Source: a virus
DNA length: 64,000 nt
Direction: 5' to 3' (one strand)
Virus record (IMG/VR): IMGVR_UViG_3300030108_003282
Coordinates: 1-64,000 of that record
Shown: one piece after another, positions 1-64,000 of the stretch
Numbering within the stretch: the first letter of the stretch is position 1
Layout of the letters: each line of letters opens with the position of its first letter
The notes under the pieces: model-generated
Told to the model about the DNA's origin: nothing
The model's database searches: none
The model's input: the letters and a program-made list of their open reading frames with translations, nothing else
Made by a program: the position numbers and the translations under genes

Positions 1-63
1 GAAAGAAGGCCAAGAAAGAGGCCAAGTTGAAGGCGAAGTTGCAGAAGTTGAGAGGCGAAAAAG

Positions 64-726
64 ATGGAAAACAATGAACACAAAGATTGGACAAATACTG
101 AATCATTGAAAGAATCGAGACTAATGGTTGAAAAAACCATTACTCAGTCTTTTGATACGATTTTACAGAATCATCTTAAATCTTGTAAAGGCCCAAAAGA
201 AGATATTCTTGATGTGGCTATGCATGATTTAGATTTTCATCAGGTAATTTGGGAATGTTCTACTGTAATGCTTCCAGGATTAGAAGTTCAGGTGGTTATT
301 GACGGTAAGAACAATTGTTTTGTTTCTACTGGAAGTCCAGGATATGTTGAGTTTTTTGAGCCACCAATGGGAATGACTCTTCCTATTCGTTGTTGGATTC
401 ATACTCATCCATTTGGTGCTGCTTATTTTAGTGGAACTGATATTCGGACTGTTTCACAATGGCGACCAATTATGGAAACTGCTTATGTTCTTGGAGGAGA
501 AGGCCACTATGGTTTTTGGTCGCAAAAAGAACCAGAACAACTTGAAATCTACAAAAACAATAAGTCGTTTGAAATTCAAACTTGGGGTGATGAGAAGATT
601 GTAGTCTGCACTTTCTGTGAAACAGAAGTAAATGATGATTTGGGCTATTATACTTGTAATGAGTGTAAAAACTACGATGGAATCATAACTGTGAGTAAAA
701 AAGAATGGTATGGTGAAGAAGAATGA
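64..726 (+). CDS. JAB/MPN+ (JAMM) metalloprotease with C-terminal zinc ribbon
   Basis: E...HTHPFGAAYFSGTD fits JAMM HxH-x7-S-x2-D; C-terminal CTFC...CNEC. Confidence 0.85.
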   Translation: MENNEHKDWTNTESLKESRLMVEKTITQSFDTILQNHLKSCKGPKEDILDVAMHDLDFHQVIWECSTVMLPGLEVQVVIDGKNNCFVSTGSPGYVEFFEPPMGMTLPIRCWIHTHPFGAAYFSGTDIRTVSQWRPIMETAYVLGGEGHYGFWSQKEPEQLEIYKNNKSFEIQTWGDEKIVVCTFCETEVNDDLGYYTCNECKNYDGIITVSKKEWYGEEE

Positions 727-1145
727 ACATGAAGCAGTGGAATAAATTAACTGATGAAGAACGAGAACAAATCCTTGCAGACTTGCGGAAGAAATGGCCT
801 CGTTTCAAAAACACTCACCCTCGCCAAGAAAAATCAACTACTGGTGGTTGGAAAGACGTTCAATTAAAAGACTTTATTTTTTGTATGGATAAAGGTCTTT
901 TTTTCTCTTGGCGTGAGTTTAAGCAAGAATATGAAACTCAAAGATTTGCAGAACTTAAGGAAGACATGCTCGATTCTACTTTCTGGAAAAACTATGAAAA
1001 GAAATTTCCATATGTGGTCGAAATAATTCAAGAAGTCGTTAATTCTCGAAGAATGGGCTTTGAAAAAACACAAACATTCATCCGTCTTATGTTAAACAGT
1101 TTTTGTCCAGACGGGTGGCCCTTTAGAAGAGGTGAAGAAGAATGA
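723..1145 (+). CDS. hypothetical protein
   Basis: ATGA-coupled to upstream gene, GGTGA SD. Confidence 0.7.
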   Translation: MNMKQWNKLTDEEREQILADLRKKWPRFKNTHPRQEKSTTGGWKDVQLKDFIFCMDKGLFFSWREFKQEYETQRFAELKEDMLDSTFWKNYEKKFPYVVEIIQEVVNSRRMGFEKTQTFIRLMLNSFCPDGWPFRRGEEE

Positions 1146-1432
1146 AAGGAAAACCAATAAAAAGAGGATTAAGCACAGCCGCAAAGTATCAGGAAAGGCC
1201 AATGCCATTTGAACAAATGACTGTTCTTGAAAGAAGGGAAAGACACATGAAAAACCACCCAAACGATAAAAACCAAAAGCGTAAAGATAAGGGTATTACT
1301 TGGTCAAAGAAGACAGAGCGAGATAAAATGCTCAAACAGTTTTACAAAACTCATGTTTATACCTTTGTTGATGAAAATGATGTTTCTAAGAAGCGTTGGA
1401 TTCGTATTGCAGGATATGGTGAAGAAGAATGA
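1142..1432 (+). CDS. basic hypothetical protein
   Basis: ATGA-coupled, GGTGA SD. Confidence 0.7.
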   Translation: MKGKPIKRGLSTAAKYQERPMPFEQMTVLERRERHMKNHPNDKNQKRKDKGITWSKKTERDKMLKQFYKTHVYTFVDENDVSKKRWIRIAGYGEEE

Positions 1433-1647
1433 AAGCGGTAGGTAATTTTGCTATTATTAAATTAGAGAACTCAGTATCAAGTTTAGGCATTCAAGTTAAA
1501 ACGGATGGAAAAGGACTTGTCCATTCATGTCCAAGTATTCCTGATATTGAAGGAAAGACCGTTCTTTTTGATGATAGGCATAGACACATCACTCATGAGG
1601 AATTTATTTTTGTTCCTACTGAGAATATTTTAGGGGTGTTTGAATGA
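1429..1647 (+). CDS. groES: GroES-like co-chaperonin (short)
   Basis: MKAVGNFAII...SLGI...G-x-V...GKTVLF...ENILGV resembles Cpn10; lies just upstream of GroEL. Confidence 0.7.
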   Translation: MKAVGNFAIIKLENSVSSLGIQVKTDGKGLVHSCPSIPDIEGKTVLFDDRHRHITHEEFIFVPTENILGVFE

Positions 1648-1736
1648 TTAAAGATTTGACAGATGAAGAGAAAAGCAAGTGGAAAAAGGCTATCCGCAAA
1701 GTAAAAGAAGATTTGAAAAAGAAAGAGGAGGAATGA
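1644..1736 (+). CDS. 30-aa charged peptide MIKDLTDEEKSKWKKAIRKVKEDLKKKEEE (not in ORF track)
   Basis: ATGA overlaps at both ends; fills the groES-groEL gap exactly. Confidence 0.55.
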   Translation: MIKDLTDEEKSKWKKAIRKVKEDLKKKEEE

Positions 1737-3229
1737 TTTTGATTATTAAAGGTAAAGAAGTCAAAGAAAAACTACTACAAGGAATCAATTTGGTCGCTGA
1801 TACGGTTAAGCCAACACTAGGGCCACAAGCAAAAACAGTTATTTTGCAGGGTAATCCTCCTGTTGTGATTAATGACGGTGTAACGATTACAAAATACGTT
1901 TCCCATGAAGACCCTTATGTTCAAATGGGAGTTCAATTAGTTCAGAATCTTGCCAGTAAAGCGCAGGATTCATCAGGCGATGGAACAACAACGGCTTGTA
2001 TTTTAGCACAGGCTTTTTGTAATAATTTGTATAACAATCCTCCAAAAGAAAGCGTTCATCAGTTTAATGAGTTGATGGAGAGTCTAAAGGAATTTACAAT
2101 TAATTGGCTTGATGAAATTTCTCTCGAAGTTAGAGACATTGATATTAAGAATGTTGCCACGATTGCATCAAATAATGATTCGCATTTAGGCGAACTAATC
2201 CAATCGGCTTTATCTAAAGTAGGAAGAGACGGTGTAGTTACTGTTGAAGAATCAAATAATTATCAAACGCAATTAATTCTCCGTGAAGGTATGGAAATTC
2301 AAGAAGGATTTTTAAGCCATCTTATGTGTAATACAGAAAGTGGCAAGGTTGAATTTGATAATCCTATTATATTTATGTCAAACATGGGATTGAGGCAATT
2401 TAAGGACATTATGCCCCTTCTTGAGTATTCCGCAAGCCAAAGCCGACCTCTTCTAATTATATGTAAAGGAATGGATGGTTCAGCACTTAACAATCTTTTG
2501 ATGAATGTCATGAATAAAACTGTTGAATGTGCAGTAATTCTTGCACCGAACTTTGGTGATGCTCAAATTGATGAGTTGGGAGATATTCAATCATTAGTTG
2601 GTGGAAAGGTTTTCATTGATGAAACAAAAGATGATGCTAAATTATTTACAGAAAGCGATTTAGGTACTTGTGCTAAAGTTGTAATTACAAAAGAAACAAC
2701 AACATTTGTTGGTGGTGAAGGAGACACTAAGGAAAGAATTTCTTCATTAAAAGAGCAGGTTAAAGAACTAAAGGGGCATGAATTGGCTAGAATTAAATCA
2801 AGAGTTGCCCGTTTAAATGGCGGTGTTGCGACAATTAAGGTTGGTGCTTCATCTTCCATTGAAATGCGAGAAAAGAAAGAAAGACTTGATGATGCACTTC
2901 ACGCAACAAAGGCTGCTTTAGAAGAAGGTATTGTTGTTGGCGGAGGTAATGCGTTTTATAGATTATCATTTAGACCTTTACCAGAATGGTTTAGAGAGGC
3001 GTTATTAGAACCGATGAAAACACTTATGCAAAATGGCGGAATTAATTCAAGTATTCCTTCACCTCTTGCTACTGATGAAGGTTTCAATGCTCTTACTGGT
3101 GAATTTGAAAATCTTGCAGATGTAGGAGTTTTTGACCCAGTAAAGGTTGCTAAAAATAGTTTCTTGGCTGCTTTGTCAATTGCTCAGTTGTTCTATTCAA
3201 CAGATGTTGCAGTATTATTGGAGAAATAA
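1733..3229 (+). CDS. groEL: Group I chaperonin GroEL
   Basis: TLGP, NDGVTI, GDGTTTA, EMREKKERLDDALHATKAALEEGIVVGGG, DPVKV; start moved to the ATG after GGAGG. Confidence 0.95.
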   Translation: MILIIKGKEVKEKLLQGINLVADTVKPTLGPQAKTVILQGNPPVVINDGVTITKYVSHEDPYVQMGVQLVQNLASKAQDSSGDGTTTACILAQAFCNNLYNNPPKESVHQFNELMESLKEFTINWLDEISLEVRDIDIKNVATIASNNDSHLGELIQSALSKVGRDGVVTVEESNNYQTQLILREGMEIQEGFLSHLMCNTESGKVEFDNPIIFMSNMGLRQFKDIMPLLEYSASQSRPLLIICKGMDGSALNNLLMNVMNKTVECAVILAPNFGDAQIDELGDIQSLVGGKVFIDETKDDAKLFTESDLGTCAKVVITKETTTFVGGEGDTKERISSLKEQVKELKGHELARIKSRVARLNGGVATIKVGASSSIEMREKKERLDDALHATKAALEEGIVVGGGNAFYRLSFRPLPEWFREALLEPMKTLMQNGGINSSIPSPLATDEGFNALTGEFENLADVGVFDPVKVAKNSFLAALSIAQLFYSTDVAVLLEK

Positions 3230-3231
3230 AT

Positions 3232-3633
3232 ATGGTAAAGAAAGGTAATTATACTTGTAGGTATTGTGATAAAAAATATAAGCGTGGAAAATACACTTCT
3301 TGTTGTAATCAATGTGCTCAAACTAAAGACTATTGTTTAACCGATAGTTGTAATAACTCTTCAATTTTACTAGATGGATATACTATGAAAGGCTATCCTA
3401 AAATTGAAGGAAAAACAATTTTATTAGGCGATGTTAAGGACAAAGCATTTAATTTTTGTATTGATAATAATAAAGATAGCACTTGGTTGTTTAACCATTG
3501 TCCTTCTTGCTTTGAAAAAGTAATTGGCGTTGAAGAACAAGACCATGAACTTGCGATTAAAATGTTAGACATGACTCTTAAAGAACAAATGATGGCTGAT
3601 AGTAAAAACCAATGGAGGAAAAGAAATGCTTGA
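3232..3633 (+). CDS. Cys-rich (zinc-binding) hypothetical protein
   Basis: CRYC, CCNQC, CPSC. Confidence 0.65.
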   Translation: MVKKGNYTCRYCDKKYKRGKYTSCCNQCAQTKDYCLTDSCNNSSILLDGYTMKGYPKIEGKTILLGDVKDKAFNFCIDNNKDSTWLFNHCPSCFEKVIGVEEQDHELAIKMLDMTLKEQMMADSKNQWRKRNA

Positions 3634-3745
3634 AGATTGTCCACGATGTAAAAGAAGAATCAAACAATCCGATAGATATTTTTTACGAAGATATGGGGTT
3701 TGTGAAGAGTGTGTTAAAATAATGAGGTTGGGTAAGCATGAATAA
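3626..3745 (+). CDS. 39-aa zinc-finger peptide (not in track)
   Basis: MLEDCPRC...CEEC, GGAGG SD, overlaps both neighbours. Confidence 0.55.
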   Translation: MLEDCPRCKRRIKQSDRYFLRRYGVCEECVKIMRLGKHE

Positions 3746-4139
3746 GAAAAAGGCAATTACTGTTATTTTACCTGCCCCACATAAAGCAAGAGTTAAATGT
3801 CCCATTTGTTTAGGAAATAAATGCAAAGTTTGTGATATGACAGGAGAGTTGGCTATTGAAGTTGCTCCAAAGATTCCTATTCAAAGAGCGCACATTATTA
3901 AGTATGTTGCTGAAAATATGCATGAAATAGCAAAGGAAATAACCAAGAAATATGGTTTAGTTCCTGAAATTAATACTGCGGAAGTTTTAGAAGTGAATGA
4001 CGGACAATTTGAAATCGTTCAAATTTCAAGCCTCGGTGGTGTTTGTTGGGTGGTTAATCGTCTTGATGAATTAGATACACCAAGATATTTTACCTCAAAA
4101 CGAGAACTTGACAAGTTTAAACAGGGGTGGATGAATTGA
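3738..4139 (+). CDS. protein with DnaJ-like zinc knuckle
   Basis: CPICLG..CKVCDMTG. Confidence 0.65.
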   Translation: MNKKKAITVILPAPHKARVKCPICLGNKCKVCDMTGELAIEVAPKIPIQRAHIIKYVAENMHEIAKEITKKYGLVPEINTAEVLEVNDGQFEIVQISSLGGVCWVVNRLDELDTPRYFTSKRELDKFKQGWMN

Positions 4140-4348
4140 CAGATGAATTAGAAGTCAAAGGAACAATAGTCCGTAATGCTGAATTGGACTGTAAAATAAA
4201 GCGTGGTGTCTATTGGAATATAGAGGTCATGGATATTCGTTGGTATCGTAATGACAAACCAACAAATAAAGGCATTCGTTTGAATGTTGATGAAGCAAAA
4301 TTGTTATTACAAATTTTAAGGAGAGAATTAGATGAAGAGAGTAAGTGA
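4127..4348 (+). CDS. PC4/YdbC-like ssDNA-binding protein
   Basis: MDIRWY...KPTNKGIRL matches the PC4 DIR...PTxKGIxL signature. Confidence 0.8.
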   Translation: MDELTDELEVKGTIVRNAELDCKIKRGVYWNIEVMDIRWYRNDKPTNKGIRLNVDEAKLLLQILRRELDEESK

Positions 4349-4610
4349 TGTTCAATCAAAGAAAAGCCTACGGGCAGCAAATGAAGATAGACAATACGGG
4401 CATAATGCTGTTCCCCGTTTTGGAAACTGTGCTGGAAAAATTATTGATTTATTCGCACAATATGTTGAAGATAGTATGACTATTCCACCTAAAGGCGGAA
4501 GAGGTTGCCGTGTTCAAAAAGAACACATTGATTTGTGTTTTGGTAAGTTTTATCAGGCTATGAGAGAATTTATGGATAATGAAAAGAAAGGTGAAGAAAA
4601 TGAACAATGA
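4332..4610 (+). CDS. putative histone-fold protein
   Basis: short helix, long helix, then RVQKEHIDL, resembling the L2/alpha3 TIKAEDIEL or RIxPRHL motif. Confidence 0.45.
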   Translation: MKRVSDVQSKKSLRAANEDRQYGHNAVPRFGNCAGKIIDLFAQYVEDSMTIPPKGGRGCRVQKEHIDLCFGKFYQAMREFMDNEKKGEENEQ

Positions 4611-5235
4611 ATACAATAAAATTAGACAATACTTAAAGAATACTCAACCAGATGTTCTTGAAAGTTATGACGCATGGGATGAAGAACAAAAGGCTCTTAA
4701 GATAAAGGAAGAAATTACTTTGCTAAAAGCAAAGAGAAGAAATATGATTGGTTTCTACAAGGAGAACTATTGGGATGATGAAATTGAATATGAAGTATAT
4801 CCTTCTTTTAATCAGACTATTCACCATAATATGAATTATGTAAAACAATTAATGATTGAATATATTGAATCATTACCAGTAGTTAAATCTTTTAGGGGAG
4901 TTAATCGTTGTCAATTTACTAGGACAAATTCTCCTGATTTAATTGGTCATAAACCAGGTGTATATTACACAGATGGGGAATTTACTATCAACAGTATCAC
5001 TCTTTTACACATTGAATTGTATGAAATCAAACTTCCGCAAAGATTCGTAGATAGAGCAGAAAGAGCAAATTACGACCCCGTTCAAGCAATTAAAGAGTCT
5101 ATTTGGGAAAATCAAGATGAGATTCTCCGAAAAATGTTCGCTGGGAGAGTAAGACATGAGTTAATGATGAATAATCAAAAAATTTTTATTGAGGCTATGT
5201 CTTTGTATGAAAAAGAAAGGAGGGAAGAAGAATGA
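4600..5235 (+). CDS. hypothetical protein
   Basis: long ORF; start at MNNEY after GGTGA. Confidence 0.7.
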   Translation: MNNEYNKIRQYLKNTQPDVLESYDAWDEEQKALKIKEEITLLKAKRRNMIGFYKENYWDDEIEYEVYPSFNQTIHHNMNYVKQLMIEYIESLPVVKSFRGVNRCQFTRTNSPDLIGHKPGVYYTDGEFTINSITLLHIELYEIKLPQRFVDRAERANYDPVQAIKESIWENQDEILRKMFAGRVRHELMMNNQKIFIEAMSLYEKERREEE

Positions 5236-5585
5236 ATAAACTGTATTTAATTACAACTAACAATAAAAAGTTTGATTCTTGGTCAAAGGCGATGAAGAAG
5301 AAACTAAAGGGTATTGCTCTTGAGGCTTTTAGTTCGGGATATAATGAAGTAGTAAATGGAAATTATTTGGCAAGAGCCTCTTTTGTTTGCTATTGGGAAA
5401 TTTATGCAAATGATTCCTTAGCAAGATTAGCACCAGCAATTACCCAAGCATCGTTGATTCATATGTTGCATAGATTCATGGATGCGGGAATGCACGAAGA
5501 AGTGAGGGTTGTTGAGCAATTAATGATGAATTTCTTGCGACTCCTTCAAAGATTAGAAGGAGAGGAAAACAATGAAGAAGAGTGA
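5232..5585 (+). CDS. hypothetical helical protein
   Basis: ATGA-coupled ORF. Confidence 0.7.
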   Translation: MNKLYLITTNNKKFDSWSKAMKKKLKGIALEAFSSGYNEVVNGNYLARASFVCYWEIYANDSLARLAPAITQASLIHMLHRFMDAGMHEEVRVVEQLMMNFLRLLQRLEGEENNEEE

Positions 5586-5814
5586 TTGGATATACTTGGC
5601 AAAAGCCATGTGGGAATATTCAGAAAAAAATGAAGGAAGAGTCAGTAGCCTTCTAAAACAACTGATTAAAGAAATAAATAACAATAAGGAGATGATTGAA
5701 AATGACATGGGAAAATATGAGCAGGATGCTACAAGCAACAGACCAATTGACACCGACTCAACAAATAACTCGAATTTCACGGGACTTGGAGACATTCACG
5801 ACGCAGAAGAGTAA
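5572..5814 (+). CDS. hypothetical protein
   Basis: SD-preceded ORF; its tail overlaps the ligase start. Confidence 0.55.
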   Translation: MKKSDWIYLAKAMWEYSEKNEGRVSSLLKQLIKEINNNKEMIENDMGKYEQDATSNRPIDTDSTNNSNFTGLGDIHDAEE

Positions 5815-7243
5815 TCCTTCTTTGGTTTTGCAGATTCTTGACAAAGATAAACTGGAAGCAAATAATCTTGGTTTAGCCAAAGCAAAAAAGTGGATGGCTA
5901 AAATCTTTGATGTTTTTGATGATGAAATTGATGGATTAATGTATGCTCACGATGATTTAGGAGAAGCAATTTATCATCTTGACCCGTCGGCTGAAAAGCA
6001 ACGAAACTTTTCGGTTCAGTATGTTCATCGTCTTTTGAACATGAATTGTGGAAAGATTGATTCTAATGAGTTTTCAATGATTGAAGAATCAATTTTGGCT
6101 ATGTCTGCAAACGCACGACGCTGGTTTATTCGCTATATGCTCAGAACTCCGAGAAACGGAATCAATGAAGGAACAGTAGCGAAGATTATTGCTAAATATT
6201 ACAATACGAGACAAGCAGTTGTAAAGAAACATTTGAATTTTAATTCTGTTGAAGTAGTTTGTCAGTATTATTCTAACTATTTAGAACCTCCTTGTGATTT
6301 AACTTACGGAAAGTTTGTAAAACCAATGCTTGCTAAGGAAGTTCCGATGAATAAATGGCCGACTGATTTTGTTGTTGATTACAAATACGATGGAAACAGA
6401 TACCAGATTCATATTGATGGCAACAAAACTATGATTTTTAATCGTAAAGGTAAAATTGTAACTCAGCAATTCCCCGATGTTGTTGAATTGGTTCAAGCAT
6501 ATGACATTCAAAACGCTGTTCTTGATGGTGAAATCTATCCTATCTTGGAAAATGGCTCTCCTGCCCCACACAAAACAATGGGAACAAGGGTTCATTCAAA
6601 GAATGTTCAAGAGGCTATGGAACGAGTCAAAGTAGAATGGGTTATTTTTGATTGTCTGATGCTCAATAACGAAACAGTCATGGATTTATCATATACAGAA
6701 CGATTGGAGAAGATGAAAGACCTTCCTAATCAAGCACACCGTATCACCGAAGGCGACATTATGGCCTTTTACCATGAAGCAATCAACGAAGGGTTTGAAG
6801 GAATCATCGTTAAAGATGCAAGCCAACCTTATCAATCAGGAAAACGCTCCGTTTCTTGGGCTAAATACAAACCTCCGCAGATAAACTTGGATGTTGTTAT
6901 CCTTTCCGCAAAATATGGAGAAGGAAAACGAGCCAATGTCTTCGGCACTTTTGAATTAGGTGTGAAGGCTGATAATGGTTTTCATAGCGTCGGTTGGTGT
7001 GGAACAGGCTTCTCGGATAGCGATTTAGTCCAATTGACCAACACGCTTCGTCGTAATGTTGAATCGTTTGAGAACGGACAATTCTTTGTTTCACCCGTAG
7101 TTATTCTTGAAGTTAAGGCTGATTTAGTTAGTCGTGATGCTAAAAATAATTTAGGGCTTAGATTCCCTCGTTGTATTCGTATTCGTGATGATAAGTTTGT
7201 TGCGGATATTAATACCTTGAAAGATGTGGAGAGATTAGAATGA
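5702..7243 (+). CDS. lig: ATP-dependent DNA ligase (replication arm)
   Basis: PMLA, KYDG, LDGE, FDCL, EGIIVK, WAKYK, LRFPR. Confidence 0.95.
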   Translation: MTWENMSRMLQATDQLTPTQQITRISRDLETFTTQKSNPSLVLQILDKDKLEANNLGLAKAKKWMAKIFDVFDDEIDGLMYAHDDLGEAIYHLDPSAEKQRNFSVQYVHRLLNMNCGKIDSNEFSMIEESILAMSANARRWFIRYMLRTPRNGINEGTVAKIIAKYYNTRQAVVKKHLNFNSVEVVCQYYSNYLEPPCDLTYGKFVKPMLAKEVPMNKWPTDFVVDYKYDGNRYQIHIDGNKTMIFNRKGKIVTQQFPDVVELVQAYDIQNAVLDGEIYPILENGSPAPHKTMGTRVHSKNVQEAMERVKVEWVIFDCLMLNNETVMDLSYTERLEKMKDLPNQAHRITEGDIMAFYHEAINEGFEGIIVKDASQPYQSGKRSVSWAKYKPPQINLDVVILSAKYGEGKRANVFGTFELGVKADNGFHSVGWCGTGFSDSDLVQLTNTLRRNVESFENGQFFVSPVVILEVKADLVSRDAKNNLGLRFPRCIRIRDDKFVADINTLKDVERLE

Positions 7244-7635
7244 GTGAAGAACACGCAAGTTGGAATGTAAAGTATATGCCCGATACTTTTGGGCGACCTC
7301 AAAAGATTTCTAAGATGAGTATTAAGCAGGTTGATAATCGTATTAGAAATACTAAAATGAGATTAAAAGCCAATAAATCTTGGTTAGATGGTCTTTATCA
7401 AAGAAGGGCTGTCTTAATGCTAAAAGCAGGAGACGTTGATTATCAACGAAAAAACACCAATGAGAAAATTATTCAAACTTTACAGTTAAGAAAGGACTTG
7501 GACACAGAAGAAGCCAAAGAAACTTACAATAGTAAATTGAAGGCTATTCTTCTTACTGCATTAGATTTCTTAGAGAGGGATAGACCCCTACCATTAATTA
7601 AAGCACTTCTTGAACAAGCGAGGGATGAATTATGA
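7240..7635 (+). CDS. hypothetical coiled-coil protein
   Basis: coupled ORF. Confidence 0.65.
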   Translation: MSEEHASWNVKYMPDTFGRPQKISKMSIKQVDNRIRNTKMRLKANKSWLDGLYQRRAVLMLKAGDVDYQRKNTNEKIIQTLQLRKDLDTEEAKETYNSKLKAILLTALDFLERDRPLPLIKALLEQARDEL

Positions 7636-8075
7636 TACAACAAGGAGAAATGACAATTATCGATGCAGTTACATATAGATGTTTAAAAATTGATGATGAA
7701 GGATATGCTCATCTTAAGAATATTTTACATGAACAAGGGCGACCTAAATTAGTTCTACAAAAGTATTGCCCATACATCAAAGATAATCAAATCGTTATTC
7801 CTGAGAAGCCAGTATATGAAAGACCAAAACCTACTACAAAAATTAGTATCACAAAGTTAATTCGTGAAAATACTAATTTTCAAGTTTCAAATAGCGCAAG
7901 GTATTTTATTACAGAATGGGTTGAAACGGCAATTGGCAACATGATAGCAAACGCAGAAGAAAACGCTATAAACAGGGGCGACTCACGCATAACCGAAGCA
8001 CACTTCTTTTGGCTTGAGACTAATAACGCACCTAATGGATATTGGCCCGAAAATAAGGAATATATGCAGGACTGA
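7632..8075 (+). CDS. two-domain protein with C-terminal archaeal histone fold
   Basis: ISITKLIRENTNFQVSNSARYFITEWVETAIGNMIANAEENAINRGDSRITEAHF aligns by eye without gaps to HMf-type IGRIIK...RVSDDAR...A...A...G..TIKAEDI. Confidence 0.65.
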   Translation: MIQQGEMTIIDAVTYRCLKIDDEGYAHLKNILHEQGRPKLVLQKYCPYIKDNQIVIPEKPVYERPKPTTKISITKLIRENTNFQVSNSARYFITEWVETAIGNMIANAEENAINRGDSRITEAHFFWLETNNAPNGYWPENKEYMQD

Positions 8076-8081
8076 TGTTTT

Positions 8082-8438
8082 ATGTTTAATGACTCTGAAA
8101 TCCAAAATTGGATTCTGGAGTTTGGAACAGCCACCAGTTTTACATTTATTGTTTATGGAGCAATAAGAGAAGAGGAACTTTTTACAATAACTAAAGGATT
8201 GATTATTTTTTTAGACTTAAAAGGATTCAACACGAATGTTGCTGTAGTTGATGAAACTATTGATGAGGATAAAGCAGTCGCTTGGAATACTTTTCAAGGA
8301 ACATCTGTTTCTTTTGTTTTTGCTGGGGATATGCTGGATGCAGAAGAAACTATTAAAGAAGTAGTGTTAGACGGGCTTAAATATCTAAGATACAAAAACG
8401 ACTATTTAGGATTTTATAGGAGTGATTCTCATGTATAG
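8082..8438 (+). CDS. acidic hypothetical protein
   Basis: ORF within operon. Confidence 0.65.
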   Translation: MFNDSEIQNWILEFGTATSFTFIVYGAIREEELFTITKGLIIFLDLKGFNTNVAVVDETIDEDKAVAWNTFQGTSVSFVFAGDMLDAEETIKEVVLDGLKYLRYKNDYLGFYRSDSHV

Positions 8439-8826
8439 TAAAGATATGTTAATTGGAATCTTACTATCAGCGAGTAAATTAGACTTTAATATTGAAAGAG
8501 CAAAAGACTCACAAATAGGCTATCGTGTAAGAATGAAAATCATCCTTCGTGCTGAAGAATCATTTCTTTTAGCAGTAAAGAGAACGCTTCTTCAACATGA
8601 AATTACTTCTTCTTACAAAGAAAAAGAGTCAAAGACTAGACCTAAACCAATTCTAAAGATTGGCGGTATCAAAAATCTGTATAAATTGACAGAATTGGTT
8701 CCTGATTTACCTGATGCAAAAGGGGAATGGAAAAAATTTAGAGAACTTGTAGAATTAATATCGGAAAATAAACATAGAACATCAAGTGGACTTGATAGAA
8801 TATTAGAAATAAAAGGGGTAATTTAA
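8431..8826 (+). CDS. degenerate single-motif LAGLIDADG-fold protein
   Basis: LIGILLSASK helix, GYRVR strand, KFRELVELI..NKHRT.SGL.RILEIK tail typical of I-CreI-like enzymes; catalytic acidic residue absent. Confidence 0.6.
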   Translation: MYSKDMLIGILLSASKLDFNIERAKDSQIGYRVRMKIILRAEESFLLAVKRTLLQHEITSSYKEKESKTRPKPILKIGGIKNLYKLTELVPDLPDAKGEWKKFRELVELISENKHRTSSGLDRILEIKGVI

Positions 8827-9671
8827 TGGGATTAACCAATAGAAATAATGATAATAGAACAATACTACTTACTGGAAAAACTGGAACGGGAAAATCAACA
8901 AAGGCACTTACATTCGTAAGTGACCCGATTGTTCTTTATGCAAATGATATTGATTTTGACGTAGGCTCATTTCCTGTGGAGAATGGTATCGTTATTGAAG
9001 ATGTGCATTACAAGCCCGATAAGTCGGCAATAATGCACATTATACGAAATTATCGTGGTCAAGTAGTATTGACTTCTATTAACCAAAAGTCGGTTCCCAA
9101 AGAAATTAAGGATATGTGTAAAATCAAAAGAGCAGGCTCTCATAATTTTCTTGAGGAAGAAATAAAAGCAATCGCTCCGAATAGCGAAAGTCCTTTCTCT
9201 TTAGATAGAGATACGTATTCTATTGTGAACGGTTTTCTTAAGGAAAGAAATAGAGATTTGGTTGCTGAAATTTTATTGTTTAATAAACCATCAGATACAC
9301 AAATTTTATCTTGGCTGTCTGAAAATATGCATCCCAATAGATTAATTTTTGTTGATGGAAGAGTTAAGCGAAGATGGAGTCAAAGATACTTTTATGAGAT
9401 GCTTGCATATTCTCATACAGGTTCTTTTGTTGGACAATTGAATATGCCAAAAAGAAGAGCATATTCACAAATACCAAAACTAGCAAGAAGGCTTGGTATT
9501 AAGAACCAAAGACTTCTTCCTGATTTATTGAAAGATGAAGCGTTTAAAGAACAGGCAAAAAAGAAACTTAACAATGCTGAGTGTCGTTTGCTTAAAATTG
9601 GTGAAAAAAGACGTAGAAAGAAAACTACACCCATTGTAATAACACAAACATCATTGGAGGAATACCTTTGA
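8826..9671 (+). CDS. clamp-loader large subunit-like AAA+ protein
   Basis: GKTGTGKST, IVIEDV; C-terminal PIP box QTSLEEY; close to the RFC small subunit. Confidence 0.7.
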   Translation: MGLTNRNNDNRTILLTGKTGTGKSTKALTFVSDPIVLYANDIDFDVGSFPVENGIVIEDVHYKPDKSAIMHIIRNYRGQVVLTSINQKSVPKEIKDMCKIKRAGSHNFLEEEIKAIAPNSESPFSLDRDTYSIVNGFLKERNRDLVAEILLFNKPSDTQILSWLSENMHPNRLIFVDGRVKRRWSQRYFYEMLAYSHTGSFVGQLNMPKRRAYSQIPKLARRLGIKNQRLLPDLLKDEAFKEQAKKKLNNAECRLLKIGEKRRRKKTTPIVITQTSLEEYL

Positions 9672-9802
9672 AACCAAAATGCAAAATGTATGAGTGTCCT
9701 AACTGTTATAATATAAAAATAGGAAGAAGCAAGACATATTGTATGCTTTGTAGAAGACATACACATAAAATAAAAATGCATGTAAAAGAATATATATTTT
9801 AA
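9668..9802 (+). CDS. 44-aa zinc-finger peptide, TTG start (not in track)
   Basis: CPNC...CMLC; GGAGG SD; TTGA overlap. Confidence 0.5.
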   Translation: MKPKCKMYECPNCYNIKIGRSKTYCMLCRRHTHKIKMHVKEYIF

Positions 9803-9814
9803 GGAGAAATAAAA

Positions 9815-10318
9815 ATGAAAATAACAAAAAGAACAGTAAACCACCCATCAAAAGTATTTTGGTATTGTAAGGTTTGTAAAGAAAGAAGAGAAGATTGGAA
9901 AAGTAGGCAAAAATATTCAACATATCCTTTTTGTTCCTCAAACTGTAAAAAGTCTTTTCACACAAAACATGCCTTTGACAACAAAGGATATAAAACCTTC
10001 TTTACAAAAGATAGATTTAAAATTTGGCTACATAATCAAATAAGTATCTTTACTCCTCAATTCACTTCTATTAGACAAGACCATTCTTTTAGAAAATTAG
10101 TCAGAGATGAATTGTGGGCAATTAGGAAAGAAATGGTTTTAACAGAAGCAATATATTTTATTGTATTTATGCTTCAAGAACATGGAATACCTTATGTTAA
10201 GGATAGAAAATTGTATAATAATGTGTTTGGAACACATATCTCTGCATTATTAATGCAAGAGTTTAATCAAACTGCTCTTGATTATTTAGAAGAGGCGACA
10301 AATCTTTTGGAGGAATAA
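9815..10318 (+). CDS. treble-clef/TRASH-like zinc-finger protein
   Basis: CKVC...FCSSNC. Confidence 0.6.
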   Translation: MKITKRTVNHPSKVFWYCKVCKERREDWKSRQKYSTYPFCSSNCKKSFHTKHAFDNKGYKTFFTKDRFKIWLHNQISIFTPQFTSIRQDHSFRKLVRDELWAIRKEMVLTEAIYFIVFMLQEHGIPYVKDRKLYNNVFGTHISALLMQEFNQTALDYLEEATNLLEE

Positions 10319-10320
10319 AA

Positions 10321-11229
10321 ATGCTATGGACAGAAAAATATAGACCAAAGAAATTAAACGATGTAATAGGGCAGGAACATTTTACCTCAGATGCAAGAGG
10401 CTGGGTTGAAGAAAAAAATATGCCTAATGTTCTATTATACGGAAATCCTGGAAATGGTAAAACAGGTGCAGGATTAGCCATTGGAAGAGAAATATTGGGT
10501 GAAACATTTCAAGACAATTATGTTGAGGTAAATGCTTCGGATGATAGGCGTTTAGAAAATGTACGAACTACTATTAAGAATATTGCACAAAGCGGAACAA
10601 TTGGCGATGCACCATTCAGAATCGTATTATTAGATGAAATGGATGGTATGACTACCGATGCACAAAATGCCTTAAAGCGCATTATGGAAAGATATGCAAG
10701 TAATATTCGTTTTATCATTACCTGCAACGATAGAAATAAGATTATCTTTGCATTACAAAGTAGATGTGCAAATTATCATTTTAGACCCCTCTCTAATGAG
10801 GCCATGATGGACGTTTTATCTTCAATTCTTAAGGCTGAGGAAATAACCAAATTCTCGCAAGATGAATTGCACTCCTTTATATATGCTATGAATGGTGATA
10901 TGCGGAGGGCGATTACGGAACTACAAGCGGCAAAGGCAAGCAATTCCACCCTCAAAACGCAAATAAATGCAGGATTAAATGAATATAAGAAATTACTAAT
11001 GAAAATTATCAATAAAGATACCTTCGCATTAAGCAATATACATGACCTACTACATAACGGATTTACTATCCGTGAGGTTTGTATTGGCTTACATGACGCA
11101 GTTATCGAGACTGAATTAGATAGCAATATTAAATTCAAAGTATTACGAACAATAGGAGAAAGCGAATGGCGTTCAACCACTATGACTCCAAAGGTTTTAG
11201 CATCTTGGCTGATTAGTCAATTATCATAG
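10321..11229 (+). CDS. rfcS: replication factor C small subunit
   Basis: WTEKYRP, GNPGNGKT, NASD, LDEMD, ALQSRC, GDMRRA. Confidence 0.95.
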   Translation: MLWTEKYRPKKLNDVIGQEHFTSDARGWVEEKNMPNVLLYGNPGNGKTGAGLAIGREILGETFQDNYVEVNASDDRRLENVRTTIKNIAQSGTIGDAPFRIVLLDEMDGMTTDAQNALKRIMERYASNIRFIITCNDRNKIIFALQSRCANYHFRPLSNEAMMDVLSSILKAEEITKFSQDELHSFIYAMNGDMRRAITELQAAKASNSTLKTQINAGLNEYKKLLMKIINKDTFALSNIHDLLHNGFTIREVCIGLHDAVIETELDSNIKFKVLRTIGESEWRSTTMTPKVLASWLISQLS

Positions 11230-11270
11230 AATTGAACAAAACAAAACAAAAAAAATATGGAAGTGTAAAT

Positions 11271-12494
11271 ATGGATGAAAACATGAAAACAGAAATTGTA
11301 AAAAGTGCATCATACATCAGTATGACCGCAGAAGAAGCGATGAGCAAATTTGAAGAGATTTGTTCTGAAAACAACATTGAAACGACAAACCCTATCGCAA
11401 AGGGTCTTTGGAGAAACTTTGTTGCGAATGTGCGAAGAACCCAAAATACAGAAGGTTCTGAACAAAAGAGCAACGATTCTTACTTTAAGGCCGCTTTTGG
11501 TTTCTTCGTTTCTTTGGATGCCCCAAGAGATATGATGGCTTGGAACAGAATGAAGGCAAAAGAAGAGTTTATGCGTGATGCAGATAACGCCCTTGAACAA
11601 GGTATTGTTGCGATTGCTTCGCAAAATGCTCTTGGAAAGTGGGTTGTTTCCCGTTATCATAACGGTGAATACGGTGAAAAGACTGTTTCTACTCTCCCTT
11701 CGGGTGCAGAAGAAGCAGAAGATGGCCGTTTCTACATTCCTTTGGATAATACTGCTACCTACATGAATGGTGGTAAAAACAACAATTACGGTAAGCCTCT
11801 TCCCGCAGAACAAATGCGACGAAGTGGTGTGTTCTTTGGTTCTATTGGAGCAAGTGAGGAAATGAAGCCCTATTACTTCTCCTACAAGAATCAAGCGGGT
11901 GTTGATTTTGCACCGAATACTTTTGAATGGGTACATTTCCTGTGTATTGTCAATGATGCAGGAACAGATATTTATGGTGCAAAGGACTTGACTTTACAAA
12001 GTCTTTCGCTTAACTCTGACATGAACCCTGAAAATGAACTTTATCGTGATATGTCGTCCTTTGACTTTGAGGACTGTTTGAGAGAAAACTTTGAATCTCA
12101 TCTTGTTCCTCTTGTTGATATGGATAAAGCACACATTGGCCGACAAGCCCTTCCTTCTAAGGAAAGATATGTGATTACAGACGGAACTGTTTGTAATATG
12201 AATATGACTCCAACAAAGAACGGAAACAGAATCATTAATCTAACTGATTTAAATGCAGAAATGGATTATGATTCCGATGAAAGCGGCATTACTACCTGCT
12301 GGATTCCTGAACATTTGTCTCTTGATTTCGGTATTGGTTCTTCTGTTATTGTTATTGGCAGAACAAGCCAAAGAACGACAGATGAAGGAGTTGAACCAAC
12401 AACAATCAATGTTGCTGGTATTTACTGCACAGTTCGTCATGGTTCAGCAGTAGAGGTTTCAGTTCCAGTAGAAGAGGACTTCGACTGGTTTTGA
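11271..12494 (+). CDS. rpa: RPA-like OB-fold ssDNA-binding protein
   Basis: N-terminal helical domain, C-terminal OB fold (LTD...TCW...IG), acidic-aromatic tail EEDFDWF; replication context. Confidence 0.65.
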   Translation: MDENMKTEIVKSASYISMTAEEAMSKFEEICSENNIETTNPIAKGLWRNFVANVRRTQNTEGSEQKSNDSYFKAAFGFFVSLDAPRDMMAWNRMKAKEEFMRDADNALEQGIVAIASQNALGKWVVSRYHNGEYGEKTVSTLPSGAEEAEDGRFYIPLDNTATYMNGGKNNNYGKPLPAEQMRRSGVFFGSIGASEEMKPYYFSYKNQAGVDFAPNTFEWVHFLCIVNDAGTDIYGAKDLTLQSLSLNSDMNPENELYRDMSSFDFEDCLRENFESHLVPLVDMDKAHIGRQALPSKERYVITDGTVCNMNMTPTKNGNRIINLTDLNAEMDYDSDESGITTCWIPEHLSLDFGIGSSVIVIGRTSQRTTDEGVEPTTINVAGIYCTVRHGSAVEVSVPVEEDFDWF

Positions 12495-12514
12495 TTAAAA
12501 ACCTTTCTTTGTGT

Positions 12515-12568
12515 AATCGTTGGCGTTAATGACGGTCATAGGGGTGCGAAGCCTCTATTTAAAAAAAA
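12515..12568 (+). terminator. intergenic hairpin(s) downstream of rpa
   Basis: ATAGGGGT-GCGAA-GCCTCTAT stem-loop (12538-12558) with a weaker stem upstream and an A8 tract downstream. Confidence 0.45.
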
Positions 12569-12577
12569 GGTGTAAAT

Positions 12578-12874
12578 ATGGAAAAGATTACAATTAATGA
12601 TTATAAGTCAGCGTTTATCGCTGAAGAGTTTGTCATTAAGTCTGGTAGTTGGATTATTGATTTAAAGGATGTTCAATTTATGACATACCGACTTAATGAG
12701 AAAGATGAGACTTCCTATCTTGTTGCATTCCACATTGGAGATAAAGAAACCAAAATAATGGTTGATGATATTTCAGCAGTAAAAGAATTATTTACTGCTT
12801 GGACAAATGCTAAAGGATTGGAATTAGAATTTGAAAGAAACGATATAAAAGGAGAAGTGAAAGAATGGGATTAA
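12578..12874 (+). CDS. hypothetical protein
   Basis: AGGTG SD, ORF. Confidence 0.65.
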   Translation: MEKITINDYKSAFIAEEFVIKSGSWIIDLKDVQFMTYRLNEKDETSYLVAFHIGDKETKIMVDDISAVKELFTAWTNAKGLELEFERNDIKGEVKEWD

Positions 12875-13680
12875 CCAGCGGAAAAACGAAAATTGATGAA
12901 GGAATGGCACAAAACGCAAGGGTTGTGGCTTTTAAGGATAAACTGGCAAAACAGACGGCAGGGCGATTGGCTCGTAAAAACCGTTTAATTTGTGGTATTT
13001 GGGGAGAACCAAAGACTGTTAAAAGTGGTTTGGCTCTTGATTTTCCAAATAAGCAAATTTATGTTCTTGACTGGGATGATGGTTGCGAACCAACATGGCG
13101 ACAAAACCATGAAATGACGGATAGGATTACTCTTTGGAATCCTGAAGTACGAAACAAAAACGGTGAACTAGATATTCAAAAGTCTGAAGCAAATTCAGAA
13201 GATTTTGTTCTCTTTGTTAAGTCAAAGATTGAAGAAGGCGAAGATTGTCTTTTTGTCTTTGACGGTGTAGATAAGTGGCTTGATTGTTGCACATTAAATG
13301 TAACTGGCTCTTCAAAAATTGGAAAGCCACAAAAGATGAAGTTTGAGTGGGGCAAGAGAAATGCTCCATTTTATTCTCTTTTGATGATGTGTAAGAATCT
13401 TGATTGCGACCAAATCTACATTACACACGCAAAGGCTGATTATGGAGCAACAGGTGAAGTTATTGGTTCTAAACCAAACTGGCACAATTGGGGAGATTAT
13501 CTGTATCAAATTATTTCAACAAGAAGAACACGCAAAAAGAACGATGTTGTTTACAAGGCTGAATTACTCAGCAGTAAAACTAACACCGAATTAGTGGGCA
13601 AATCTTGGGAAACATTAACTGTTGGTAGCGGTAAAGTTTCTTGGGAAGGAATGTCTGAATTGCGTGAGGGATTGATTTGA
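12865..13680 (+). CDS. RecA-superfamily (Sak4/RadB-like) ATPase
   Basis: GIWGEPKTVKSG (variant Walker A), LDWD, FVFDG Walker B, YITH. Confidence 0.75.
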   Translation: MGLTSGKTKIDEGMAQNARVVAFKDKLAKQTAGRLARKNRLICGIWGEPKTVKSGLALDFPNKQIYVLDWDDGCEPTWRQNHEMTDRITLWNPEVRNKNGELDIQKSEANSEDFVLFVKSKIEEGEDCLFVFDGVDKWLDCCTLNVTGSSKIGKPQKMKFEWGKRNAPFYSLLMMCKNLDCDQIYITHAKADYGATGEVIGSKPNWHNWGDYLYQIISTRRTRKKNDVVYKAELLSSKTNTELVGKSWETLTVGSGKVSWEGMSELREGLI

Positions 13681-14264
13681 GAAAAACATCAGAAATTATT
13701 GGTTTGCCACCTAAAACAAGGTTAGGCCACGCAGTAGGCTGTGAGGTCAAGGGTTGCCAAAGTTATGGGCATAAAACCCCAGCAGGATATATTTATTCAA
13801 AATGTGTCACGCACCGTATTTTAAATGGAGAAAAGAGTTCTCGCTTAGGTAAAACATTATGTAAAGCCACAAAAAAGGCGGGAGGTAAATGTAGAGCGAG
13901 AGCAATTGATGGGACTGATTTTTGCCAAATGCACCATTGGGAATCAACGGGTCTTAAAAACGAAATCTATGTGGATATGCCCAAAAATAAGGCAAAAATA
14001 GTAGAATATCCAGAAGACCACCCATTAGCAAAAAATGTTAATGAAAACCCAGAAGAAATTCCAGACTTTATTTTAAAAGAAACTGATATTGAAAAACTCA
14101 GGGCTATATGCTTAGTAGTGTTTGAAGAATACCCTCAGCATTGGTCAGATATTGTTTCTATTGCTAAAAGAAAAATAGAAAATAAAGAAAAGAATAGCAT
14201 GATTATGTCAAAAATTAATGTTTTACAATTAGAAATAAATAAATTAAGAGAGGAATTAAAATGA
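13677..14264 (+). CDS. multi-zinc-finger protein with coiled-coil tail
   Basis: CEVKGC...CVTH; CKATKKAGGKC...FCQMH. Confidence 0.6.
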   Translation: MRKTSEIIGLPPKTRLGHAVGCEVKGCQSYGHKTPAGYIYSKCVTHRILNGEKSSRLGKTLCKATKKAGGKCRARAIDGTDFCQMHHWESTGLKNEIYVDMPKNKAKIVEYPEDHPLAKNVNENPEEIPDFILKETDIEKLRAICLVVFEEYPQHWSDIVSIAKRKIENKEKNSMIMSKINVLQLEINKLREELK

Positions 14265-15028
14265 AATTCACAATTGATAGTGATACTCTAAAGAAAGCAT
14301 TAGAAAGCGTTCAAGTAAGAGGCAAAGGAACAACAAATAGTGGTTTTGGCTCAACTAATTTTGGCACTTATGCCTATATTGTTGCTGATACTGCTTCTAT
14401 TGAGATTTGGAATGGTAATCCAACATTCTGTGTCAAAATTGTTATTGACGCTAATGTTGAAGAACAAGGCAGGGTTTGTGTTGATAGTTCAGCAGTAGTT
14501 CCCTATCTAAAGAATTTTAGTGGAGAAGATATTGTTTTCTCCGTTAGTGATTTTGTTCTTATTAATTGTGGTACTAAGAGAGCATCTATTCCTTTGGTTG
14601 TTAATCATCCAAATGCTGACGCTATCTCAAGACTACAAAATATGCTTAACCCGATTTCATATGAAATTCAACCTCAGACGCTTTTCAACTTTGGTAAGTC
14701 AAAGTTTGAGGGAGCATTTACTCTTACACAAAGACAATTGCAGGATTCAATCAAAGCCTGTGAGTTAGTTAAAAGCGGAGTATATAAATTTGATTTTAAT
14801 AAGGGTTTGTTGAATATTTCGACACGCCAAAATGTTACGAACAAATACGAAGAAACAATAACTCCTGCTTTTCCTACGGGAGAACCTGCTACGGTGGAGT
14901 TTAGTTCGCCAATCTATGCTTTCTTTGAGAAAGACCAGATGTTGAACTTTTACATGAGAGATGATTTTCCTCTCTTGGTTGTAGCAAATGATAGAATGCT
15001 ATTGAAAGCACCACATATTTCAGGGTGA
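14261..15028 (+). CDS. pcn: DNA sliding clamp (PCNA-like)
   Basis: 255 aa, MKFTID..LKKAL start, P-L...LLKAP end; directly precedes PolB. Confidence 0.75.
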   Translation: MKFTIDSDTLKKALESVQVRGKGTTNSGFGSTNFGTYAYIVADTASIEIWNGNPTFCVKIVIDANVEEQGRVCVDSSAVVPYLKNFSGEDIVFSVSDFVLINCGTKRASIPLVVNHPNADAISRLQNMLNPISYEIQPQTLFNFGKSKFEGAFTLTQRQLQDSIKACELVKSGVYKFDFNKGLLNISTRQNVTNKYEETITPAFPTGEPATVEFSSPIYAFFEKDQMLNFYMRDDFPLLVVANDRMLLKAPHISG

Positions 15029-15034
15029 ATAATA

Positions 15035-16690
15035 ATGATAATTAATAGAATGGAAGATGGAAATAGAATATACAAATCTTGGAGAGAAAACGGAGAAAAG
15101 AAACACGAGATTGTTCCTTTTCGGCCTTATTTTTATGTTAAAGAAGATAGTGCAGAACCATTTGAATATAGACCTACTAAATATATTAGTCGGGAGTTTG
15201 AGTATATTCGTGGCGACTGGGTTAATCTTAACAACGAGCCATTGAAGAAGGTCATTGTTGAGACTTCTCACGATATGCGAAAAGCAAAGGATATGTTCGG
15301 TGAAACCTACGAAGCCGATGTTCCTTTTCATTTTCGCTATTGTGTTGATGAATTAGATGAAATGCCCGAATATAAACTGCGTAAGTGGTATTGGGATATG
15401 GAATGGCAACAAGGTGGAGATTATCACGACCAATTGACTACAATTGTTGTTTATGATAACTTTGATGAAACCTATTATCAATGGGTATGGTTTCCCGAAT
15501 TTGATAAGGATTTTATGGATAATATAGAAAATTGTGATAAGAAGATTTTCTCAAGTGAAAGAGATATGATTGAGAATTTTATGAACACCATGATTGTAAA
15601 AGACCCCGATATGTTAATTGCTTGGTTCGGTCATTTTGCTGATTTACCAAAGTTATTTGAACGGGCTTGTGCGGTGGGTCTTGACCCTCGCATTATTTCA
15701 CCAACGGCAACAGTTAAGGGAGTTAAGTCTGTAAAAGACGGCTATGAGTTCAAATATTCGGAGAAAGGTTTTTCTCCAATTGAACAACCTATTGGTGGTC
15801 GAATTACACTTTCTTTGGATTTGGCATTTGAAAGACAATGGAATGATTCTCAAAGAGGAACATTACCTTCTCTTTCTCTCGACTATATCGGTGAAACAGT
15901 TCTTGATAAGAAGAAGTTAGTATCGAAAAAGTTTCCTGATACTAACGAATTTTATCGTAGGGGTTGGCTAGAAGATACAGCGACTTATCTTCAATATGCT
16001 TTGAGAGATGTTGAATTGATGGTTGAAATTGATGAAACTAATTTTTGTAGTGAAGCAATCCTTTCTCTTCAACGATTACTGAAAGCACCATTTGATGCTT
16101 GTTTTTACGCAAGCCATATGGGTTCTATTTATTTCATGCGAAATGCTTGGTGGAAAGCACCAACAGGCAATAAAGTAGATAAGAGACAAGAATATGAAGG
16201 TGCGATGATTTATGACCCGTTAAGCGAAGGAACAAACGGATTACATCTTAATGTAGCCGCTTTTGATTTTGCTGGTCTATACCCTTCAATGATGATTGCT
16301 CGCAATATTAGTTGGGAAACTAAATCCGAAGAACCAACGGAGTTTGCAGTAAATATTCTTACTCCGAGAGACTTTAGTGAAACAAAGAGTAAACAAATGT
16401 TGTATTACAAAACAGATAAATTGGGTCTTTTGCCGAGAGCCGTTCTTGAATTGAAGGAGTTGCGAAATGAATATAAGCGTCTTATGCGAGAGGCAAGAGA
16501 AACGGATAATGGCGAGTATGCAAAGTGGTATAACAATCAAATGGCAGTAAAGCGATTAATGGCTTCTTTTTACGGAATTGTTGCTTTTCAAGGATTTGGA
16601 TGGGCTGATGTAGATTTAGCAGCATCTATTACCGCAAGTGCAAGAGAAGCAATTAGATTAGCGGCATTTGCCGCAAAGGAGATGGAATAA
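15035..16690 (+). CDS. polB: family B DNA polymerase, N-terminal part (exonuclease, motifs A and B)
   Basis: YEADV, WDME, YALRD, DFAGLYPS, KRLMASFYG. Confidence 0.95.
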   Translation: MIINRMEDGNRIYKSWRENGEKKHEIVPFRPYFYVKEDSAEPFEYRPTKYISREFEYIRGDWVNLNNEPLKKVIVETSHDMRKAKDMFGETYEADVPFHFRYCVDELDEMPEYKLRKWYWDMEWQQGGDYHDQLTTIVVYDNFDETYYQWVWFPEFDKDFMDNIENCDKKIFSSERDMIENFMNTMIVKDPDMLIAWFGHFADLPKLFERACAVGLDPRIISPTATVKGVKSVKDGYEFKYSEKGFSPIEQPIGGRITLSLDLAFERQWNDSQRGTLPSLSLDYIGETVLDKKKLVSKKFPDTNEFYRRGWLEDTATYLQYALRDVELMVEIDETNFCSEAILSLQRLLKAPFDACFYASHMGSIYFMRNAWWKAPTGNKVDKRQEYEGAMIYDPLSEGTNGLHLNVAAFDFAGLYPSMMIARNISWETKSEEPTEFAVNILTPRDFSETKSKQMLYYKTDKLGLLPRAVLELKELRNEYKRLMREARETDNGEYAKWYNNQMAVKRLMASFYGIVAFQGFGWADVDLAASITASAREAIRLAAFAAKEME

Positions 16691-16936
16691 ATGGGAAGAA
16701 GTGCAGGTAATATGAGAATCAAAAAGAAGTTGCTTGAGTCTCTAAAGCAAGTAGAAGACCCAGATAAGTTTCAAATAGATGAAATTATTGATTTTTACAA
16801 TAGAGAACATGGCACTTATTATAAGACTGCTAGAATAGTTAAACTTCTACAACCATATGCTTTTCCTGTTGGAACTAAATCAAGAACAAAATTTTGGGTA
16901 GTGAAAGAAGAATGGAGGCACATTTATGAAAACTAA
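16691..16936 (+). CDS. small wHTH-like hypothetical protein
   Basis: ORF between the PolB halves. Confidence 0.55.
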   Translation: MGRSAGNMRIKKKLLESLKQVEDPDKFQIDEIIDFYNREHGTYYKTARIVKLLQPYAFPVGTKSRTKFWVVKEEWRHIYEN

Positions 16937-17099
16937 ATACATTACAGTTAAGTTGTCTTATGACACAGAAGAAACCTATGATATTACAATGCAGGAAGTA
17001 AAAGAGATTTTTCAAATGATGAACAATCTAAAACGAAACGCTATCATTGTAGACATTGAACAAGGTGTGAATGAAAATGATGATGGACAAAACGAATGA
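16926..17099 (+). CDS. 57-aa hypothetical protein (not in track)
   Basis: MKTKYITVKLSYD..., GGAGG SD. Confidence 0.55.
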   Translation: MKTKYITVKLSYDTEETYDITMQEVKEIFQMMNNLKRNAIIVDIEQGVNENDDGQNE

Positions 17100-17208
17100 A
17101 TTACTTGAGGAGTTGTTGAATATGATAGCAAAATCAAATAGAATACTAATGATGGTTAATATCGTAAATATTGCCACTATCCTAACAATTGTAGCGGTGA
17201 TAGCATGA
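17071..17208 (+). CDS. ~45-aa tail-anchored membrane peptide (not in track)
   Basis: ...SNRILMMVNIVNIATILTIVAVIA*; ATGA overlap with the next gene; exact start Met uncertain. Confidence 0.55.
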   Translation: MKMMMDKTNELLEELLNMIAKSNRILMMVNIVNIATILTIVAVIA

Positions 17209-17405
17209 CGGATGAAATTAAAAAACTACGGAGCGAAATCGACTCGCTTAAAGCACAAATTAAAGCATTGAAAAATGATTTAGATTTTCTTTATGATAAC
17301 AAGAAGAATCTACCAAAGATGATTGCTTGTATTCGTGAATTACAAGAAGAAGTTTCTAAATTATCTGGACAGCCTGTTGGAATACAATTTGACTACATGG
17401 GGTGA
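17205..17405 (+). CDS. coiled-coil protein
   Basis: heptad pattern; GGTGA SD. Confidence 0.6.
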   Translation: MTDEIKKLRSEIDSLKAQIKALKNDLDFLYDNKKNLPKMIACIRELQEEVSKLSGQPVGIQFDYMG

Positions 17406-17409
17406 TTAA

Positions 17410-18303
17410 ATGAAAGTAGTTTATGGACACACAGATTCTATTTATGTTCAAATAGATTCAGTAGAAGAAGCACAAAATTCAATTAAAAAGATTGAAGAAA
17501 AGGTACGGGAACATTTCCCCAATATTATGGGATTAGACAATCATCCTGTTGTTCTTGAGTTTGAGAAGTATTATTCAGCATTAGGTGTTGGAACGACCAA
17601 AAACAGAAACGCAGGACTAGTATCTTGGGAAGATGGAGAATGGTTAGAAAAGCCAAAGTTTAGTATGACTGGATTTACAGCAAAGCGTGTTAGTGAAACT
17701 AAATTGGCTAAACATATTCAAACTGAAACTCTCAAAATGTGGGTTGAAGGTAAAACACAAGCAGAAATTGTGAATTATCTACACCGCCAATATACAATGG
17801 TTCTTGATGGAGAATTGAGTATAATGCCTCTCATCAAAAGAAGCCGTCTAAGGGAAAATAGATTCATGGTAAAATGCCCCGAATGTAATACAAAGTATCA
17901 TGTTCGTGATTGTATTAACTTGAAACATAAGGTATGTGAAAAGTGTGCAACAGAAACGACTAGATTTACAACCCTTGATGGAAAGAAACCTACATTTGGT
18001 GCTGGTATTGCAGGTGTTTTGTATGCTTGGGAAAAGAAAAACACTAATTTTGATGACTCTTATATTTATTTAAAAGTAAAGGGCGTAAATGATTTTTATA
18101 CGCATCCTTTAACGCAAGAAAGGCGAGAAGTTGAATACTTATCAGGCACAACCGCAAAGGATTTTAGCGGTTATCGTCCAGACCTTGCGTTCTATGCCTC
18201 GCAAGTGGTAAAGAAGGCCGAACCGATTTTCAAGGCGATGGATTGGGATATATCGGCCATACGGACGGGGAGATTACAGGCAAGCCTTGATGAATGGTGG
18301 TGA
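17410..18303 (+). CDS. polB: family B DNA polymerase, C-terminal part (motif C, thumb)
   Basis: VVYGHTDS, LEFEK, KNRNAG, zinc insert CPEC..CEKC, PIP box QASLDEWW. Confidence 0.93.
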   Translation: MKVVYGHTDSIYVQIDSVEEAQNSIKKIEEKVREHFPNIMGLDNHPVVLEFEKYYSALGVGTTKNRNAGLVSWEDGEWLEKPKFSMTGFTAKRVSETKLAKHIQTETLKMWVEGKTQAEIVNYLHRQYTMVLDGELSIMPLIKRSRLRENRFMVKCPECNTKYHVRDCINLKHKVCEKCATETTRFTTLDGKKPTFGAGIAGVLYAWEKKNTNFDDSYIYLKVKGVNDFYTHPLTQERREVEYLSGTTAKDFSGYRPDLAFYASQVVKKAEPIFKAMDWDISAIRTGRLQASLDEWW

Positions 18304-18307
18304 AAAT

Positions 18308-18493
18308 ATGGAAAGAAAAGAAATAGAAGAGAAAAAGAAAAAATTGATGGAACACTATGAAAGAATGTTAGTTGGAGATACGGAAGGACATTTAGGAGAA
18401 TATTCCTTTATTGACCATCTTATTCTGACTATTGATTTCCTTGAATGGGAAATTAAAGATAGAATGGAGGCTGAGATAAATGAACACCGATGA
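18308..18493 (+). CDS. hypothetical protein
   Basis: GGTGA SD before MERKE. Confidence 0.55.
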   Translation: MERKEIEEKKKKLMEHYERMLVGDTEGHLGEYSFIDHLILTIDFLEWEIKDRMEAEINEHR

Positions 18494-19391
18494 AAAGTAT
18501 GAAGCAAGAATATCTTCAATGCGAGATTTTACTTATGATTGGCAACCAGAAAATTATGACGACCCTTCAAAGCCTATCTTGAAGATTAGTAAATCTTCCT
18601 TAGTTAATACTTTTGGTTGGTGTAATAAGAAGTATGAATTTGCTTATATTCAAAAACTTCCGCAAGACCAAACAGAAGCCATGAGAAAGGGTACTATTCT
18701 TCACAATAGCCGAGAGGCTTTCTTTGAAGAGTTTGATATTAAGAAAGCAGAAAAGATGAATAACTCAGAAGTTCTTGAATACTGCACATCTTTAATGCCT
18801 GTTGATGATTATTTTGATATTTCATTAACAGTAGCGGCATTTGAAGCCCAACGCTTTATTGAAGCAAGAAGCGAAGAAAGAGTTGATGAGTTTCTACCAG
18901 TAATTAATGAAAAGTTATTTGATTGTGAAATTACCGTGCCTAAAAATGTAAGTAAGAAATATCCTCTTCAAAGAGACTATGTAGTGAGACTTCAAGGTAT
19001 TATTGACCGTGTGTTTATTGAAGACGGCAAACTGATTCCGTTTGAATACAAGACTGGGGGCTGGAAAGATAGTAAAGAATCTTCTATGCGTCAAGAAATG
19101 GCCTTTTATCAATTGATGATTGAAAATGCACCCGAAGAAGTGCTTGAAAAACATGGTTTGACAAAAGACATGAAAGTGAGCCATTGGGGTTGGTATTATC
19201 CTGTTGCTAATCATATTCAGGTTGAACCTGTTAAAAAGAGGTCAATGACCGCACTATGGGATAATATTGCTAAGTTGATTTATTCTTATGAACAAAAACA
19301 ATTCCCGACTAGTTTTTGGAGAAGCACTTGTTCTGAGTATTGTTCTTATTACGGTATTTGTCCTGCGGCACAAGAGGATGCGTGGTTGTGA
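18480..19391 (+). CDS. Cas4-like PD-(D/E)xK nuclease with Fe-S cysteines
   Basis: ISKSS..C, GTILH, GIIDR, EYKTG, QEMAFY, C-terminal CSEYC..C. Confidence 0.9.
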   Translation: MNTDEKYEARISSMRDFTYDWQPENYDDPSKPILKISKSSLVNTFGWCNKKYEFAYIQKLPQDQTEAMRKGTILHNSREAFFEEFDIKKAEKMNNSEVLEYCTSLMPVDDYFDISLTVAAFEAQRFIEARSEERVDEFLPVINEKLFDCEITVPKNVSKKYPLQRDYVVRLQGIIDRVFIEDGKLIPFEYKTGGWKDSKESSMRQEMAFYQLMIENAPEEVLEKHGLTKDMKVSHWGWYYPVANHIQVEPVKKRSMTALWDNIAKLIYSYEQKQFPTSFWRSTCSEYCSYYGICPAAQEDAWL

Positions 19392-19395
19392 TAAT

Positions 19396-19560
19396 ATGAG
19401 AAAAACATTAGTAAAAAGAGAAAAAATTGTAGAGCATAAAATTGAATTAAAGAAGTTATATGACGAAATAAAGTTTAATTACCAACCGCCCCTATCGTTT
19501 AATGATTTTCTTATCATGATAATAATGACTATGGAGGGAGAAAATGAAAGAACTAATTGA
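19396..19560 (+). CDS. small hypothetical protein
   Basis: start at MRKTLV. Confidence 0.45.
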   Translation: MRKTLVKREKIVEHKIELKKLYDEIKFNYQPPLSFNDFLIMIIMTMEGENERTN

Positions 19561-19915
19561 AAAGAAAGTGCTTGGAAGAAATTGGACATTCAATGAGATT
19601 TCTAATCTCAATGATACAGTAGCCGACTTATCACAGGATATTTATTCAGAAATGACATTAGTTGAAAAGTTTAAATTAATTCAAGACCTGAGAATAAAAG
19701 AAGATTATGTTGGTGCATATTTTGAAGATGTAGTTAAACTAACAGTAATGACAGTATTAAATGGCGAGATTGCTAGGATAATCAAACAATTGCTCAATGG
19801 AGCAACAATTAATTTTGGAGGTAATAAGAATGAAGTTTCCGAGGGAAGTTTGGGCGGGAAGCCACATCAAGAACGCACCACAAATGAAAAGAAAAGTCGT
19901 CTTAGCGAGGAATGA
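19544..19915 (+). CDS. hypothetical protein
   Basis: GGAGG SD. Confidence 0.6.
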   Translation: MKELIEKKVLGRNWTFNEISNLNDTVADLSQDIYSEMTLVEKFKLIQDLRIKEDYVGAYFEDVVKLTVMTVLNGEIARIIKQLLNGATINFGGNKNEVSEGSLGGKPHQERTTNEKKSRLSEE

Positions 19916-20858
19916 TTATGCTAACTTTATTAATGCTCAAAATAACAGGACAAATGTCTATACTACGGTCTATGACTTTGAACACTTTTCGGAGAAAGCA
20001 AAAGTAGAATCCTCAGTTATTATTGATAGAGTTTTTCTTGATTTTGATGCACACGAAGATGAATTAGAATTGGCTTGGCGAGATGTGAAAAAGGTGATGG
20101 AATTGGTTATTACAAAAAATTATCAACACACTTTGTTTTTCTCAGGCCGTGGATTTCATTTATTTTTGTTTGGAGAAAGAACAAATAACATGAGAAATGT
20201 TCAAACATTTTTCCGTGAAATTAAAGAGTATTTGAAGGCAAAGGTTGGAAGTAAGAATACTCTTGATGATAGGGTAGGTCAAACAACAAGACTACGAAGA
20301 GTTCCAAATACGGTTAATATGTCCTCTTCTGATGAGAACGGTAATCCTTATTATTGTGTTCCTTTGACTGTTGATGACCTTTCTTTGTCTCTTGAAGAAA
20401 TACTATCAATTGCTAAGAAGCCTCGCCATATCCCGTTCAAAAAGGGCGGCAAAAACGAGGTGCTGTTTCCCGATGCACCCCCCATTGAGGCAAAGGTGGG
20501 CGACGTTTCCGTTCCCGATACAGTAGGAAAACTTCCAATGTTGCCCTGTTTGCATAATGCGGTAATGACAGAGAATCCCTCGCATATGTCAAGAGCATAC
20601 CTTGTTTCTTGGTATCGTGATTTATTATCAGGCTATCGTGATTTATCTTCAGGACAGGAGAAAATGAAAGTGCTTGAGTTAGTCGTTGAAGAACTTGAAA
20701 GAGTATTTGCTGAATCTGATTCAGTATGGCTTGATTGGGATAAGAACGAAACTAGAAAACACGCAAGATTTACAGTATTCAATAACTATAATACACCCCA
20801 TTGTGATAAATTGATTAGTGATGGATATTGTGTTGGTAAATGTTGGAGGTATGCTTAA
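19830..20858 (+). CDS. priS: archaeo-eukaryotic primase, PriS-PriL fusion
   Basis: FLDFD, FSGRGFH, RLRRVPNT; C-terminal PriL Fe-S cysteines (PC...H..R...C...C..KC). Confidence 0.9.
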   Translation: MKFPREVWAGSHIKNAPQMKRKVVLARNDYANFINAQNNRTNVYTTVYDFEHFSEKAKVESSVIIDRVFLDFDAHEDELELAWRDVKKVMELVITKNYQHTLFFSGRGFHLFLFGERTNNMRNVQTFFREIKEYLKAKVGSKNTLDDRVGQTTRLRRVPNTVNMSSSDENGNPYYCVPLTVDDLSLSLEEILSIAKKPRHIPFKKGGKNEVLFPDAPPIEAKVGDVSVPDTVGKLPMLPCLHNAVMTENPSHMSRAYLVSWYRDLLSGYRDLSSGQEKMKVLELVVEELERVFAESDSVWLDWDKNETRKHARFTVFNNYNTPHCDKLISDGYCVGKCWRYA

Positions 20859-20954
20859 TGGGAAGAAAAAGCATAATGTTCTACTCAAGAGTTTGTTTTT
20901 ACTGTTTAGGCAGTATTGCTTTTGTTGTAAATATAGTTATGGAGGTAGGTGCAA

Positions 20955-21644
20955 ATGCTTGTCATTGATTCAAGGGAGAAGTCTAAATTAGCCAAACTGG
21001 TAATGCAGAAAGCAAAGGGATTAAATATACAATATGAACAGCGTTGGATTGAGATAGGCGACTATGTTTATGATGATGTTTGTTTTGAGGCAAAGTCCAC
21101 CACAGACTTCTTAGGGTCAGTAATATCAAAAAGATTATGGACTCAAATTGATAATATGGATAGACACTATAAAACAAATGTAGTGATTATTCATGGTAGT
21201 CTTGATGAAGCAATTATGAATGTAATACAAAATTCACCCAGTAAAATGCCAATTAGCAGTAGGAATATTATGCTAAACCAAAAGTTTCTTGGTGCTATTG
21301 GCAGGTTAATTCTTGATACAGATGTAAAACCAGTATGGGTAGAAACAGAAGAAGAAGCAGCATTAATTATAACAGCAGTAAGTAAAATGAAACCAATGAC
21401 AAGAGATGTAATAGCACCACAAGTATTTAAAAGATTAACAACGGATGATTTAAGACTAGATTTATTAAGCAGTATTAAAGGCGTATCAATTAAAAAAGCA
21501 AAACAACTAATAAAAGAATTTGGCTCTATTATGGAAATAGGTGAGTGTTCAGCATATGAATTACAAGCCATTGAGGGAATCGGAGAAACCTTAGCCAACA
21601 GAATAATCTCCACATTAAACTCGGAAGAGAAGGTGAAAATATGA
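20955..21644 (+). CDS. ERCC4/XPF structure-specific nuclease with HhH2
   Basis: IDSRE, GDY, EAKS..DF; IKGVS and IEGIG HhH motifs. Confidence 0.9.
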   Translation: MLVIDSREKSKLAKLVMQKAKGLNIQYEQRWIEIGDYVYDDVCFEAKSTTDFLGSVISKRLWTQIDNMDRHYKTNVVIIHGSLDEAIMNVIQNSPSKMPISSRNIMLNQKFLGAIGRLILDTDVKPVWVETEEEAALIITAVSKMKPMTRDVIAPQVFKRLTTDDLRLDLLSSIKGVSIKKAKQLIKEFGSIMEIGECSAYELQAIEGIGETLANRIISTLNSEEKVKI

Positions 21645-23104
21645 ATGAAGAATTTAACGAAGAAGAATATATGGAAGCACTTGAATCGAATGCAGGTGTT
21701 TTTAGCGAAGCATTACCCGCAATTGTAAGGGATTTTCAAGCATCAGCAGTTGAAGTATCACACTATAATGATATTCCTGCTGGTATTTGTTTCTTTAACA
21801 TTTTAGGTCAAGTAGTGAAAGATTTCATTACTATTCCTAATGGAAGAAACCATGAAGACACAAGAATACATTTTTGTTGGGTTCAAACAAGCGGAACGGG
21901 TAAATCTACAATGTGGAACTTTGTTGGGCCAGTTTCAGAAAGAACCTTTAAGAAAATTAATGAGAGTAATAAACACCCTCCATTTGTAAGGAACAACTTA
22001 CCTATGAATCGAATCTTCAACACTTTTGGGGTGACTGATTATACCGATTCTGTTCTCATTGGTGGATATGATAAAGAAGTCAATGATGATGGAGAAGTTG
22101 AATATAATAGAAGACCTGGAGTTTTAGAAGGAAATGGCCTTGCTCATTGGGATGAGTTTGAATATTCTGGTATCTTTAAACAAAGCCAACATAAAGAAAA
22201 CTCTATTGTGTATCTCAATACTTTGATGAACTCATTAGCGGGAGAGTCTTGGATTATTTCTAAGGCTTTAACTTCTTTTGGTGGCATGATTATGGAATGT
22301 TTCTGTGAGCGTTCCGTTTTGGCTATGACTTATCCACCAACCAATCTAAATGATGTTATGGCAGAAAAGGGTGTTCTACAAAGAATGCTATTGTATGTTT
22401 GGGATGTTCCTGAGTTTATTCAACATAAAATGCGTCTTGAACAAATTGAAAAAGCGGGAACGGTTGAAGAAGTTAATTCACCAATTGACAAGTATGCAGA
22501 TGCTATCTTTACTCTCTATGAATTAACCCGTGATAGATTTAATGAAGTAGGAGGCGACCCTCTTAAAACAATGAAATATACTCCCGACTTTAATCAGGTT
22601 CTAAGACTTGAATATGAAAGTATGCGTATGTATATTCAATCTTATCCTAGCCATGTTGCTAAGATTGCGGGTAATTTTACTACCCGTTTGATGAAAATTC
22701 TGTATAAAATGTCTGTTCTTTGTAGCGTTGCATCTGCTCCATCAATCAAGGATAAAAACCAAAGATTCGTAGTTACTGGACATAATGTGCGTCAAGCCTC
22801 AACAATCGTCCGACAATGTTATAGGTCATTGGTGGACTGGCTAACTGATAGCCTCCGAGCGAAGCGTAAGAGCATAGCCGAGAACTCGCTTGAATCTCTC
22901 TTTATGGATGTTTATAGCAAAATGAAGAAAGATGATGAAGGTTTTGTCAATAAAACAACACTCTTAACAGAAGTCCGAACCAAAGCGAAAAAATCAAGAG
23001 CGCAGGTGTATAGGCATTTTGATGTAATTAGACACAAGTTTGAGGAACAAAAAGGTGCAAGTAATAGGACTTATGTTAAGTTAATACGGAGTGATGAAGA
23101 ATGA
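21641..23104 (+). CDS. mcm: MCM-like AAA+ helicase
   Basis: SGTGKS, PGVL...HWDEF, LQRM arginine finger, C-terminal wHTH. Confidence 0.75.
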   Translation: MNEEFNEEEYMEALESNAGVFSEALPAIVRDFQASAVEVSHYNDIPAGICFFNILGQVVKDFITIPNGRNHEDTRIHFCWVQTSGTGKSTMWNFVGPVSERTFKKINESNKHPPFVRNNLPMNRIFNTFGVTDYTDSVLIGGYDKEVNDDGEVEYNRRPGVLEGNGLAHWDEFEYSGIFKQSQHKENSIVYLNTLMNSLAGESWIISKALTSFGGMIMECFCERSVLAMTYPPTNLNDVMAEKGVLQRMLLYVWDVPEFIQHKMRLEQIEKAGTVEEVNSPIDKYADAIFTLYELTRDRFNEVGGDPLKTMKYTPDFNQVLRLEYESMRMYIQSYPSHVAKIAGNFTTRLMKILYKMSVLCSVASAPSIKDKNQRFVVTGHNVRQASTIVRQCYRSLVDWLTDSLRAKRKSIAENSLESLFMDVYSKMKKDDEGFVNKTTLLTEVRTKAKKSRAQVYRHFDVIRHKFEEQKGASNRTYVKLIRSDEE

Positions 23105-23328
23105 AGTGGGAAAATACCTATCTGGTGTTTCAAGTTGAGAAAGGGCCAAAAGTAATTATTGATACGTTGAATACTTACGGGGAAGATGGTTGGGAATGTT
23201 GTTCCCAACTAATTGTCGCAAATAAGCAGATTGTTTGTTTCTTAAAGCGAAGAACCGACCTTGAAGAAGAACCAAAGGTCAATAAGGAAGAAGAAAAGAT
23301 TAGCAAACTTTGGTCTAACGGTGAATGA
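23101..23328 (+). CDS. DUF4177-like small protein
   Basis: KWE...LNTYGEDGWE...FLKR. Confidence 0.65.
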   Translation: MKWENTYLVFQVEKGPKVIIDTLNTYGEDGWECCSQLIVANKQIVCFLKRRTDLEEEPKVNKEEEKISKLWSNGE

Positions 23329-23329
23329 T

Positions 23330-23923
23330 ATGTCAGTTTTGGCTATTGATTTAGAAACCAAAAATATGTCCTATGACATTGGTGGTTTTGGCAATACCCA
23401 TATGTTTCAAGTATCAACCGTAGCAACATGGGATGGACAAAATGGAACTGTTTATGTTGATGAAACAGTTGATACTTTTGCTAAATCAGGACACACAATT
23501 AAGTCTCTTTCTGAACTTAAATATGATTTAGATAATCATTTTCAAAAGGGAGGATTATTATTGGGACATAACATCAAGGCTTTTGATTTGCCTATTCTTA
23601 GGGATTCTATGGACATTTATTGTATCAATAAGTATATTAAAGAAGAACAATTCATTGATACTTCAAGAATACTTTTGAAAGAACATGGAGAAAGATTTCA
23701 ATTAAAAAATCTAGTAAAATGCACAATGAATGATTTTAAACTAATGGATAGTGCAGATGCTCCTAAATTATGGAAAGCAGGTCAATATGATGAGGTTGTT
23801 GAGTATTGTATGAAAGATACTCAATTAGTCTATGACCTTTGGAAGTATGGGCAAACAAATGGTATTGTTAAGGCTTTTTCTTTGGAAGAAGGCGAACATA
23901 AAGAATTAGAGGTGATGTGGTAA
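23330..23923 (+). CDS. RNase H-fold DEDDy 3'-5' exonuclease (YprB-like)
   Basis: IDLET, GHNIKAFDLP, YCMKD. Confidence 0.9.
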   Translation: MSVLAIDLETKNMSYDIGGFGNTHMFQVSTVATWDGQNGTVYVDETVDTFAKSGHTIKSLSELKYDLDNHFQKGGLLLGHNIKAFDLPILRDSMDIYCINKYIKEEQFIDTSRILLKEHGERFQLKNLVKCTMNDFKLMDSADAPKLWKAGQYDEVVEYCMKDTQLVYDLWKYGQTNGIVKAFSLEEGEHKELEVMW

Positions 23924-24069
23924 TGACAACATGGGAATGGATTGGTTTAATCTTTTTCGTTGCTATTTTGATGCTTTTATTCTTTGCTGCTTTTGGTGGA
24001 ACTAATATCACCGATGAAAGCGTTGAAGAATACATGAAGCGTCTGATGGGCGACGATAGCCAAAAGTGA
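23923..24069 (+). CDS. 48-aa single-TM membrane protein (not in track)
   Basis: MTTWEWIGLIFFVAILMLLFFAAFGG; TAATG overlap; GGTGA SD. Confidence 0.65.
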   Translation: MTTWEWIGLIFFVAILMLLFFAAFGGTNITDESVEEYMKRLMGDDSQK

Positions 24070-24073
24070 TGAT

Positions 24074-24217
24074 ATGGCATTAAAGCAAGAATGCTTCTAC
24101 TGTAAAGAAAAGACAGTAGCAAGACGATTACTTGGCTTTTATGTTGGTTCTACTGAACAAGTAAAATTGTGGGAATGTAGAGCCTGTAATTCCATTTGGT
24201 CGGAAAAAACAAATTGA
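24074..24217 (+). CDS. 47-aa zinc ribbon, TFS/RPB9-like spacing (not in track)
   Basis: CFYC...WECRACNSIWSE. Confidence 0.6.
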   Translation: MALKQECFYCKEKTVARRLLGFYVGSTEQVKLWECRACNSIWSEKTN

Positions 24218-24258
24218 GGGGGAGCGTATGCTCCCTCTCCTTTTTTTTGGTTTTTTCT
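24216..24258 (+). terminator. hairpin plus T-tract at the convergence of the two arms
   Basis: GAGGGGGAGC-GTAT-GCTCCCTCTC followed by T8 and T6 tracts. Confidence 0.8.
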
Positions 24259-24403
24259 CGATGCCCGATTTTAAATTCGCTTATTACGAATTTTATTAGG
24301 CTAAATGAGAGCATTTCCTCATATTAGGAAGGACACCCCCTACATTCAAATCTTCCTGCGAATTGATTTGAATGCAACGCCAAAGTTGGTGTTGTTGAAC
24401 TAA

Positions 24404-25552
24404 TTAAGAGATTAGACCATACAGTTGTAAAGCATCAATTACTGCATCTAGTTTAGTTCTAAGATTTGAAATCTCTGCTTCTAAAGAACCCACATATGCG
24501 TCTAAACCCGGTTCAAATCCTGGATTTGCTGTTGGGTCAGCAGGAGGTCTGGAAATTACCGATGTTGTACCTAAATTATTAACAGTCTGTTTAGTTGCAG
24601 GAGTTGTAGCATAAAAGCCAACAGTTGAACCATTATGGTCTAAAGCACCACCAATTATAACATCACCGCTTGAACGAATATTACCTGAAACAGATAATTT
24701 TTCAGCAGGGGTAGCAGTTCCAATTCCAACCTTTGAGACATCACCATCAATTCTTATAACTTCAGTGGGAGTTCCACCATCATTGATTTTAAAGATAATA
24801 TCTTTGTCTGAATTTGTATTTTCAATAATAGCGTCATTAGAAGAAGCAGAAAAATCTAATCCTGCTTCTGTTTCAATCGCTGAAACTGCATTAGCATCGG
24901 AATAAGTTGAACCGACGCTACTTGGTGCAACAAGTTTTAATTGGTTATTTGTTGCATCTCTTACCAATAATCGGTCAGCGGCAGAATCTAAACTAGAAAT
25001 GTCAGTTAAAGCACTACCTGTTAATTCAACATTACCACCATTACCTTCCATTTTTAAAATTTCATTATAAACATTTGAATCAGAATAGGCAACAGAAAGA
25101 GTATTTGCTTCTTTTCTATTTGTAAAGTATTGAAACTCCATTGTTGATTGAACCGCAGTATATAGAACAATGGCAATAGGAATATCCCCCGCAGTTAATT
25201 CGGGAACTAAATTATCAGTTGTAGTAGTTCTAACAGCAAAAGCGTTTGAAGAATCAACAACAACCAAAGAATAAGTTTTTCCAGCCGAAGTAGCCCCGAT
25301 TGAAAGATTGCTCCCAGCAGTAATAGATGCTTGTAATTCTCCATCTCTTACTACTTTACCGCTTGTAATGTTAATTGCACTTGCACTAGCGGCAGTTATG
25401 TTAAAATCACTTGAAGTCTTAACGGGATAACTTCCCGTTGAATAAATCGCTAATGCTTTAATTAAACCAGTATGGGGTGCATCTGTTCCATCGGTGATTT
25501 GTGCGCTAACTGTTGTTCCTAATCTACTAAAATGATATGGATTACTAACCAT
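24404..25552 (-). CDS. tail fibre / receptor-binding protein
   Basis: Ser/Thr-rich beta repeats, VGIGTATPAEKLSVSG fibre motif, C-terminal coiled coil; last late gene. Confidence 0.75.
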   Translation of the reverse strand: MVSNPYHFSRLGTTVSAQITDGTDAPHTGLIKALAIYSTGSYPVKTSSDFNITAASASAINITSGKVVRDGELQASITAGSNLSIGATSAGKTYSLVVVDSSNAFAVRTTTTDNLVPELTAGDIPIAIVLYTAVQSTMEFQYFTNRKEANTLSVAYSDSNVYNEILKMEGNGGNVELTGSALTDISSLDSAADRLLVRDATNNQLKLVAPSSVGSTYSDANAVSAIETEAGLDFSASSNDAIIENTNSDKDIIFKINDGGTPTEVIRIDGDVSKVGIGTATPAEKLSVSGNIRSSGDVIIGGALDHNGSTVGFYATTPATKQTVNNLGTTSVISRPPADPTANPGFEPGLDAYVGSLEAEISNLRTKLDAVIDALQLYGLIS

Positions 25553-25906
25553 CTATTCCACCTCCATTGTAATAAAAATCTGTAATCTTTCAGACGCACT
25601 AAATGGGCCAACTCCCTGAAAATTTACTCTTTGAAGCAAACTGCCGCTTGCTGGTGTTGCATGATTAAATAAACCTGCTTCTCTTACAACTAAACCAGTG
25701 ATTGCTGTTCCTAATATTTCTAGTTTTACTTGAACAACATTTTCACTAGCCTTTTCTACTGATTTAGATACAGTAATAGACTCAATGGGAACATCAAGAG
25801 TATTTGCTAAAGGAGATGTAGAATTACCTCCTTGTCCTATTTGTCCACTTAATATTTCTTCTTTTAATTTAGTTGCTAAAATTTTTCTTAATTCATCTGT
25901 TATCAT
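25553..25906 (-). CDS. tail tip / fibre-attachment protein
   Basis: IG.G...REAGLFN pattern common in tail-collar proteins. Confidence 0.6.
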   Translation of the reverse strand: MITDELRKILATKLKEEILSGQIGQGGNSTSPLANTLDVPIESITVSKSVEKASENVVQVKLEILGTAITGLVVREAGLFNHATPASGSLLQRVNFQGVGPFSASERLQIFITMEVE

Positions 25907-28900
25907 AAATCTTCCTCCAAGAGTGTTGTGTGGGTAATTGTCCCTCCCCCGAATCCTATCGTGCTTGTGTCCGTATTTAAAGTGTGCGAGAAACCTAAAG
26001 TGATTCCTGTCTGCGTCCTCTTTCGCAAAACCAGATTTATTTCTTTTATCTTTATATTTTCAAAGAAATCAAAATTGAAATCGTTTTCTAAAAAGTCCTT
26101 TTTTCTAAGGTATGAATCTGTCTGTTTATTAGATAAAAGTAATTCTGAAAATCTGTCTTCAACACCTTTTTTGTATTTTCCTAAAACCAAAGTAGTTAAA
26201 CCACTAATTTCATATTTCATTTCTAAAACCATATATAAGTTTCTTGGTATATTTTCCTGCTTTATTTCAACAATAACAATATCTCCACTTGAAACTGTTT
26301 CTGCATCTCTAATGTGAGTTTTTATTTCTAAATTACCAGTATCATTATTATGTATATTTAATAGTTCAAAGGCTCGTTTATCTACATCTGATTGTGATTT
26401 AAGTTTTTTGTCAAACACTTCTAATGTCTTTTTTCCTATGTTCTTAATGCTGCGAATGTTTTTCTTTATTGCTTTATGACTGCTACCGTAAACAACTATT
26501 TCATTATAGAAATCAAAACCACTATCAACTAATTCGTATTCAATTATGTTATCATCATCAAACTCATATTTAGTAATAGTATTGGAATCTAAAATATCTC
26601 TTGAAGTAATTGTTCCAGCATTATCAAATAAAGTTTTATCTTTAAGATTTAAAAGATACTTTGCTAAAGTATATAATGAAGAACCTTGAAAATCAGGAGA
26701 AGCAAAAATACTGTAATCTGAAGAAACTAAAGAATGGCTAATATCGTTTTCAATAAACAACTCTTCTACTAACTCTTCTGCTTCTCTTGAAATATCAAGA
26801 GTTGCTCCTATGATGGCTCTTTTATCTGTGTTTTTTATATCTCCATTTATTTTGAGTTCAAAAGTTTCGGAAATAGAAACGGCTCCCTGTAGGTATTTTA
26901 GGTTTTCAAAGGATAAAGAGTGTATTTTTTGACTGGACCTCGAAGAACCAGTTAAATTACCAACAACATTAGTTTCTCCATCAGAAGCACATATTTCAAC
27001 ATTCATTCCATCAGCAGTAATTAGATTTTGTAATTCTGTTCTCGACCTTAAAACTGTTTTATTACTTTGTCCTATATTATCTAAATCAATGACACAATAC
27101 ATTGACAAAATACCTTCGTTTAAATCTGAAATTGATGTTCCTGAATTATCTTCTGTTATTCCAGCATCTTTATTTCCATAAACTTTTATCTGACCATACA
27201 TTTCAGAAGAATTAGGTTTCTTAGTATATGCTGAGGAAAGTTGGTTAATATTTATTTCTTTTGGGCTTGTATTCCAAAAGCAGACAGGATTTGGTTGCAT
27301 TATTTTAAATACTATCCCATTAAAATCAGAATGAGATATATCAACATCTAAAGTAATAAAGGAAAAATCTTCATCATCCGATACACTAGTTGAAGTATCA
27401 TAAACATGAGAAACGACATATGCAAAATTATCTACATGAACATCCTTTGAGAAGGCGTTGCTTGAATCAATTGTTGCACCAGTGGTGTCTTGGCCTTTAA
27501 TTGGAACCAAATAACAACCAGTTAAATCTAAAAATTGTAAAAAGTTATATTTACCTTTATGACTAAATTTGAATTGATAATAAGTTTTGTTTCCAGATGC
27601 TTTCTTTTCAATTGGATAACTAGTTGCTGATTTAAGCCCTATTCCTGAACTAGCAGATGTTCCTGTCTCTCCACTAATAAAAAAGAATTTATATCCAGAA
27701 TATGCTCCTGCTAAGGAAGTAAAGTTATTATTACCAGAAACATCACCTAATATACTGTATCTTGAATCGTCATACAAAGGAACAACTAAATCATTACTAC
27801 CATCCGTTAGGTGTTCTAAAGATAATCCTCCCAAAGTATGCGTTTCACCCGCTTCAACGTCTCTTCCGCTTTCTACACTATATCCTTTTAATAAAACAAC
27901 CTTATGTCTTGTCATGTTTGCTAAACCATATTCTGTATAATCAATTGTTGGTAAATTAGCATAGTCTAGTTGTTTAAATATTCTGGAAAGATGAAAGTTT
28001 TTCTTGGGTCTTTTTGTAATAAATGTTAAACTTCCAGTATGAGTTGCAGAAGCAGCCGCACTTAAAGTCACAGTGGTTGAACCACCAATAGCAGTAATAT
28101 AAACTCCTGCGGCAATACCAAAATTAGTAGTTTCTCCAATTGCTCCAACACCAACATAAGCCCCCACTTCTAATTTAGAAGAGTCCTGAACAGTTAATGT
28201 TGTAGTTCCATTAGTGGAACAAGTTTGAGACACCCTATCAATTAAAAATGCTCTAGTTTGATTTTCTGAAAAAACAAATGGGCTTACCATACCATAATTT
28301 TCTCCGCTTCTAGCAATTTTAAGTAATTTTTCTGAGTATTTATCAAAGAATTTATTATTAGGATTTAAAGAACTCCCAGTATTATCATCGCAAAAAACTC
28401 TAGCACTGGCAAAAAACATATTTTTATTTGGATGCAGACCGCTTTGTTTTTCGCTCGCTATTTTGTAAATAACACTATTTGCTTCTTTACCAGATATGTC
28501 AGAAAATACAGTATTTGATTCAGTTGCACTTATTCTTCGGAGAGTTCCCGTGTATAAAGCACCATTATTAGATAAGTGATTTACATTGATAGAAACACTT
28601 GCGCCTGTTGGAGTAGAATTAACTTCACCCCAAATAACATTTTCTGCAAGGTCTACTAATAAATCATTGACTTGTAAATTTGTAGGAGTTCCAGTAATAG
28701 TTACTGTTGAATCTCTTCCAGAAAAAGTACCATAGTCACTTGTTGCAGAAATAGAAATTGCCGTTCCTCCTGAATCAACAACTGTTTCAACATCGTAATT
28801 AAATACTTTATCTAATTTTTCTATATATCTATTTTCATCTATCTCTTCTTCTGGATTTATTGGATTGTAAGCATAATCAGTAACTAATTCTGTTAATCTC

Positions 28901-31900
28901 ATCAACCCAAATCTTTTAAGACTCGATAAAGTCTTATCAGATTCAATAATTGAACTATGGGAATATGATGAATCTAAATGAGAAACTCTTCTAGTATCAC
29001 CGACAACCGATTCTTTGTTCTCTCCTGAATCGTATTTTAAAAGGTCGCCAAAACTCAAAAGTCCATACTTTTCAATATTTCTTGTTGCACTATTCATCAA
29101 ACTATCTTTTCTTGTAGAAGAGTAAGGATAAATATCACAATTAGCAAATAAAAATAGCCTAGCAGCATTTGGGCTAGGATGATACAAAGTGTCTTCTACT
29201 TCTAAAGAATTAGCAAAACCAGAAGAAAGGGCTTGGTCGCTTAAAACTCTATAGTCATGTGAAACATTCAATGAGGCCGAGTTTGGTAAAATTCTTCCAT
29301 AGTAATTAGAATAGGTAATTGGGCGTAAGCCTCTTCGTTCAATAGGCAACACCCTTGAGTCATAAACATTAGAACCACCAGAAATATTATATTTAACAGT
29401 ATTTTTGCCTTTATATGAAGTAGCATAGTAATTAAAAATGCCTTTGGGTCTAATTATAGAGTTTGGATTATTTAATCTGCCTAAAGTTTGATTTATAGCG
29501 TTAAATCCATTGCTTGGGCCAATAAGACCTTTTTCTAAATTAAAAATTCTAAAAATAGAGTTTCCGAATTTATTGGAGTAAGATATGTGAGAAGAAGTAT
29601 CAAATGTTTCAAATTCAATTATGTTGTTATCTGTTCCTAAAAGACCAATAATTTTTCCACCATGTAAATGACTTCCATTAATTAACTGGAGTTCATGGTG
29701 TATTTTAGATGTTGGGACTTGTATTGATTTTCCAGAAGACCAACCAGAAAGATAAGGTTGTTCTACCGTTGTAAGTAAGAAAGAATCTGAAACAGAAGAA
29801 GAAGGCTGAATTGATTGAAAAAGAAGCCTTCCTACAAATTTTTCATCAACATAAATAGGAGTGTGAAATGGAATACTAAAGGAAGTAAAGTTTCCAAAGA
29901 TTTGACCGTCACTTACAGTAGAAGAAGAAGTGGTTGTTCCTATAGTAGTAAATGTTAATTCGCTTTCATTTTCGTAATTAGTATGGCCTCTTCCTAAAGC
30001 AATTGGAACATGGGGCGCTAATTTTACTACGCTATTTGTTGATTCCTTTCTAATTTGTAATATATTAAAGTCAATTAATGTATTTATAGGCTCGTCCGAA
30101 AATATTGTGCCTTTTGCTAAAAATATAGAATCTTGTGTGCCTACTGAATCTGTTTGGTCTATATTATATCCTATTGCTCTAACATCTGTATTATCAGAAG
30201 TTCCCGATAATTCTTTTACTTCTGCTCCTGAAGAGTCTAATTCTGTTCCATCACGAAATGACAGCCCTTTATTTGCTGCTCCACTTAAATCAGTTGAACT
30301 AGATATTTGTAAGTTTGAAGCCATCGCTTTATTAAATATTACTTGCTTTGTTGCAGTATGCGCTGTTCCCGAATAGTGAATCAAAGGAAAATCTTCTAAA
30401 GTTCCGCTTGTTGAGGAAGAAATGTCGCTTTGTAATTTACCAATAAAACCTATATCTCCAAAAATTTCAGTTCCAGCAGTTAAAGTGACATTTGCTCCAA
30501 ATGTTAATGCTTTGCTCTGTAGGCTTGTTGTAGCAACAGTTGTCCCTAATGAAGTTAATTTTTTGTATGGGCTTCTTGAAGAATAAATAGCATCTAATGA
30601 ATATAATGAATCTCTATTTACAATCGGATTCACCAATTTGCTGAAAGTATTTCTTCCTCCAATTGTTACGATGTTATTCCCATTTTCTATTTTTCTAGTA
30701 ATTTTTTCAATCTTTCCAGTAAAAACTTCATATAAAATAACATATTCTCCATTTACATATTCTAAACCATTATCATCACTATCGTGATAATTATTTTCAA
30801 AATTTAAATACAGTAATTGATAAGTGTTATCAATAGAAACACTAGTATGGGGAGAAAGGGGTGTTTGATATGCTACGACAGTTGCTTCTATTGCTTTAGC
30901 AGAATCCGAATAAAGAACGACTCGTAATCTATCTAAACTGGTATCTTCAAATTTAACACGAGTTAATAAATTACTATTTGATAAATTAAATGCCCTGCGA
31001 TACACCTTTTCTCCGCCAAGTAAAGTGGTCATATCAAAAGTAGTTGTGAATTTTCCTTCTGTCAATAATCTACTTTTTTCGGTAAGAACAATCTCATTAC
31101 CATTACGACTTGAAACGATACAAACCCTATCTCCTATCCTTATTTCATCATTTTGATTAAAGTATTCTGAAATGTTAATATGTTCACCATAGGTAGCATT
31201 TTTTAAGTCATAGAAATATGATGTTGATGAAACAGTCACAAAAGAATCTATTTCTCCTACTTGTACCCAATCATTAAAACTACCAGTTCCTATTGCTTGT
31301 CGGATAATATAATCTTGATTGGTCTGTAATTTTTTTCCTAAAATTTGATTATTATCAATTACTTTAGTTTCTGAATATCCTGCCTTACCATCAATTGATT
31401 CTTCGATATACGAATCAAAAACATTATTTAGTAAATTGCTTTTATTAGGAGAGTCTCTATAATGAGTGTATCTAGTTAAACCATTTAATGAGAGAGAAGA
31501 GTAATTATCATCACTATCCCTTCTTGCATTAATAAAACAATCGTTATAGTCATCATAATCAGTAAAAGTCCCAGAAAGAACAGAACTTTCATTACTAGTT
31601 GCAGTATTGGGGTCATCTTTTAATTTAAGATTATCTTTTAATTTGACAACATAAGAATACTTGCTTGAGTCAATAACTCTATAATGGGTTTCAGCCATTG
31701 TTACGAAAGAAACTTTTTCGGCACTAGCACTTAAATCAATACTATTTCCACTACTTGCTTCGTGTAATCTAACAAAATATTTAGTATTATGGTCTAATTC
31801 ATTATCCTTTACTGTTTTATCATTGTAAAAATACCATAACGGTCTTGATACAACATAATTTGCTCCAAAGGTAGAAGCATCTAAGCCTCCAGTAATTGCG

Positions 31901-32382
31901 ACGATTTTAGTAGAATTAGCAATAGATGGTCCTTTAAAAATCATAAACTTCGTTCCTTTAGCGACCCTATTACCAAATTTAGGCTCAAAAGTAAAGGAAT
32001 CTCCGTTAGAATCAGCGTTTTCTACTGTATCAATTTTAGCAAAGTGATGCATATTAGCATCATCAGAATGGATTAAAACAAAATAAGTGTCTGTTGTTAA
32101 ATCAATACTAGCCAAATCAACTCCATTTGTTCCATCATAACATCTTATAGTGTGTCCGTTTGTATTATCCAAATTAGAATATTCTGTTAAAAGAGCAGTA
32201 CCAACTTTTTCAATAACTGTATTTGCATTTGAACCGAGTAAAGTATCATCAGTATGAATAATTCCAAAAACTCTTTGTGTAAATGCAGTATTTTTAGTTA
32301 TTTTGGGATTAGTAGGAACATCATAATTATTATCTGCCGTAGCATTGTAAATAGAAGTCAAACCGCCAACTGTTAATGTCAT
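25903..32382 (-). CDS. very large (2159 aa) tail-tip/hub protein
   Basis: beta-rich; C-terminal hub-like NEIVVYG...SI..IG.K...GD.V; position after the Dit-like gene. Confidence 0.7.
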   Translation of the reverse strand: MTLTVGGLTSIYNATADNNYDVPTNPKITKNTAFTQRVFGIIHTDDTLLGSNANTVIEKVGTALLTEYSNLDNTNGHTIRCYDGTNGVDLASIDLTTDTYFVLIHSDDANMHHFAKIDTVENADSNGDSFTFEPKFGNRVAKGTKFMIFKGPSIANSTKIVAITGGLDASTFGANYVVSRPLWYFYNDKTVKDNELDHNTKYFVRLHEASSGNSIDLSASAEKVSFVTMAETHYRVIDSSKYSYVVKLKDNLKLKDDPNTATSNESSVLSGTFTDYDDYNDCFINARRDSDDNYSSLSLNGLTRYTHYRDSPNKSNLLNNVFDSYIEESIDGKAGYSETKVIDNNQILGKKLQTNQDYIIRQAIGTGSFNDWVQVGEIDSFVTVSSTSYFYDLKNATYGEHINISEYFNQNDEIRIGDRVCIVSSRNGNEIVLTEKSRLLTEGKFTTTFDMTTLLGGEKVYRRAFNLSNSNLLTRVKFEDTSLDRLRVVLYSDSAKAIEATVVAYQTPLSPHTSVSIDNTYQLLYLNFENNYHDSDDNGLEYVNGEYVILYEVFTGKIEKITRKIENGNNIVTIGGRNTFSKLVNPIVNRDSLYSLDAIYSSRSPYKKLTSLGTTVATTSLQSKALTFGANVTLTAGTEIFGDIGFIGKLQSDISSSTSGTLEDFPLIHYSGTAHTATKQVIFNKAMASNLQISSSTDLSGAANKGLSFRDGTELDSSGAEVKELSGTSDNTDVRAIGYNIDQTDSVGTQDSIFLAKGTIFSDEPINTLIDFNILQIRKESTNSVVKLAPHVPIALGRGHTNYENESELTFTTIGTTTSSSTVSDGQIFGNFTSFSIPFHTPIYVDEKFVGRLLFQSIQPSSSVSDSFLLTTVEQPYLSGWSSGKSIQVPTSKIHHELQLINGSHLHGGKIIGLLGTDNNIIEFETFDTSSHISYSNKFGNSIFRIFNLEKGLIGPSNGFNAINQTLGRLNNPNSIIRPKGIFNYYATSYKGKNTVKYNISGGSNVYDSRVLPIERRGLRPITYSNYYGRILPNSASLNVSHDYRVLSDQALSSGFANSLEVEDTLYHPSPNAARLFLFANCDIYPYSSTRKDSLMNSATRNIEKYGLLSFGDLLKYDSGENKESVVGDTRRVSHLDSSYSHSSIIESDKTLSSLKRFGLMRLTELVTDYAYNPINPEEEIDENRYIEKLDKVFNYDVETVVDSGGTAISISATSDYGTFSGRDSTVTITGTPTNLQVNDLLVDLAENVIWGEVNSTPTGASVSINVNHLSNNGALYTGTLRRISATESNTVFSDISGKEANSVIYKIASEKQSGLHPNKNMFFASARVFCDDNTGSSLNPNNKFFDKYSEKLLKIARSGENYGMVSPFVFSENQTRAFLIDRVSQTCSTNGTTTLTVQDSSKLEVGAYVGVGAIGETTNFGIAAGVYITAIGGSTTVTLSAAASATHTGSLTFITKRPKKNFHLSRIFKQLDYANLPTIDYTEYGLANMTRHKVVLLKGYSVESGRDVEAGETHTLGGLSLEHLTDGSNDLVVPLYDDSRYSILGDVSGNNNFTSLAGAYSGYKFFFISGETGTSASSGIGLKSATSYPIEKKASGNKTYYQFKFSHKGKYNFLQFLDLTGCYLVPIKGQDTTGATIDSSNAFSKDVHVDNFAYVVSHVYDTSTSVSDDEDFSFITLDVDISHSDFNGIVFKIMQPNPVCFWNTSPKEININQLSSAYTKKPNSSEMYGQIKVYGNKDAGITEDNSGTSISDLNEGILSMYCVIDLDNIGQSNKTVLRSRTELQNLITADGMNVEICASDGETNVVGNLTGSSRSSQKIHSLSFENLKYLQGAVSISETFELKINGDIKNTDKRAIIGATLDISREAEELVEELFIENDISHSLVSSDYSIFASPDFQGSSLYTLAKYLLNLKDKTLFDNAGTITSRDILDSNTITKYEFDDDNIIEYELVDSGFDFYNEIVVYGSSHKAIKKNIRSIKNIGKKTLEVFDKKLKSQSDVDKRAFELLNIHNNDTGNLEIKTHIRDAETVSSGDIVIVEIKQENIPRNLYMVLEMKYEISGLTTLVLGKYKKGVEDRFSELLLSNKQTDSYLRKKDFLENDFNFDFFENIKIKEINLVLRKRTQTGITLGFSHTLNTDTSTIGFGGGTITHTTLLEEDL

Positions 32383-33506
32383 AAGTTTTCCTCCTCAAAT
32401 TGCAAAAATAAAAGAGTTTCTGAAAATTTTGGCATAAGACTATTTAAATATCTAAATGATTTTTGATAACTGCCAACAACACAAAGTTCATGTATCTCTC
32501 CCATAAATTGACAATCAGTAGAAGCATTATTATCAGAAGTCGTTTTCTTTCCTATAACAATGTCTTCTCTACCAAAAGTTAAGATTTCAGACGCTAGTGT
32601 TTTTGTTGTCGTATTAATTAAAGAGCCATTATAATACATATTTATTTTTTGAGAAGTTGAAGAATATGCAACCGCTATGTGATGTATATTATCAATGTAT
32701 TTTGGTTCTTTATATGTTCTAGTAAATAGCCTAGTGCCTAATGAAAGCGCACTTGTTGTAGAAGTATCTAAAGTAATTCTACCGCTACTTGGAACATCTA
32801 CTCCTGTAATTGTTCCCAAAAGAGTAAAATCAAATTCATTTTCTCTTATGAAAACTTCTTGCCCTACTCCAAATTTAGTAGTATCTGCTCCAATAACTGC
32901 TGATGCAGAAGACTGGCCGGGAATAACTGAACCAGCATCATTAAATCTAATTCTACCGTCCTCTGTAAAGCCTTCAATATAACTATTATAATTTGCATTT
33001 CCGTATTCATAAGAGCGTGAATTAGAAGAGGTTATAACTGCGCTTGATTGAGAAGAACCTGTACCGCCACTATAAGAATATTCAATTCTAATTCCATACT
33101 CGGCAGGTTGATTTACATTATTTGTTGTAGTATTGACTAAATATAAAGAAAAATTAGCACATTTGAAAAAACACATTTTATGCCCAAATCTATCGCTCGT
33201 TGGTAGGTAGGTTTCGCTTAGAAAAGTCCCTGTTCCGTTAGCGGGCATAACGCCCCTTCTGTTATTCTGTGCTAAACGGTCCCTTCTGCCCGTTGCTCCA
33301 CTTCCGTTTATGTCATAGGGGGTGATAAGGGCTTCTACCGTCCAGTCGCCCTCATGCGCCCATATCCCATAAGGAATATCATCGGTTGTGTCGCTTGGGG
33401 TGGACTCTATATCAGGAATATTATCGGTATAACTAACCGAAACATGAGAATTGCACATAATAGGAAAAACTAAACTTTTCCTCTTACCTACATAAACATC
33501 ATACAT
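32379..33506 (-). CDS. LamG/concanavalin-domain tail protein
   Basis: WTVEA, HHIAVAY...MYYNG, FMGEIHE. Confidence 0.75.
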   Translation of the reverse strand: MYDVYVGKRKSLVFPIMCNSHVSVSYTDNIPDIESTPSDTTDDIPYGIWAHEGDWTVEALITPYDINGSGATGRRDRLAQNNRRGVMPANGTGTFLSETYLPTSDRFGHKMCFFKCANFSLYLVNTTTNNVNQPAEYGIRIEYSYSGGTGSSQSSAVITSSNSRSYEYGNANYNSYIEGFTEDGRIRFNDAGSVIPGQSSASAVIGADTTKFGVGQEVFIRENEFDFTLLGTITGVDVPSSGRITLDTSTTSALSLGTRLFTRTYKEPKYIDNIHHIAVAYSSTSQKINMYYNGSLINTTTKTLASEILTFGREDIVIGKKTTSDNNASTDCQFMGEIHELCVVGSYQKSFRYLNSLMPKFSETLLFLQFEEENL

Positions 33507-33516
33507 TGATAGCACC

Positions 33517-34146
33517 TCAAGGGAAAATATTTGCTTGTTTAAATTCCATGCTAAATTCTACTTCTGTAGTTTCACCGCTTAGTGTAAAATTAAAAGATTG
33601 AATATAGCCACTAATTCCATCGGCTGTTTGTGTATCTGGAAAATTAAAAGGAAAAGGTACACGTTCATTATCTTTATCATTTGCTTCTCCCCTTGCACTA
33701 AAGGTAAATGGAATCAAATCGCCTCTTGAACCAACGCCTGAAGCAGAATCTCTATCAACAAAGGAAGAATCAACATTAGAAGGTATAAGAATTACTAGTT
33801 CATTAAAGTTTTGATATTTAGCGATACTAGATGAATCAACGCTTGCGGCTATCATTTGAGCAATTTCCTGAGCAGTAAAGAAAACAGAACCCGAAGTGTG
33901 GCTCTTTGTTATGTTTGCATCAGTAATGAACCCACTAAGAGAAATGGTTTTTTCAGCCGCACCAAAGTCAGCACCAACAGTTAATGACTCACCAGTAGCA
34001 ATACTTGATAAAGGAATAGTAAAATCTAAAACTTGACGACTAACTGAAATGCTTAAATTATTTATTCTTAGAGGAATAGTATCTGTAGTTAAATCAGTAG
34101 AGCCTTTAGCAAAAGCATTAAGTTTTAAATATACATAACTACTCAT
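33517..34146 (-). CDS. distal tail (Dit/tube-initiator-like) protein
   Basis: follows the tape measure gene; ISLSG and GYIQSFNFT tube-fold strands. Confidence 0.6.
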   Translation of the reverse strand: MSSYVYLKLNAFAKGSTDLTTDTIPLRINNLSISVSRQVLDFTIPLSSIATGESLTVGADFGAAEKTISLSGFITDANITKSHTSGSVFFTAQEIAQMIAASVDSSSIAKYQNFNELVILIPSNVDSSFVDRDSASGVGSRGDLIPFTFSARGEANDKDNERVPFPFNFPDTQTADGISGYIQSFNFTLSGETTEVEFSMEFKQANIFP

Positions 34147-34150
34147 TTAA

Positions 34151-35812
34151 TCACCTCATTATTGCAGAAGATGTGCTTCTATTGACAGAATTATTAACCA
34201 TATTTCCTATTTTTTGTGCTATTCTTCTAAGTTCTGCATCAGATGTATCTTTTGCATTAATCGTAATATTGAAATTATTAACAGGGCTAGAATTAGAAAT
34301 CATCTTTTTACTTTGTGAATTGGAATGAACCCTTGAACCTCTTGGTAATGAAACTAATTCTGCTCCTCTTTCTCCAACAACTGCTAATCCTCCTGAAGAA
34401 GTTCCTCCTTTAGAAAAACCTGGAACTATATCAGCCAACTTTTTAACTGCAAATGCCGCTACTTTGTATAAAACTATGCCAATTGTTAATGCCAACCAAA
34501 CAGGCGCACCCATTATAAATGCAATAAGACCACCGACAACTAAAAGAATAGCAGGTAAAGCCTTAAGGAAGTTTTCTGTGTTTTTAAAAGCATTACTTAT
34601 GAAACCTTTTAATCTATCAAATGCAATTCCTACAAATTCTACAACAAATCCACCTAAAGCAACTAATAATGTCCCTACAACCCCTAAAGCAAATTGTAAT
34701 ATGCCAAGACCAATTAGAATAACCCCGTCAATAACATCATTTAAACTACCCCCTTCTCCGAAGAATCCTTTAAAAATGCTTTGTATTCCTTCCCACACTA
34801 GCATTATTCCACCAAGAGCAATAGTAGCCACTTGTAATATTGCAGGATAAATAGTTTTAAGTGTTTCAATAATAGTTTTCCCAACCGTTTTATATAAAAT
34901 ATATGCTATGGTTAGGAAAAGAGTAGCATATAGCATCACTTTACCAAAAAATACAAGTGACTTTGCTAAAAATTGAGGTGCGGCTTTCAATCCTTTAATA
35001 AATTTATTTGTAAACTTACCCATTTTACTCATTTCGATAGCACTATCTCTTGATTCTTCTAATATTTTAATTTGTTCCTCTATATCTTCTATTTCTCGTT
35101 TTCCTGCATCACTACTAGCATAAGACCTAGAATCCTTAATGGTAGAAAGTTTATTCTTTTCTTCTTTTATTAAACTGTTATAAAATTTAGAAGTTTCTCC
35201 TATATCCCTAGCCTCTGCTATTCCTGATTTTATTTTGCTTATTATATTAAAGTCGCCCTTCTTCATTTTCATTGCTTTAGGTAAAGACAATATTCCTCTA
35301 GTCATTTTTTTGAATATATTATCTATATTTTCTCCGTCTTCTCCCGTTTTTCTAAATACTCCGCCTAAAAATCTAAAAGAAGTAGATAATTTATTCACTA
35401 ATCTAAACATTCCAGGCGGTAAAAACCCATACATAACTTTTCTTGCTAGTGAAGCCTCTACACCAAAGATTTTAACTCTTTGATTAGTTGATGATAATGC
35501 TAAGTCAAAGAAATCGAAGGCGTTTCCACCCGAAGCAATAAAAGCATCAAATGATTTTTTAGAAAAAATTTCAAATTTTCTTACTTCTAATCCACCCGCT
35601 TCTAATTGCTTAAAAGCGCGATTAAGAGTTTCTTCTCTCGTAACCAATTCTTTATTAAGTGCTTTTTCTGTCTTTTCTGCTTTTTTGGTTTGTTCAGTAA
35701 ATGTCTTTTGTGATTTAGCAAAATTATCTAAAGTATCTGTTAATTTATCCATAGTGGCTTGCATTGTCTCCAACATCGCATTATTTTGCCTTAATGTTGC
35801 AGTATATGTCAT
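34151..35812 (-). CDS. tape measure protein
   Basis: helical with hydrophobic segments; FSKGG...VGERGAELV motif; follows the chaperones. Confidence 0.85.
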   Translation of the reverse strand: MTYTATLRQNNAMLETMQATMDKLTDTLDNFAKSQKTFTEQTKKAEKTEKALNKELVTREETLNRAFKQLEAGGLEVRKFEIFSKKSFDAFIASGGNAFDFFDLALSSTNQRVKIFGVEASLARKVMYGFLPPGMFRLVNKLSTSFRFLGGVFRKTGEDGENIDNIFKKMTRGILSLPKAMKMKKGDFNIISKIKSGIAEARDIGETSKFYNSLIKEEKNKLSTIKDSRSYASSDAGKREIEDIEEQIKILEESRDSAIEMSKMGKFTNKFIKGLKAAPQFLAKSLVFFGKVMLYATLFLTIAYILYKTVGKTIIETLKTIYPAILQVATIALGGIMLVWEGIQSIFKGFFGEGGSLNDVIDGVILIGLGILQFALGVVGTLLVALGGFVVEFVGIAFDRLKGFISNAFKNTENFLKALPAILLVVGGLIAFIMGAPVWLALTIGIVLYKVAAFAVKKLADIVPGFSKGGTSSGGLAVVGERGAELVSLPRGSRVHSNSQSKKMISNSSPVNNFNITINAKDTSDAELRRIAQKIGNMVNNSVNRSTSSAIMR

Positions 35813-35816
35813 TTAA

Positions 35817-36050
35817 TCACCTAATTTTGTTCATATTATTTTTTGTATTTTTTTCCATTTTATCCATTTCTTCTTGTTCTAGTTCTAGCATTACTTTATG
35901 AATGGATAATAAATCAATAACTAATGAAGATGGCATTTTGTAAATTTCAAGAGGACTTATTCCTAATGCTTTCGCCAATGAATAAACTATGATTAAGGAA
36001 ATATGTTCAGGAGAGCCTTTTCCTCCCTTCAATATTCCCTTTAATTTACG
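35817..36050 (-). CDS. tail assembly chaperone, frameshifted extension (gpT-like)
   Basis: -1 frame continues from the slippery site; LAKALGISPLEIYKMP is typical. Confidence 0.75.
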   Translation of the reverse strand, partial: RKLKGILKGGKGSPEHISLIIVYSLAKALGISPLEIYKMPSSLVIDLLSIHKVMLELEQEEMDKMEKNTKNNMNKIR

Positions 36051-36409
36051 TTTTTTTCTTCATCCTCCTCTAACGCATTAAATGGGTTTGGGAGAATTTC
36101 TTTTAACTGATTGCCGATATACGGCGTGAGTCGTAAAATGTCAATCGCAGAAAGACTTGGTTCTGTCTTTACTACGAAATTTTCAACCATGAATCTAAAC
36201 ATAGCGTTTAGGTCTAACTCCATGTCTTGACGCTTTGCATCAATCTTCATCATGGCGTTCATGGCTTTATCAACCTCAAGCCATGTGGGTTCTTTTACCC
36301 ACACTTTGAGGTATTCTTCTTTTTCGGGTGCTACACGAATATAATGCAGCGTAGGCTCGGTTAGTGCAAAAAGCACACTTTTATCTGATACAATTTTTCT
36401 GTTCAACAT
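36041..36409 (-). CDS. tail assembly chaperone (gpG-like)
   Basis: between tube and tape measure genes; VKEPTW; ends at the slippery site. Confidence 0.8.
   Translation of the reverse strand: MLNRKIVSDKSVLFALTEPTLHYIRVAPEKEEYLKVWVKEPTWLEVDKAMNAMMKIDAKRQDMELDLNAMFRFMVENFVVKTEPSLSAIDILRLTPYIGNQLKEILPNPFNALEEDEEKNVN
36050..36056 (-). promoter_or_regulatory. -1 ribosomal frameshift heptamer A AAA AAC
   Basis: GAA AAA AAC GTA AAT TAA; -1 frame reads K-R-K-L-K-G-I-L-K-G-G into the downstream ORF. Confidence 0.85.
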
Positions 36410-36458
36410 TTTATCCACCTTTTATACCAACAAACAAACAAACGGTGTTGGTGGAATA

Positions 36459-36566
36459 TCATTCTGCTAACTTAGACTTTTGAGTAGTTTTCTTTTCTTT
36501 TTTTGGTTTTTTATCCTGTGCTTTTAGTGCCTTAACTAAGGCTAATTTTTCTGCTCTTGAAACCAT
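36459..36566 (-). CDS. 35-aa Lys-rich peptide (not in track)
   Basis: MVSRAEKLALVKALKAQDKKPKKEKKTTQKSKLAE; GGGGTGA SD. Confidence 0.55.
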   Translation of the reverse strand: MVSRAEKLALVKALKAQDKKPKKEKKTTQKSKLAE

Positions 36567-36570
36567 GCTA

Positions 36571-38412
36571 TCACCCCTGCAAAACCCAATGTGTTTTAAC
36601 GGTGCAAAGACTTAAATTTCTCGGCATAACTGTGGCTTCTACTGCAATTGGCCCTTTATCATCAGCGATTGGGAAATTGTTAGAACTTACCATGTAATCA
36701 GTAAAGTTTAAAGTAATTGCTTCACCGTTAGGCTTAGTGAAAATTAATTCAATAGTCTGTGTAATATTTTCAGTATCATCTCTAAGTGCCTTATATAATG
36801 CATTATCAGTCACATGACCTGTAAATGAAATTTCATAATTTCTTTGAGCAGGAATAGCCTCTTGAACTTCTTTGCTTCCAACACCTAAAAACCTACGGTC
36901 TTGGAGATTATTGTTCATAGTCAATGTTAGAGTATTGATTTTCAAAAACTCTTGTCCTAATACCTTAAAGGTTCCATCGGAGAAGAAAAATGGCTCTCGG
37001 AACTCTTGTGCTGCATTTGCACCAGTTGTTTCTGCTTCAAAATTAAAGAAATCTTTTTCATTAGAAACTGCGCTTCTAGCATCATATTGCTCTCCTTCTT
37101 TTGGAGAGTGAACATTTCTAGTATTTAGGCTAAGAGTCATTTTAACCTCTTCATTTTCATTTGCGGTCATTGTTAAAGTATTAACCCTACATCCTCTTGC
37201 GATTTGAACAAAAGAATTATCTTCATCTTCTGTTAAAGTAAATGTAAGAGAAGAACCCGTAGCAGTAGCATTGTTTGTCAATTCTGCTCTAACCCCGCTA
37301 ACAATTTGTGCAATACGAGTATGGGCAGGAATACCAGTTCCACTAATTAACATTCCAACCTGCATTAAAGCAGAATTAGCATTATCAGTAAATGTAATTG
37401 TGGTATCTCCTGAAGTTGTGCTTCCGCCAGTAATTGAAATAGAAGTTGTATCTGTTCTAAACGGGGTAGTGGCCGCTAATTTACTATCACTTCTTTCAAT
37501 AGCAAAAGAAGGTAAATTATCCGAATCCGATTCAGCAAAGGTATAAGTGATGGGATTGGTAATAGAGCCACTTGAAATACTCGGTCTAGTCAAAACATCC
37601 ATATTCGTTATATTAGCAATTTCATTATCTGCTAAAGGAGGACAAATATCTGTTCCTACACTCCTATAAAAAATAGGGCCAGTTTCAGTAAATGATGCTA
37701 AAGTTTTTCCAGCACCAACAGGAACATTAGTTCCGCTTGCATCTAAGCCTTCAATCAAAACTTTATTTGATTCACCAGCAGTAAATCTATCTGTAATTGA
37801 AGAACCAACCGCTTCGGTTGAGCAAATTAGGCTTGTGCATCTTCCTAAGAAATAATAAAGCCAAGCACCATGATTTGCTACCAAATTTAAATCAGCCGTC
37901 CCAAAGTTCGTAATCCCTTTGTATTGGTAAGTAAAGTTTCTTGAGCCACCGAGACTTAAATTAACTTGCTTAAAGTCAGGCTCAACTGTTGGGAAAGTAG
38001 CACTTTCAAGAACACCTAACCATTGGTCAGAAAGAAGTCTTTTTGCGGTTGAAGTAGTTGAAGGAGTGGGTGCGCCATATGCACGAATAACGAAATAGTC
38101 ATCTGCATGGGGCTTAAATGAATGTGTCGTAGTAATAGTTGTGGCGGTATTTGATTTAATTCTATGAACTGAGGCTAAGGTATCGTCTGCCCCAGTATAT
38201 CTTTCAATTAAACAACCAATATACAAATCCTCCAATAAAGAAAAATTTGTTAAAAACCCAGAGGATGCTTTAACTTCATTAGTTGTTAATGAGCCGTTTG
38301 TTGGGAATGCTGAATCGTCATCCTGTCGCCCTACCCCTAAATATAAATCACATTCAGGAATAAATGTTAAACTAGTGCCAGCCCCTAAAAATATATCTTT
38401 GTTTAATACCAT
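36571..38412 (-). CDS. major tail tube protein with inserted domains
   Basis: LPSFAIE, GCRVNTLTM, PFFF.DG, NNNL...R...ISFT tube motifs. Confidence 0.85.
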   Translation of the reverse strand: MVLNKDIFLGAGTSLTFIPECDLYLGVGRQDDDSAFPTNGSLTTNEVKASSGFLTNFSLLEDLYIGCLIERYTGADDTLASVHRIKSNTATTITTTHSFKPHADDYFVIRAYGAPTPSTTSTAKRLLSDQWLGVLESATFPTVEPDFKQVNLSLGGSRNFTYQYKGITNFGTADLNLVANHGAWLYYFLGRCTSLICSTEAVGSSITDRFTAGESNKVLIEGLDASGTNVPVGAGKTLASFTETGPIFYRSVGTDICPPLADNEIANITNMDVLTRPSISSGSITNPITYTFAESDSDNLPSFAIERSDSKLAATTPFRTDTTSISITGGSTTSGDTTITFTDNANSALMQVGMLISGTGIPAHTRIAQIVSGVRAELTNNATATGSSLTFTLTEDEDNSFVQIARGCRVNTLTMTANENEEVKMTLSLNTRNVHSPKEGEQYDARSAVSNEKDFFNFEAETTGANAAQEFREPFFFSDGTFKVLGQEFLKINTLTLTMNNNLQDRRFLGVGSKEVQEAIPAQRNYEISFTGHVTDNALYKALRDDTENITQTIELIFTKPNGEAITLNFTDYMVSSNNFPIADDKGPIAVEATVMPRNLSLCTVKTHWVLQG

Positions 38413-38442
38413 GCTAAAACTCCCCCTTTCCTAACAAACTTA

Positions 38443-38955
38443 CTAGGGAATACTTAATGCAAATCTTTTCGCTTCTAAATTGACTTTATATCCGAATAAA
38501 CGCTTGGCTCTATCATTTGATTCGCTTCTTGAACCAACGAACAACTGATTGAACTTTGAACCATCACTTGCGGTATAGCCCTTGCGCTTACCCTCAAGAA
38601 CCCTACGCAGAATCAAGTATATAGCCCTTAGCCTATCTTTTCCGTGTGAGGCATCTGCTCCACCCCTCTCATCATGTAATACTCGGATATGAATAGTGAA
38701 TGAATAAGTTTCATTTCTAACATCATAATGAATTGTTGGATATTCAATTGTTTGTGAGTCTTCAAAAACAACAATAGTAGCAGGACTTCTGCTTAAATCA
38801 ACACGAACACCTTTATTAGCAGATAGTGTTCTAATATCAATAAATTCAGGAATAACTGCATGGTCGGCACTAATTGTCCCTGCGCTAACAAGAGCAGTAG
38901 CATTAGAAGACCAATTACTTGATAGTAAATCTAAGAGAAGAGAGACTTCATCAAT
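38443..38955 (-). CDS. tail terminator/completion-like protein, inferred ATT start (not in track)
   Basis: 170-codon open frame (M)DEVSLLLDLLSSNW...FALSIP; GGAGGT 6 nt before ATT; position directly before the tube gene. Confidence 0.75.
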   Translation of the reverse strand: MDEVSLLLDLLSSNWSSNATALVSAGTISADHAVIPEFIDIRTLSANKGVRVDLSRSPATIVVFEDSQTIEYPTIHYDVRNETYSFTIHIRVLHDERGGADASHGKDRLRAIYLILRRVLEGKRKGYTASDGSKFNQLFVGSRSESNDRAKRLFGYKVNLEAKRFALSIP

Positions 38956-39146
38956 AACGATACCTCCTTGTTTATTTGTTTATCAATTTCTTTTTGATAT
39001 TCTTCTAAAGCAAATTCCATTACTTCATCATCACTAAAGCCAATATCAATACCTAATGCTTCGGACGCTTCTTTCATAGCCAATTGTCTTTCCTTTTGTA
39101 TTTGAAGAAGTTTTTCAAATGATGATATATCAATTTTTATTGCCAT
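38931..39146 (-). CDS. small neck-region protein
   Basis: ORF between adaptor and terminator genes. Confidence 0.55.
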   Translation of the reverse strand: MAIKIDISSFEKLLQIQKERQLAMKEASEALGIDIGFSDDEVMEFALEEYQKEIDKQINKEVSLLMKSLFS

Positions 39147-39151
39147 ATTAA

Positions 39152-40453
39152 TCAATCCAAGAAATAAACAAGGTCGCCCTTTCCTTTTAAAATATCCATA
39201 GCCTCTTTACGAAGAATATCATATTTTTCTTTTGTTGAAATATTAGCACCTGATTCTGCGATTAGAATACTTTGGTCGTCATGTCTTATAATTTCAGATG
39301 CCGCTAATTTTGTGGTGGCTTCGTGAATAGCAGAAGGAACTCGATTATCACCAGCAATATAAGAAACAATAACTGAGTTGCTTCTATGATAGGGATAATC
39401 TTTCAAAAAGAAAATACGGCCTTCTTCATTGATAGTCCAATAATCACCAAGTCTTCTTAGGTCTTCTTTATCTGTAAAATCTATTAATGTGCAAACAGTT
39501 GGTATTGCTTCTGTTGTAGTAAATGTTAAAACATTTGACGCACTTGCCGAAGCAGGTGCGCTTAATACAACATTTGTTGCATCAGTGATTGAAGCGATAG
39601 TAATTGTCCCTGTAATACCAGTTCCACTAACAACCATACCTACTGCTAATTTTGATGAATCAGCGACAGTAAGAGCAGTAGATGAGTTAATCGTCGTGCA
39701 TGACTGTTTTATGGTCGCCTTGATAACGCAATCTGCCCCATCATCCCCCGAAAGTAGGGATGAGATGAAAATTTGCTTGCCATTTTCTTTGTTCTTGGCG
39801 GCATAGAAAAAGTCAGAAATAGAAAGATTAGAAGAAGTGAGGCTTTTTGGAGCAGTTGCACCAGTATATTGAGACATTGAAGGGAACGATTCGTTTATTA
39901 AAGAAACAATTTCTTCATTGGTTGTCTTGATGCCAAAGGTATTATTGAACTCATCGTTTCCTAGATTTGTCAAATCATTTTCAGAGAGCAGTTCAAAAGA
40001 AACTCCGCTATTTGGTAATTGAAGAATAATAGAATTCAAGTCTCTAAAATTATCTTGTAAGGTAATTTTTGCTTGTGCTGAAGCAATTTCAATATATTGG
40101 CTTCCTTGCCACAACTGTAATGAAACAATCTTCCTTACTTTCATTTTTGATAATTGAATAAAACCAACATGACCACCATAATATGCCTTGTGTGGCATAC
40201 GAGAAAATTCAAAGTTATGGTGTTCATCCTTCGTAATAATTGGTCGGTATGAACGCTTTACCTTATCATCAACGATTCCCTCCACCCTTTTGATGATTGA
40301 ACCAACTTGGGCTAAGGTTGGGAAGGTAGAGACTGAAAATGCAGGAACTTGGAGTAAATTAGCAACCTCGGTAGCATTGGTATAAAAACCTCGACCTTCA
40401 GAATAATTAGGATTAATTTCTGTAAAGTCGCTTGGCGAAATTGTTTGACCCAT
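39152..40453 (-). CDS. head-tail adaptor/connector with insertions
   Basis: YT...V, I..VE..VD, YW....G.I.F, V.VSY.AG...VP..I.EA..KL. Confidence 0.8.
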   Translation of the reverse strand: MGQTISPSDFTEINPNYSEGRGFYTNATEVANLLQVPAFSVSTFPTLAQVGSIIKRVEGIVDDKVKRSYRPIITKDEHHNFEFSRMPHKAYYGGHVGFIQLSKMKVRKIVSLQLWQGSQYIEIASAQAKITLQDNFRDLNSIILQLPNSGVSFELLSENDLTNLGNDEFNNTFGIKTTNEEIVSLINESFPSMSQYTGATAPKSLTSSNLSISDFFYAAKNKENGKQIFISSLLSGDDGADCVIKATIKQSCTTINSSTALTVADSSKLAVGMVVSGTGITGTITIASITDATNVVLSAPASASASNVLTFTTTEAIPTVCTLIDFTDKEDLRRLGDYWTINEEGRIFFLKDYPYHRSNSVIVSYIAGDNRVPSAIHEATTKLAASEIIRHDDQSILIAESGANISTKEKYDILRKEAMDILKGKGDLVYFLD

Positions 40454-40454
40454 T

Positions 40455-42074
40455 TTATACACCAATCATTCTTTTAAGTTTTCTAACATTCTTTTTTATT
40501 TTATTTGAATGAGAAACCATGCTTCTATTCTGTCTTGACCTTGAGCCACTCAAATTGTATTCTCCGTGTTTAGTCACTTCAAAAGTTAATTTAACAAAAG
40601 CATCACCAAAAGCGTCTTGAATATCTCCTAATCTGAGAGTCTCTGTTCCAAATTTCATTTGACCAAAATCACCCGCATCTCTTGTAGTTGTTGGTTTTTC
40701 ATCTCCTACTTCAAACACTCTAATTTCAGACTTGTAATTTTCTTTTTCTGCTTTAGGCAATTTAGCATATTCATCTTCCGAAATAAAGATAGGATTTCCT
40801 TTTTCGTCTTTTTCTGTTTTATGGCTAAAGGCTCTTTTAGATTGCTCATCAATCATTTCTTGAGTTAATGGCTTTCCACCTTCACCCATAGTTGTTAATC
40901 CTTCGGCAGCAGTAGCAAAATCTCTATATGTTTCTGCTCTATCCTTTTTTGTAGTAATATTTCCATATACTTTAAAAGAATACACTTCATCAGGTATAAC
41001 CAAGAAAGGCTTAAATGCTTTCATAATTACTCTTTTAACTGCTTCATCCTCAAAGAAACCTTCAATAGTTCCTCTTCCTTCTCCATCAAATTTAAGATTT
41101 GCTTGCTTACCAGATTCACCTTCGGGCTTAAATACGAAGGAGTAGTATTTACCATTCAATTCGATAATATCTTCTTCTTTCATCTCTTCCGTTCTATTCA
41201 AATCCCCGATTGCTGATTGAACATTAAGCATATTGATTTCTTCTTCAGGATTTGATGTAAGATTTATTTTTTCCCCAACAGATTCAAACTCTCCATCTTC
41301 ATTTAATTCTGCTTCAATGACATAATTTTCTTGTGCAGAAACCCCGCCTTTTAATTTGTCAATAAAGGAATCAGGTATGTTAAATGAATAATCAACAACA
41401 TCTTCTGCAATTGTAAACTTTTGGTTAGATGGTCTATATGATGCCTCTTGCCCAGTAGTTTCTAAAATAAAATCTGCTTTAACTTTCTCTAAATCTCCAT
41501 AATCAAAAGCAGGTATCTTGGCCTCAATGTGTGCCTTAAGCGAACTTCGTTGTGGTTGATGAGCATAGTTGAACCTATCATTTAATCTTTTATTTTCTCT
41601 AAACTGAATATCATAGTTTACAGTTGGCTTATCACCATAGGCTGAAATAAAATCATCAAAATCAAAGTCGGGTAATTTAGTTTTTCCACTACGAATAAAA
41701 GAAACATCAGTTCCTTTTAATCTACCAAGAACTCTTGCATTTGTAATGTCTCCTACTTTTTTATCTTCAATAAAAGCAAGATTAGATTCGTTTGGGGTTT
41801 TATCCCTCTTACGAGAAAATCCTTTCCATGCGTCAGCGTCTCTTTCCAAAAGAGGTTTTAGTGGTTCATCGAGAACCTTTTCTAAAATTTCTGTTAATTG
41901 TTCTTTTAGTGCGGCACTATTTGGCTCGCTATCATCTACACTATCCTTTGCAGTCTTAACCTTACGACGAAATTCTTTATCGCCAGTAAGAACATAGTCT
42001 TTCATCTGTGTTTCAATAAAAGACGCAGAACGAGGAAGACTAAGGGTTTGTCGTCCCCAATTAAAACTAACCAC
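40455..42074 (-). CDS. hypothetical 539-aa protein (GTG start)
   Basis: GAGGTGA SD; long acidic ORF. Confidence 0.75.
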   Translation of the reverse strand: MVSFNWGRQTLSLPRSASFIETQMKDYVLTGDKEFRRKVKTAKDSVDDSEPNSAALKEQLTEILEKVLDEPLKPLLERDADAWKGFSRKRDKTPNESNLAFIEDKKVGDITNARVLGRLKGTDVSFIRSGKTKLPDFDFDDFISAYGDKPTVNYDIQFRENKRLNDRFNYAHQPQRSSLKAHIEAKIPAFDYGDLEKVKADFILETTGQEASYRPSNQKFTIAEDVVDYSFNIPDSFIDKLKGGVSAQENYVIEAELNEDGEFESVGEKINLTSNPEEEINMLNVQSAIGDLNRTEEMKEEDIIELNGKYYSFVFKPEGESGKQANLKFDGEGRGTIEGFFEDEAVKRVIMKAFKPFLVIPDEVYSFKVYGNITTKKDRAETYRDFATAAEGLTTMGEGGKPLTQEMIDEQSKRAFSHKTEKDEKGNPIFISEDEYAKLPKAEKENYKSEIRVFEVGDEKPTTTRDAGDFGQMKFGTETLRLGDIQDAFGDAFVKLTFEVTKHGEYNLSGSRSRQNRSMVSHSNKIKKNVRKLKRMIGV

Positions 42075-42084
42075 TTAATTCACC

Positions 42085-42732
42085 TCACATGAGCCATTTT
42101 GCCCAAGCCGCCCCTTTTTGGATTGCCGCACCTAAATGTAATCCACTTGAAGGAGGCTCATAACTCATTTGACCTTGAGCATCAATCCAATAAGGACGAC
42201 CATATCCGTCTGTTCCCGAAGGAGGAATAGGATAGCCTGTGCCATTATTCATAGCACCTTGCATTTGTTGATATTGTTGAGTATTTCCAGTAACGTTGGC
42301 TAAAGCCATACCTGCTGATGGTTGTTGCATACCTCCACCACTAAATCCCTGTGATTCAAGATACTGTTGTTTTGCCATCTTTCTTTGCATAACAACCTCA
42401 GTATTAATTGCTGATTGCAATAACTTTTGAATATCTAAATCAATGTTTTCTTGAGTAATTCTTTCGTATTCACGAAGAGCATCTCGGTTTACAGTAAGGT
42501 TGCTGCCATTAGTGTCAAAACTTAACTTAGCAAGCATTTGAGAAACAACTCTTTCAACAACATCTTCCATTAACTTTTCAAGAGCAATCAAGAATTGTTC
42601 TCCATGATATTGAAAAAATTCTTCAACATGATTTTCCTGTAATGAAAGTAAATTATTTACAGTCTTAAATTGTGTGTCGCTTTGCGCTTGAACTGCTCCT
42701 AAAACAGTCTTGTTGCTAGTTCCAAATACCAT
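42085..42732 (-). CDS. helical Gln/Gly-rich protein with amphipathic C-terminus
   Basis: GGAGG SD; ends LGAAIQKGAAWAKWLM. Confidence 0.75.
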   Translation of the reverse strand: MVFGTSNKTVLGAVQAQSDTQFKTVNNLLSLQENHVEEFFQYHGEQFLIALEKLMEDVVERVVSQMLAKLSFDTNGSNLTVNRDALREYERITQENIDLDIQKLLQSAINTEVVMQRKMAKQQYLESQGFSGGGMQQPSAGMALANVTGNTQQYQQMQGAMNNGTGYPIPPSGTDGYGRPYWIDAQGQMSYEPPSSGLHLGAAIQKGAAWAKWLM

Positions 42733-42734
42733 AT

Positions 42735-43415
42735 CTATGCCTCCTTAACTAATTCCTCTTTTATTTCTTCTTGCGGTAATTCATTTTGTGCTTGAACATT
42801 ATGCTTAAGCATCAAATGATTGAGTCTTTCTGTGATAATATTTATTTCAGTGATTAGACGAATGACCTCATCCGTTGCCGTCTTTGAATCTCCTATTGCG
42901 GGTGGGGTTATAAACCATCCTGCCGAGGTAAGACTCATAACATCTTCTTTGCTTAAAGTCTTAATTGGTCCTGCTTTGAGCATTTTAGGCATACGGGGCT
43001 TAAATGATTTAAATTCAAGTCCATGCTTATCTGCAAGAATTTGCTGTTGTAGCATTTCTAATTGCATATATATGGAAGCGTGTTTAGGACAATAAGTTCC
43101 CATTAAAGGTCTTCCCTTAACTACTCCATCTAAAGGCATAGGAGGACGCATATAATCTCCTTGTTCCCAAATATGATGAAAACCACAAACAACACATCTG
43201 TCTTTGAGGTTAAATTTTTTTCCATATTTAATGCCTAAAAACTTCTTTGGTTCTGCTTTTAAAACCAATTTAAGTTCCTTTAATTGAGTCTTCGGCTTAT
43301 ACGAAATAAACTTGTATTCTTGCACAACACCACTTGCTCTTGCCTGTTGAAGTGGCGAAAGAGCAGGATTAAATTGTTGTGGTGCATTTTGTCCTATAAT
43401 GTTGTTTTGGTACAT
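42735..43415 (-). CDS. zinc-binding plus coiled-coil protein
   Basis: CVVC...CPKH; C-terminal heptads. Confidence 0.7.
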   Translation of the reverse strand: MYQNNIIGQNAPQQFNPALSPLQQARASGVVQEYKFISYKPKTQLKELKLVLKAEPKKFLGIKYGKKFNLKDRCVVCGFHHIWEQGDYMRPPMPLDGVVKGRPLMGTYCPKHASIYMQLEMLQQQILADKHGLEFKSFKPRMPKMLKAGPIKTLSKEDVMSLTSAGWFITPPAIGDSKTATDEVIRLITEINIITERLNHLMLKHNVQAQNELPQEEIKEELVKEA

Positions 43416-43420
43416 AATAA

Positions 43421-44086
43421 TCAATAGTCCTTTATCATTGTGGTAATTCCTCTATAAACCATTTCGGGGTCAGACTTTGCAGAAACAATATATTTGAAAC
43501 ACGGTATTCCTTTATCATTTAACTTTCTCATTCCATATTTAAATGGTTCAAATATTTCATGCTTATCTATAGATTGGTCTTCTAATGGATATTTCTTTCC
43601 CCAAATATCATACTTATTTGCCCAAATACCTACTGCCATTGGAAAATCTGAGTCTCTTTTCTTTTTACCGTTTGACCACTTATTTGAAATAATCGAATCA
43701 ACTAAAAACTTCCATGCTAACTGATGGTCTAAATTAACTTCACTATCTAAATGCCTGTGGTCAATCATGAAAATAATATATTTGACTCTCCTATTTTGCA
43801 TATCCTTTTCCCATTCTTTCCAGTAAATTGCTTCTCCTCCAATATCTGCACTTCTTACTGTATGGGAGTCTCCATCTATTTTGACATTTTTTCTTGTTGC
43901 TCTATGTCTTCCAACCGTTCTTTCATTTATTTGAGGAACTTCCCCTCTTGTTCTTAATTGATGGCTTAGTGTTGTTTTTCCAACCATTGTGGCCCCATAG
44001 ACTCCAAAATTAATTGCGTGAATTTTTTTGTAAAATCCTATGATTGCTTCACCTACAAGAATAGCAAATCCTGTCATTAGGGACAT
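43421..44086 (-). CDS. small Ras-superfamily (Arf/Sar-like) GTPase
   Basis: G1 GATMVGKT, G2 TVG, G3 DIGG, G4 NKYD, G5 SAK; hydrophobic N-terminal helix; start at TAATG overlap. Confidence 0.9.
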   Translation of the reverse strand: MSLMTGFAILVGEAIIGFYKKIHAINFGVYGATMVGKTTLSHQLRTRGEVPQINERTVGRHRATRKNVKIDGDSHTVRSADIGGEAIYWKEWEKDMQNRRVKYIIFMIDHRHLDSEVNLDHQLAWKFLVDSIISNKWSNGKKKRDSDFPMAVGIWANKYDIWGKKYPLEDQSIDKHEIFEPFKYGMRKLNDKGIPCFKYIVSAKSDPEMVYRGITTMIKDY

Positions 44087-44304
44087 TAATGCCCCCACCC
44101 ATTGAGAAGGGTATCTAATAACCAGCCCATGATGTTAATATCAAAAACACCAAGAATATTTCCAATAAGGAAACCTGAAAGACAGGCACAAGAACCCCAA
44201 AACCACATTCTCATCTTCAAAAAGAAGATATCTGCTGAATGCGCCCTTTGTTGATTATAAGCATAATCCGAATCAGAAAAGCCCATTATGTCGCCAAAGA
44301 CCAT
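44086..44304 (-). CDS. small membrane protein
   Basis: hydrophobic WFWGSCACLSGFLIGNILGVF segment. Confidence 0.7.
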   Translation of the reverse strand: MVFGDIMGFSDSDYAYNQQRAHSADIFFLKMRMWFWGSCACLSGFLIGNILGVFDINIMGWLLDTLLNGWGH

Positions 44305-44315
44305 TCTTTCACCGC

Positions 44316-44699
44316 CTATTGTAGTGCGGCCAAGAACTCATTACCAACGCTATTTTCTTCTTCCTGCTGAACAGGTTGATAAAAGGTAGTGTTGTATTGT
44401 TTTGCGCTTTCACGCATCTTTTGTCTTTGTTGTTCATCCCTAGCCTTTCTTTCCCAGTATGCCGCAATTTTACGGTCTAAGAGCCAAAGTTCAATTCTAT
44501 CATTGAGTGATAAATCAAAAATTGCTTTCATAACCATAATTGCACCAATTGTGCCTAAACCAAATAGAACTGAGTGTGCTAATGGGCCATAAGGAAAATT
44601 CATTCCGAATGCCGCATATGCCCAAACATTTGTTCCGCTTAATGCGCCAACAAATAAAATTGTCATAATGAGTCTTGTATCTTGACTTAATGCTGCCAT
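44316..44699 (-). CDS. two-TM membrane protein with C-terminal coiled coil
   Basis: two hydrophobic helices followed by a charged helix; GAGGTG SD. Confidence 0.75.
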   Translation of the reverse strand: MAALSQDTRLIMTILFVGALSGTNVWAYAAFGMNFPYGPLAHSVLFGLGTIGAIMVMKAIFDLSLNDRIELWLLDRKIAAYWERKARDEQQRQKMRESAKQYNTTFYQPVQQEEENSVGNEFLAALQ

Positions 44700-44708
44700 T
44701 TTAACACC

Positions 44709-44993
44709 TCAAGAAAAGTGAATGAAAGTATTTGCGTTTCCACTAGTCTCTTCATAAAAGAGTCCAACAGAACAAATAACCCCATGCATGTCAAATTCGA
44801 GATTTTGGACACCAGCACCATCTATGTTAATACGGGCTAATTCTTTACCCGTATTATCTGTTCCGTCAAATACTTTTATTTGACAAGGCGCACCGCCACT
44901 ATCGTTATTAACATGAATAGAAATTAATTTGCATTGTCCAACAAAAACCTTTCCACTAGCCGTTAAAAGACCACTACTTCTGCAACTCGGCAT
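44709..44993 (-). CDS. small beta-rich virion protein
   Basis: follows the capsid genes. Confidence 0.6.
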   Translation of the reverse strand: MPSCRSSGLLTASGKVFVGQCKLISIHVNNDSGGAPCQIKVFDGTDNTGKELARINIDGAGVQNLEFDMHGVICSVGLFYEETSGNANTFIHFS

Positions 44994-45054
44994 GATTCAT
45001 CACTTCCGTTCAAACTGTCTATGAGGCATCACCCTCTTAATCCTATCGCTAGGA

Positions 45055-45375
45055 TTATTCAGCCAAAGAGGACTTTTTGCTCTTAGCAGGTGCTTTCTTC
45101 ACCTTTGGTTTAGCGGGGAGAAGATATGCACACAATTTATCATGTGTGTCAAAATCTTTTCCTAACGCCTTGCCTAAGCGAACCAGTCTTTCGGGCTTTA
45201 GTTGCTTCAAAACCTTTCTTTCACTTTCGAGAAAAGTGATTTCTAAAGCACTATCGCCTAAATAGATTAAAGCCTTTTCAGTAGGCAAATCTAAAGAGAC
45301 TGTTCTATCAAGCACTTGTCCATCAACAAATAGTGTTTTTGACCTTGCCCCTTTGGTCAGTTTAATTGTTGCCAA
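45055..45375 (-). CDS. hypothetical protein with Lys-rich tail (TTG start)
   Basis: GAGGTGG SD. Confidence 0.65.
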   Translation of the reverse strand: MATIKLTKGARSKTLFVDGQVLDRTVSLDLPTEKALIYLGDSALEITFLESERKVLKQLKPERLVRLGKALGKDFDTHDKLCAYLLPAKPKVKKAPAKSKKSSLAE

Positions 45376-45385
45376 TTAAACCACC

Positions 45386-45721
45386 TCAAAGCAAACCAAA
45401 GACTCTTACACGAACAATTCCTTCATCAGCAGTTCCGCTTTGTTGTGCAGAACCAGTCGAAAGAATGATTTTGACGCTAGAAACAGATTCATAAGCCCCC
45501 GTTGTTGAAACAACGGCTCTTGCTGAATGACCAATTTCTTCTACGCCAGTTACCATCAATTGCGTGATTTGACTTAAACCGACTTCGGCAGCCGTTAAAG
45601 TAATACCTCCAGAAACATAATTGGTGATGTTAATGATTGCATCAACCATATATTCATCGCCATTTGCTCTTGGCTTGGTAAAACCTTTATGGTCTGCCAA
45701 TAACGTAACTGTATGTGCCAA
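45386..45721 (-). CDS. putative capsid decoration protein (TTG start)
   Basis: GAGGTGA SD before TTG GCA CAT; Y..GG..L...GL and VRVRVFG; directly after the MCP. Confidence 0.65.
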   Translation of the reverse strand: MAHTVTLLADHKGFTKPRANGDEYMVDAIINITNYVSGGITLTAAEVGLSQITQLMVTGVEEIGHSARAVVSTTGAYESVSSVKIILSTGSAQQSGTADEGIVRVRVFGLL

Positions 45722-45731
45722 TTTAATCACC

Positions 45732-47084
45732 TCAAAGAAGGTTGGTAATCTTTCCTTGACCCTTGAAGTAAGAACAACCAGTTTCACCCATTGTGCGATA
45801 AAGAGCCTTGTTTCCGAGGTTTCCAACACCGAATGGGTTTCCGTTGCTGATACCATCCTCGAAATACTGAGTAGGCTTCATCACAGACAGCCACAAATGG
45901 TCAGTATCAAGGAAAAGCATATCGCTAATCAAACTTGAGTTATTACCAGTAGTAGGCATAGCGGCAACAGGAATCAAAGGAATGTCGTAGTAAGTAGAAA
46001 CACGGAATCCGACTTCTTGACCCTTAACACCACGAACACCGTTCACGGTTGGGACAATTTCTTTTCGGTCCATGAATCGCTCTTGAGCCTGTAATAAGTC
46101 AGAAAGCGTTTGAAGGGTGTCATATCCAGTAAGGATAACCTTTGGTGAACCGCCAGCAACACGGAGTCTTCGGAGCATATCGTTAATAACCGTTAAGGTT
46201 AATTGTCGTGCTTCTGCCGAAAGGTAGCCATCACCAAAAGAAACTTCTGCATCCAAAAACTCGTTTCCTGAATCACTTCTTTGCTTTCCGTAAAGGTGGT
46301 CAATTTGTTGGTCAGTAGCAGAATCAACAAGGTTTCCACCAGAATTGTCAGCCAATTCGGTAATTTCAGCCGAGTTAGAAACAATCTTCATAAGAGAAGT
46401 GTAGCCTCTATCAATAGCGTTTGCCGTGTTATAAGCCGTAGTTGGAGAATAGTTCTCCAATGGCATAACAAGCATAGTGTTTTGAACTTCAGCGTGATGC
46501 TTACCCATGTCTTCTCTCAATTGCGCTCTAATATCACCGATACCGTCGTCAATCTGAGCCATTTCCATTGAAAGTTCGCTGAAAGCAAATTGATGAGCAA
46601 TAATTTTTGGGCTCGTAAAGAGAACATCGTATTCAGGAGCAATTGATTGAAGACCGTCCGAATCTGAATCTAACGATGCATTTTCTGGAACGCCACCAAT
46701 TCGGTCTGCTCTCAAAGAATCAGCACCATAAAGTGCAGTATTAAGAGTGGTGTTGGAAGCGGCAGAAATGTCCAAAAAGTTTCCAGAACCGCCAGCAGGA
46801 CGCTTCTTGAGGATTCTCCAACCACTTGAAGAATATGGTCGCTTTGAAATAACAGACAATGCGTTGCATTCTCGGTTTAACATAGACCAGACCTTTTGGC
46901 CGTAAATCTTGTTGTAAAGGTTTGCGTTAATTCCCGATGGGTCGCTAAATGAACCATCGTGAGCAACATGAATGCCGCTTACGGTTCCTTGAGCCTTAAG
47001 CAATTGATTGCTAATGTGGCCCGTTGCGCTTGTTCCATAGGTTTGTGCTTCTAAATCTGCAATAGTGTTAATATATCCTGTCAT
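45732..47084 (-). CDS. major capsid protein (HK97 fold)
   Basis: 450 aa after the protease; P-domain-like PKVILTG, YDIPLIP, FLDTD. Confidence 0.9.
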   Translation of the reverse strand: MTGYINTIADLEAQTYGTSATGHISNQLLKAQGTVSGIHVAHDGSFSDPSGINANLYNKIYGQKVWSMLNRECNALSVISKRPYSSSGWRILKKRPAGGSGNFLDISAASNTTLNTALYGADSLRADRIGGVPENASLDSDSDGLQSIAPEYDVLFTSPKIIAHQFAFSELSMEMAQIDDGIGDIRAQLREDMGKHHAEVQNTMLVMPLENYSPTTAYNTANAIDRGYTSLMKIVSNSAEITELADNSGGNLVDSATDQQIDHLYGKQRSDSGNEFLDAEVSFGDGYLSAEARQLTLTVINDMLRRLRVAGGSPKVILTGYDTLQTLSDLLQAQERFMDRKEIVPTVNGVRGVKGQEVGFRVSTYYDIPLIPVAAMPTTGNNSSLISDMLFLDTDHLWLSVMKPTQYFEDGISNGNPFGVGNLGNKALYRTMGETGCSYFKGQGKITNLL

Positions 47085-47095
47085 GCTAAATCACC

Positions 47096-48355
47096 TCAAA
47101 GGTTTCCTCCAACCATTTTATGAATGTCAGCCCAATCCATTTCGGCTAATTCATCCATAGTAGGGAGTTTGATAGAAGACTCTTCTTGAGCCTTTAGGAT
47201 GTTTTCCTTCTCAGCAGTCAAAGACTTGCGAAGTGCGGCAAATTCATCCTTAAGAGAAGCAATTTCGCTTTGAGCATCATATTGAGACTTTGCGAGAATG
47301 TTTTCTCTTTGAGAAGTTTCAGCCTTGAAGCGAGCCTCAAACTGCTTTTGGAGGTTGTCGTAAGCCAACTTCTCTAATTGTTCTTGACGGAAAGCCTCGT
47401 AAGCCTTCTCAATGTTTCCAACAGATAAGTCAAGGGTTTCTAATTCTTCGTTGTTAAATGCCTTAACAACTGGTAAATCAGAAGCCTTTGGTCGGCCTCC
47501 TTCAATAATGATTCTGTCAGCAGGTTCGCCAATTTCAACACCTGCTCCATCAAGAGTAGGAACATAGGCTTTGGCTTCATCATCCATGTATTCGCCCATA
47601 CCCTTCTCTTCATCATCCATCATTTCTTTGTCGTCCTTCATCTTTTCAGACATCATTTTGTCCTTTTCAGACATCATTTTGTCCTTTTCATCCATCAACT
47701 TTTCAGACATCATTTTTTCGTCCTTCATGTCCATGTTTTCTTCTTCTTCCTTTCTTAGCGTATTGACTTCTTCCATAAGAGCGTCAAGTTCTGCCAATGC
47801 TTTTTCAATTCTGGTCATTTTTTTCACCTTTTTTGTTTTTTCTTGCTTTAAAATGTCAAATTTTGCTTCTGGATTAATTCCTTTTTCACAAATAGTGACT
47901 TCATGTAATTCTAACTTTGAAATTTCGTTGTATTCCCCTAATTCATCATGGGTTTTCTTAACTTTCTCTAAAGCCTGTCCTCCAATACTGAAACTTCTTA
48001 ATGAACCTTTTCTAATGCCACGATTAATTTCTTTGGCCTTTTCAATATCATCTCTTAATTTGATTACAACAAAGAATCCTACATCATCAACTTCTGTTTT
48101 GAATAGTCTCCCTGATTTATCTCGGTATGATTCAACAACTTCTCCGACTTGAACATTTGAATGATTTGTCATTACATTTCTAAACTTGGGGTTCTCCATG
48201 TATTTCTTTACCGCTTCTTGAAGGGCTTTAAGTGTGATTAAATCATTTTGCTTATCAACGATTTCAATGCTTGCATATCCTCCAATCATTAAATCGTCTT
48301 GGCTTTTGAGAATCCTGAAATCAGAAGTGTTGTTTCGCATCACCACAGAAGACAT
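47096..48355 (-). CDS. prohead protease fused to scaffold
   Basis: IGGYAS..VDKQND, H...VG, LRSFSIGG, LHEVT.C..GINP; acidic coiled-coil C-terminal half. Confidence 0.92.
   Translation of the reverse strand: MSSVVMRNNTSDFRILKSQDDLMIGGYASIEIVDKQNDLITLKALQEAVKKYMENPKFRNVMTNHSNVQVGEVVESYRDKSGRLFKTEVDDVGFFVVIKLRDDIEKAKEINRGIRKGSLRSFSIGGQALEKVKKTHDELGEYNEISKLELHEVTICEKGINPEAKFDILKQEKTKKVKKMTRIEKALAELDALMEEVNTLRKEEEENMDMKDEKMMSEKLMDEKDKMMSEKDKMMSEKMKDDKEMMDDEEKGMGEYMDDEAKAYVPTLDGAGVEIGEPADRIIIEGGRPKASDLPVVKAFNNEELETLDLSVGNIEKAYEAFRQEQLEKLAYDNLQKQFEARFKAETSQRENILAKSQYDAQSEIASLKDEFAALRKSLTAEKENILKAQEESSIKLPTMDELAEMDWADIHKMVGGNL
47632..47725 (-). repeat. imperfect 21-bp tandem repeat encoding (EKDKMMS)n in the scaffold linker
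   Basis: TTTTCAGACATCATTTT recurs three times. Confidence 0.8.
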
Positions 48356-48385
48356 TCTTCTCAACCCCTACTAACCATTATCCAG

Positions 48386-48393
48386 TATATAAA
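48386..48393 (-). promoter_or_regulatory. putative archaeal TATA box for the protease-capsid operon
   Basis: TTTATATA in the intergenic gap about 30 nt before the start codon. Confidence 0.55.
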
Positions 48394-48400
48394 GAACAAC

Positions 48401-50938
48401 CTATTCTTCGGTAGGAAGGGGTAATTTGTTATACCTATCTTCATAAATATTCCACTTTCCTTCATCCCCTTCCTTATCAGCAGGAGTTTGTTTATATCCA
48501 GTCCATGCAAGCCACATTCTTTGTCCATCTACGTCTAAGACTCTATAATGCATTTTAGTTTCAAACTTGTTGCCTTCTAAGAAATATTCATGATAGCCGT
48601 CCCTTTGAATGCCTAATCTTATCTTTCCAGAATCAATAACTTTTCCCTTAGTTACTGTTTTTGCTACTTCTGCTGGATATTTCCCAGCCGCACCGAATAA
48701 ATCAAAAAGTTCTTCCTCATTCTCGACATTAATTGTCCAAAACATATTTTCAGTTTTAAGTTTGATTGCTAATGTTATATTATCATCTTCTCTCGAATAA
48801 AGTTTGAATTCACCCTCTCTTAACTCAGGCGGTGTTTTATATTCACCTTCGACGGCTTTAATATCTTCTTTTTTAATTTCTTCTTCCTGCATGATTTTAT
48901 CATCATCAGCAACTATTTTATTGTCTTTTTCGCTAATACCGTCTCTAAGAATAGACCATTGTTTAAGTTTTTTCTCATCAGAATCAAGAACCTCTTCATA
49001 TAAACTGGGCTGTTTTTCTTTTAAGAAATTATGTAATTGTTTTGGTGTCTTAGGACCATTCATTTTTAAATGCTGAAAAATAGCAACAGTTAAATCGCTT
49101 TGTTTTGATTTCATAATATCAATTACCTGTTGCTTCCACATATCTAAATCCATTGTAGCATTTCTAGACATTAGATTATCTTCTTCATAGCCATAGATTG
49201 TAAATCCATCTATATCATATTTGATAATAATATTTGCTTCTCCATGAATATGGTCAGTAATTTTTATTCCTTTTGTGAATGCTTCAACATCATAATTAAG
49301 AGATTTCTTAGTGTCTTGAGAAAGTAATTCTAATGTGACTAGTTTATCGGGATGTTCTACTTCGGGAATCTCAATAGGTTTTGCTGAAAACAAACTAAAC
49401 CCGTCTCCCTTCTTTTTGACTTCATCTACCTTTACTCGAATAATATCCCCAACATCTACAGAAATTTTTGTATTGAGTGCTTTACCTACATTCAAATAAT
49501 GTCTTTTCTTTATTTCAACTGCTCCAGTCATTTCTTCATCAACTGGCCCAACACCCACAGTATAAGAAAATAGATTACTTTTTGTTTTCTTCTTATCTAA
49601 AACAATAACATCTAAGTCAACAAACTTCTTCAATTTAATCCATTTTGGATTTTTCTTAGTGCCAATATAATAAGTTGAAGTAGCGTCTTTAATAACTACT
49701 CCTTCAGATGTAGGAATTTGCATCATTTCTTCTGCATACTTCTCAATATCTTTTAAATTATCTGCTTGGCGAGTATCTTTCTTTGATGGATATGCTATCG
49801 CTTCGCTAGATTTAGAGGAATAGTTATTGAATAAAATTGTCATTCGGTTCTCTAATTCTTCGTCTGCCAATGTCTGAGATTCGTGGCGAATAATATCAAA
49901 AACATGGCATCGAAGTTTAGCGTCTTTATATTTCCCTTTGAAGACATGAGCGACGGTATCGGCTCTATGAAGAGGCTCATCATTATTAAAAAGAACCAAT
50001 TCTCCATCTAAAATACAATCACCATACTCTTTTTTCTTTAATTCCTTTACTTGTTCTTTACATTGTTCAGAAATGTCTTTACCATTAAATGAATATATTT
50101 TAACATTGTCATCAATTTTATGCAACTGGACTCTCATCCCGTCGTATTTTTCTTGAACATACCAGTTGCCACTAAACCCTTTTAATTCATTAATATCATC
50201 TACTTCAAAAATTCTATACATGGGTTTATTAGGAATAATAAACTGCGATATGGACTTTTTCTCATCACTCGGAATAGACTTCTCTAATCCGTCTATATCT
50301 TTCAGTTCTTCCCAATCTTCCTCTTCATTTTTAGAAAAGAAGATTAGTTCTAACATATCCATAGCAGCCTTTACTTTCGATTCGACCTTTTTTGAGTCTT
50401 TTCCGTCTCCGTAATGTTCTATAATATAGAGGGCTATGTCGTCCGATTCTAGGTCAAGACCCATAAGACCCTCCGTAATTGTGTCGGGACGCATCCCTTT
50501 AACACTATAAATGTCAGCAGATAGGGCTTTATTATCGTCCCTTAATGCATAATGCACAAATTTAACCATAGTTTCTGGATTATCTAACAATTCTTCAAGA
50601 ACACCGTCCTTGAACATCGTTGCGAAAGGGTCAGCAACGATAGATGAGGAATAGCGAAGAAGTTTTACTTTATCAAACAGTTCTTTTGCTTGTCTTGAAG
50701 AAGGGTCTTTTGCGTCTTTGTCTTCTAAATCCTTTTCATCAATAAAGTTTCTCATCTCTTTTCCTGCGGCATCACTCTCATTATAAGAGTCTATAATCAT
50801 ATCAACCGCTTTACGCCAACGACCCGAATATTCTGTAGGGTCTTGTCTTGCAGATAAATAGGCAACTCTTGTCTTTTCAAATAGACGAAGAATTTCTTGG
50901 GAAGGCTGTTTATCCTTCTCAATAGAACCCAACTTCAT
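48401..50938 (-). CDS. lig: second ATP-dependent DNA ligase (multidomain) in the head module
   Basis: EKYDG, LDGE, FDI, EGVVIK, WIKLK, OB domain; N- and C-terminal extensions. Confidence 0.9.
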   Translation of the reverse strand: MKLGSIEKDKQPSQEILRLFEKTRVAYLSARQDPTEYSGRWRKAVDMIIDSYNESDAAGKEMRNFIDEKDLEDKDAKDPSSRQAKELFDKVKLLRYSSSIVADPFATMFKDGVLEELLDNPETMVKFVHYALRDDNKALSADIYSVKGMRPDTITEGLMGLDLESDDIALYIIEHYGDGKDSKKVESKVKAAMDMLELIFFSKNEEEDWEELKDIDGLEKSIPSDEKKSISQFIIPNKPMYRIFEVDDINELKGFSGNWYVQEKYDGMRVQLHKIDDNVKIYSFNGKDISEQCKEQVKELKKKEYGDCILDGELVLFNNDEPLHRADTVAHVFKGKYKDAKLRCHVFDIIRHESQTLADEELENRMTILFNNYSSKSSEAIAYPSKKDTRQADNLKDIEKYAEEMMQIPTSEGVVIKDATSTYYIGTKKNPKWIKLKKFVDLDVIVLDKKKTKSNLFSYTVGVGPVDEEMTGAVEIKKRHYLNVGKALNTKISVDVGDIIRVKVDEVKKKGDGFSLFSAKPIEIPEVEHPDKLVTLELLSQDTKKSLNYDVEAFTKGIKITDHIHGEANIIIKYDIDGFTIYGYEEDNLMSRNATMDLDMWKQQVIDIMKSKQSDLTVAIFQHLKMNGPKTPKQLHNFLKEKQPSLYEEVLDSDEKKLKQWSILRDGISEKDNKIVADDDKIMQEEEIKKEDIKAVEGEYKTPPELREGEFKLYSREDDNITLAIKLKTENMFWTINVENEEELFDLFGAAGKYPAEVAKTVTKGKVIDSGKIRLGIQRDGYHEYFLEGNKFETKMHYRVLDVDGQRMWLAWTGYKQTPADKEGDEGKWNIYEDRYNKLPLPTEE

Positions 50939-50943
50939 ACAAA

Positions 50944-51480
50944 TCATCTATTTCTTTCGTACTCAGGGTCTAATGTTTCTCCTGAGTATTCGGAATCATA
51001 AAACATAGTTTGTTCAGGAATAGAAGCCAATTCTTTTTCAAGAGCCATTAATTTACGATTGATATTAATGATTTCATTCATCATTTCATTTCGTTCTTCA
51101 GGCTTAGCCATTTTAATCTGTTTAGATAAACCAGTAAGCATAGAAGCAAGACCATCAATTTGACTAATCAACTTAACTCTTTGTTCATGATTCAGAAGAG
51201 GGTTTTCATCCATATCTTCAGGTAGAATAGCCTTAAGCAAACTAACCATCTTTGTTATTTCTCCCGCATAAGCATGAAGAGTATCGGGGCCATCGTTTGA
51301 TTGTGCATTGTAGTTATAATTTTCAGCCTTTGGTCTTTTCAATTTCACCGCTTCTGATTCATCATCCATTGGGTTTCTATTATTATCCATTAAGGACTGA
51401 TAAAGAATTTCTTTGGCTTCTCTCGCTTTTTGAATAATAATACTAATCTGTCTTTCTTCTTTCGTTACTCTTTCAGGCAT
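50944..51480 (-). CDS. head-region helical protein
   Basis: GAGTGA SD, coiled coil. Confidence 0.7.
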   Translation of the reverse strand: MPERVTKEERQISIIIQKAREAKEILYQSLMDNNRNPMDDESEAVKLKRPKAENYNYNAQSNDGPDTLHAYAGEITKMVSLLKAILPEDMDENPLLNHEQRVKLISQIDGLASMLTGLSKQIKMAKPEERNEMMNEIININRKLMALEKELASIPEQTMFYDSEYSGETLDPEYERNR

Positions 51481-51485
51481 TTAAA

Positions 51486-51731
51486 TCACTCCATTTTTGA
51501 AACCATTTTATGAATTTCGGACCAATCCATACTAGAAACATCAGTTGTCGGTAAAGAATCAACTCCACCAACACTATTATCCATAGAAGGGGTTGGACTT
51601 TGAGAAACAACTAAACCTGCTTTCATTAGAAGACTATCCTTTGCATAAATTGTTTTTTCTAATGCTTCCACTTTAGCGGTTAAAGCCTTAATTATTTCTA
51701 ACACATCTTTGTTAATACTCTCTTCTGTCAT
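51486..51731 (-). CDS. mini-scaffold-like protein sharing the scaffold C-terminus
   Basis: coiled coil plus MDWSEIHKMV, versus MDWADIHKMV in the scaffold. Confidence 0.75.
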   Translation of the reverse strand: MTEESINKDVLEIIKALTAKVEALEKTIYAKDSLLMKAGLVVSQSPTPSMDNSVGGVDSLPTTDVSSMDWSEIHKMVSKME

Positions 51732-52093
51732 TTCTTTTCCTCCTTTTTACCAACTGGATAAATTAAATCTCTTAATTGTCTATAAAGAAGTTCGTACTCT
51801 TTACGAAGTTTCGTAGCAGTAGCCACTATATCAATGTTCCTTTCATCCATTGACTTCATTTTCTTATTTAACTTCTTGTCTGATTTGATTAGTTCTAATT
51901 CTCTAAGAGTCTCAATAAGTTCACCTAATTTAGTAAAGTCTTGACCAAAAAATTCTGTGGGTTCTGCGGCTTGAAGTGTCTTTTTCAGTTTTCTTCTTCC
52001 TTTAGTATCTAAAGAGTCAATAAGTTTTTTAGGCTTTTGTTTCTCCTCTTTGAGAACAAAATTATCTCCATCTCCGTAGTAATCCCATGTCAT
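51728..52093 (-). CDS. head-region helical protein
   Basis: ATGA-coupled. Confidence 0.7.
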   Translation of the reverse strand: MTWDYYGDGDNFVLKEEKQKPKKLIDSLDTKGRRKLKKTLQAAEPTEFFGQDFTKLGELIETLRELELIKSDKKLNKKMKSMDERNIDIVATATKLRKEYELLYRQLRDLIYPVGKKEEKK

Positions 52094-53670
52094 TCTTCTT
52101 CCCCCACATCAGAAAGATTTCTCAACTGATTTACAATATCGCCTAATTCATTTGACTTTTCTTGGTATTTGTCAGAAGCATCTTCAAACTCTGTCATTCT
52201 TGCAGCATTAAGAGTAGGGAATCCTTCAAAGAAACCATCTACTAGTCTAGCGTCGGGATTTTCCATCATAAAATCAGTAAATCCTTGAGTAATCGCTCCT
52301 TCGGATTCACGAGTAATTTGTGCCATTTTATTAGATTGTCTTCTTAGATACGAAAGCATATTGATTCCCTTAGTAAATAATTTTTTAACTGGAGTAGATG
52401 GTTCTAATTCTCTGAACATTCCTAAGAATCTTCCAAACGCTTTTATATTTTCATCTTGGTCAAAAGCGTCAATATCTGTCATTAATCTTTCTAATTTTCT
52501 TCTTTCTAAGGCAATCTCTCTTTCTAATTCTTGAGTTGCTTCGGCAACATATTTGTCTTTATTCTCGCTTATATCTTTAAATGTGGACATCAGAGACTTG
52601 ACATCCTCGACACTTCCTGAGCCAATAACACGCTTCAAAGATTCATTTAATTTTTGCAACTTTCTTCCAACAATCTTATCTTTATCTTTTAACAGTTTCT
52701 CTAATTCACCTATCTTTTCTTCTAAAAATATCTTAGAAGAAGCAATTTGCCTATTGTTAGCCTGAACTGCTTGAACTTTTCTTAATGCTCTTTCATATTG
52801 AACATTTACCCCTAAATCTACATCTTTCTTTTTTGCTCTTTCCATCATGGATAGCCTTTCTCTTTTGACTCTTCTTCTATCAACAAGATTTCTTGGCTTT
52901 CTTTTATATTTTTGAGTATGTAATAATTCAAAGACCTTTAAGAAATCAATTGGCTCTTTTCCTTCAACCTCAAAATCTAAATCCAAAATTCCTCTAAGAG
53001 TTCTAAATATTCTATTAGCATCAATATCTTTTCCTGTTCTTTCTTCTGTTCTTTGGGTTCTGCTTAAATTAAATTTTTTACCAGTTAAAATCCCATCGAC
53101 CAAAAGTTTATCATATTTATCGTTTAGATAATCAGGATTCTTCTTAATCATTGTCAGCAAAGTAAGTAATTTACTAGATTTAGCGGCAGTTGCCCCTAAT
53201 TTAAGATAATCTTTCATAGCACCTCTAACAACAGTTTTGCCGTCAACAACTTGAACTCTTGCATTTTCGGCAATATCTAAAAGAATATCTTTTTGATAAT
53301 TTAATTCAGATAATTCTTTGTAAGCATCTTTTTCTTCAGATTGCCTACTAATTCTTGAACCCAATGCCTCTTCTTCTAATCTTGCTTCTCTTTCTTCTTC
53401 GGTAGAGAGAATCTCTTCCTCGGTTGTTAAATCAGACTCTCCTTCTTCAAGGCTTCTCCTTGCATCTTCTCTTGCTTCTTCTTCATTCTTCGCAATAGTA
53501 ATATATTTACGATATTCAATCATATTTTGAGAAGTAAGGTTGTTTATTAAAGAAACCTTGATTAAAGAAGCATCAGCGCCCTCATTAACTAATGAGGTAG
53601 TTTCTTCGTCTAAATTAGCCTTTCTTAAAATGTTAAGCAAAGATTTATCTTTGGCTAATTCATAATACAT
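52090..53670 (-). CDS. long coiled-coil protein
   Basis: charged heptads; GAGGTGA SD. Confidence 0.75.
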   Translation of the reverse strand: MYYELAKDKSLLNILRKANLDEETTSLVNEGADASLIKVSLINNLTSQNMIEYRKYITIAKNEEEAREDARRSLEEGESDLTTEEEILSTEEEREARLEEEALGSRISRQSEEKDAYKELSELNYQKDILLDIAENARVQVVDGKTVVRGAMKDYLKLGATAAKSSKLLTLLTMIKKNPDYLNDKYDKLLVDGILTGKKFNLSRTQRTEERTGKDIDANRIFRTLRGILDLDFEVEGKEPIDFLKVFELLHTQKYKRKPRNLVDRRRVKRERLSMMERAKKKDVDLGVNVQYERALRKVQAVQANNRQIASSKIFLEEKIGELEKLLKDKDKIVGRKLQKLNESLKRVIGSGSVEDVKSLMSTFKDISENKDKYVAEATQELEREIALERRKLERLMTDIDAFDQDENIKAFGRFLGMFRELEPSTPVKKLFTKGINMLSYLRRQSNKMAQITRESEGAITQGFTDFMMENPDARLVDGFFEGFPTLNAARMTEFEDASDKYQEKSNELGDIVNQLRNLSDVGEEE

Positions 53671-53679
53671 TTAATCACC

Positions 53680-53904
53680 TCAAAAAGGAATGTTTTCTTT
53701 CTTTCCTCTTTTTTTAGGAGGTAATAGAATAACATCGGGATTATCTGCCGATGATGGCCTAGCCTTGTGAGAAGTATCTGGTGGTAATCCAACAGACATA
53801 TCTCTATTCTTCTTTACCTTATTATTCTCTTGTGCTGTCATAGCCTTAACTTTGGCTAATTCTTTTGTTAGTCTTCTTTGTTTTTGGTGTAAATCTTCGC
53901 TCAT
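53680..53904 (-). CDS. small basic protein
   Basis: GGAGG SD, coupled. Confidence 0.65.
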   Translation of the reverse strand: MSEDLHQKQRRLTKELAKVKAMTAQENNKVKKNRDMSVGLPPDTSHKARPSSADNPDVILLPPKKRGKKENIPF

Positions 53905-54215
53905 ATTTTTGCCTCCATTAAATTTCCTCGTGTTCTTTCTAAAATTTTAATAAGTTCTTCTTTTGACATTTGACCAATTTTATCCATAACGGCATCCATT
54001 AAATCTTCTCTTGTCATTTCAGCCAATTCATCCATTTCTTCTCCAAACATAGAATCAAAGGTAGGGTCATCCATTCTTCCAGAAGCAGGAGAAGGTTTTC
54101 CTCCTGCTACCTTAATAGGTGGTTTTCTTCTTTCAGGACTTCTACTTCTTCTTTCGGGGTCAAGTTCCCGAATAGGTCTTACTCTTGCCTTTATGATGTT
54201 TTCCCAACTATTCAT
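53901..54215 (-). CDS. small protein with N-terminal WENIIK tag
   Basis: starts MNSWENIIKAR directly after the portal stop. Confidence 0.7.
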   Translation of the reverse strand: MNSWENIIKARVRPIRELDPERRSRSPERRKPPIKVAGGKPSPASGRMDDPTFDSMFGEEMDELAEMTREDLMDAVMDKIGQMSKEELIKILERTRGNLMEAKI

Positions 54216-54216
54216 A

Positions 54217-55857
54217 TTAACCAACCCTCCTTTCTGTTCTTCTGTCATTGTTTTGATTTCCAGCGTCTAACGGCAATCCCGACATTCGCTTATCGGGTGC
54301 TACGCTCATGGAGGGTTTATTTCTTGTGGTCGCAGGATTCTCCTGTGGCTTGCTCCCGCCTTGAAGTGCTTGTTCTTGCATTTGTCCCAATTGTGAAGCA
54401 TCAATGTTTGTTCCTGCATACGGGTCAGTTTGAGCAGTTCCCTCTCCCTTTTCACCCTCTGGTTTTTGTTCGGGTTCTGGCTTCTTAAAAGTAAATTGAC
54501 CATCTTCATCCATATCTACTTCAAATCCTAGATTTTTAGTTGATGCAGCAATATTAACTTCAATCTCACGCTTACGAAGAACAGCAATTTCATCTTCTTC
54601 TTCGCTTGGAGGCAACTTTAAGTTCCAATCTGTAATACCAAATTGTTTTACAAGGAATGGAAAAACGTAATTATTATAGACAGTTTGTGCTTTTTGAACT
54701 GCTCTATTCGTTACAAGAATTTGCATACCTTCATTGTTTAATCCACCGCTAGTAGTGTTATCAGCCATAAAGACTTTACTAACTCCATAAAAGGCTGATA
54801 TTCTATCTCTTAAATCATCTTTAACAGAAACATAATCCATTTCTTTAAGGCTATCCATGAACTTAATCCACTCAACTCCGCCTTTACCACCTTCTGCTTC
54901 AATTCCCATAACAGGAATAAAATGAGGGTCTGCCTCCATTTTTTCTTTTACAGAACGCCAAAAAGACCTCATTGAATCCATGTTTCTTGTTTGGACTGCC
55001 AAAAGACCTCTTGGCATACGACTCTTAGTATAGGAAGAATTAACATAGTTTTCCATAGCAATAAGAGTCATGATATTATTAAAGAGAGTAATTACAGGAG
55101 ACATACCATATAACCTTGAAGGGCTGTATTTACTAAAATGTAATACTTCTCCTTTTAAGAAATATTGGTCGTCTCCTTTTACCCTATTAACATAATGAAT
55201 AGGGAATAAATTACTACCACAAATTTCGCACTTTTCATGTGGGTCTTTGTGAATAATGTTGCGATGATTTACACAAGTAAAGCCTTTTGTTCCTCTTTGT
55301 CCATTTTCATCGCTATAAATAAACATAGTAACTGGGTCGCCTCGATAAACTTCTTTAACTCGATGCATTCTAATTTTACCATTACCATCAATAAAATATT
55401 CTTTAACAAGAACAATATAAGCATCATCCATAATATTTAAATCATCTTCAAGTTCCTGTAAAACATCAATAAACAACTGTTCAGACTTATTTACATAACC
55501 CTCGATGAACTTCTCAGCGTATTCCAATTGTTTAACATCGGGAATCTTAAGGTCGGTGCTTCCACAACGAGAGCATTCTTGAACAGGTCTTTTGTGTTCT
55601 TTACTACAATTATTACATCGTGCTTCATATGCTTTTTCCCAAACATAACCTCTTCTAAATACTTCTTGTTTTAGTTGAGTAATACAAGTTCTAGCGATTA
55701 CGGATTGATTAACGATATTATAAATAATTGGGCCTGTCATTAAGTGGTGGGTTTCTCTTTCTTGAATACCCATATTGTAGACTTTTCTATCAGCAGGTTT
55801 GGGAGTTTGTCTCCTAAATAGGTTAGTAATACTAAATCGTCTTTTTTCTTCAACCAT
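54217..55857 (-). CDS. portal protein with zinc-ribbon insertions
   Basis: D...DDAY, LYGMSP, PRGLL, KEMDY...ISAFYGV; CNNC/CSRC and CVNH/CEIC. Confidence 0.9.
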   Translation of the reverse strand: MVEEKRRFSITNLFRRQTPKPADRKVYNMGIQERETHHLMTGPIIYNIVNQSVIARTCITQLKQEVFRRGYVWEKAYEARCNNCSKEHKRPVQECSRCGSTDLKIPDVKQLEYAEKFIEGYVNKSEQLFIDVLQELEDDLNIMDDAYIVLVKEYFIDGNGKIRMHRVKEVYRGDPVTMFIYSDENGQRGTKGFTCVNHRNIIHKDPHEKCEICGSNLFPIHYVNRVKGDDQYFLKGEVLHFSKYSPSRLYGMSPVITLFNNIMTLIAMENYVNSSYTKSRMPRGLLAVQTRNMDSMRSFWRSVKEKMEADPHFIPVMGIEAEGGKGGVEWIKFMDSLKEMDYVSVKDDLRDRISAFYGVSKVFMADNTTSGGLNNEGMQILVTNRAVQKAQTVYNNYVFPFLVKQFGITDWNLKLPPSEEEDEIAVLRKREIEVNIAASTKNLGFEVDMDEDGQFTFKKPEPEQKPEGEKGEGTAQTDPYAGTNIDASQLGQMQEQALQGGSKPQENPATTRNKPSMSVAPDKRMSGLPLDAGNQNNDRRTERRVG

Positions 55858-55910
55858 AAATCACACCCCCTTTTTTATCCCTACGCTATCCTTGCCTATC
55901 AACGCTTCGG

Positions 55911-56165
55911 TCAGGGTTGGCCCCTATCCTCGATGTCATATCTTTCGTTGCTTGAACGAAGCATTTCGTCTAAAATACCCTTTAAATACGTTGGTCTATT
56001 TTCTGGTTTTTTCATTCCAGACTTTAAATAATAGATGACCATTCTTTTATTTATGTCTGCTAAATTAGTGTATCGGACATATTTTTTCCTATCTCTTGGT
56101 AATTCGTCATTTATGATACCGTCTTTGAGTTCTTTCCAACTCATTCTTTTTTTAGCAATCACCAT
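55911..56165 (-). CDS. basic hypothetical protein
   Basis: ORF before portal; start uncertain (MVIAKK or MSWKELK). Confidence 0.55.
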   Translation of the reverse strand: MVIAKKRMSWKELKDGIINDELPRDRKKYVRYTNLADINKRMVIYYLKSGMKKPENRPTYLKGILDEMLRSSNERYDIEDRGQP

Positions 56166-56326
56166 GCTTGCCCCCAATATAAAGCGAATTCTGTTTGACA
56201 GGTCATACATTTTTCTCTTTGACTAACGGCCTTTTTGCATTTACGACAGACCGTAGCATAACGAATGCGTTTAGGTAATTTTTTTCTTACTGTGTGTTTA
56301 AACACTTCATAATGATGGCGTGGCAT
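56159..56326 (-). CDS. 55-aa basic zinc-finger protein (not in track)
   Basis: MPRHHYEVFK...CRKC...CMTC; abuts the upstream stop. Confidence 0.6.
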   Translation of the reverse strand: MPRHHYEVFKHTVRKKLPKRIRYATVCRKCKKAVSQREKCMTCQTEFALYWGQAW

Positions 56327-56617
56327 TTAGCAATTCCACCTTCTTCTAGCGGCTTTTGCTTTCTCGCTGTAAGTGCCATCTTTTCTCTTAAATCCTCTTG
56401 ACCTTGCACAAAAACTCTTTCTTCTTTTTGCTGCCTTACTTCCAGGTTTTAATTTACTAGGCTTAGTAGTAACTGGTGGCTTTAAATTAGAACCTTGTTC
56501 ACGCTTAAACTTAGCACGACCTTTAGCACTTAATCCACCCGTTCTTGCGTGAATCTTTTTGTTATAGCCTTTAAATGGCTTCTTTTTCTTTTTAAGAATA
56601 TCTTGCCAATCATTCAT
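56327..56617 (-). CDS. basic protein, DUF6321-like, WQDILK tag
   Basis: GGLSAKGR...NLKPPV...RRKSFCAR...RRWNC. Confidence 0.75.
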   Translation of the reverse strand: MNDWQDILKKKKKPFKGYNKKIHARTGGLSAKGRAKFKREQGSNLKPPVTTKPSKLKPGSKAAKRRKSFCARSRGFKRKDGTYSEKAKAARRRWNC

Positions 56618-57185
56618 ATTTATCACCTATCATGTAGCCTAATTTTTTTCCTGCTTCAATATCGCTTGGGTAGTGGCTTCCCATTTGTATTCTTGATAAA
56701 GAAATTTTGTCAGCCATTTCTTTTAATTCTTTCTTCTTATCTGGATATTTTTTTCCTAAAACTCTTTCTAATCCATGAGCAAGCATTGAATGACCGCTTG
56801 GGAAAGCAGGAGTATCATCTGTTTTTGTTTTTGTTGTTTTTATTTTATCAGATATTTGATGAGGACGTGGCCTTTGGTATTTCATTTTAAGTGTCATGGC
56901 ATAATAATTAATATCTTTCATGAAGTCCATGTAATTATTTTTGTCCTCGCCTACAATTTTAAACATTTCAACATCGGGTTTTAAGTCAGAATCTTTCATT
57001 TGCTTAGGAGTTATTCTTTTCTTTTTCATTGTTGCTATCACAGAAGGTATTTCTTTTTCTTCTTGGGGATAACTTAATTTAGGAATATCTATTTTCATCT
57101 TTGGGCTTCTTTCTAATATTTTCTTCTTATCTTCCGAAAGTGTTCCTTCCCACTTTCTTTTCTTAAGAATAGAAAACCAATTCAT
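56610..57185 (-). CDS. PAP2/haloperoxidase-superfamily phosphatase, WFSILK tag
   Basis: K-x6-RP (KMKYQRPRP), PSGH, SR-x5-H-x3-D. Confidence 0.9.
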   Translation of the reverse strand: MNWFSILKKRKWEGTLSEDKKKILERSPKMKIDIPKLSYPQEEKEIPSVIATMKKKRITPKQMKDSDLKPDVEMFKIVGEDKNNYMDFMKDINYYAMTLKMKYQRPRPHQISDKIKTTKTKTDDTPAFPSGHSMLAHGLERVLGKKYPDKKKELKEMADKISLSRIQMGSHYPSDIEAGKKLGYMIGDKYE

Positions 57186-57189
57186 TTTA

Positions 57190-57567
57190 TCACTTTGGTT
57201 TATGTGTGTAAATGTCTCCATCTTTGTGCATAAAGATTTTACCTTCCTTTTCTAATTTAGACAAGGCTCTTTTAATTTCAGATTCTTCTCCAAATTGTTT
57301 TAGATTTTTCATCCCCAATGCTCCGCCTTCTTTTTTGATTTCAGCAAGAATTTTTGCTTCAATGTCTTGTTTAACCATTCTTCCAACCACAGGTCTTTGC
57401 CCTACACCATATTTTTGTTTTAGTTCGCTAATCAAACGACTTACATTAATCATAGGGCTATTTCTTCTATCAAACTCTCTTATTGCTTCATCAGGCAATC
57501 CTCTTAGAGCAGGATAAGTTTGCCTTAGTCCTTTAATATCTAATTTCAATATATCTTTCCAAGTCAT
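57190..57567 (-). CDS. two-domain protein with C-terminal wHTH, WKDILK tag
   Basis: IKRALSKLEKEGKIFMHKDG wHTH. Confidence 0.7.
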   Translation of the reverse strand: MTWKDILKLDIKGLRQTYPALRGLPDEAIREFDRRNSPMINVSRLISELKQKYGVGQRPVVGRMVKQDIEAKILAEIKKEGGALGMKNLKQFGEESEIKRALSKLEKEGKIFMHKDGDIYTHKPK

Positions 57568-58022
57568 GCTCTCATCCTCTTTGTTTTTCTTTTACTAGAT
57601 TCTTTTCTTGCTAGTGCTACCTTATGTGCTGAATTTAATCTTTTCTTTGTTTCAGGGTCTTTGGCTCTCTTTGCTGCTACCCTTGCTCTTTGTTCAACTA
57701 AATTGATAATTTGTGATTGTCTCTTGTGTGGTTTTGATTTAAATGAAGAACTAGAAAAAGTTTCTCTTACATCTTTTGCAGTTTTAAACTTTACAGGGAC
57801 AGTATCTTTCGGGTTTTCATCAGTATATAATCTTCTTGTAGAACCCTTCGGCTTCTTCCCAGTCCCCTTCTTCGGGTCTTTCTTTAAAATATTTTTCCAA
57901 CTCTTTCCAACATATCCTGAAGCATAAGCGGCTGCTGCTTGTCTTTCGGCATCTTTACGATTTTTATAGACTTTACCCTTACTACCCCATTTATAGCCGC
58001 CTTTTACCTTTCTAATAGGCAT
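57564..58022 (-). CDS. basic two-module protein with internal WKNILK
   Basis: MPIRKVKGGYKWG module, then KGTGKKPKGS.RRLYTDENPKDTV module. Confidence 0.75.
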   Translation of the reverse strand: MPIRKVKGGYKWGSKGKVYKNRKDAERQAAAAYASGYVGKSWKNILKKDPKKGTGKKPKGSTRRLYTDENPKDTVPVKFKTAKDVRETFSSSSFKSKPHKRQSQIINLVEQRARVAAKRAKDPETKKRLNSAHKVALARKESSKRKTKRMRA

Positions 58023-58027
58023 AAGAA

Positions 58028-58312
58028 TCACTTTTGACTAAATTTCTTTCCTGTTGGAACGTGCTGAATACCCTTTTTACGGCCTTTTCTTTTCTTTGAG
58101 TCTTGATACCGAAGAGTTTTCTTATCTGTTCTCTTATAGGTCGCTCTTGGCATATATCTTCCTTTAGTTTTGGGTTTTGGTTTCTTGCCTTTATCTTTTG
58201 CTCTATGCTGTTCAGCACTCCCCCAATCCTCATCAGTCCAAGTAGATAAATCTCTTTGCCTTTTTGATTTGGCTTTGAGAATATTACGCCAATTAATTTT
58301 TATATCCGCCAC
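58028..58312 (-). CDS. basic protein, DUF5872 C-half-like, WRNILK tag (GTG or ATT start)
   Basis: QRDLSTWTDEDW...GRYMP...KRKG...QHV. Confidence 0.65.
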   Translation of the reverse strand: MADIKINWRNILKAKSKRQRDLSTWTDEDWGSAEQHRAKDKGKKPKPKTKGRYMPRATYKRTDKKTLRYQDSKKRKGRKKGIQHVPTGKKFSQK

Positions 58313-58502
58313 CAGCCCTCTTATACGCCTGAGCCAACATCTGCGCTTTTCTTGCAGACCATTGACCTGCCGCACCACCTTTTGTTCCTCGTTTAATTCT
58401 ATTAAAAATTCTTTTTCTCATTCCAGGTTTTGTATAGTTTCCAGACTGATTTACAGTAGATTTCTTCTTTTTCTTTTTCTTTAAAATATCCTGCCATTCC
58501 AT
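58293..58502 (-). CDS. basic protein, DUF5872 N-half-like, WQDILK tag
   Basis: NYTKPGMR...GGAAGQWSARKAQML...GGGY. Confidence 0.75.
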   Translation of the reverse strand: MEWQDILKKKKKKKSTVNQSGNYTKPGMRKRIFNRIKRGTKGGAAGQWSARKAQMLAQAYKRAGGGYKN

Positions 58503-58519
58503 TTTTTCACTTCCTTAAA

Positions 58520-60154
58520 TTAATCTTGTGTTTTTTCAATAGTTCCCATTTCTTCAATATAAAGTTTAAGATATTTTTGCATTCTTCCAATAGCATAACT
58601 GTAATTTTGTCCAGATTTATACATCAAGTGTGCGGTTTCAAGTTCTCTGATAATTTTTGCAAGTCTATCACTAATAGCAGTGGTATCTAGTTTTCTATCA
58701 AGAATTTTTTTAGTTGAAGAAATAATGTGGTCTACCTCTTTATCACCTAAACCTTTTTTATCTCTTAAATACGGAGTTGAACTTTTAGTAATCTTAATAA
58801 TTGTTCCAATATTTTCTAAAGAGTCCATAACCGACATTTTACAATTGTCTTTGTATTTTTGAATATCATCTAAATAGATACCTTCTTTCAACCAATCAAA
58901 ACCCACATGGTCTTTATGATTCTCCCACTTCATTAACTTAAAAATTTCATCACAACGGCTTTTATACCAGTCGGCTTTCTTATATGACTTCTTCATGCGA
59001 ATCAACTCAAGCAATAACTCAGCGTTGCCTTTCTTAAGACGAAAATGAGGAAGACAATTCTTTAACAGTTTAGAAACATCATCCTGTGAATAAAAATTTA
59101 ATCTATTAATTAAACGGGTTGCTTGTGGAGATTTCTGGTCTAAATGCATTCTGCCGAAACCAAGAGACTTATGCATTTCTTGCATAAAAGCCTTACCTCT
59201 TTCTCCTGTTGCGACTAATCCTACTCTTGGATTCATGTTGCGGTCTAATGTAATATATCCATCTGAATCAATAAAAGCAGCAGTATAAGCCCAAATATTT
59301 TTCTTAATCATAGAAGGGACTTTGTAATACGAACCCTTTACAGAACTAATTTCTAATTTTTTGACTGCCTTTGAAATTGAATTAGGGCTTGCTGCTTTAT
59401 GAAGAGAGGAAGGCATTCTTTCGTGTATTCCTGAAGCAGTAATTCCTGGATTTTCACAAACCATTTTTAAAATAAAGTCCTCTGTTCTTTGTTTCTTTGA
59501 TTTGGTAAGAGACTGGTCTGTAATCTTAGAAATAGCATTTCTAAAATCCTTTTTAGCAGAACTCATAGTTTTGTGCAGATTAGAATATTCTTTTCCATAG
59601 GCCATTCCAGTTTGCTCTATTTCAGCCTCCCAGTATTTACAAAGAGCATCAACAGTTTCTCTTCTTAATTCTGAACTTTTCATCTTATGTAGTTTGGACA
59701 AATCTTTCTCATTATACCTCATTTTTCTTAGAGGAACCTCATAGTCGTTTAACCAAGTAATAGAACCGATGCAATTATTTAAATGTTCAGTATAAGCATC
59801 AATCATCGTATCAATGGCTTTTGACATTTTAATACGATGTTCCCCCTTCAACGCTCTCCGAGACTTTCTCATTTTTCTAACTAAATCAGGAATAGTGTGT
59901 TCTTGAACAATATATTCATTTGGAAAAGAAGTGAGTCTCTTTCTTGCATCGCTAGCATTGATGTTAAAAGCAGTAGATAATTTAACTATTTCTTCATGCT
60001 CAGACATAACATAGGTATTGTTGAAGATACTCTTTAATTCTGTATCTAGTTGTTCCTCTATGCTATCTTTAACTTCGGCTTCTTCTTCATCTAATTCGGC
60101 TAAACGGTTCATTTGTTCAGCCGCTTGACGGTATTTATCTGCCTGTTCTGTCAT
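58520..60154 (-). CDS. multidomain protein: helical + wHTH + LAGLIDADG endonuclease domain
   Basis: ENPGITASGI wHTH; YTAAFIDSDGYI; LPHFRLKK. Confidence 0.8.
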   Translation of the reverse strand: MTEQADKYRQAAEQMNRLAELDEEEAEVKDSIEEQLDTELKSIFNNTYVMSEHEEIVKLSTAFNINASDARKRLTSFPNEYIVQEHTIPDLVRKMRKSRRALKGEHRIKMSKAIDTMIDAYTEHLNNCIGSITWLNDYEVPLRKMRYNEKDLSKLHKMKSSELRRETVDALCKYWEAEIEQTGMAYGKEYSNLHKTMSSAKKDFRNAISKITDQSLTKSKKQRTEDFILKMVCENPGITASGIHERMPSSLHKAASPNSISKAVKKLEISSVKGSYYKVPSMIKKNIWAYTAAFIDSDGYITLDRNMNPRVGLVATGERGKAFMQEMHKSLGFGRMHLDQKSPQATRLINRLNFYSQDDVSKLLKNCLPHFRLKKGNAELLLELIRMKKSYKKADWYKSRCDEIFKLMKWENHKDHVGFDWLKEGIYLDDIQKYKDNCKMSVMDSLENIGTIIKITKSSTPYLRDKKGLGDKEVDHIISSTKKILDRKLDTTAISDRLAKIIRELETAHLMYKSGQNYSYAIGRMQKYLKLYIEEMGTIEKTQD

Positions 60155-60163
60155 ATAAATACC

Positions 60164-61594
60164 TCAAAAGTTTAAGCCTATGGACGAAGAAAAGCCCTGT
60201 TTTGGTCGTTGCGGAGCATCGTTAAACAGCCCTAAATCATCGAGCAGTATGAAGTTATCGCTGGCCTGATAAGTAGCGGCATTTGCTAAAGCAAGACTCA
60301 TCACCATATCGTCATGCGCCCCAATACCTTCAAATTTTCCACGCTCGGTAATAGCAAACATTGATAATTCTTCAATAAGCAAAGAAGAAACCTTTCTACT
60401 TTCTTCATTCCCGTATGGGAAGTGAATCTTTCCATTTTCAAGAGACATTTGTAAATTAAGAATAATCTCTTGTTTCTTTCTTCTAGTTGTATCAAAGTCA
60501 TGAACATTTACATCAGCAACTTGACGAAGTTCTTGAGTAAATGATTTAGCAAAAGTATTTGTTTCAAACAAAATAACTTCGGGTCTAAAGACTTGATTTA
60601 ATAATTTTACCTTTTGAATATTTTCACGGAACTGAACGTTCTTTGCTCGGTCTACGTACACAATTGATTTATTTTCATTTTCATCTACCTCAAGAACAGT
60701 AATCACATTGTAATCCCCATCAGTAGAAATAGCGGGGTCCACTCCTATGAAATATTTATATCCTTCACGCTTTAATGGTTTCAATACTAAATCTTTGTTC
60801 TTAGCATTATCTAAATGTTCGGGACTGAATAAAGAAGTTCCTGTTGAAATAGGCACACACATATATTCTCTTGTAAACATTAATGAACCGACTTCTGCCT
60901 TACGAGCCATTAACGCCTCATAGTTCCATCGGTCAGGCCACAACGGTTCGTTTAGTGCATTTAAACAGGGGTATGTTCTAACAGTATAAGCAGCATTTTC
61001 GGATAATTGCTGGTAAATATCCGTATAACTGAAAGGTGTTCCAATAACACGTAAAGATGCGGTATGGTGAAGTGTTGGAATCATATCCCCATAAAACCAG
61101 TCAGTGACTTTTTGAATACCAGTCATACTAAACTCTTTCAAAGGGTCATCAATAACAATCTCTTGAGGGTGAAGCCCACGAATCTGTGAACCAACCGACC
61201 TTTCAAGGATTTGGTTTCCATTGGTTAATGTAATATTCCCAATAGCCCAACCTCTTGCGGGTTTAAATTTCTTGAGCATTGGGTGAGTAAACATCTTATC
61301 AATGTCTCTCATGTGAACCAAAGTCTGTTTTTGGTTAGAAGAAATATAAAGCATTTGATATGGAGGCTCTTCAAAGATTAATTTCCACACAACCCATGAA
61401 TGCATAAATACAGATTTTCCGTGGTCTCTTGAACAGATAATTACAGTTCTTTGAGTAGTGTTCATTAACTCATGCCATTCCTGTATGTATGAAGGAAAAT
61501 CAAAACCTAATACATTTTGAAAAAAATAAGGGAACGAGTTTTTGGATAACTGCATATCCATCTCATGTTCAAAATTAAAGGCTTCTAATTCCAT
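60164..61594 (-). CDS. terL: terminase large subunit
   Basis: SRDHGKS, IVIDD, IGTP, GVDPA, ETN, HDDMVMSLALA. Confidence 0.95.
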   Translation of the reverse strand: MELEAFNFEHEMDMQLSKNSFPYFFQNVLGFDFPSYIQEWHELMNTTQRTVIICSRDHGKSVFMHSWVVWKLIFEEPPYQMLYISSNQKQTLVHMRDIDKMFTHPMLKKFKPARGWAIGNITLTNGNQILERSVGSQIRGLHPQEIVIDDPLKEFSMTGIQKVTDWFYGDMIPTLHHTASLRVIGTPFSYTDIYQQLSENAAYTVRTYPCLNALNEPLWPDRWNYEALMARKAEVGSLMFTREYMCVPISTGTSLFSPEHLDNAKNKDLVLKPLKREGYKYFIGVDPAISTDGDYNVITVLEVDENENKSIVYVDRAKNVQFRENIQKVKLLNQVFRPEVILFETNTFAKSFTQELRQVADVNVHDFDTTRRKKQEIILNLQMSLENGKIHFPYGNEESRKVSSLLIEELSMFAITERGKFEGIGAHDDMVMSLALANAATYQASDNFILLDDLGLFNDAPQRPKQGFSSSIGLNF

Positions 61595-61598
61595 ATGA

Positions 61599-63206
61599 CT
61601 ATCTCCTTAATAATTGTTTCCATAACATTCTTTCAAGGGATTCTCTTTGTCCTCCCATAATGTCTTTCTTTCCTCTTTCTGTTGCTCTACCAAGTTGATT
61701 TAATCTGTCTTTTAAAGACTGAATATGCTTGATTCTTTTTTCAAGAAATGTTTCTAAATACTTTTTCTCTTCGTTTAACCTAATTCTATATTTATTCGTT
61801 TCTTTTTCTTTATCTTTTCCTGTGTATTCATTCGCAAATTGTTCTACCATTGGTTCGATATTTTCTAATTGTTTAAGTCTTTTTCTTGCACTTTCTATGT
61901 TAAACTTTCTTCTGACTTTCCCTTGAGAAGTATTGACCATTCTATCAGTAACTTGGTCATAGTCTGTCTGTATTCTATCTATGAGTTTTTGTCTAATGTC
62001 AATGATTTCTTTTTGAGGATTTTTATCATAATACTCTCTTTGCTTTCTGTTTTTTTCTCTTCTCTCTTCTATCTCTTTAGCCCTTTCTTGGCTTTCCTTT
62101 TTTCTTCTTTCTTCTTTAATTCTTTTTTCTTCTCTATCTATTGTATCTTGGTAAGAATCACCCATAAGATGGCCCTCTTTTATTTCATCTACAAAGATAT
62201 TATGAAATTTATATTTTTTTGAAGGATATCCCATTGGGTGACTTCTTATTGAATCAAAAACATAAATTTGTTTTGGTTTTTCATTTAAAAAATATTGCTT
62301 AATTTTTGGGTTTGACTCTAATTCTTCCTTTCCCCTATAGGTTCCTTGCTGTCTTTGAATCGTTTCAAAAGTAATATAAGAATAATCTTCAGAATCATCA
62401 TTAATATAAATCCAGCCATATCTGCCATAAAATGGATTAGCATCTAATTCAGAAGCAATTTCTTCCATTTTTTCAGTTGAGTAATCAGGATGTTCTTTGA
62501 ATCTTGCATTTACCATTACTGAGTAGTGAGGTCTATACATTATATTATATCCAGAACTGTATTTTATCGGGTTATCATTATCCTTTGGAAAGCGACTGAT
62601 TAATTTATTTCCATCAATGTCTTCGGCATCTTCAAAAGTATTATCGGGCAAGATTTTGAGAAGATTAAACCATGTCGGCATAGGGTCGTCAAGATAAACA
62701 CACTTCGCAAACTCGCCTTCGCCACGAATGGGCCGAATAGCCATCCTATCAGGATATTTGGACAACCAAGCACTTAAAACATCAGGTGGCAATAATTTAC
62801 TCATTTGCCCCCAATTTGGACTATCTGGAAAAGACCATCCATTCTTTTTTGCGTTAGCAATCCAACGAGCATTATCTCCGTCTCTATGTCCAAAAGCAGC
62901 AACTAATGGTTTTGAAGGATTTAACTGCGGTTCTCTTGCATCTTGTAATGCTCGACTATTTCCACCAATTTGTCTTCCTTCAGCAGTAGCATACATTCCC
63001 CCAACAACGGTATGTGAAGGGTGTTCTTTGAAACCAACGGTTGCTATTGCTCTATTATTATCATCAACACGAATAAGCCAACTATCTAATTCATAAATGC
63101 CAGATTCTAAATCAGCCCTGCGAGTATAGGGGTCGTCAGGATTATCCTGAGCAAACCTACTTTTCATATTTTCATATGAAAAAATTGCGGGGAGAACTTT
63201 AGTCAT
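61599..63206 (-). CDS. modular protein: GNAT-like N-domain, WFNLLK tag, variable and coiled-coil region
   Basis: IATVG...VGGMYA..EGRQIG...KKNGW resembles a GNAT fold; ends LWKQLLRR. Confidence 0.6.
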   Translation of the reverse strand: MTKVLPAIFSYENMKSRFAQDNPDDPYTRRADLESGIYELDSWLIRVDDNNRAIATVGFKEHPSHTVVGGMYATAEGRQIGGNSRALQDAREPQLNPSKPLVAAFGHRDGDNARWIANAKKNGWSFPDSPNWGQMSKLLPPDVLSAWLSKYPDRMAIRPIRGEGEFAKCVYLDDPMPTWFNLLKILPDNTFEDAEDIDGNKLISRFPKDNDNPIKYSSGYNIMYRPHYSVMVNARFKEHPDYSTEKMEEIASELDANPFYGRYGWIYINDDSEDYSYITFETIQRQQGTYRGKEELESNPKIKQYFLNEKPKQIYVFDSIRSHPMGYPSKKYKFHNIFVDEIKEGHLMGDSYQDTIDREEKRIKEERRKKESQERAKEIEERREKNRKQREYYDKNPQKEIIDIRQKLIDRIQTDYDQVTDRMVNTSQGKVRRKFNIESARKRLKQLENIEPMVEQFANEYTGKDKEKETNKYRIRLNEEKKYLETFLEKRIKHIQSLKDRLNQLGRATERGKKDIMGGQRESLERMLWKQLLRR

Positions 63207-63212
63207 GAAGCA

Positions 63213-64000
63213 TCACCTAAAAGATGCCTTAATCATATATACTTGTTCACCGCTAATTCCATACTCCTTTGAAATATTGTCGTGAGAATCTACTGCCTTA
63301 ATAATTTGCTCCACTTCAAACGAAGTCAAGTCAATATTTTCATCAACTTGCATCTTTGTAATCATTTTGTTAATACCATACTCATTCATAGGAATCTGTG
63401 CATAAATGACAGGCTTTCCTAATTCCTGCCTAATTACATCGTGAGCCTTTAATAACTTGTGAAGAAGAACTGGTAAGTCCACTTGAGCCGATTCAAAGAT
63501 AGCCTTTAATCTATTATATGCGGTCTTTTTAGCAGGAGCGCCTTTCGTTAAAATCCCTTGATTCATGTCTAACCAATGGGGTAATGCAAATACAGGGAAT
63601 GGTTTTCTAGCCCTATAGTCCTCGAAAAACTGTTCCTTTCTCTCTTTGATAGACTTCCCATCAAAGTCTTTGCCTTCTCTTTGTAAATCATTAGTCTCTG
63701 TCATATAATGATGAATTAAAGCGGCTGCGTAATTGTTGTTTCTTTCTCTTGTTCCTTCACCAAAAATTTCTGTTAATGCATCAGCAAACTCTTCACCATC
63801 GGCAATCAAAGAACCATCAATTTGAATTTCAGGCATGAAGATGTTGTCTAAGAAATCAGCAATAGCGGCCATATCGCCAGCATCTATTTCTTCTCTTGAG
63901 CCTTCAAAGAGAGTATCGTAAGCACCTGACATAATAGTTTCCATTCCTAATTCTAAACTCATTGTTTGGAGAACCTTTGAACCAATGCTGGAACCAAAGG
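63213..64000 (-). CDS. C-terminal part of a large hypothetical protein (truncated by window edge)
   Basis: frame remains open upstream of 63962 to the end of the window. Confidence 0.7.
   Translation of the reverse strand, partial: FGSSIGSKVLQTMSLELGMETIMSGAYDTLFEGSREEIDAGDMAAIADFLDNIFMPEIQIDGSLIADGEEFADALTEIFGEGTRERNNNYAAALIHHYMTETNDLQREGKDFDGKSIKERKEQFFEDYRARKPFPVFALPHWLDMNQGILTKGAPAKKTAYNRLKAIFESAQVDLPVLLHKLLKAHDVIRQELGKPVIYAQIPMNEYGINKMITKMQVDENIDLTSFEVEQIIKAVDSHDNISKEYGISGEQVYMIKASFR

Follow-up and report, generated by a model that had tools for sequence, protein, structure and literature searches.

A viral protein that joins a KOW-like barrel to a full-length histone fold is encoded in the DNA-replication gene block of magroviruses

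Introduction

Histone-fold proteins of Caudoviricetes were brought to light by mining of IMG/VR 4, among them the VKHFP ('viral KOW histone-fold proteins') (Liu et al., hLife 2025, PMC13681535). A VKHFP is defined by a histone fold, a long loop and a KOW domain that resembles KOW6 of Spt5 (5OHQ) in structure and not in sequence (PMC13681535). Their description is computational only, and the virus group, the host, the gene context, conserved residues and a function are absent from it (PMC13681535). The 'phage histones' (Schwab et al. 2024, PMC11390915; the VTTHFP of Liu et al.) consist of an N-terminal histone fold with a truncated alpha3, followed by a long tetramerizing C-terminal helix. Among cellular proteins, MJ1647 (8bdk) is a histone variant of the Methanococcales that carries a C-terminal extension (PMC10516927).

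Here we report the analysis of HF147, a 147-aa viral protein in which a beta-barrel, a basic linker, a full-length histone fold and a conserved aromatic tail follow one another. By the published description of the architecture, HF147 matches the VKHFP class: it is found on IMG/VR contigs of tailed viruses and combines a histone fold with a linker (residues 59-71) and a KOW-like barrel, all of which we reproduced independently. Since the VKHFP class is already in print, the general picture of viral histones is unchanged; what is new is the magrovirus identity, the constant position within the replication block and the absence from the cellular genomes scanned, as well as the H2A-like L2 motif, the conserved C-terminal tail and the closest solved relative. 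The VKHFP class now has a virus group, a genomic slot, residues for mutation and an experimental model, MJ1647. Magroviruses are tailed viruses of marine Poseidoniales archaea, their presumed hosts; they rank among the most abundant archaeal viruses of the surface ocean and encode an almost complete archaeal-type replisome. An HF147-like protein is not mentioned in the magrovirus papers, the survey of archaeal tailed viruses, the ICTV profile, the review of viral histones, or Irwin & Richards.

Results

Organization of the HF147 gene

The window analyzed here is a stretch of 64,000 nucleotides (positions 1 to 64,000 of IMG/VR record IMGVR_UViG_3300030108_003282), and its source is a complete virus record of 94,926 bp, rated 100% complete. 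The gene, the parts of its product and its fixed neighbors are as follows.

7632..8075, + strand: HF147, KOW-like barrel, linker and histone fold, 147 aa (ORF call; 67 homologous clusters; 137 viral contigs)
7632..7805, + strand: residues 1-58, N-terminal SH3/KOW-like beta-barrel (AlphaFold2 strands, VIA-align)
7806..7844, + strand: residues 59-71, basic Pro/Lys linker, pI 10 (alignment, charge)
7845..8024, + strand: residues 72-131, histone fold (Pfam, profiles, AlphaFold2 model, structure overlays)
8025..8072, + strand: residues 132-147, conserved aromatic C-terminal tail (conservation, low-confidence model)
5696..7243, + strand: ATP-dependent DNA ligase, fixed upstream neighbor (Pfam 1e-39; synteny)
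8422..11229, + strand: 134-aa ORF, 281-aa P-loop ATPase and RFC-like clamp-loader subunit, fixed downstream neighbors (synteny)

The HF147 start codon overlaps the stop codon of a preceding 131-aa ORF (ATGA), and the downstream ORF begins 7 nt past the HF147 stop. The barrel opens with the motif G-E-M-T-I-I, and within the close family its residues G5 and T8 never vary. In the linker, K59, K66 and K70 are mostly kept as basic residues across the homologue alignment. The histone fold is divided into alpha1 (73-80), L1 (81-86), alpha2 (87-115), L2 (116-121) and alpha3 (122-130); it contains the motif VSNSAR at residues 85-90 and the ladder A108-x3-A112-x3-G116-x3-I120, which closes the long helix. 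G136 and W138 of the C-terminal tail are invariant, and Y144 also belongs to this conserved aromatic segment.

Sequence evidence for a histone fold

The HF147 copy itself gives a sub-threshold match to the Pfam model PF00808 (CBFD_NFYB_HMF), with E 0.057 and 14.2 bits at a cut-off of 21.4, in which HMMER places residues 73-124 on positions 8-60 of the 65 model positions without a gap; phmmer with the single sequence returned no match in the PDB. Among 27 sampled homologues, 25 match PF00808 (best 2.4e-6) and seven match the core-histone model, and the curated Pfam cut-off for PF00808 is exceeded by the orthologues in three of five complete related genomes. Searched against the PDB, a close-family profile retrieved histone-fold chains only, with 8bdk at the top (7.8e-4). 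A more diverse family profile, which included members down to 28% identity, reached MJ1647 (8bdk) at E 8.7e-9, many H2B chains at about 2e-6 to 1e-3, NC2beta at 2e-3 and HMfA at 7e-3, and it also matched an Asgard histone; NF-YB was matched by the family profiles at E 0.01-0.002. Positions 70-124 of the family profile run gap-free along residues 5-59 of MJ1647/8bdk. Both the HMMER alignment and that with MJ1647 thus bear out the sequence-only reading, which had aligned residues ~72-126 to HMf-type histones without gaps and quoted the same motifs.

The homologues form 67 clusters of nearly equal length from marine metagenomes. Their two-domain architecture persists to about 28% identity, and down to the same level S86, A108, A112 and H124 are nearly invariant. 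HF147 possesses, in its C-terminal 60 residues, a true histone fold of full length that shares ancestry with the histones of archaea and eukaryotes. We accept this homology because the profile statistics and structural Z scores of 6-7 are combined; Z scores of this size are insufficient by themselves.

Predicted structure and comparison with known proteins

An AlphaFold2 model of HF147, built on a 27-sequence alignment, has a mean pLDDT of 81.7 and a pTM of 0.48. It contains strands across residues 7-55 and helices at 73-80, 87-115, 122-130 and 139-146, and the helices of the predicted histone fold, with 8, 29 and 9 residues, have the short-long-short geometry of the superfamily, whose central helix measures about 28 residues. 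A beta-rich domain of ~60 aa and a Pro/Lys linker in front of the fold had also been proposed from the letters of the DNA, and they are recovered here as the strands and the Pro/Lys-rich segment at residues 57-70 that follows them. Because the pTM is 0.48, the placement of the two domains relative to each other is undefined, and the last 20 residues, including helix 139-146 (alphaC), have a pLDDT of only 54-58.

In a Foldseek search of the PDB nearly all matches of the model, at E near 0.04 and a probability near 1, were to histone chains, and the best local fits, at 1.2-1.4 A over 60 columns, were to CHRAC and NF-Y. VIA-align, which is independent of Foldseek, compared residues 70-147 with CHRAC, NF-YB, H2B, NC2beta and Dpb4 at Z 6.2-6.8, NF-YB and CHRAC each scoring 6.8, and the top rows of both programs were histone-fold chains throughout. 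An AAA+ lid had been named as the structure that would speak against a histone; the model has a three-helix histone fold instead.

The best structural matches of residues 70-147 are the H2B-class folds with an alphaC, namely NF-YB, CHRAC-14, Dpb4/POLE3, NC2beta and H2B. These proteins occur obligatorily as heterodimers, their partners being of the H2A class, and several of them are not nucleosome cores but bind DNA as accessory subunits of replication or transcription machinery. HF147 resembles them in the basic stretch before alpha1 and in the profile matches to H2B, NF-YB and NC2beta; its L2/alpha3 motif is H2A-like instead, and with 13-24% identity the relationship is at the level of the fold superfamily only. 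The highest identity among the structural matches is that to NC2beta (24%, 70 aa, Z 6.3). The alignments with NF-YB, CHRAC, H2B and NC2beta extend to residue 147, through the low-confidence alphaC.

Archaeal histones overlay the model as well: HMfA gave Z 6.4 at 2.0 A over 62 of 65 residues, HMfB (5t5k) Z 6.3 at 1.9 A over 62 of 67 residues, and the Asgard histone HHoB Z 6.3 at 1.8 A with 23% identity. HF147 shares with HMfA and HMfB (1b67, 5t5k) the full-length succession alpha1-L1-alpha2-L2-alpha3, the L1 serine and the Ala/Gly pattern of alpha2. It differs from HMfB-type histones, which are standalone, about 67 aa long and basic, in its 147 aa, its two extra modules and its non-basic character, and in the replacement of the L1 arginine and of the L2 R-K-T and alpha3 aspartate. 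MJ1647, the best profile match, likewise has no L1 arginine and carries, as is predicted at low confidence for HF147, a helical extension after alpha3; unlike HF147, it keeps G-R-K-T-I...D, has no N-terminal domain and is cellular. The MJ1647 extension is a proven tetramerization module of 27 aa (PMC10516927), whereas that of HF147 has about 17 aa and is aromatic. The 'phage histones' are, like HF147, histone-fold proteins of tailed prokaryotic viruses, but their alpha3 has 3-4 residues as against 9 in HF147, whose fold lies at the C terminus and whose additional domain is a beta-barrel.

For the N-terminal domain, VIA-align of residues 1-58 found Spt5 KOW5 (Z 6.1, rmsd 2.5, 53 aa), and human DSIF KOW6-7 (5ohq_A) fitted the barrel with Z 5.8 and rmsd 2.3 over 48 aa. 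The KOW signature PF00467 was absent at E<=1 from the HF147 copy and at E<=0.1 from 27 family members, and a search of a protein atlas with residues 1-62 returned nothing usable. The likeness of the modeled barrel to KOW domains is structural only, without a sequence signature.

DNA-contact residues and charge

In nucleosomal archaeal histones the arginine of the L2 motif R-K-T is clamped by an alpha3 aspartate seven residues further on (PMC13260811). HF147 reads D117-S118-R119-I120...H124 where MJ1647 shows R-K-T-I...D: within the family, the L2 arginine is replaced by D117, the lysine by S/K118, the threonine by R119 and the alpha3 aspartate by an invariant H124. The altered loop that had been read as DSRI...H in place of RKTI...D is thus seen again in the alignment with MJ1647, and with D117 and H124 in these places the Arg-Asp clamp is missing. 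The L1 arginine of HMfB (R19, of the RT pair) aligns with Q84, a position that is variable across the family. MJ1647 is also without the L1 arginine, yet it binds, compacts and bridges DNA (PMC10516927).

The family motif K/S-R-I-T-x-A-H aligns with K-R-I-T-P-R-H-L of H2A, and for this reason the L2 of HF147 resembles an H2A-type variant and not a decayed loop. The linker corresponds, in the alignment, to the basic residues in front of alpha1 of H2B. Basic residues occupy position 78 in 45 of 46 aligned sequences (K/R) and position 119 in 40 of the 46 (R/K); K75 is kept in about half of this set and R115 in most of it, and the median net charge of the linker is about +3.

In contrast to the basic classical histones that wrap DNA, the histone-fold core of the HF147 family is mildly acidic: its net charge has a median of -2, and in HF147 its pI is 4.7, against 5.66 for the whole protein. 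Because the viral proteome is itself acid-shifted, with a median pI of 6.1, the acidic core weighs only mildly against DNA binding.

Gene neighborhood and distribution in magroviruses

The genome of HF147 encodes a GroEL-type chaperonin, an RFC-like clamp loader, a family-B polymerase (PolB), a tail tube protein and head genes, together with two ATP-dependent ligases, one in the replication block and the second among the structural genes. Magroviruses carry this repertoire: members of group B have GroEL together with two ligases, and in B1 the polymerase is split (PMC5434244). The genome is that of a magrovirus, group B/B1-like.

All 80 related loci have the same order, in which the chaperonin lies upstream and the ligase, a variable small ORF, HF147, a variable 118-aa ORF and the 134-aa ORF follow one another, continued further downstream by the 281-aa P-loop ATPase, RFC and a 420-aa ORF. 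The sequence-only reading had placed the gene in a viral replication block, and the ligase and clamp-loader neighbors in 80/80 loci agree with this placement. Divergent relatives keep the slot, at 33-38% identity for HF147 and 42-59% for the ligase.

Relatives of HF147 are encoded on 137 IMG/VR contigs, and each of the genomes examined (that of HF147 and its complete relatives) has one PF00808-detectable gene. A pattern-limited scan of 185,579 prokaryotic species genomes, one genome per species, found no cellular relative; a profile of the histone fold alone retrieved the two-domain viral family only, and tblastn of HF147 against 50,697 GenBank phage records gave no match. PHROGs and NCBIfam contain no family for HF147 or its small neighbors. 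HF147 is a virus-specific, fixed gene of the magrovirus DNA-replication block.

As to single candidates and annotations, P0087 used as a query found no relatives among viral contigs, and the match to P0092 (1022 aa, seven matching stretches), an Fn3/Fib_succ surface protein, proved spurious. The JGI pipeline annotates some members of the family as 'histone H3/H4'. Two segments, 7425-7644 and 7652-7865, are covered with 98-99% identity by short contigs from the marine RNA-seq libraries of two studies, while the greater part of the 2-kb stretch is bare; these contigs are compatible with transcription, and DNA carry-over is possible.

ORF92, a candidate partner

A small ORF that lies 3 kb upstream of HF147, after a PC4-like gene (PF02229, E 3.8e-4), may encode another histone fold:

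4332..4610, + strand: ORF92 (92 aa), possible second, cryptic histone fold and candidate HF147 partner (structure model only)

Each of the 53 loci that span this region has a conserved ORF92. Its model (pLDDT 90.8) has helices at 6-16, 26-47 and 63-91 and overlays CENP-X with Z 7.0 at 2.4 A over 72 of 75 residues, and the top Foldseek matches of this predicted structure are HapE/NF-YC, TAF12 and H2A. Sequence searches found no support for a histone fold in ORF92, and hhalign against the HF147 family gave a probability of 0.35%. Small ORFs occupy the ORF92 slot in divergent viruses (L097 5881..6111 and L099 6196..6447), and their links are marginal (hhalign E 0.01; TAFII28 E 0.077). A mirror-tree partial-distance test on 50 non-identical loci and 10 genes, a crude test, gave a partial r of -0.17 for HF147 and ORF92 (rank 40 of 45 pairs) and no excess co-evolution; HF147 also correlates strongly in the residuals with o3738, o11232 and the ligase, probably as an artefact of rates.

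Discussion

The reading that we prefer, with a probability of roughly 0.5, is that HF147 is a dimeric DNA-binding accessory or architectural factor of viral replication and not a nucleosome former. HF147 would dimerize by the alpha2 handshake, as every characterized histone fold does, with itself or another protein as the partner, and this dimer would contact double-stranded DNA via alpha1 (K75, R78), L2 (R119) and the linker. The KOW-like barrel and the aromatic C-terminal tail may be docking modules for replication or transcription proteins of the virus or the host. The protein would thus act within the infected cell on replication of the viral genome, comparable to Dpb4, CHRAC or NF-YB. The slot between the ligase and clamp-loader genes in 80/80 loci speaks for a replication role, and as evidence this position is circumstantial. 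HF147 probably binds DNA without classical histone wrapping: nucleosome-like wrapping is unlikely because of the replaced L1 arginine and clamp, the mild acidity of the core, and the packaging of naked DNA by tailed viruses. If this reading is right, HF147 represents a histone fold employed outside genome packaging in a prokaryotic virus, inside a replisome block. At 147 residues it is tractable for the study of fold adaptation: its L2 resembles that of H2A, the tail and the modeled alphaC are H2B-like, and the barrel would be an adaptor of the KOW type. Of what had been proposed before, a chromatin protein, a histone mimic or a transcription regulator built on a histone fold, the fold stands and the three roles are candidates.

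As a transcription factor, HF147 would dock to RNA polymerase or another transcription component through its barrel and bind a promoter or TBP-DNA through its fold, in the manner of NC2 or NF-Y, so that host transcription is redirected to viral genes. This is possible, if on the unlikely side. KOW domains are more familiar as parts of transcription factors (NusG/Spt5), and the barrel matches the KOW domains of Spt5 (Z 6.1 and 5.8), but the Pfam KOW signature is found in 0/27 members. The similarity to NC2beta (24% identity, profile E 2e-3, running into alphaC) and the NF-YB profile matches (E 0.01-0.002) fit such a function, although the similarity to NC2 and NF-Y is not above that to H2B or CHRAC. 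A PC4-like gene lies 3 kb upstream and a viral TFB is listed in the ICTV profile of a related virus, whereas the TFIIB and TBP Pfam models have no match in the HF147 genome and the fixed neighbors are a ligase, an ATPase and a clamp loader.

A viral chromatin protein, whose dimers polymerize and wrap or bridge DNA as HMf or MJ1647 do and so compact or shield replicating viral DNA, is a doubtful reading. The HF147 core overlays HMfB of the hypernucleosome structure at 1.9 A, basic residues of alpha1 and L2 are conserved, and the conserved C-terminal extension could be an oligomerization module comparable to that of MJ1647. Yet the L1 arginine is replaced and the clamp of L2 arginine and alpha3 aspartate has become D117/H124, and the net charge of the fold core is negative. 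At the dimer-dimer interface of HMfB, which is formed by L46, H49, D59 and L62, HF147 reads N111, N114, H124 and W127. The heads of tailed viruses package naked DNA, and the gene is situated in the replication block and not in the structural block.

HF147 and ORF92 could also form a virus-owned heterodimer of an H2B-like and an H2A-like subunit, tethered by the KOW barrel to the viral polymerase, the clamp or the host RNA polymerase; we consider this arrangement improbable. If true, a virus of prokaryotes would possess an equivalent of the Dpb3-Dpb4, NC2 or NF-Y modules of eukaryotes, and accessory histone heterodimers of this kind would not be confined to eukaryotes.

It is very unlikely that HF147 is an antagonist of host chromatin, which would heterodimerize with a host histone-fold protein and poison it. 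Histone folds pair promiscuously, and the presumed hosts, the Poseidoniales, encode a single atypical, acidic four-fold histone (PMC13260811); this histone is, however, predicted not to bind DNA, and it already has its own partners in cis (PMC13260811). HF147 has no detectable sequence relationship to cellular proteins, and MJ1647 shows that divergent histones do not readily cross-dimerize (PMC10516927). Mimicry of a host histone is likewise unlikely: in the presumed host order histones are only of this atypical, acidic four-fold type (PMC13260811), and the searches of cellular genomes yielded no relative of HF147.

Finally, a chance helix-loop-helix resemblance, for example of an AAA+ lid-like bundle in place of a histone fold, is hardly credible: the sub-threshold Pfam score of the HF147 copy, the empty phmmer search of the PDB, a marginal AAA_lid_3 match in 1/27 homologues (E 0.015) and the ability of common helical arrangements to reach Z 6-7 would allow it, but the family profiles reach E values down to 8.7e-9 with histone-fold proteins exclusively, orthologues exceed the Pfam cut-off, and the ungapped alignments are in register from alpha1 through L1, alpha2 and L2 to alpha3, with the invariant L1 serine and the alpha2 pattern Ala-x3-Ala-x3-Gly in place.

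A candidate second histone fold upstream of the 147-aa gene

Upstream of the 147-aa gene, which encodes a KOW-like barrel, a basic linker and a C-terminal histone fold, two short genes are retained among the related viruses:

4127-4348, + strand, 73-aa ORF with a sub-threshold PC4 match (E 3.8e-4)
4332-4610, + strand, 92-aa ORF, present in all related loci covering the region

PC4 (p15) is a single-stranded DNA-binding transcriptional coactivator. The 73-aa ORF is kept by the relatives, and its 3' end runs into the beginning of the 92-aa gene. The confident model of the latter (pLDDT 90.8) has histone folds as its structural matches, including CENP-X (Z 7.0), NF-YC, TAF12 and H2A, a resemblance without any support at the sequence level. 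The 92-aa ORF may represent a cryptic second histone fold.

In the position that follows the PC4-like gene, two divergent magroviruses carry these ORFs:

L097 5881-6111, + strand, 76-aa ORF
L099 6196-6447, + strand, 83-aa ORF

Both are connected by marginal links only (hhalign E 0.01; TAFII28 E 0.077). They look unrelated, and their sequences read like alpha1-L1-alpha2-L2-alpha3.

Variation and neighborhood of the 147-aa gene

Two metagenomic members of the 147-aa protein family, P0078 and P0088 (~103-106 aa), possess the histone fold and tail, with the KOW-like barrel replaced by a different short N-terminus. The fold may also occur without the barrel, or else these proteins may be truncated gene calls. 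Two universally conserved genes lie downstream of the 147-aa gene:

8422-8826, + strand, 134-aa ORF
8826-9671, + strand, 281-aa P-loop ATPase

Beyond the Walker A motif, neither has a family match in Pfam, PHROG or NCBIfam. When protein distances were corrected for the shared background, those of the 147-aa gene correlated best with those of a zinc-ribbon ORF (3738..4139; r 0.77), followed by a 420-aa ORF (11232-12494; 0.69) and the ligase (5696-7243; 0.68); these high correlations probably reflect rate heterogeneity between clades.

Structural block and genome size

The leftward structural block includes two large genes:

25903-32382, - strand, 2159-aa single ORF at the start of the block
48401-50947, - strand, 848-aa protein with a second ATP-dependent DNA ligase domain

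The related L011 contig (IMGVR_UViG_3300021958_000021) is rated 100% complete at 184.7 kb, approximately twice the usual magrovirus size of 92-97 kb; this length may reflect concatenation or a chimera formed during assembly. The second ligase domain in the window agrees with the account of magrovirus groups A and B, for which such a second ligase is reported (Philosof et al., PMC5434244).

Follow-up and report, generated by a model that had tools for sequence, protein, structure and literature searches.

A short tryptophan-containing peptide is a portable label on a fast-changing set of unrelated, mostly unknown families of late proteins in a magrovirus-like archaeal tailed virus and its relatives. 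Its resemblance to the C-terminal tail of the capsid scaffold of the same virus makes it a probable address for loading proteins into the virus head. The window analysed here, a stretch of 64,000 nucleotides, covers the first 64 kb of the 94.9-kb genome of this virus. Magroviruses are an abundant ocean group of archaeal viruses, of which we know of no cultured member. Our literature search found no paper that describes the tag.

In the complete 94.9-kb genome, the head block (45-72 kb) comprises 33 ORFs, which together contain 12 copies of the strict form of the motif, W-x-x-[IL]-[LIH]-K, a positional enrichment over the mean of 0.17 (maximum 2) in 1000 residue shufflings. The strict motif is absent from the 20 tail-block ORFs, from the 89 other ORFs of the genome and from the plus strand of the window. 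A match at 61939 falls in a non-coding frame and was rejected as a chance occurrence. The minus strand encodes, in frame and in their listed places, all the peptides of the first-pass annotation, as well as LWKQLLRR-stop, MSWKELK and DWEELK, which match the motif more loosely. The tagged set that it put at about nine head-region proteins is real but larger, with at least six further N-terminal tags outside the window at 65-72 kb. The N-terminal tags follow the consensus M-[STN]-W-x-[DEN]-[IV]-[LI]-K; they start right behind, or overlap, the stop codon of the preceding gene, and are therefore true N-termini. Conservation breaks off sharply past the lysine, and at the second position beyond it acidic residues show a mild excess (30% Asp or Glu vs 16% background). 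All six leucine and all three isoleucine codons are used within the tag, and AAA and AAG occur at background frequency. Because codon use varies in this manner, selection acts on the peptide and not on the DNA.

The tagged genes of the window (Table 1) include several cargo candidates that are extremely basic (pI 10.8-11.4). The 104-aa protein, whose start abuts the portal stop codon, has a tag variant in 26 of 26 orthologues, on bodies that diverge down to ~30% identity. The tag of the 77-aa protein is degenerate, and its homologues in the related loci L245 and L247 start with MSWRELH[KR], the scaffold-tail form placed at the N-terminus. Orthologues of the DUF6321 protein differ in their tags, and some follow other modules within a fusion. 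The assignment of the MNWFSILK protein as a PAP2 phosphatase is borne out by Pfam; its close homologues are tagged and its distant ones are not, and the tag was added to a captured enzyme. Orthologues of the 125-aa protein, which has winged-helix Pfam matches under the cut-off, keep the tag while their N-terminal half is shuffled. In the protein with the internal tag SWKNILK, a 40-aa module (KGGYxWG...AYASGY) comes first, followed by the tag and a Lys-rich body. The same module precedes a tag and PAP2 domain in L003 and L005, and in L005, L007 and L016 the basic body begins right at the tag. NWRNILK lies 8 residues past a probable GTG start and one base past the stop of the upstream gene, and its protein is conserved in L011, L070, L245 and L247. 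Two other proposals were not borne out: Pfam detects no GNAT domain, suggested earlier as cargo, in any tagged protein of the window, and neither PTWFNLLK, read as a domain-boundary tag, nor LWKQLLRR is conserved in homologues of the 535-aa protein at 48-53% identity.

Table 1. Features of the window bearing on the tag; all lie on the minus strand, and listed positions of tags are in parentheses.
Feature	Coordinates	Strand	Tag or tail	Assignment and remarks
Major capsid protein (MCP, HK97-like)	45732..47084	-		Pfam SU10_MCP; MCPs of haloarchaeal viruses ~25% identical
Prohead protease-scaffold fusion, 422 aa	47096..48364	-		Pfam Peptidase_S78, E 2.2e-10, above curated cut-off
C-class tail of the protease-scaffold	47111..47140	-	MDWADIHKMV, then GGNL and stop	W codon 47134
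81-aa protein	51486..51731	-	MDWSEIHKMV 51501-51530 (51524)	Helical N-terminal part, linker, C-class tail
104-aa protein directly after portal gene	53901..54215	-	MNSWENIIK 54189-54215	
Portal protein	54217..55857	-		Pfam Phage_portal, E 1.3e-11; tagged genes on both sides
77-aa protein	55911..56144	-	MSWKELK 56124-56144, degenerate	
DUF6321 protein, 96 aa	56327..56617	-	MNDWQDILK 56591-56617	Pfam DUF6321, E 3.8e-16; pI 11.4
Soluble PAP2-type phosphatase, 191 aa	56610..57185	-	MNWFSILK 57162-57185	Pfam PAP2, E 1.7e-12
125-aa protein	57190..57567	-	MTWKDILK 57544-57567	
Very basic protein	57564..58031	-	SWKNILK 57882-57902, internal (KSWKNILK 57899)	pI 10.9
Very basic protein	58028..58312	-	NWRNILK 58274-58294 (58291)	pI 10.8
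Basic 69-aa protein	58293..58502	-	MEWQDILK 58479-58502	pI 11.2
Large terminase subunit	60164..61594	-		Pfam Terminase_6C, E 4.8e-4, just under cut-off
535-aa protein upstream of large terminase	61599..63206	-	Doubtful: PTWFNLLK 62655-62675 (62672), internal; LWKQLLRR 61602-61625, C-terminal	No Pfam match

The tag is conserved in homologues, with 232 motif matches on the coding strand of the first 80 related loci and one on the opposite strand. The 258 tagged ORFs of 160 related loci represent at least 98 unrelated body families, nearly all without a Pfam match (the set matches only four Pfam families in total), in agreement with the earlier suggestion of a swappable set. Over all 240 related loci, 86% of the core motifs stand directly behind a start codon; the remaining positions include internal sites and the extreme C-terminus of large proteins. 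Five near-complete relatives (each at least 93% complete) have 7-12 strict tags apiece, 43 of the 44 on the late strand, and a reversed-pattern control in the same genomes returns none. A genome encodes some 10-18 tagged proteins, some as large as 280 and 751 aa, and about a quarter of the tagged families are acidic. Tags concentrate around the genes for the terminase, portal and protease, and the gene order around the large terminase is that of the magrovirus structural module (PMC5434244). Tagged cassettes occupy different late-operon slots in different relatives, and modules of tagged proteins reshuffle exactly at the tag. The restriction to head genes that had been proposed holds within the genome itself, whose tail and replication genes are free of tags, but not among the relatives. 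In these, a region just beyond the MCP gene, 4-5 kb downstream from the start of the protease, is a hot spot for tags, and one tag lies among the tail genes; hence the tags are a feature of the late operon rather than strictly of the head region. The related haloarchaeal virus HCTV-1 has no such tag.

The protease-scaffold, which has 558 relatives in IMG/VR, comprises an S78 domain (residues 22-181), a Met/Lys/Glu-rich coiled region and a conserved C-terminal tail. Among 80 relatives the tail M[DE]W[SAN][DE]IHKM[VA] is near-invariant between variable flanks, and protease-scaffolds of as little as ~35% identity still have a wider form, [ML]-[SD]-W-x-[DE]-[IV]-[HNE]. This C-class motif, M-[DS]-W-x-[DE]-[IV]-[HN], ends both the S78 protease-scaffold and the 81-aa protein and is conserved well outside the magrovirus-like clade; GG occurs near the end of the scaffold tails (e.g. 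MVGGNL, MVGGV, MAGGY). The 81-aa protein has only its last 20 residues in common with the scaffold (12 of 20 identical), and its tail is conserved in 52 orthologues. The idea that the tags mimic the scaffold stands in part. The N-terminal tags and the scaffold tail have the core M-x-W-x-[DE]-[IV] in common, and one family with an N-terminal MSWRELHK bridges the two forms, but they do not co-vary: at positions 5-6 the tails change by lineage (IHK, INA, INN, VHL, VND) and the tags stay ILK everywhere, which weakens the notion of a single pocket for both. The N-arm of the MCP consists of a conserved Y-I-N-T-I-x-D-L-E-x-x-T-Y-G, a variable linker and N-x-L-L-K (residues 26-30, nt 46995-47009). Across 41 MCPs, the most distant of 50% identity, K30 is invariant and L28 and L29 are at least 90% conserved, and residues 1-72 are of low confidence in AF2. 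The [LI]-L-K of this flexible arm parallels the Leu-Lys end of the tag.

On these comparisons our best reading, which we would put at about an even chance, is that the tag is a capsid-addressing peptide that loads late proteins into the virus head. We infer docking, encapsidation, cleavage and delivery. The tag would be a docking peptide that can be carried by many proteins; it probably forms an amphipathic helix of two turns, one face of which presents W, I and L, and it would address magrovirus late proteins to the assembling prohead. There the inner face of the shell or the scaffold core would receive them, the tail of the scaffold and of the 81-aa helper being the expected contact with the capsid shell. 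Once enclosed in the capsid, they would probably reach the next host cell together with the DNA. Both the Leu-Lys end of the tag and the L-L-K of the MCP N-arm may be cut sites of the S78 maturation protease, and cutting at Leu-Lys would free both the cargo and the N-arm. The putative cut past the lysine is supported indirectly, by the sharp end of conservation there and by the invariant [LI]-L-K of the arm. A tag that occurs at N-terminal, internal and C-terminal positions is as expected of a docking peptide but not of an initiation or N-end signal, and with about a quarter of the tagged families acidic, neutralisation of DNA charge cannot be its general role. The load of 10-18 tagged proteins is large for a capsid of a ~95-kb virus, and this counts against the reading, as does the lack of such a tag in HCTV-1.

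The docking partner could instead be something other than the prohead, either viral (the small GTPase module, the terminase or, in some magrovirus groups, the chaperonin) or a host hub (chaperone, protease or membrane), the tag then being a general interaction label without encapsidation. We regard this as possible though rather unlikely. Such a partner would suit the failure of the tags to co-vary with the scaffold tail, the many acidic or neutral families with no obvious virion role and the tags of relatives in the post-MCP hot spot and among tail genes. It sits poorly with the confinement of the tags to the late strand near the terminase, portal and protease, and with the core common to tag and scaffold tail; moreover, no candidate reader gene was identified. 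We give still less credence to the tag serving chiefly as a pro-peptide that the S78 prohead protease recognises ([IV]-[LI]-K) and cuts after Lys, and not as a location signal; cleavage would then split fused modules and set the time at which late proteins are activated or released. The abrupt end of conservation past the lysine, the invariant [LI]LK in the flexible MCP arm, the tags at module junctions of fused proteins and the T4 precedent of a common cleavage motif (PMC9026906) are consistent with it. However, a P3-P1 cleavage motif alone leaves the invariant Trp and the Met-x-Trp spacing unexplained, and the MCP site is without Trp. Further, the activity of such a protease is normally limited to the inside of the prohead, and its substrates must therefore get there anyway.

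A role of the tag lysine as acceptor for a ubiquitin-like machinery (a ThiF/E1-like protein with a small Gly-Gly-ended protein), or for the GG-ended scaffold tails, is pure conjecture and seems very improbable. ThiF (PF00899) is encoded in the genome and in all five near-complete relatives, and four of the five have a small protein ending in VGG plus one or two residues; the similar ends of the scaffold tails and the mild Asp/Glu excess past the lysine also accord with it. Against this, the genes for ThiF and the small GG-ended protein belong to a non-late part of the genome and to the opposite strand, GG-ended tails occur in distant protease-scaffolds too, and the co-occurrence of ThiF and tag is uninformative because all the genomes have both. 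The least probable reading is that the repeat acts as nucleic acid, either as a translation-initiation enhancer or as a recombination junction for cassette exchange, with the peptide as a by-product. Module boundaries do fall at the tag, and tagged genes follow their upstream neighbours in tight coupling and have Shine-Dalgarno-like purine runs, but the same peptide recurs at internal and C-terminal sites, the tag is absent from the opposite strand and other frames, and the free variation of synonymous codons already largely refutes the idea.

Capsid addressing by the tag would have several parallels. The capsid-targeting sequence (CTS) of phage T4 is an N-terminal peptide on the internal proteins IPI-III and Alt that ends in a prohead-protease motif (PMC9026906). 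As in T4, the magrovirus tag is a short N-terminal peptide (~8-10 residues) on unrelated, partly very basic proteins encoded with head genes; the tagged set varies between relatives in both systems, and conservation ends after the lysine as sharply as the T4 peptide ends at its cut motif. There is no sequence similarity between the two (MKTYQEFIAE in T4 vs MSWxDILK here), the magrovirus host is archaeal, and the protease is S78 of HK97 type in place of gp21, which belongs to MEROPS family S77. Unlike the T4 peptide, the magrovirus tag marks far more families (at least 98), also stands at internal and C-terminal sites and resembles the virus's own scaffold tail; its targeting and cleavage are putative.

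The scaffolding protein of 80alpha and CpmB of SaPI1 have a common C-terminal tail with an RIIK motif and compete for one site on the capsid protein (PMC6893505). Here too, the scaffold has its conserved terminal peptide in common with a second protein, small and helical (81 aa), and the motif has two aliphatic residues followed by Lys. However, the second protein is a core gene of the virus itself and not a hijacking factor of a satellite, the tail is MDWxDIHKMV, and a related peptide is also N-terminal on dozens of other proteins; binding would be putative in this case. In HK97, a C-terminal segment outside the catalytic domain of the protease is reported as the probable means by which the enzyme enters the prohead (Duda, Oh and Hendrix, 2013). 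The magrovirus protease is of the same family, S78, and its tail is conserved across distant S78 protease-scaffolds. The HK97 protease differs in having no separate scaffold domain, and to our knowledge no set of other proteins copies its tail. Encapsulins likewise direct diverse cargo into an HK97-fold shell by a short peptide, as the tag putatively does here. Their cargo-loading peptides are usually C-terminal and rich in Gly, Ser and Leu, and encapsulins are without portal, terminase and DNA, whereas the magrovirus is a complete tailed virus.

The genes for the head proteins of this virus share a short peptide of the form W-x-x-[IL]-[LIH]-K, typically found at the very N-terminus of otherwise unrelated proteins. 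The window makes up the first two thirds of one viral contig of 94,926 bp, with genes for RFC-, PCNA- and split PolB-like proteins among those on the plus strand from 0 to 24 kb. A single minus-strand block stretching from 24.4 to 72.4 kb contains the tail genes and those for the capsid protein, the protease-scaffold, an ATP-dependent ligase, the portal, a LAGLIDADG-type protein and the large terminase. With a ligase and a homing endonuclease within the structural module and a split polymerase, this gene content agrees with that described for magroviruses, viruses of Marine Group II archaea in which a ligase amid the head genes is a described feature (Philosof et al. 2017; PMC5434244). The protease matches the S78 (HK97-type) family profile above its curated threshold, and the only cultured relatives of this protein and of the capsid protein are those of haloarchaeal tailed viruses, with ~25-33% identity. 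Magroviruses rank among the most abundant viruses of archaea in surface ocean waters; to our knowledge, they have never been cultured and the majority of their genes lack annotation.

The peptides listed in the first-pass annotation, which had viewed them as a scaffold-mimicking tag that loads swappable cargo into the prohead and is clipped after the lysine, were all recovered in frame on the minus strand. The 33 ORFs of the head block contain 12 copies of the strict pattern, compared with a mean of 0.17 and a maximum of 2 in 1000 residue shuffles; in this genome there is no occurrence in the 20 tail ORFs or the 89 remaining ORFs, and the plus strand of the window has no match in any frame. 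The shuffles, together with these strand and frame controls, rule out chance as the origin of the motif; one further match, which lies out of frame, is fortuitous. All tags of the genome fall within the head block at 45-72 kb, and the start of the N-terminal ones overlaps, or comes directly after, the stop codon of the upstream gene. Past the end of the window the same operon codes for further tags (MSWFEQLK on a 751-aa protein, MSWQTILK, MSWFDILK, MSWRDVVLK, MSWRDIIRK and MWKEDIRK), and the tag, or the related C-terminal tail considered below, is seen on ~18 of roughly 140 ORFs when degenerate forms are included.

Some of the originally listed sites are doubtful: neither the internal nor the C-terminal motif of the 535-aa protein shows conservation, and the DWEELK of the ligase protein belongs to a loosely conserved [DE]-W-x-[DE]-L-[KV] element at about residue 211 that does not fit the tag consensus. 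We also noted some marginal cases. In the replication block, MTWENMSRML may be the beginning of a 515-aa protein; it has five tag-like residues and is probably a chance resemblance as it lacks the I-L-K. A 388-aa protein and its homologs in L245 and L247, two related loci, have a conserved end, ISKMWQxxLWR (here MWQQLLWRD), that is reminiscent of the tag and finishes differently. Elsewhere, a single base separates the stop of a 69-aa gene (GGGYKN-TAA) from the TGG of the tag that follows; the second protein would need a GTG start 8 codons upstream or, alternatively, a frameshift joining it to the upstream protein, which would parallel the natural fusion seen at 57564-58031.

Coordinates of head genes, motif-bearing proteins and associated genes (G000, whole contig of the virus; L-numbers, related IMG/VR loci)
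Feature	Sequence	Position	Strand	Remarks
515-aa protein	window	5696-7243	+	replication block
Major capsid protein	window	45732-47084	-	Pfam SU10_MCP
S78 prohead protease and scaffold-like region, fused	window	47096-48364	-	PF04586, 41.4 bits vs cut-off 21, residues 22-181
Place of the VGG-type ending in the protease-scaffold	window	47096-47116
848-aa protein with ATP-dependent DNA ligase domain	window	48401-50947		PF01068, E 3e-31; amid head genes
81-aa protein with scaffold-like tail	window	51486-51731
Homolog of the family starting MSWRELH[KR]	window	55911-56144
40-residue module or related ending	window	57564-58031, 58293-58502
40-residue module or related ending	L003/L005	592-1281
Stop of 69-aa gene and following tag	window	58274-58300
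535-aa protein	window	61599-63206
Out-of-frame match to strict pattern	window	61939
388-aa protein	G000	69173-70339	-
68-aa protein ending AIVGGNC	G000	86470-86676	+
ThiF/E1-like protein, 185 aa	G000	93092-93649	+	PF00899, E 3.9e-17; in 5/5 near-complete relatives
Hot-spot example	L029	7511-7972
Hot-spot example	L102	7511-8047
Hot-spot example	L137

Using three protease-scaffold queries, we gathered 240 related loci from IMG/VR, whose coding strands contain 407 matches to the core W-x-x-[IV]-[LI]-K. In 352 of these (86%), a Met lies at most 3 residues ahead of the Trp, with a median distance of seven codons from an in-frame upstream stop; the others mostly have GTG or TTG starts, with a few truly internal copies and three that stand at the very C-terminal end of a large protein. 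When their first ten residues are ignored, the 258 complete tagged ORFs of the first 160 loci fall into 98 families, ruling out paralogy of whole proteins as the source of the shared peptide. These families have a median length of 114 aa (31 basic, 23 acidic and 44 neutral) and are almost blank with respect to Pfam, the only matches being to DUF6321, PAP2, DUF1540 and one zinc-ribbon family. Five near-complete relatives representing four lineages have 7-12 strict tags each, with 43 of the 44 on the late strand and none in a reversed-pattern control. The small tagged genes are clustered between the endonuclease and portal genes here and upstream of the terminase gene in L245 and L247; in lineage 3a few tags neighbor the head genes, and tags lie farther upstream of the terminase gene. 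No tag of this kind is present in HCTV-1, a related haloarchaeal virus.

The PAP2 phosphatase shows how tags may arrive, to judge from the N-termini of its homologs: nearly all of those above ~44% identity begin with the tag, and more distant ones have unrelated or hydrophobic N-termini in its place. Recombination of modules exactly at the tag is seen with a 40-residue segment, KGGYxWG...AYASGY, which precedes the tag and a basic body in the window, and the tag and PAP2 in L003 and L005. This segment (more fully, KGGYxWGSKG...AxxQAxAAYASGY) and a related ending, AQAYKRAGGGY, recur before tags on different bodies, and similar WPSAYASGALV modules lie ahead of PAP2 in other metagenomic homologs; it looks like a small mobile domain. 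Anecdotally, an in-frame fusion has lost the inner tag in two loci (L006 and L027) and kept it in about eight others. A further slot, 4-5 kb downstream of the protease start and just past the capsid protein gene, follows a gene ending NDKGLLII and holds tagged genes that differ between relatives. One family from this hot-spot has an H-E-x-x-H motif and weak protein-atlas leads to IrrE/M78/ArdC-like metallopeptidases (0.90-0.92, TM about 0.4), and another has a weak lead to an Arr-type ADP-ribosyltransferase (0.83), all of these being under the reliability line of the tool itself.

The protease-scaffold and the 81-aa protein both end in M-[DE]-W-[SAN]-[DE]-I-H-K-M-[VA], which is near-invariant in 80 relatives while the neighboring residues drift; the likeness between the two proteins is confined to the last 20 residues, 12 of which are identical. 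When 1.8 billion representative proteins were searched, S78 protease-scaffolds as distant as about 35% identity proved to carry a looser version of this ending, [ML]-[SD]-W-x-[DE]-[IV]-[HNE]-x-[LM], in many cases with Gly-Gly plus one or two further residues after it, indicating that the tail is an old feature of this family. Among the more distant protease-scaffolds, P0012 yielded no viral loci. Such wide conservation of W-x-[DE]-[IV] suggests a motif with a general role in docking to the capsid. The N-terminal tag seems to be derived from this tail, as both have the succession Met, small residue, Trp, any residue, acidic residue and Ile or Val, and one family, homologous to the protein at 55911-56144, starts with MSWRELH[KR], namely the tail form at an N-terminus. 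The earlier proposal of scaffold mimicry is favored by the common core and by this family, but covariation between scaffold tail and N-terminal tag, which we sought across the lineages, was not found: the tail varies (IHK, INA, INN, VHL, VND) while the tags stay ILK, leaving the idea of one pocket with a co-evolving ligand unsupported. Moreover, the tail lysine is not conserved in other lineages; hence, cleavage after it cannot be general for the tail.

With regard to maturation sites, the capsid protein has a conserved N-terminal arm and a variable linker followed by N-x-L-L-K, in which K30 is invariant and L28 and L29 are at least 90% conserved among 41 capsid proteins down to 50% identity. 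This L-L-K, which has [IL]-L-K in common with the tag, is a plausible maturation site. An AlphaFold2 model (mean pLDDT 63) leaves residues 1-72, including the L-L-K, unstructured; it is compatible with an exposed site and proves nothing. Two conserved sequences of the protease, F-x-I-L-K close to its N-terminus and K-F-D-I-L-K where its catalytic domain finishes, probably form strands within the S78 fold and are not counted as cleavage sites; a pattern search at the protease domain boundary gave no match.

Several other explanations for the shared sequence have to be weighed. A function at the nucleic-acid level is contradicted by codon use in 214 non-identical tag copies from related loci: Ile is specified by ATA, ATT and ATC, Leu by all six codons and Lys by AAA and AAG at the background ratio, with only a purine-rich, ribosome-binding-like run 5' of the tag. 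This variety rules out a DNA-level repeat, and the internal and C-terminal copies also speak against a nucleic-acid role. At the protein level, 213 distinct tags give the consensus M-[STN]-W-[KEQF]-[DEN]-[IV]-[LI]-K, with an invariant W, a K in 210 and nil conservation from the following residue onward. This matches neither the PCNA-binding PIP box (Q-x-x-[LIM]-x-x-[FY]-[FY]) nor APIM ([KR]-[FYW]-[LIVA]-[LIVA]-[KR]), and we reject a PCNA-binding peptide because the tags lack a Gln at position 1 and an aromatic pair, have a different Trp-to-aliphatic spacing and lie outside the replication module.

The main rival is that the tag is read by a different common partner. A purely proteolytic signal would leave the invariant Trp unexplained. 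In a bolder variant, which we regard as very improbable, a viral E1-like enzyme would covalently join the tag lysine to Gly-Gly-ended scaffold tails or to a viral ubiquitin-like protein. The ThiF-like enzyme and the 68-aa protein ending AIVGGNC are conserved in relatives (counterparts of the latter end in VGG and 1-2 residues in 4/5), and the same type of ending occurs on scaffold tails (MVGGNL, MVGGV, MAGGY); this resemblance and the invariant lysine are the basis for such a link.

Scaffolds usually contact the shell through their C-termini. We tentatively favor, at about even odds, a role in capsid addressing. In a more far-reaching form, which we put at somewhat below even odds, a single eight-residue code would copy the capsid-binding tail of the scaffold, end in a site for the maturation protease and load a large, rapidly changing arsenal into the capsid for injection with the DNA. 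Across the sampled loci the predicted cargo would amount to about 100 families of protein, with a phosphatase, possible metallopeptidases and basic proteins that coat DNA among them. A shared address would assign about one gene in eight to a common fate and single out likely virion-delivered effectors as candidates for host takeover and counter-defense against Marine Group II archaea. We found nothing in the searched literature tying magroviruses to capsid targeting, internal proteins or a shared N-terminal motif; if true, this would, as far as that search showed, be the first code for capsid cargo to be reported from a virus of archaea. As both the tag and the proposed receptor (capsid protein and protease-scaffold) are short and defined, heterologous co-expression could test it without the host, and the tag might then become a simple means of packing proteins of choice into an HK97-type shell.

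In phage T4, ten N-terminal residues common to internal proteins that are otherwise unrelated suffice for encapsidation and terminate in the protease motif, and the set of proteins bearing it varies among T4 relatives (PMC9026906). By analogy, the magrovirus tag appears to follow the same logic, given its restriction to the late operon, the changing set of small, often very basic proteins (pI 10.8-11.4 for four in the window) and the sharp end of its conservation. In both cases a short N-terminal peptide recurs on otherwise unrelated proteins of a virus and its relatives (98 families here), and the genes belong, in magroviruses by their position and strand, to the late or head-assembly set. 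However, the tag is unrelated to MKTYQEFIAE and the protease belongs to Pfam S78 rather than the gp21 family, making it an analog and not a member of the T4 system. In the staphylococcal phage 80alpha, the scaffold and the small protein CpmB have a common RIIK-containing C-terminal tail that binds one capsid-protein site (PMC6893505), comparable to the conserved C-terminal peptide shared here by the scaffold and a second small protein. Encapsulins differ in having an HK97-fold shell without portal, terminase or tail genes, all present in this genome, and a Gly/Ser/Leu-type, usually C-terminal, loading peptide unlike the tag in sequence and position. The magrovirus tag would work like both the T4 sequence and the 80alpha/CpmB tail while being homologous to neither; the virus that bears it is archaeal, and the scale is much larger.
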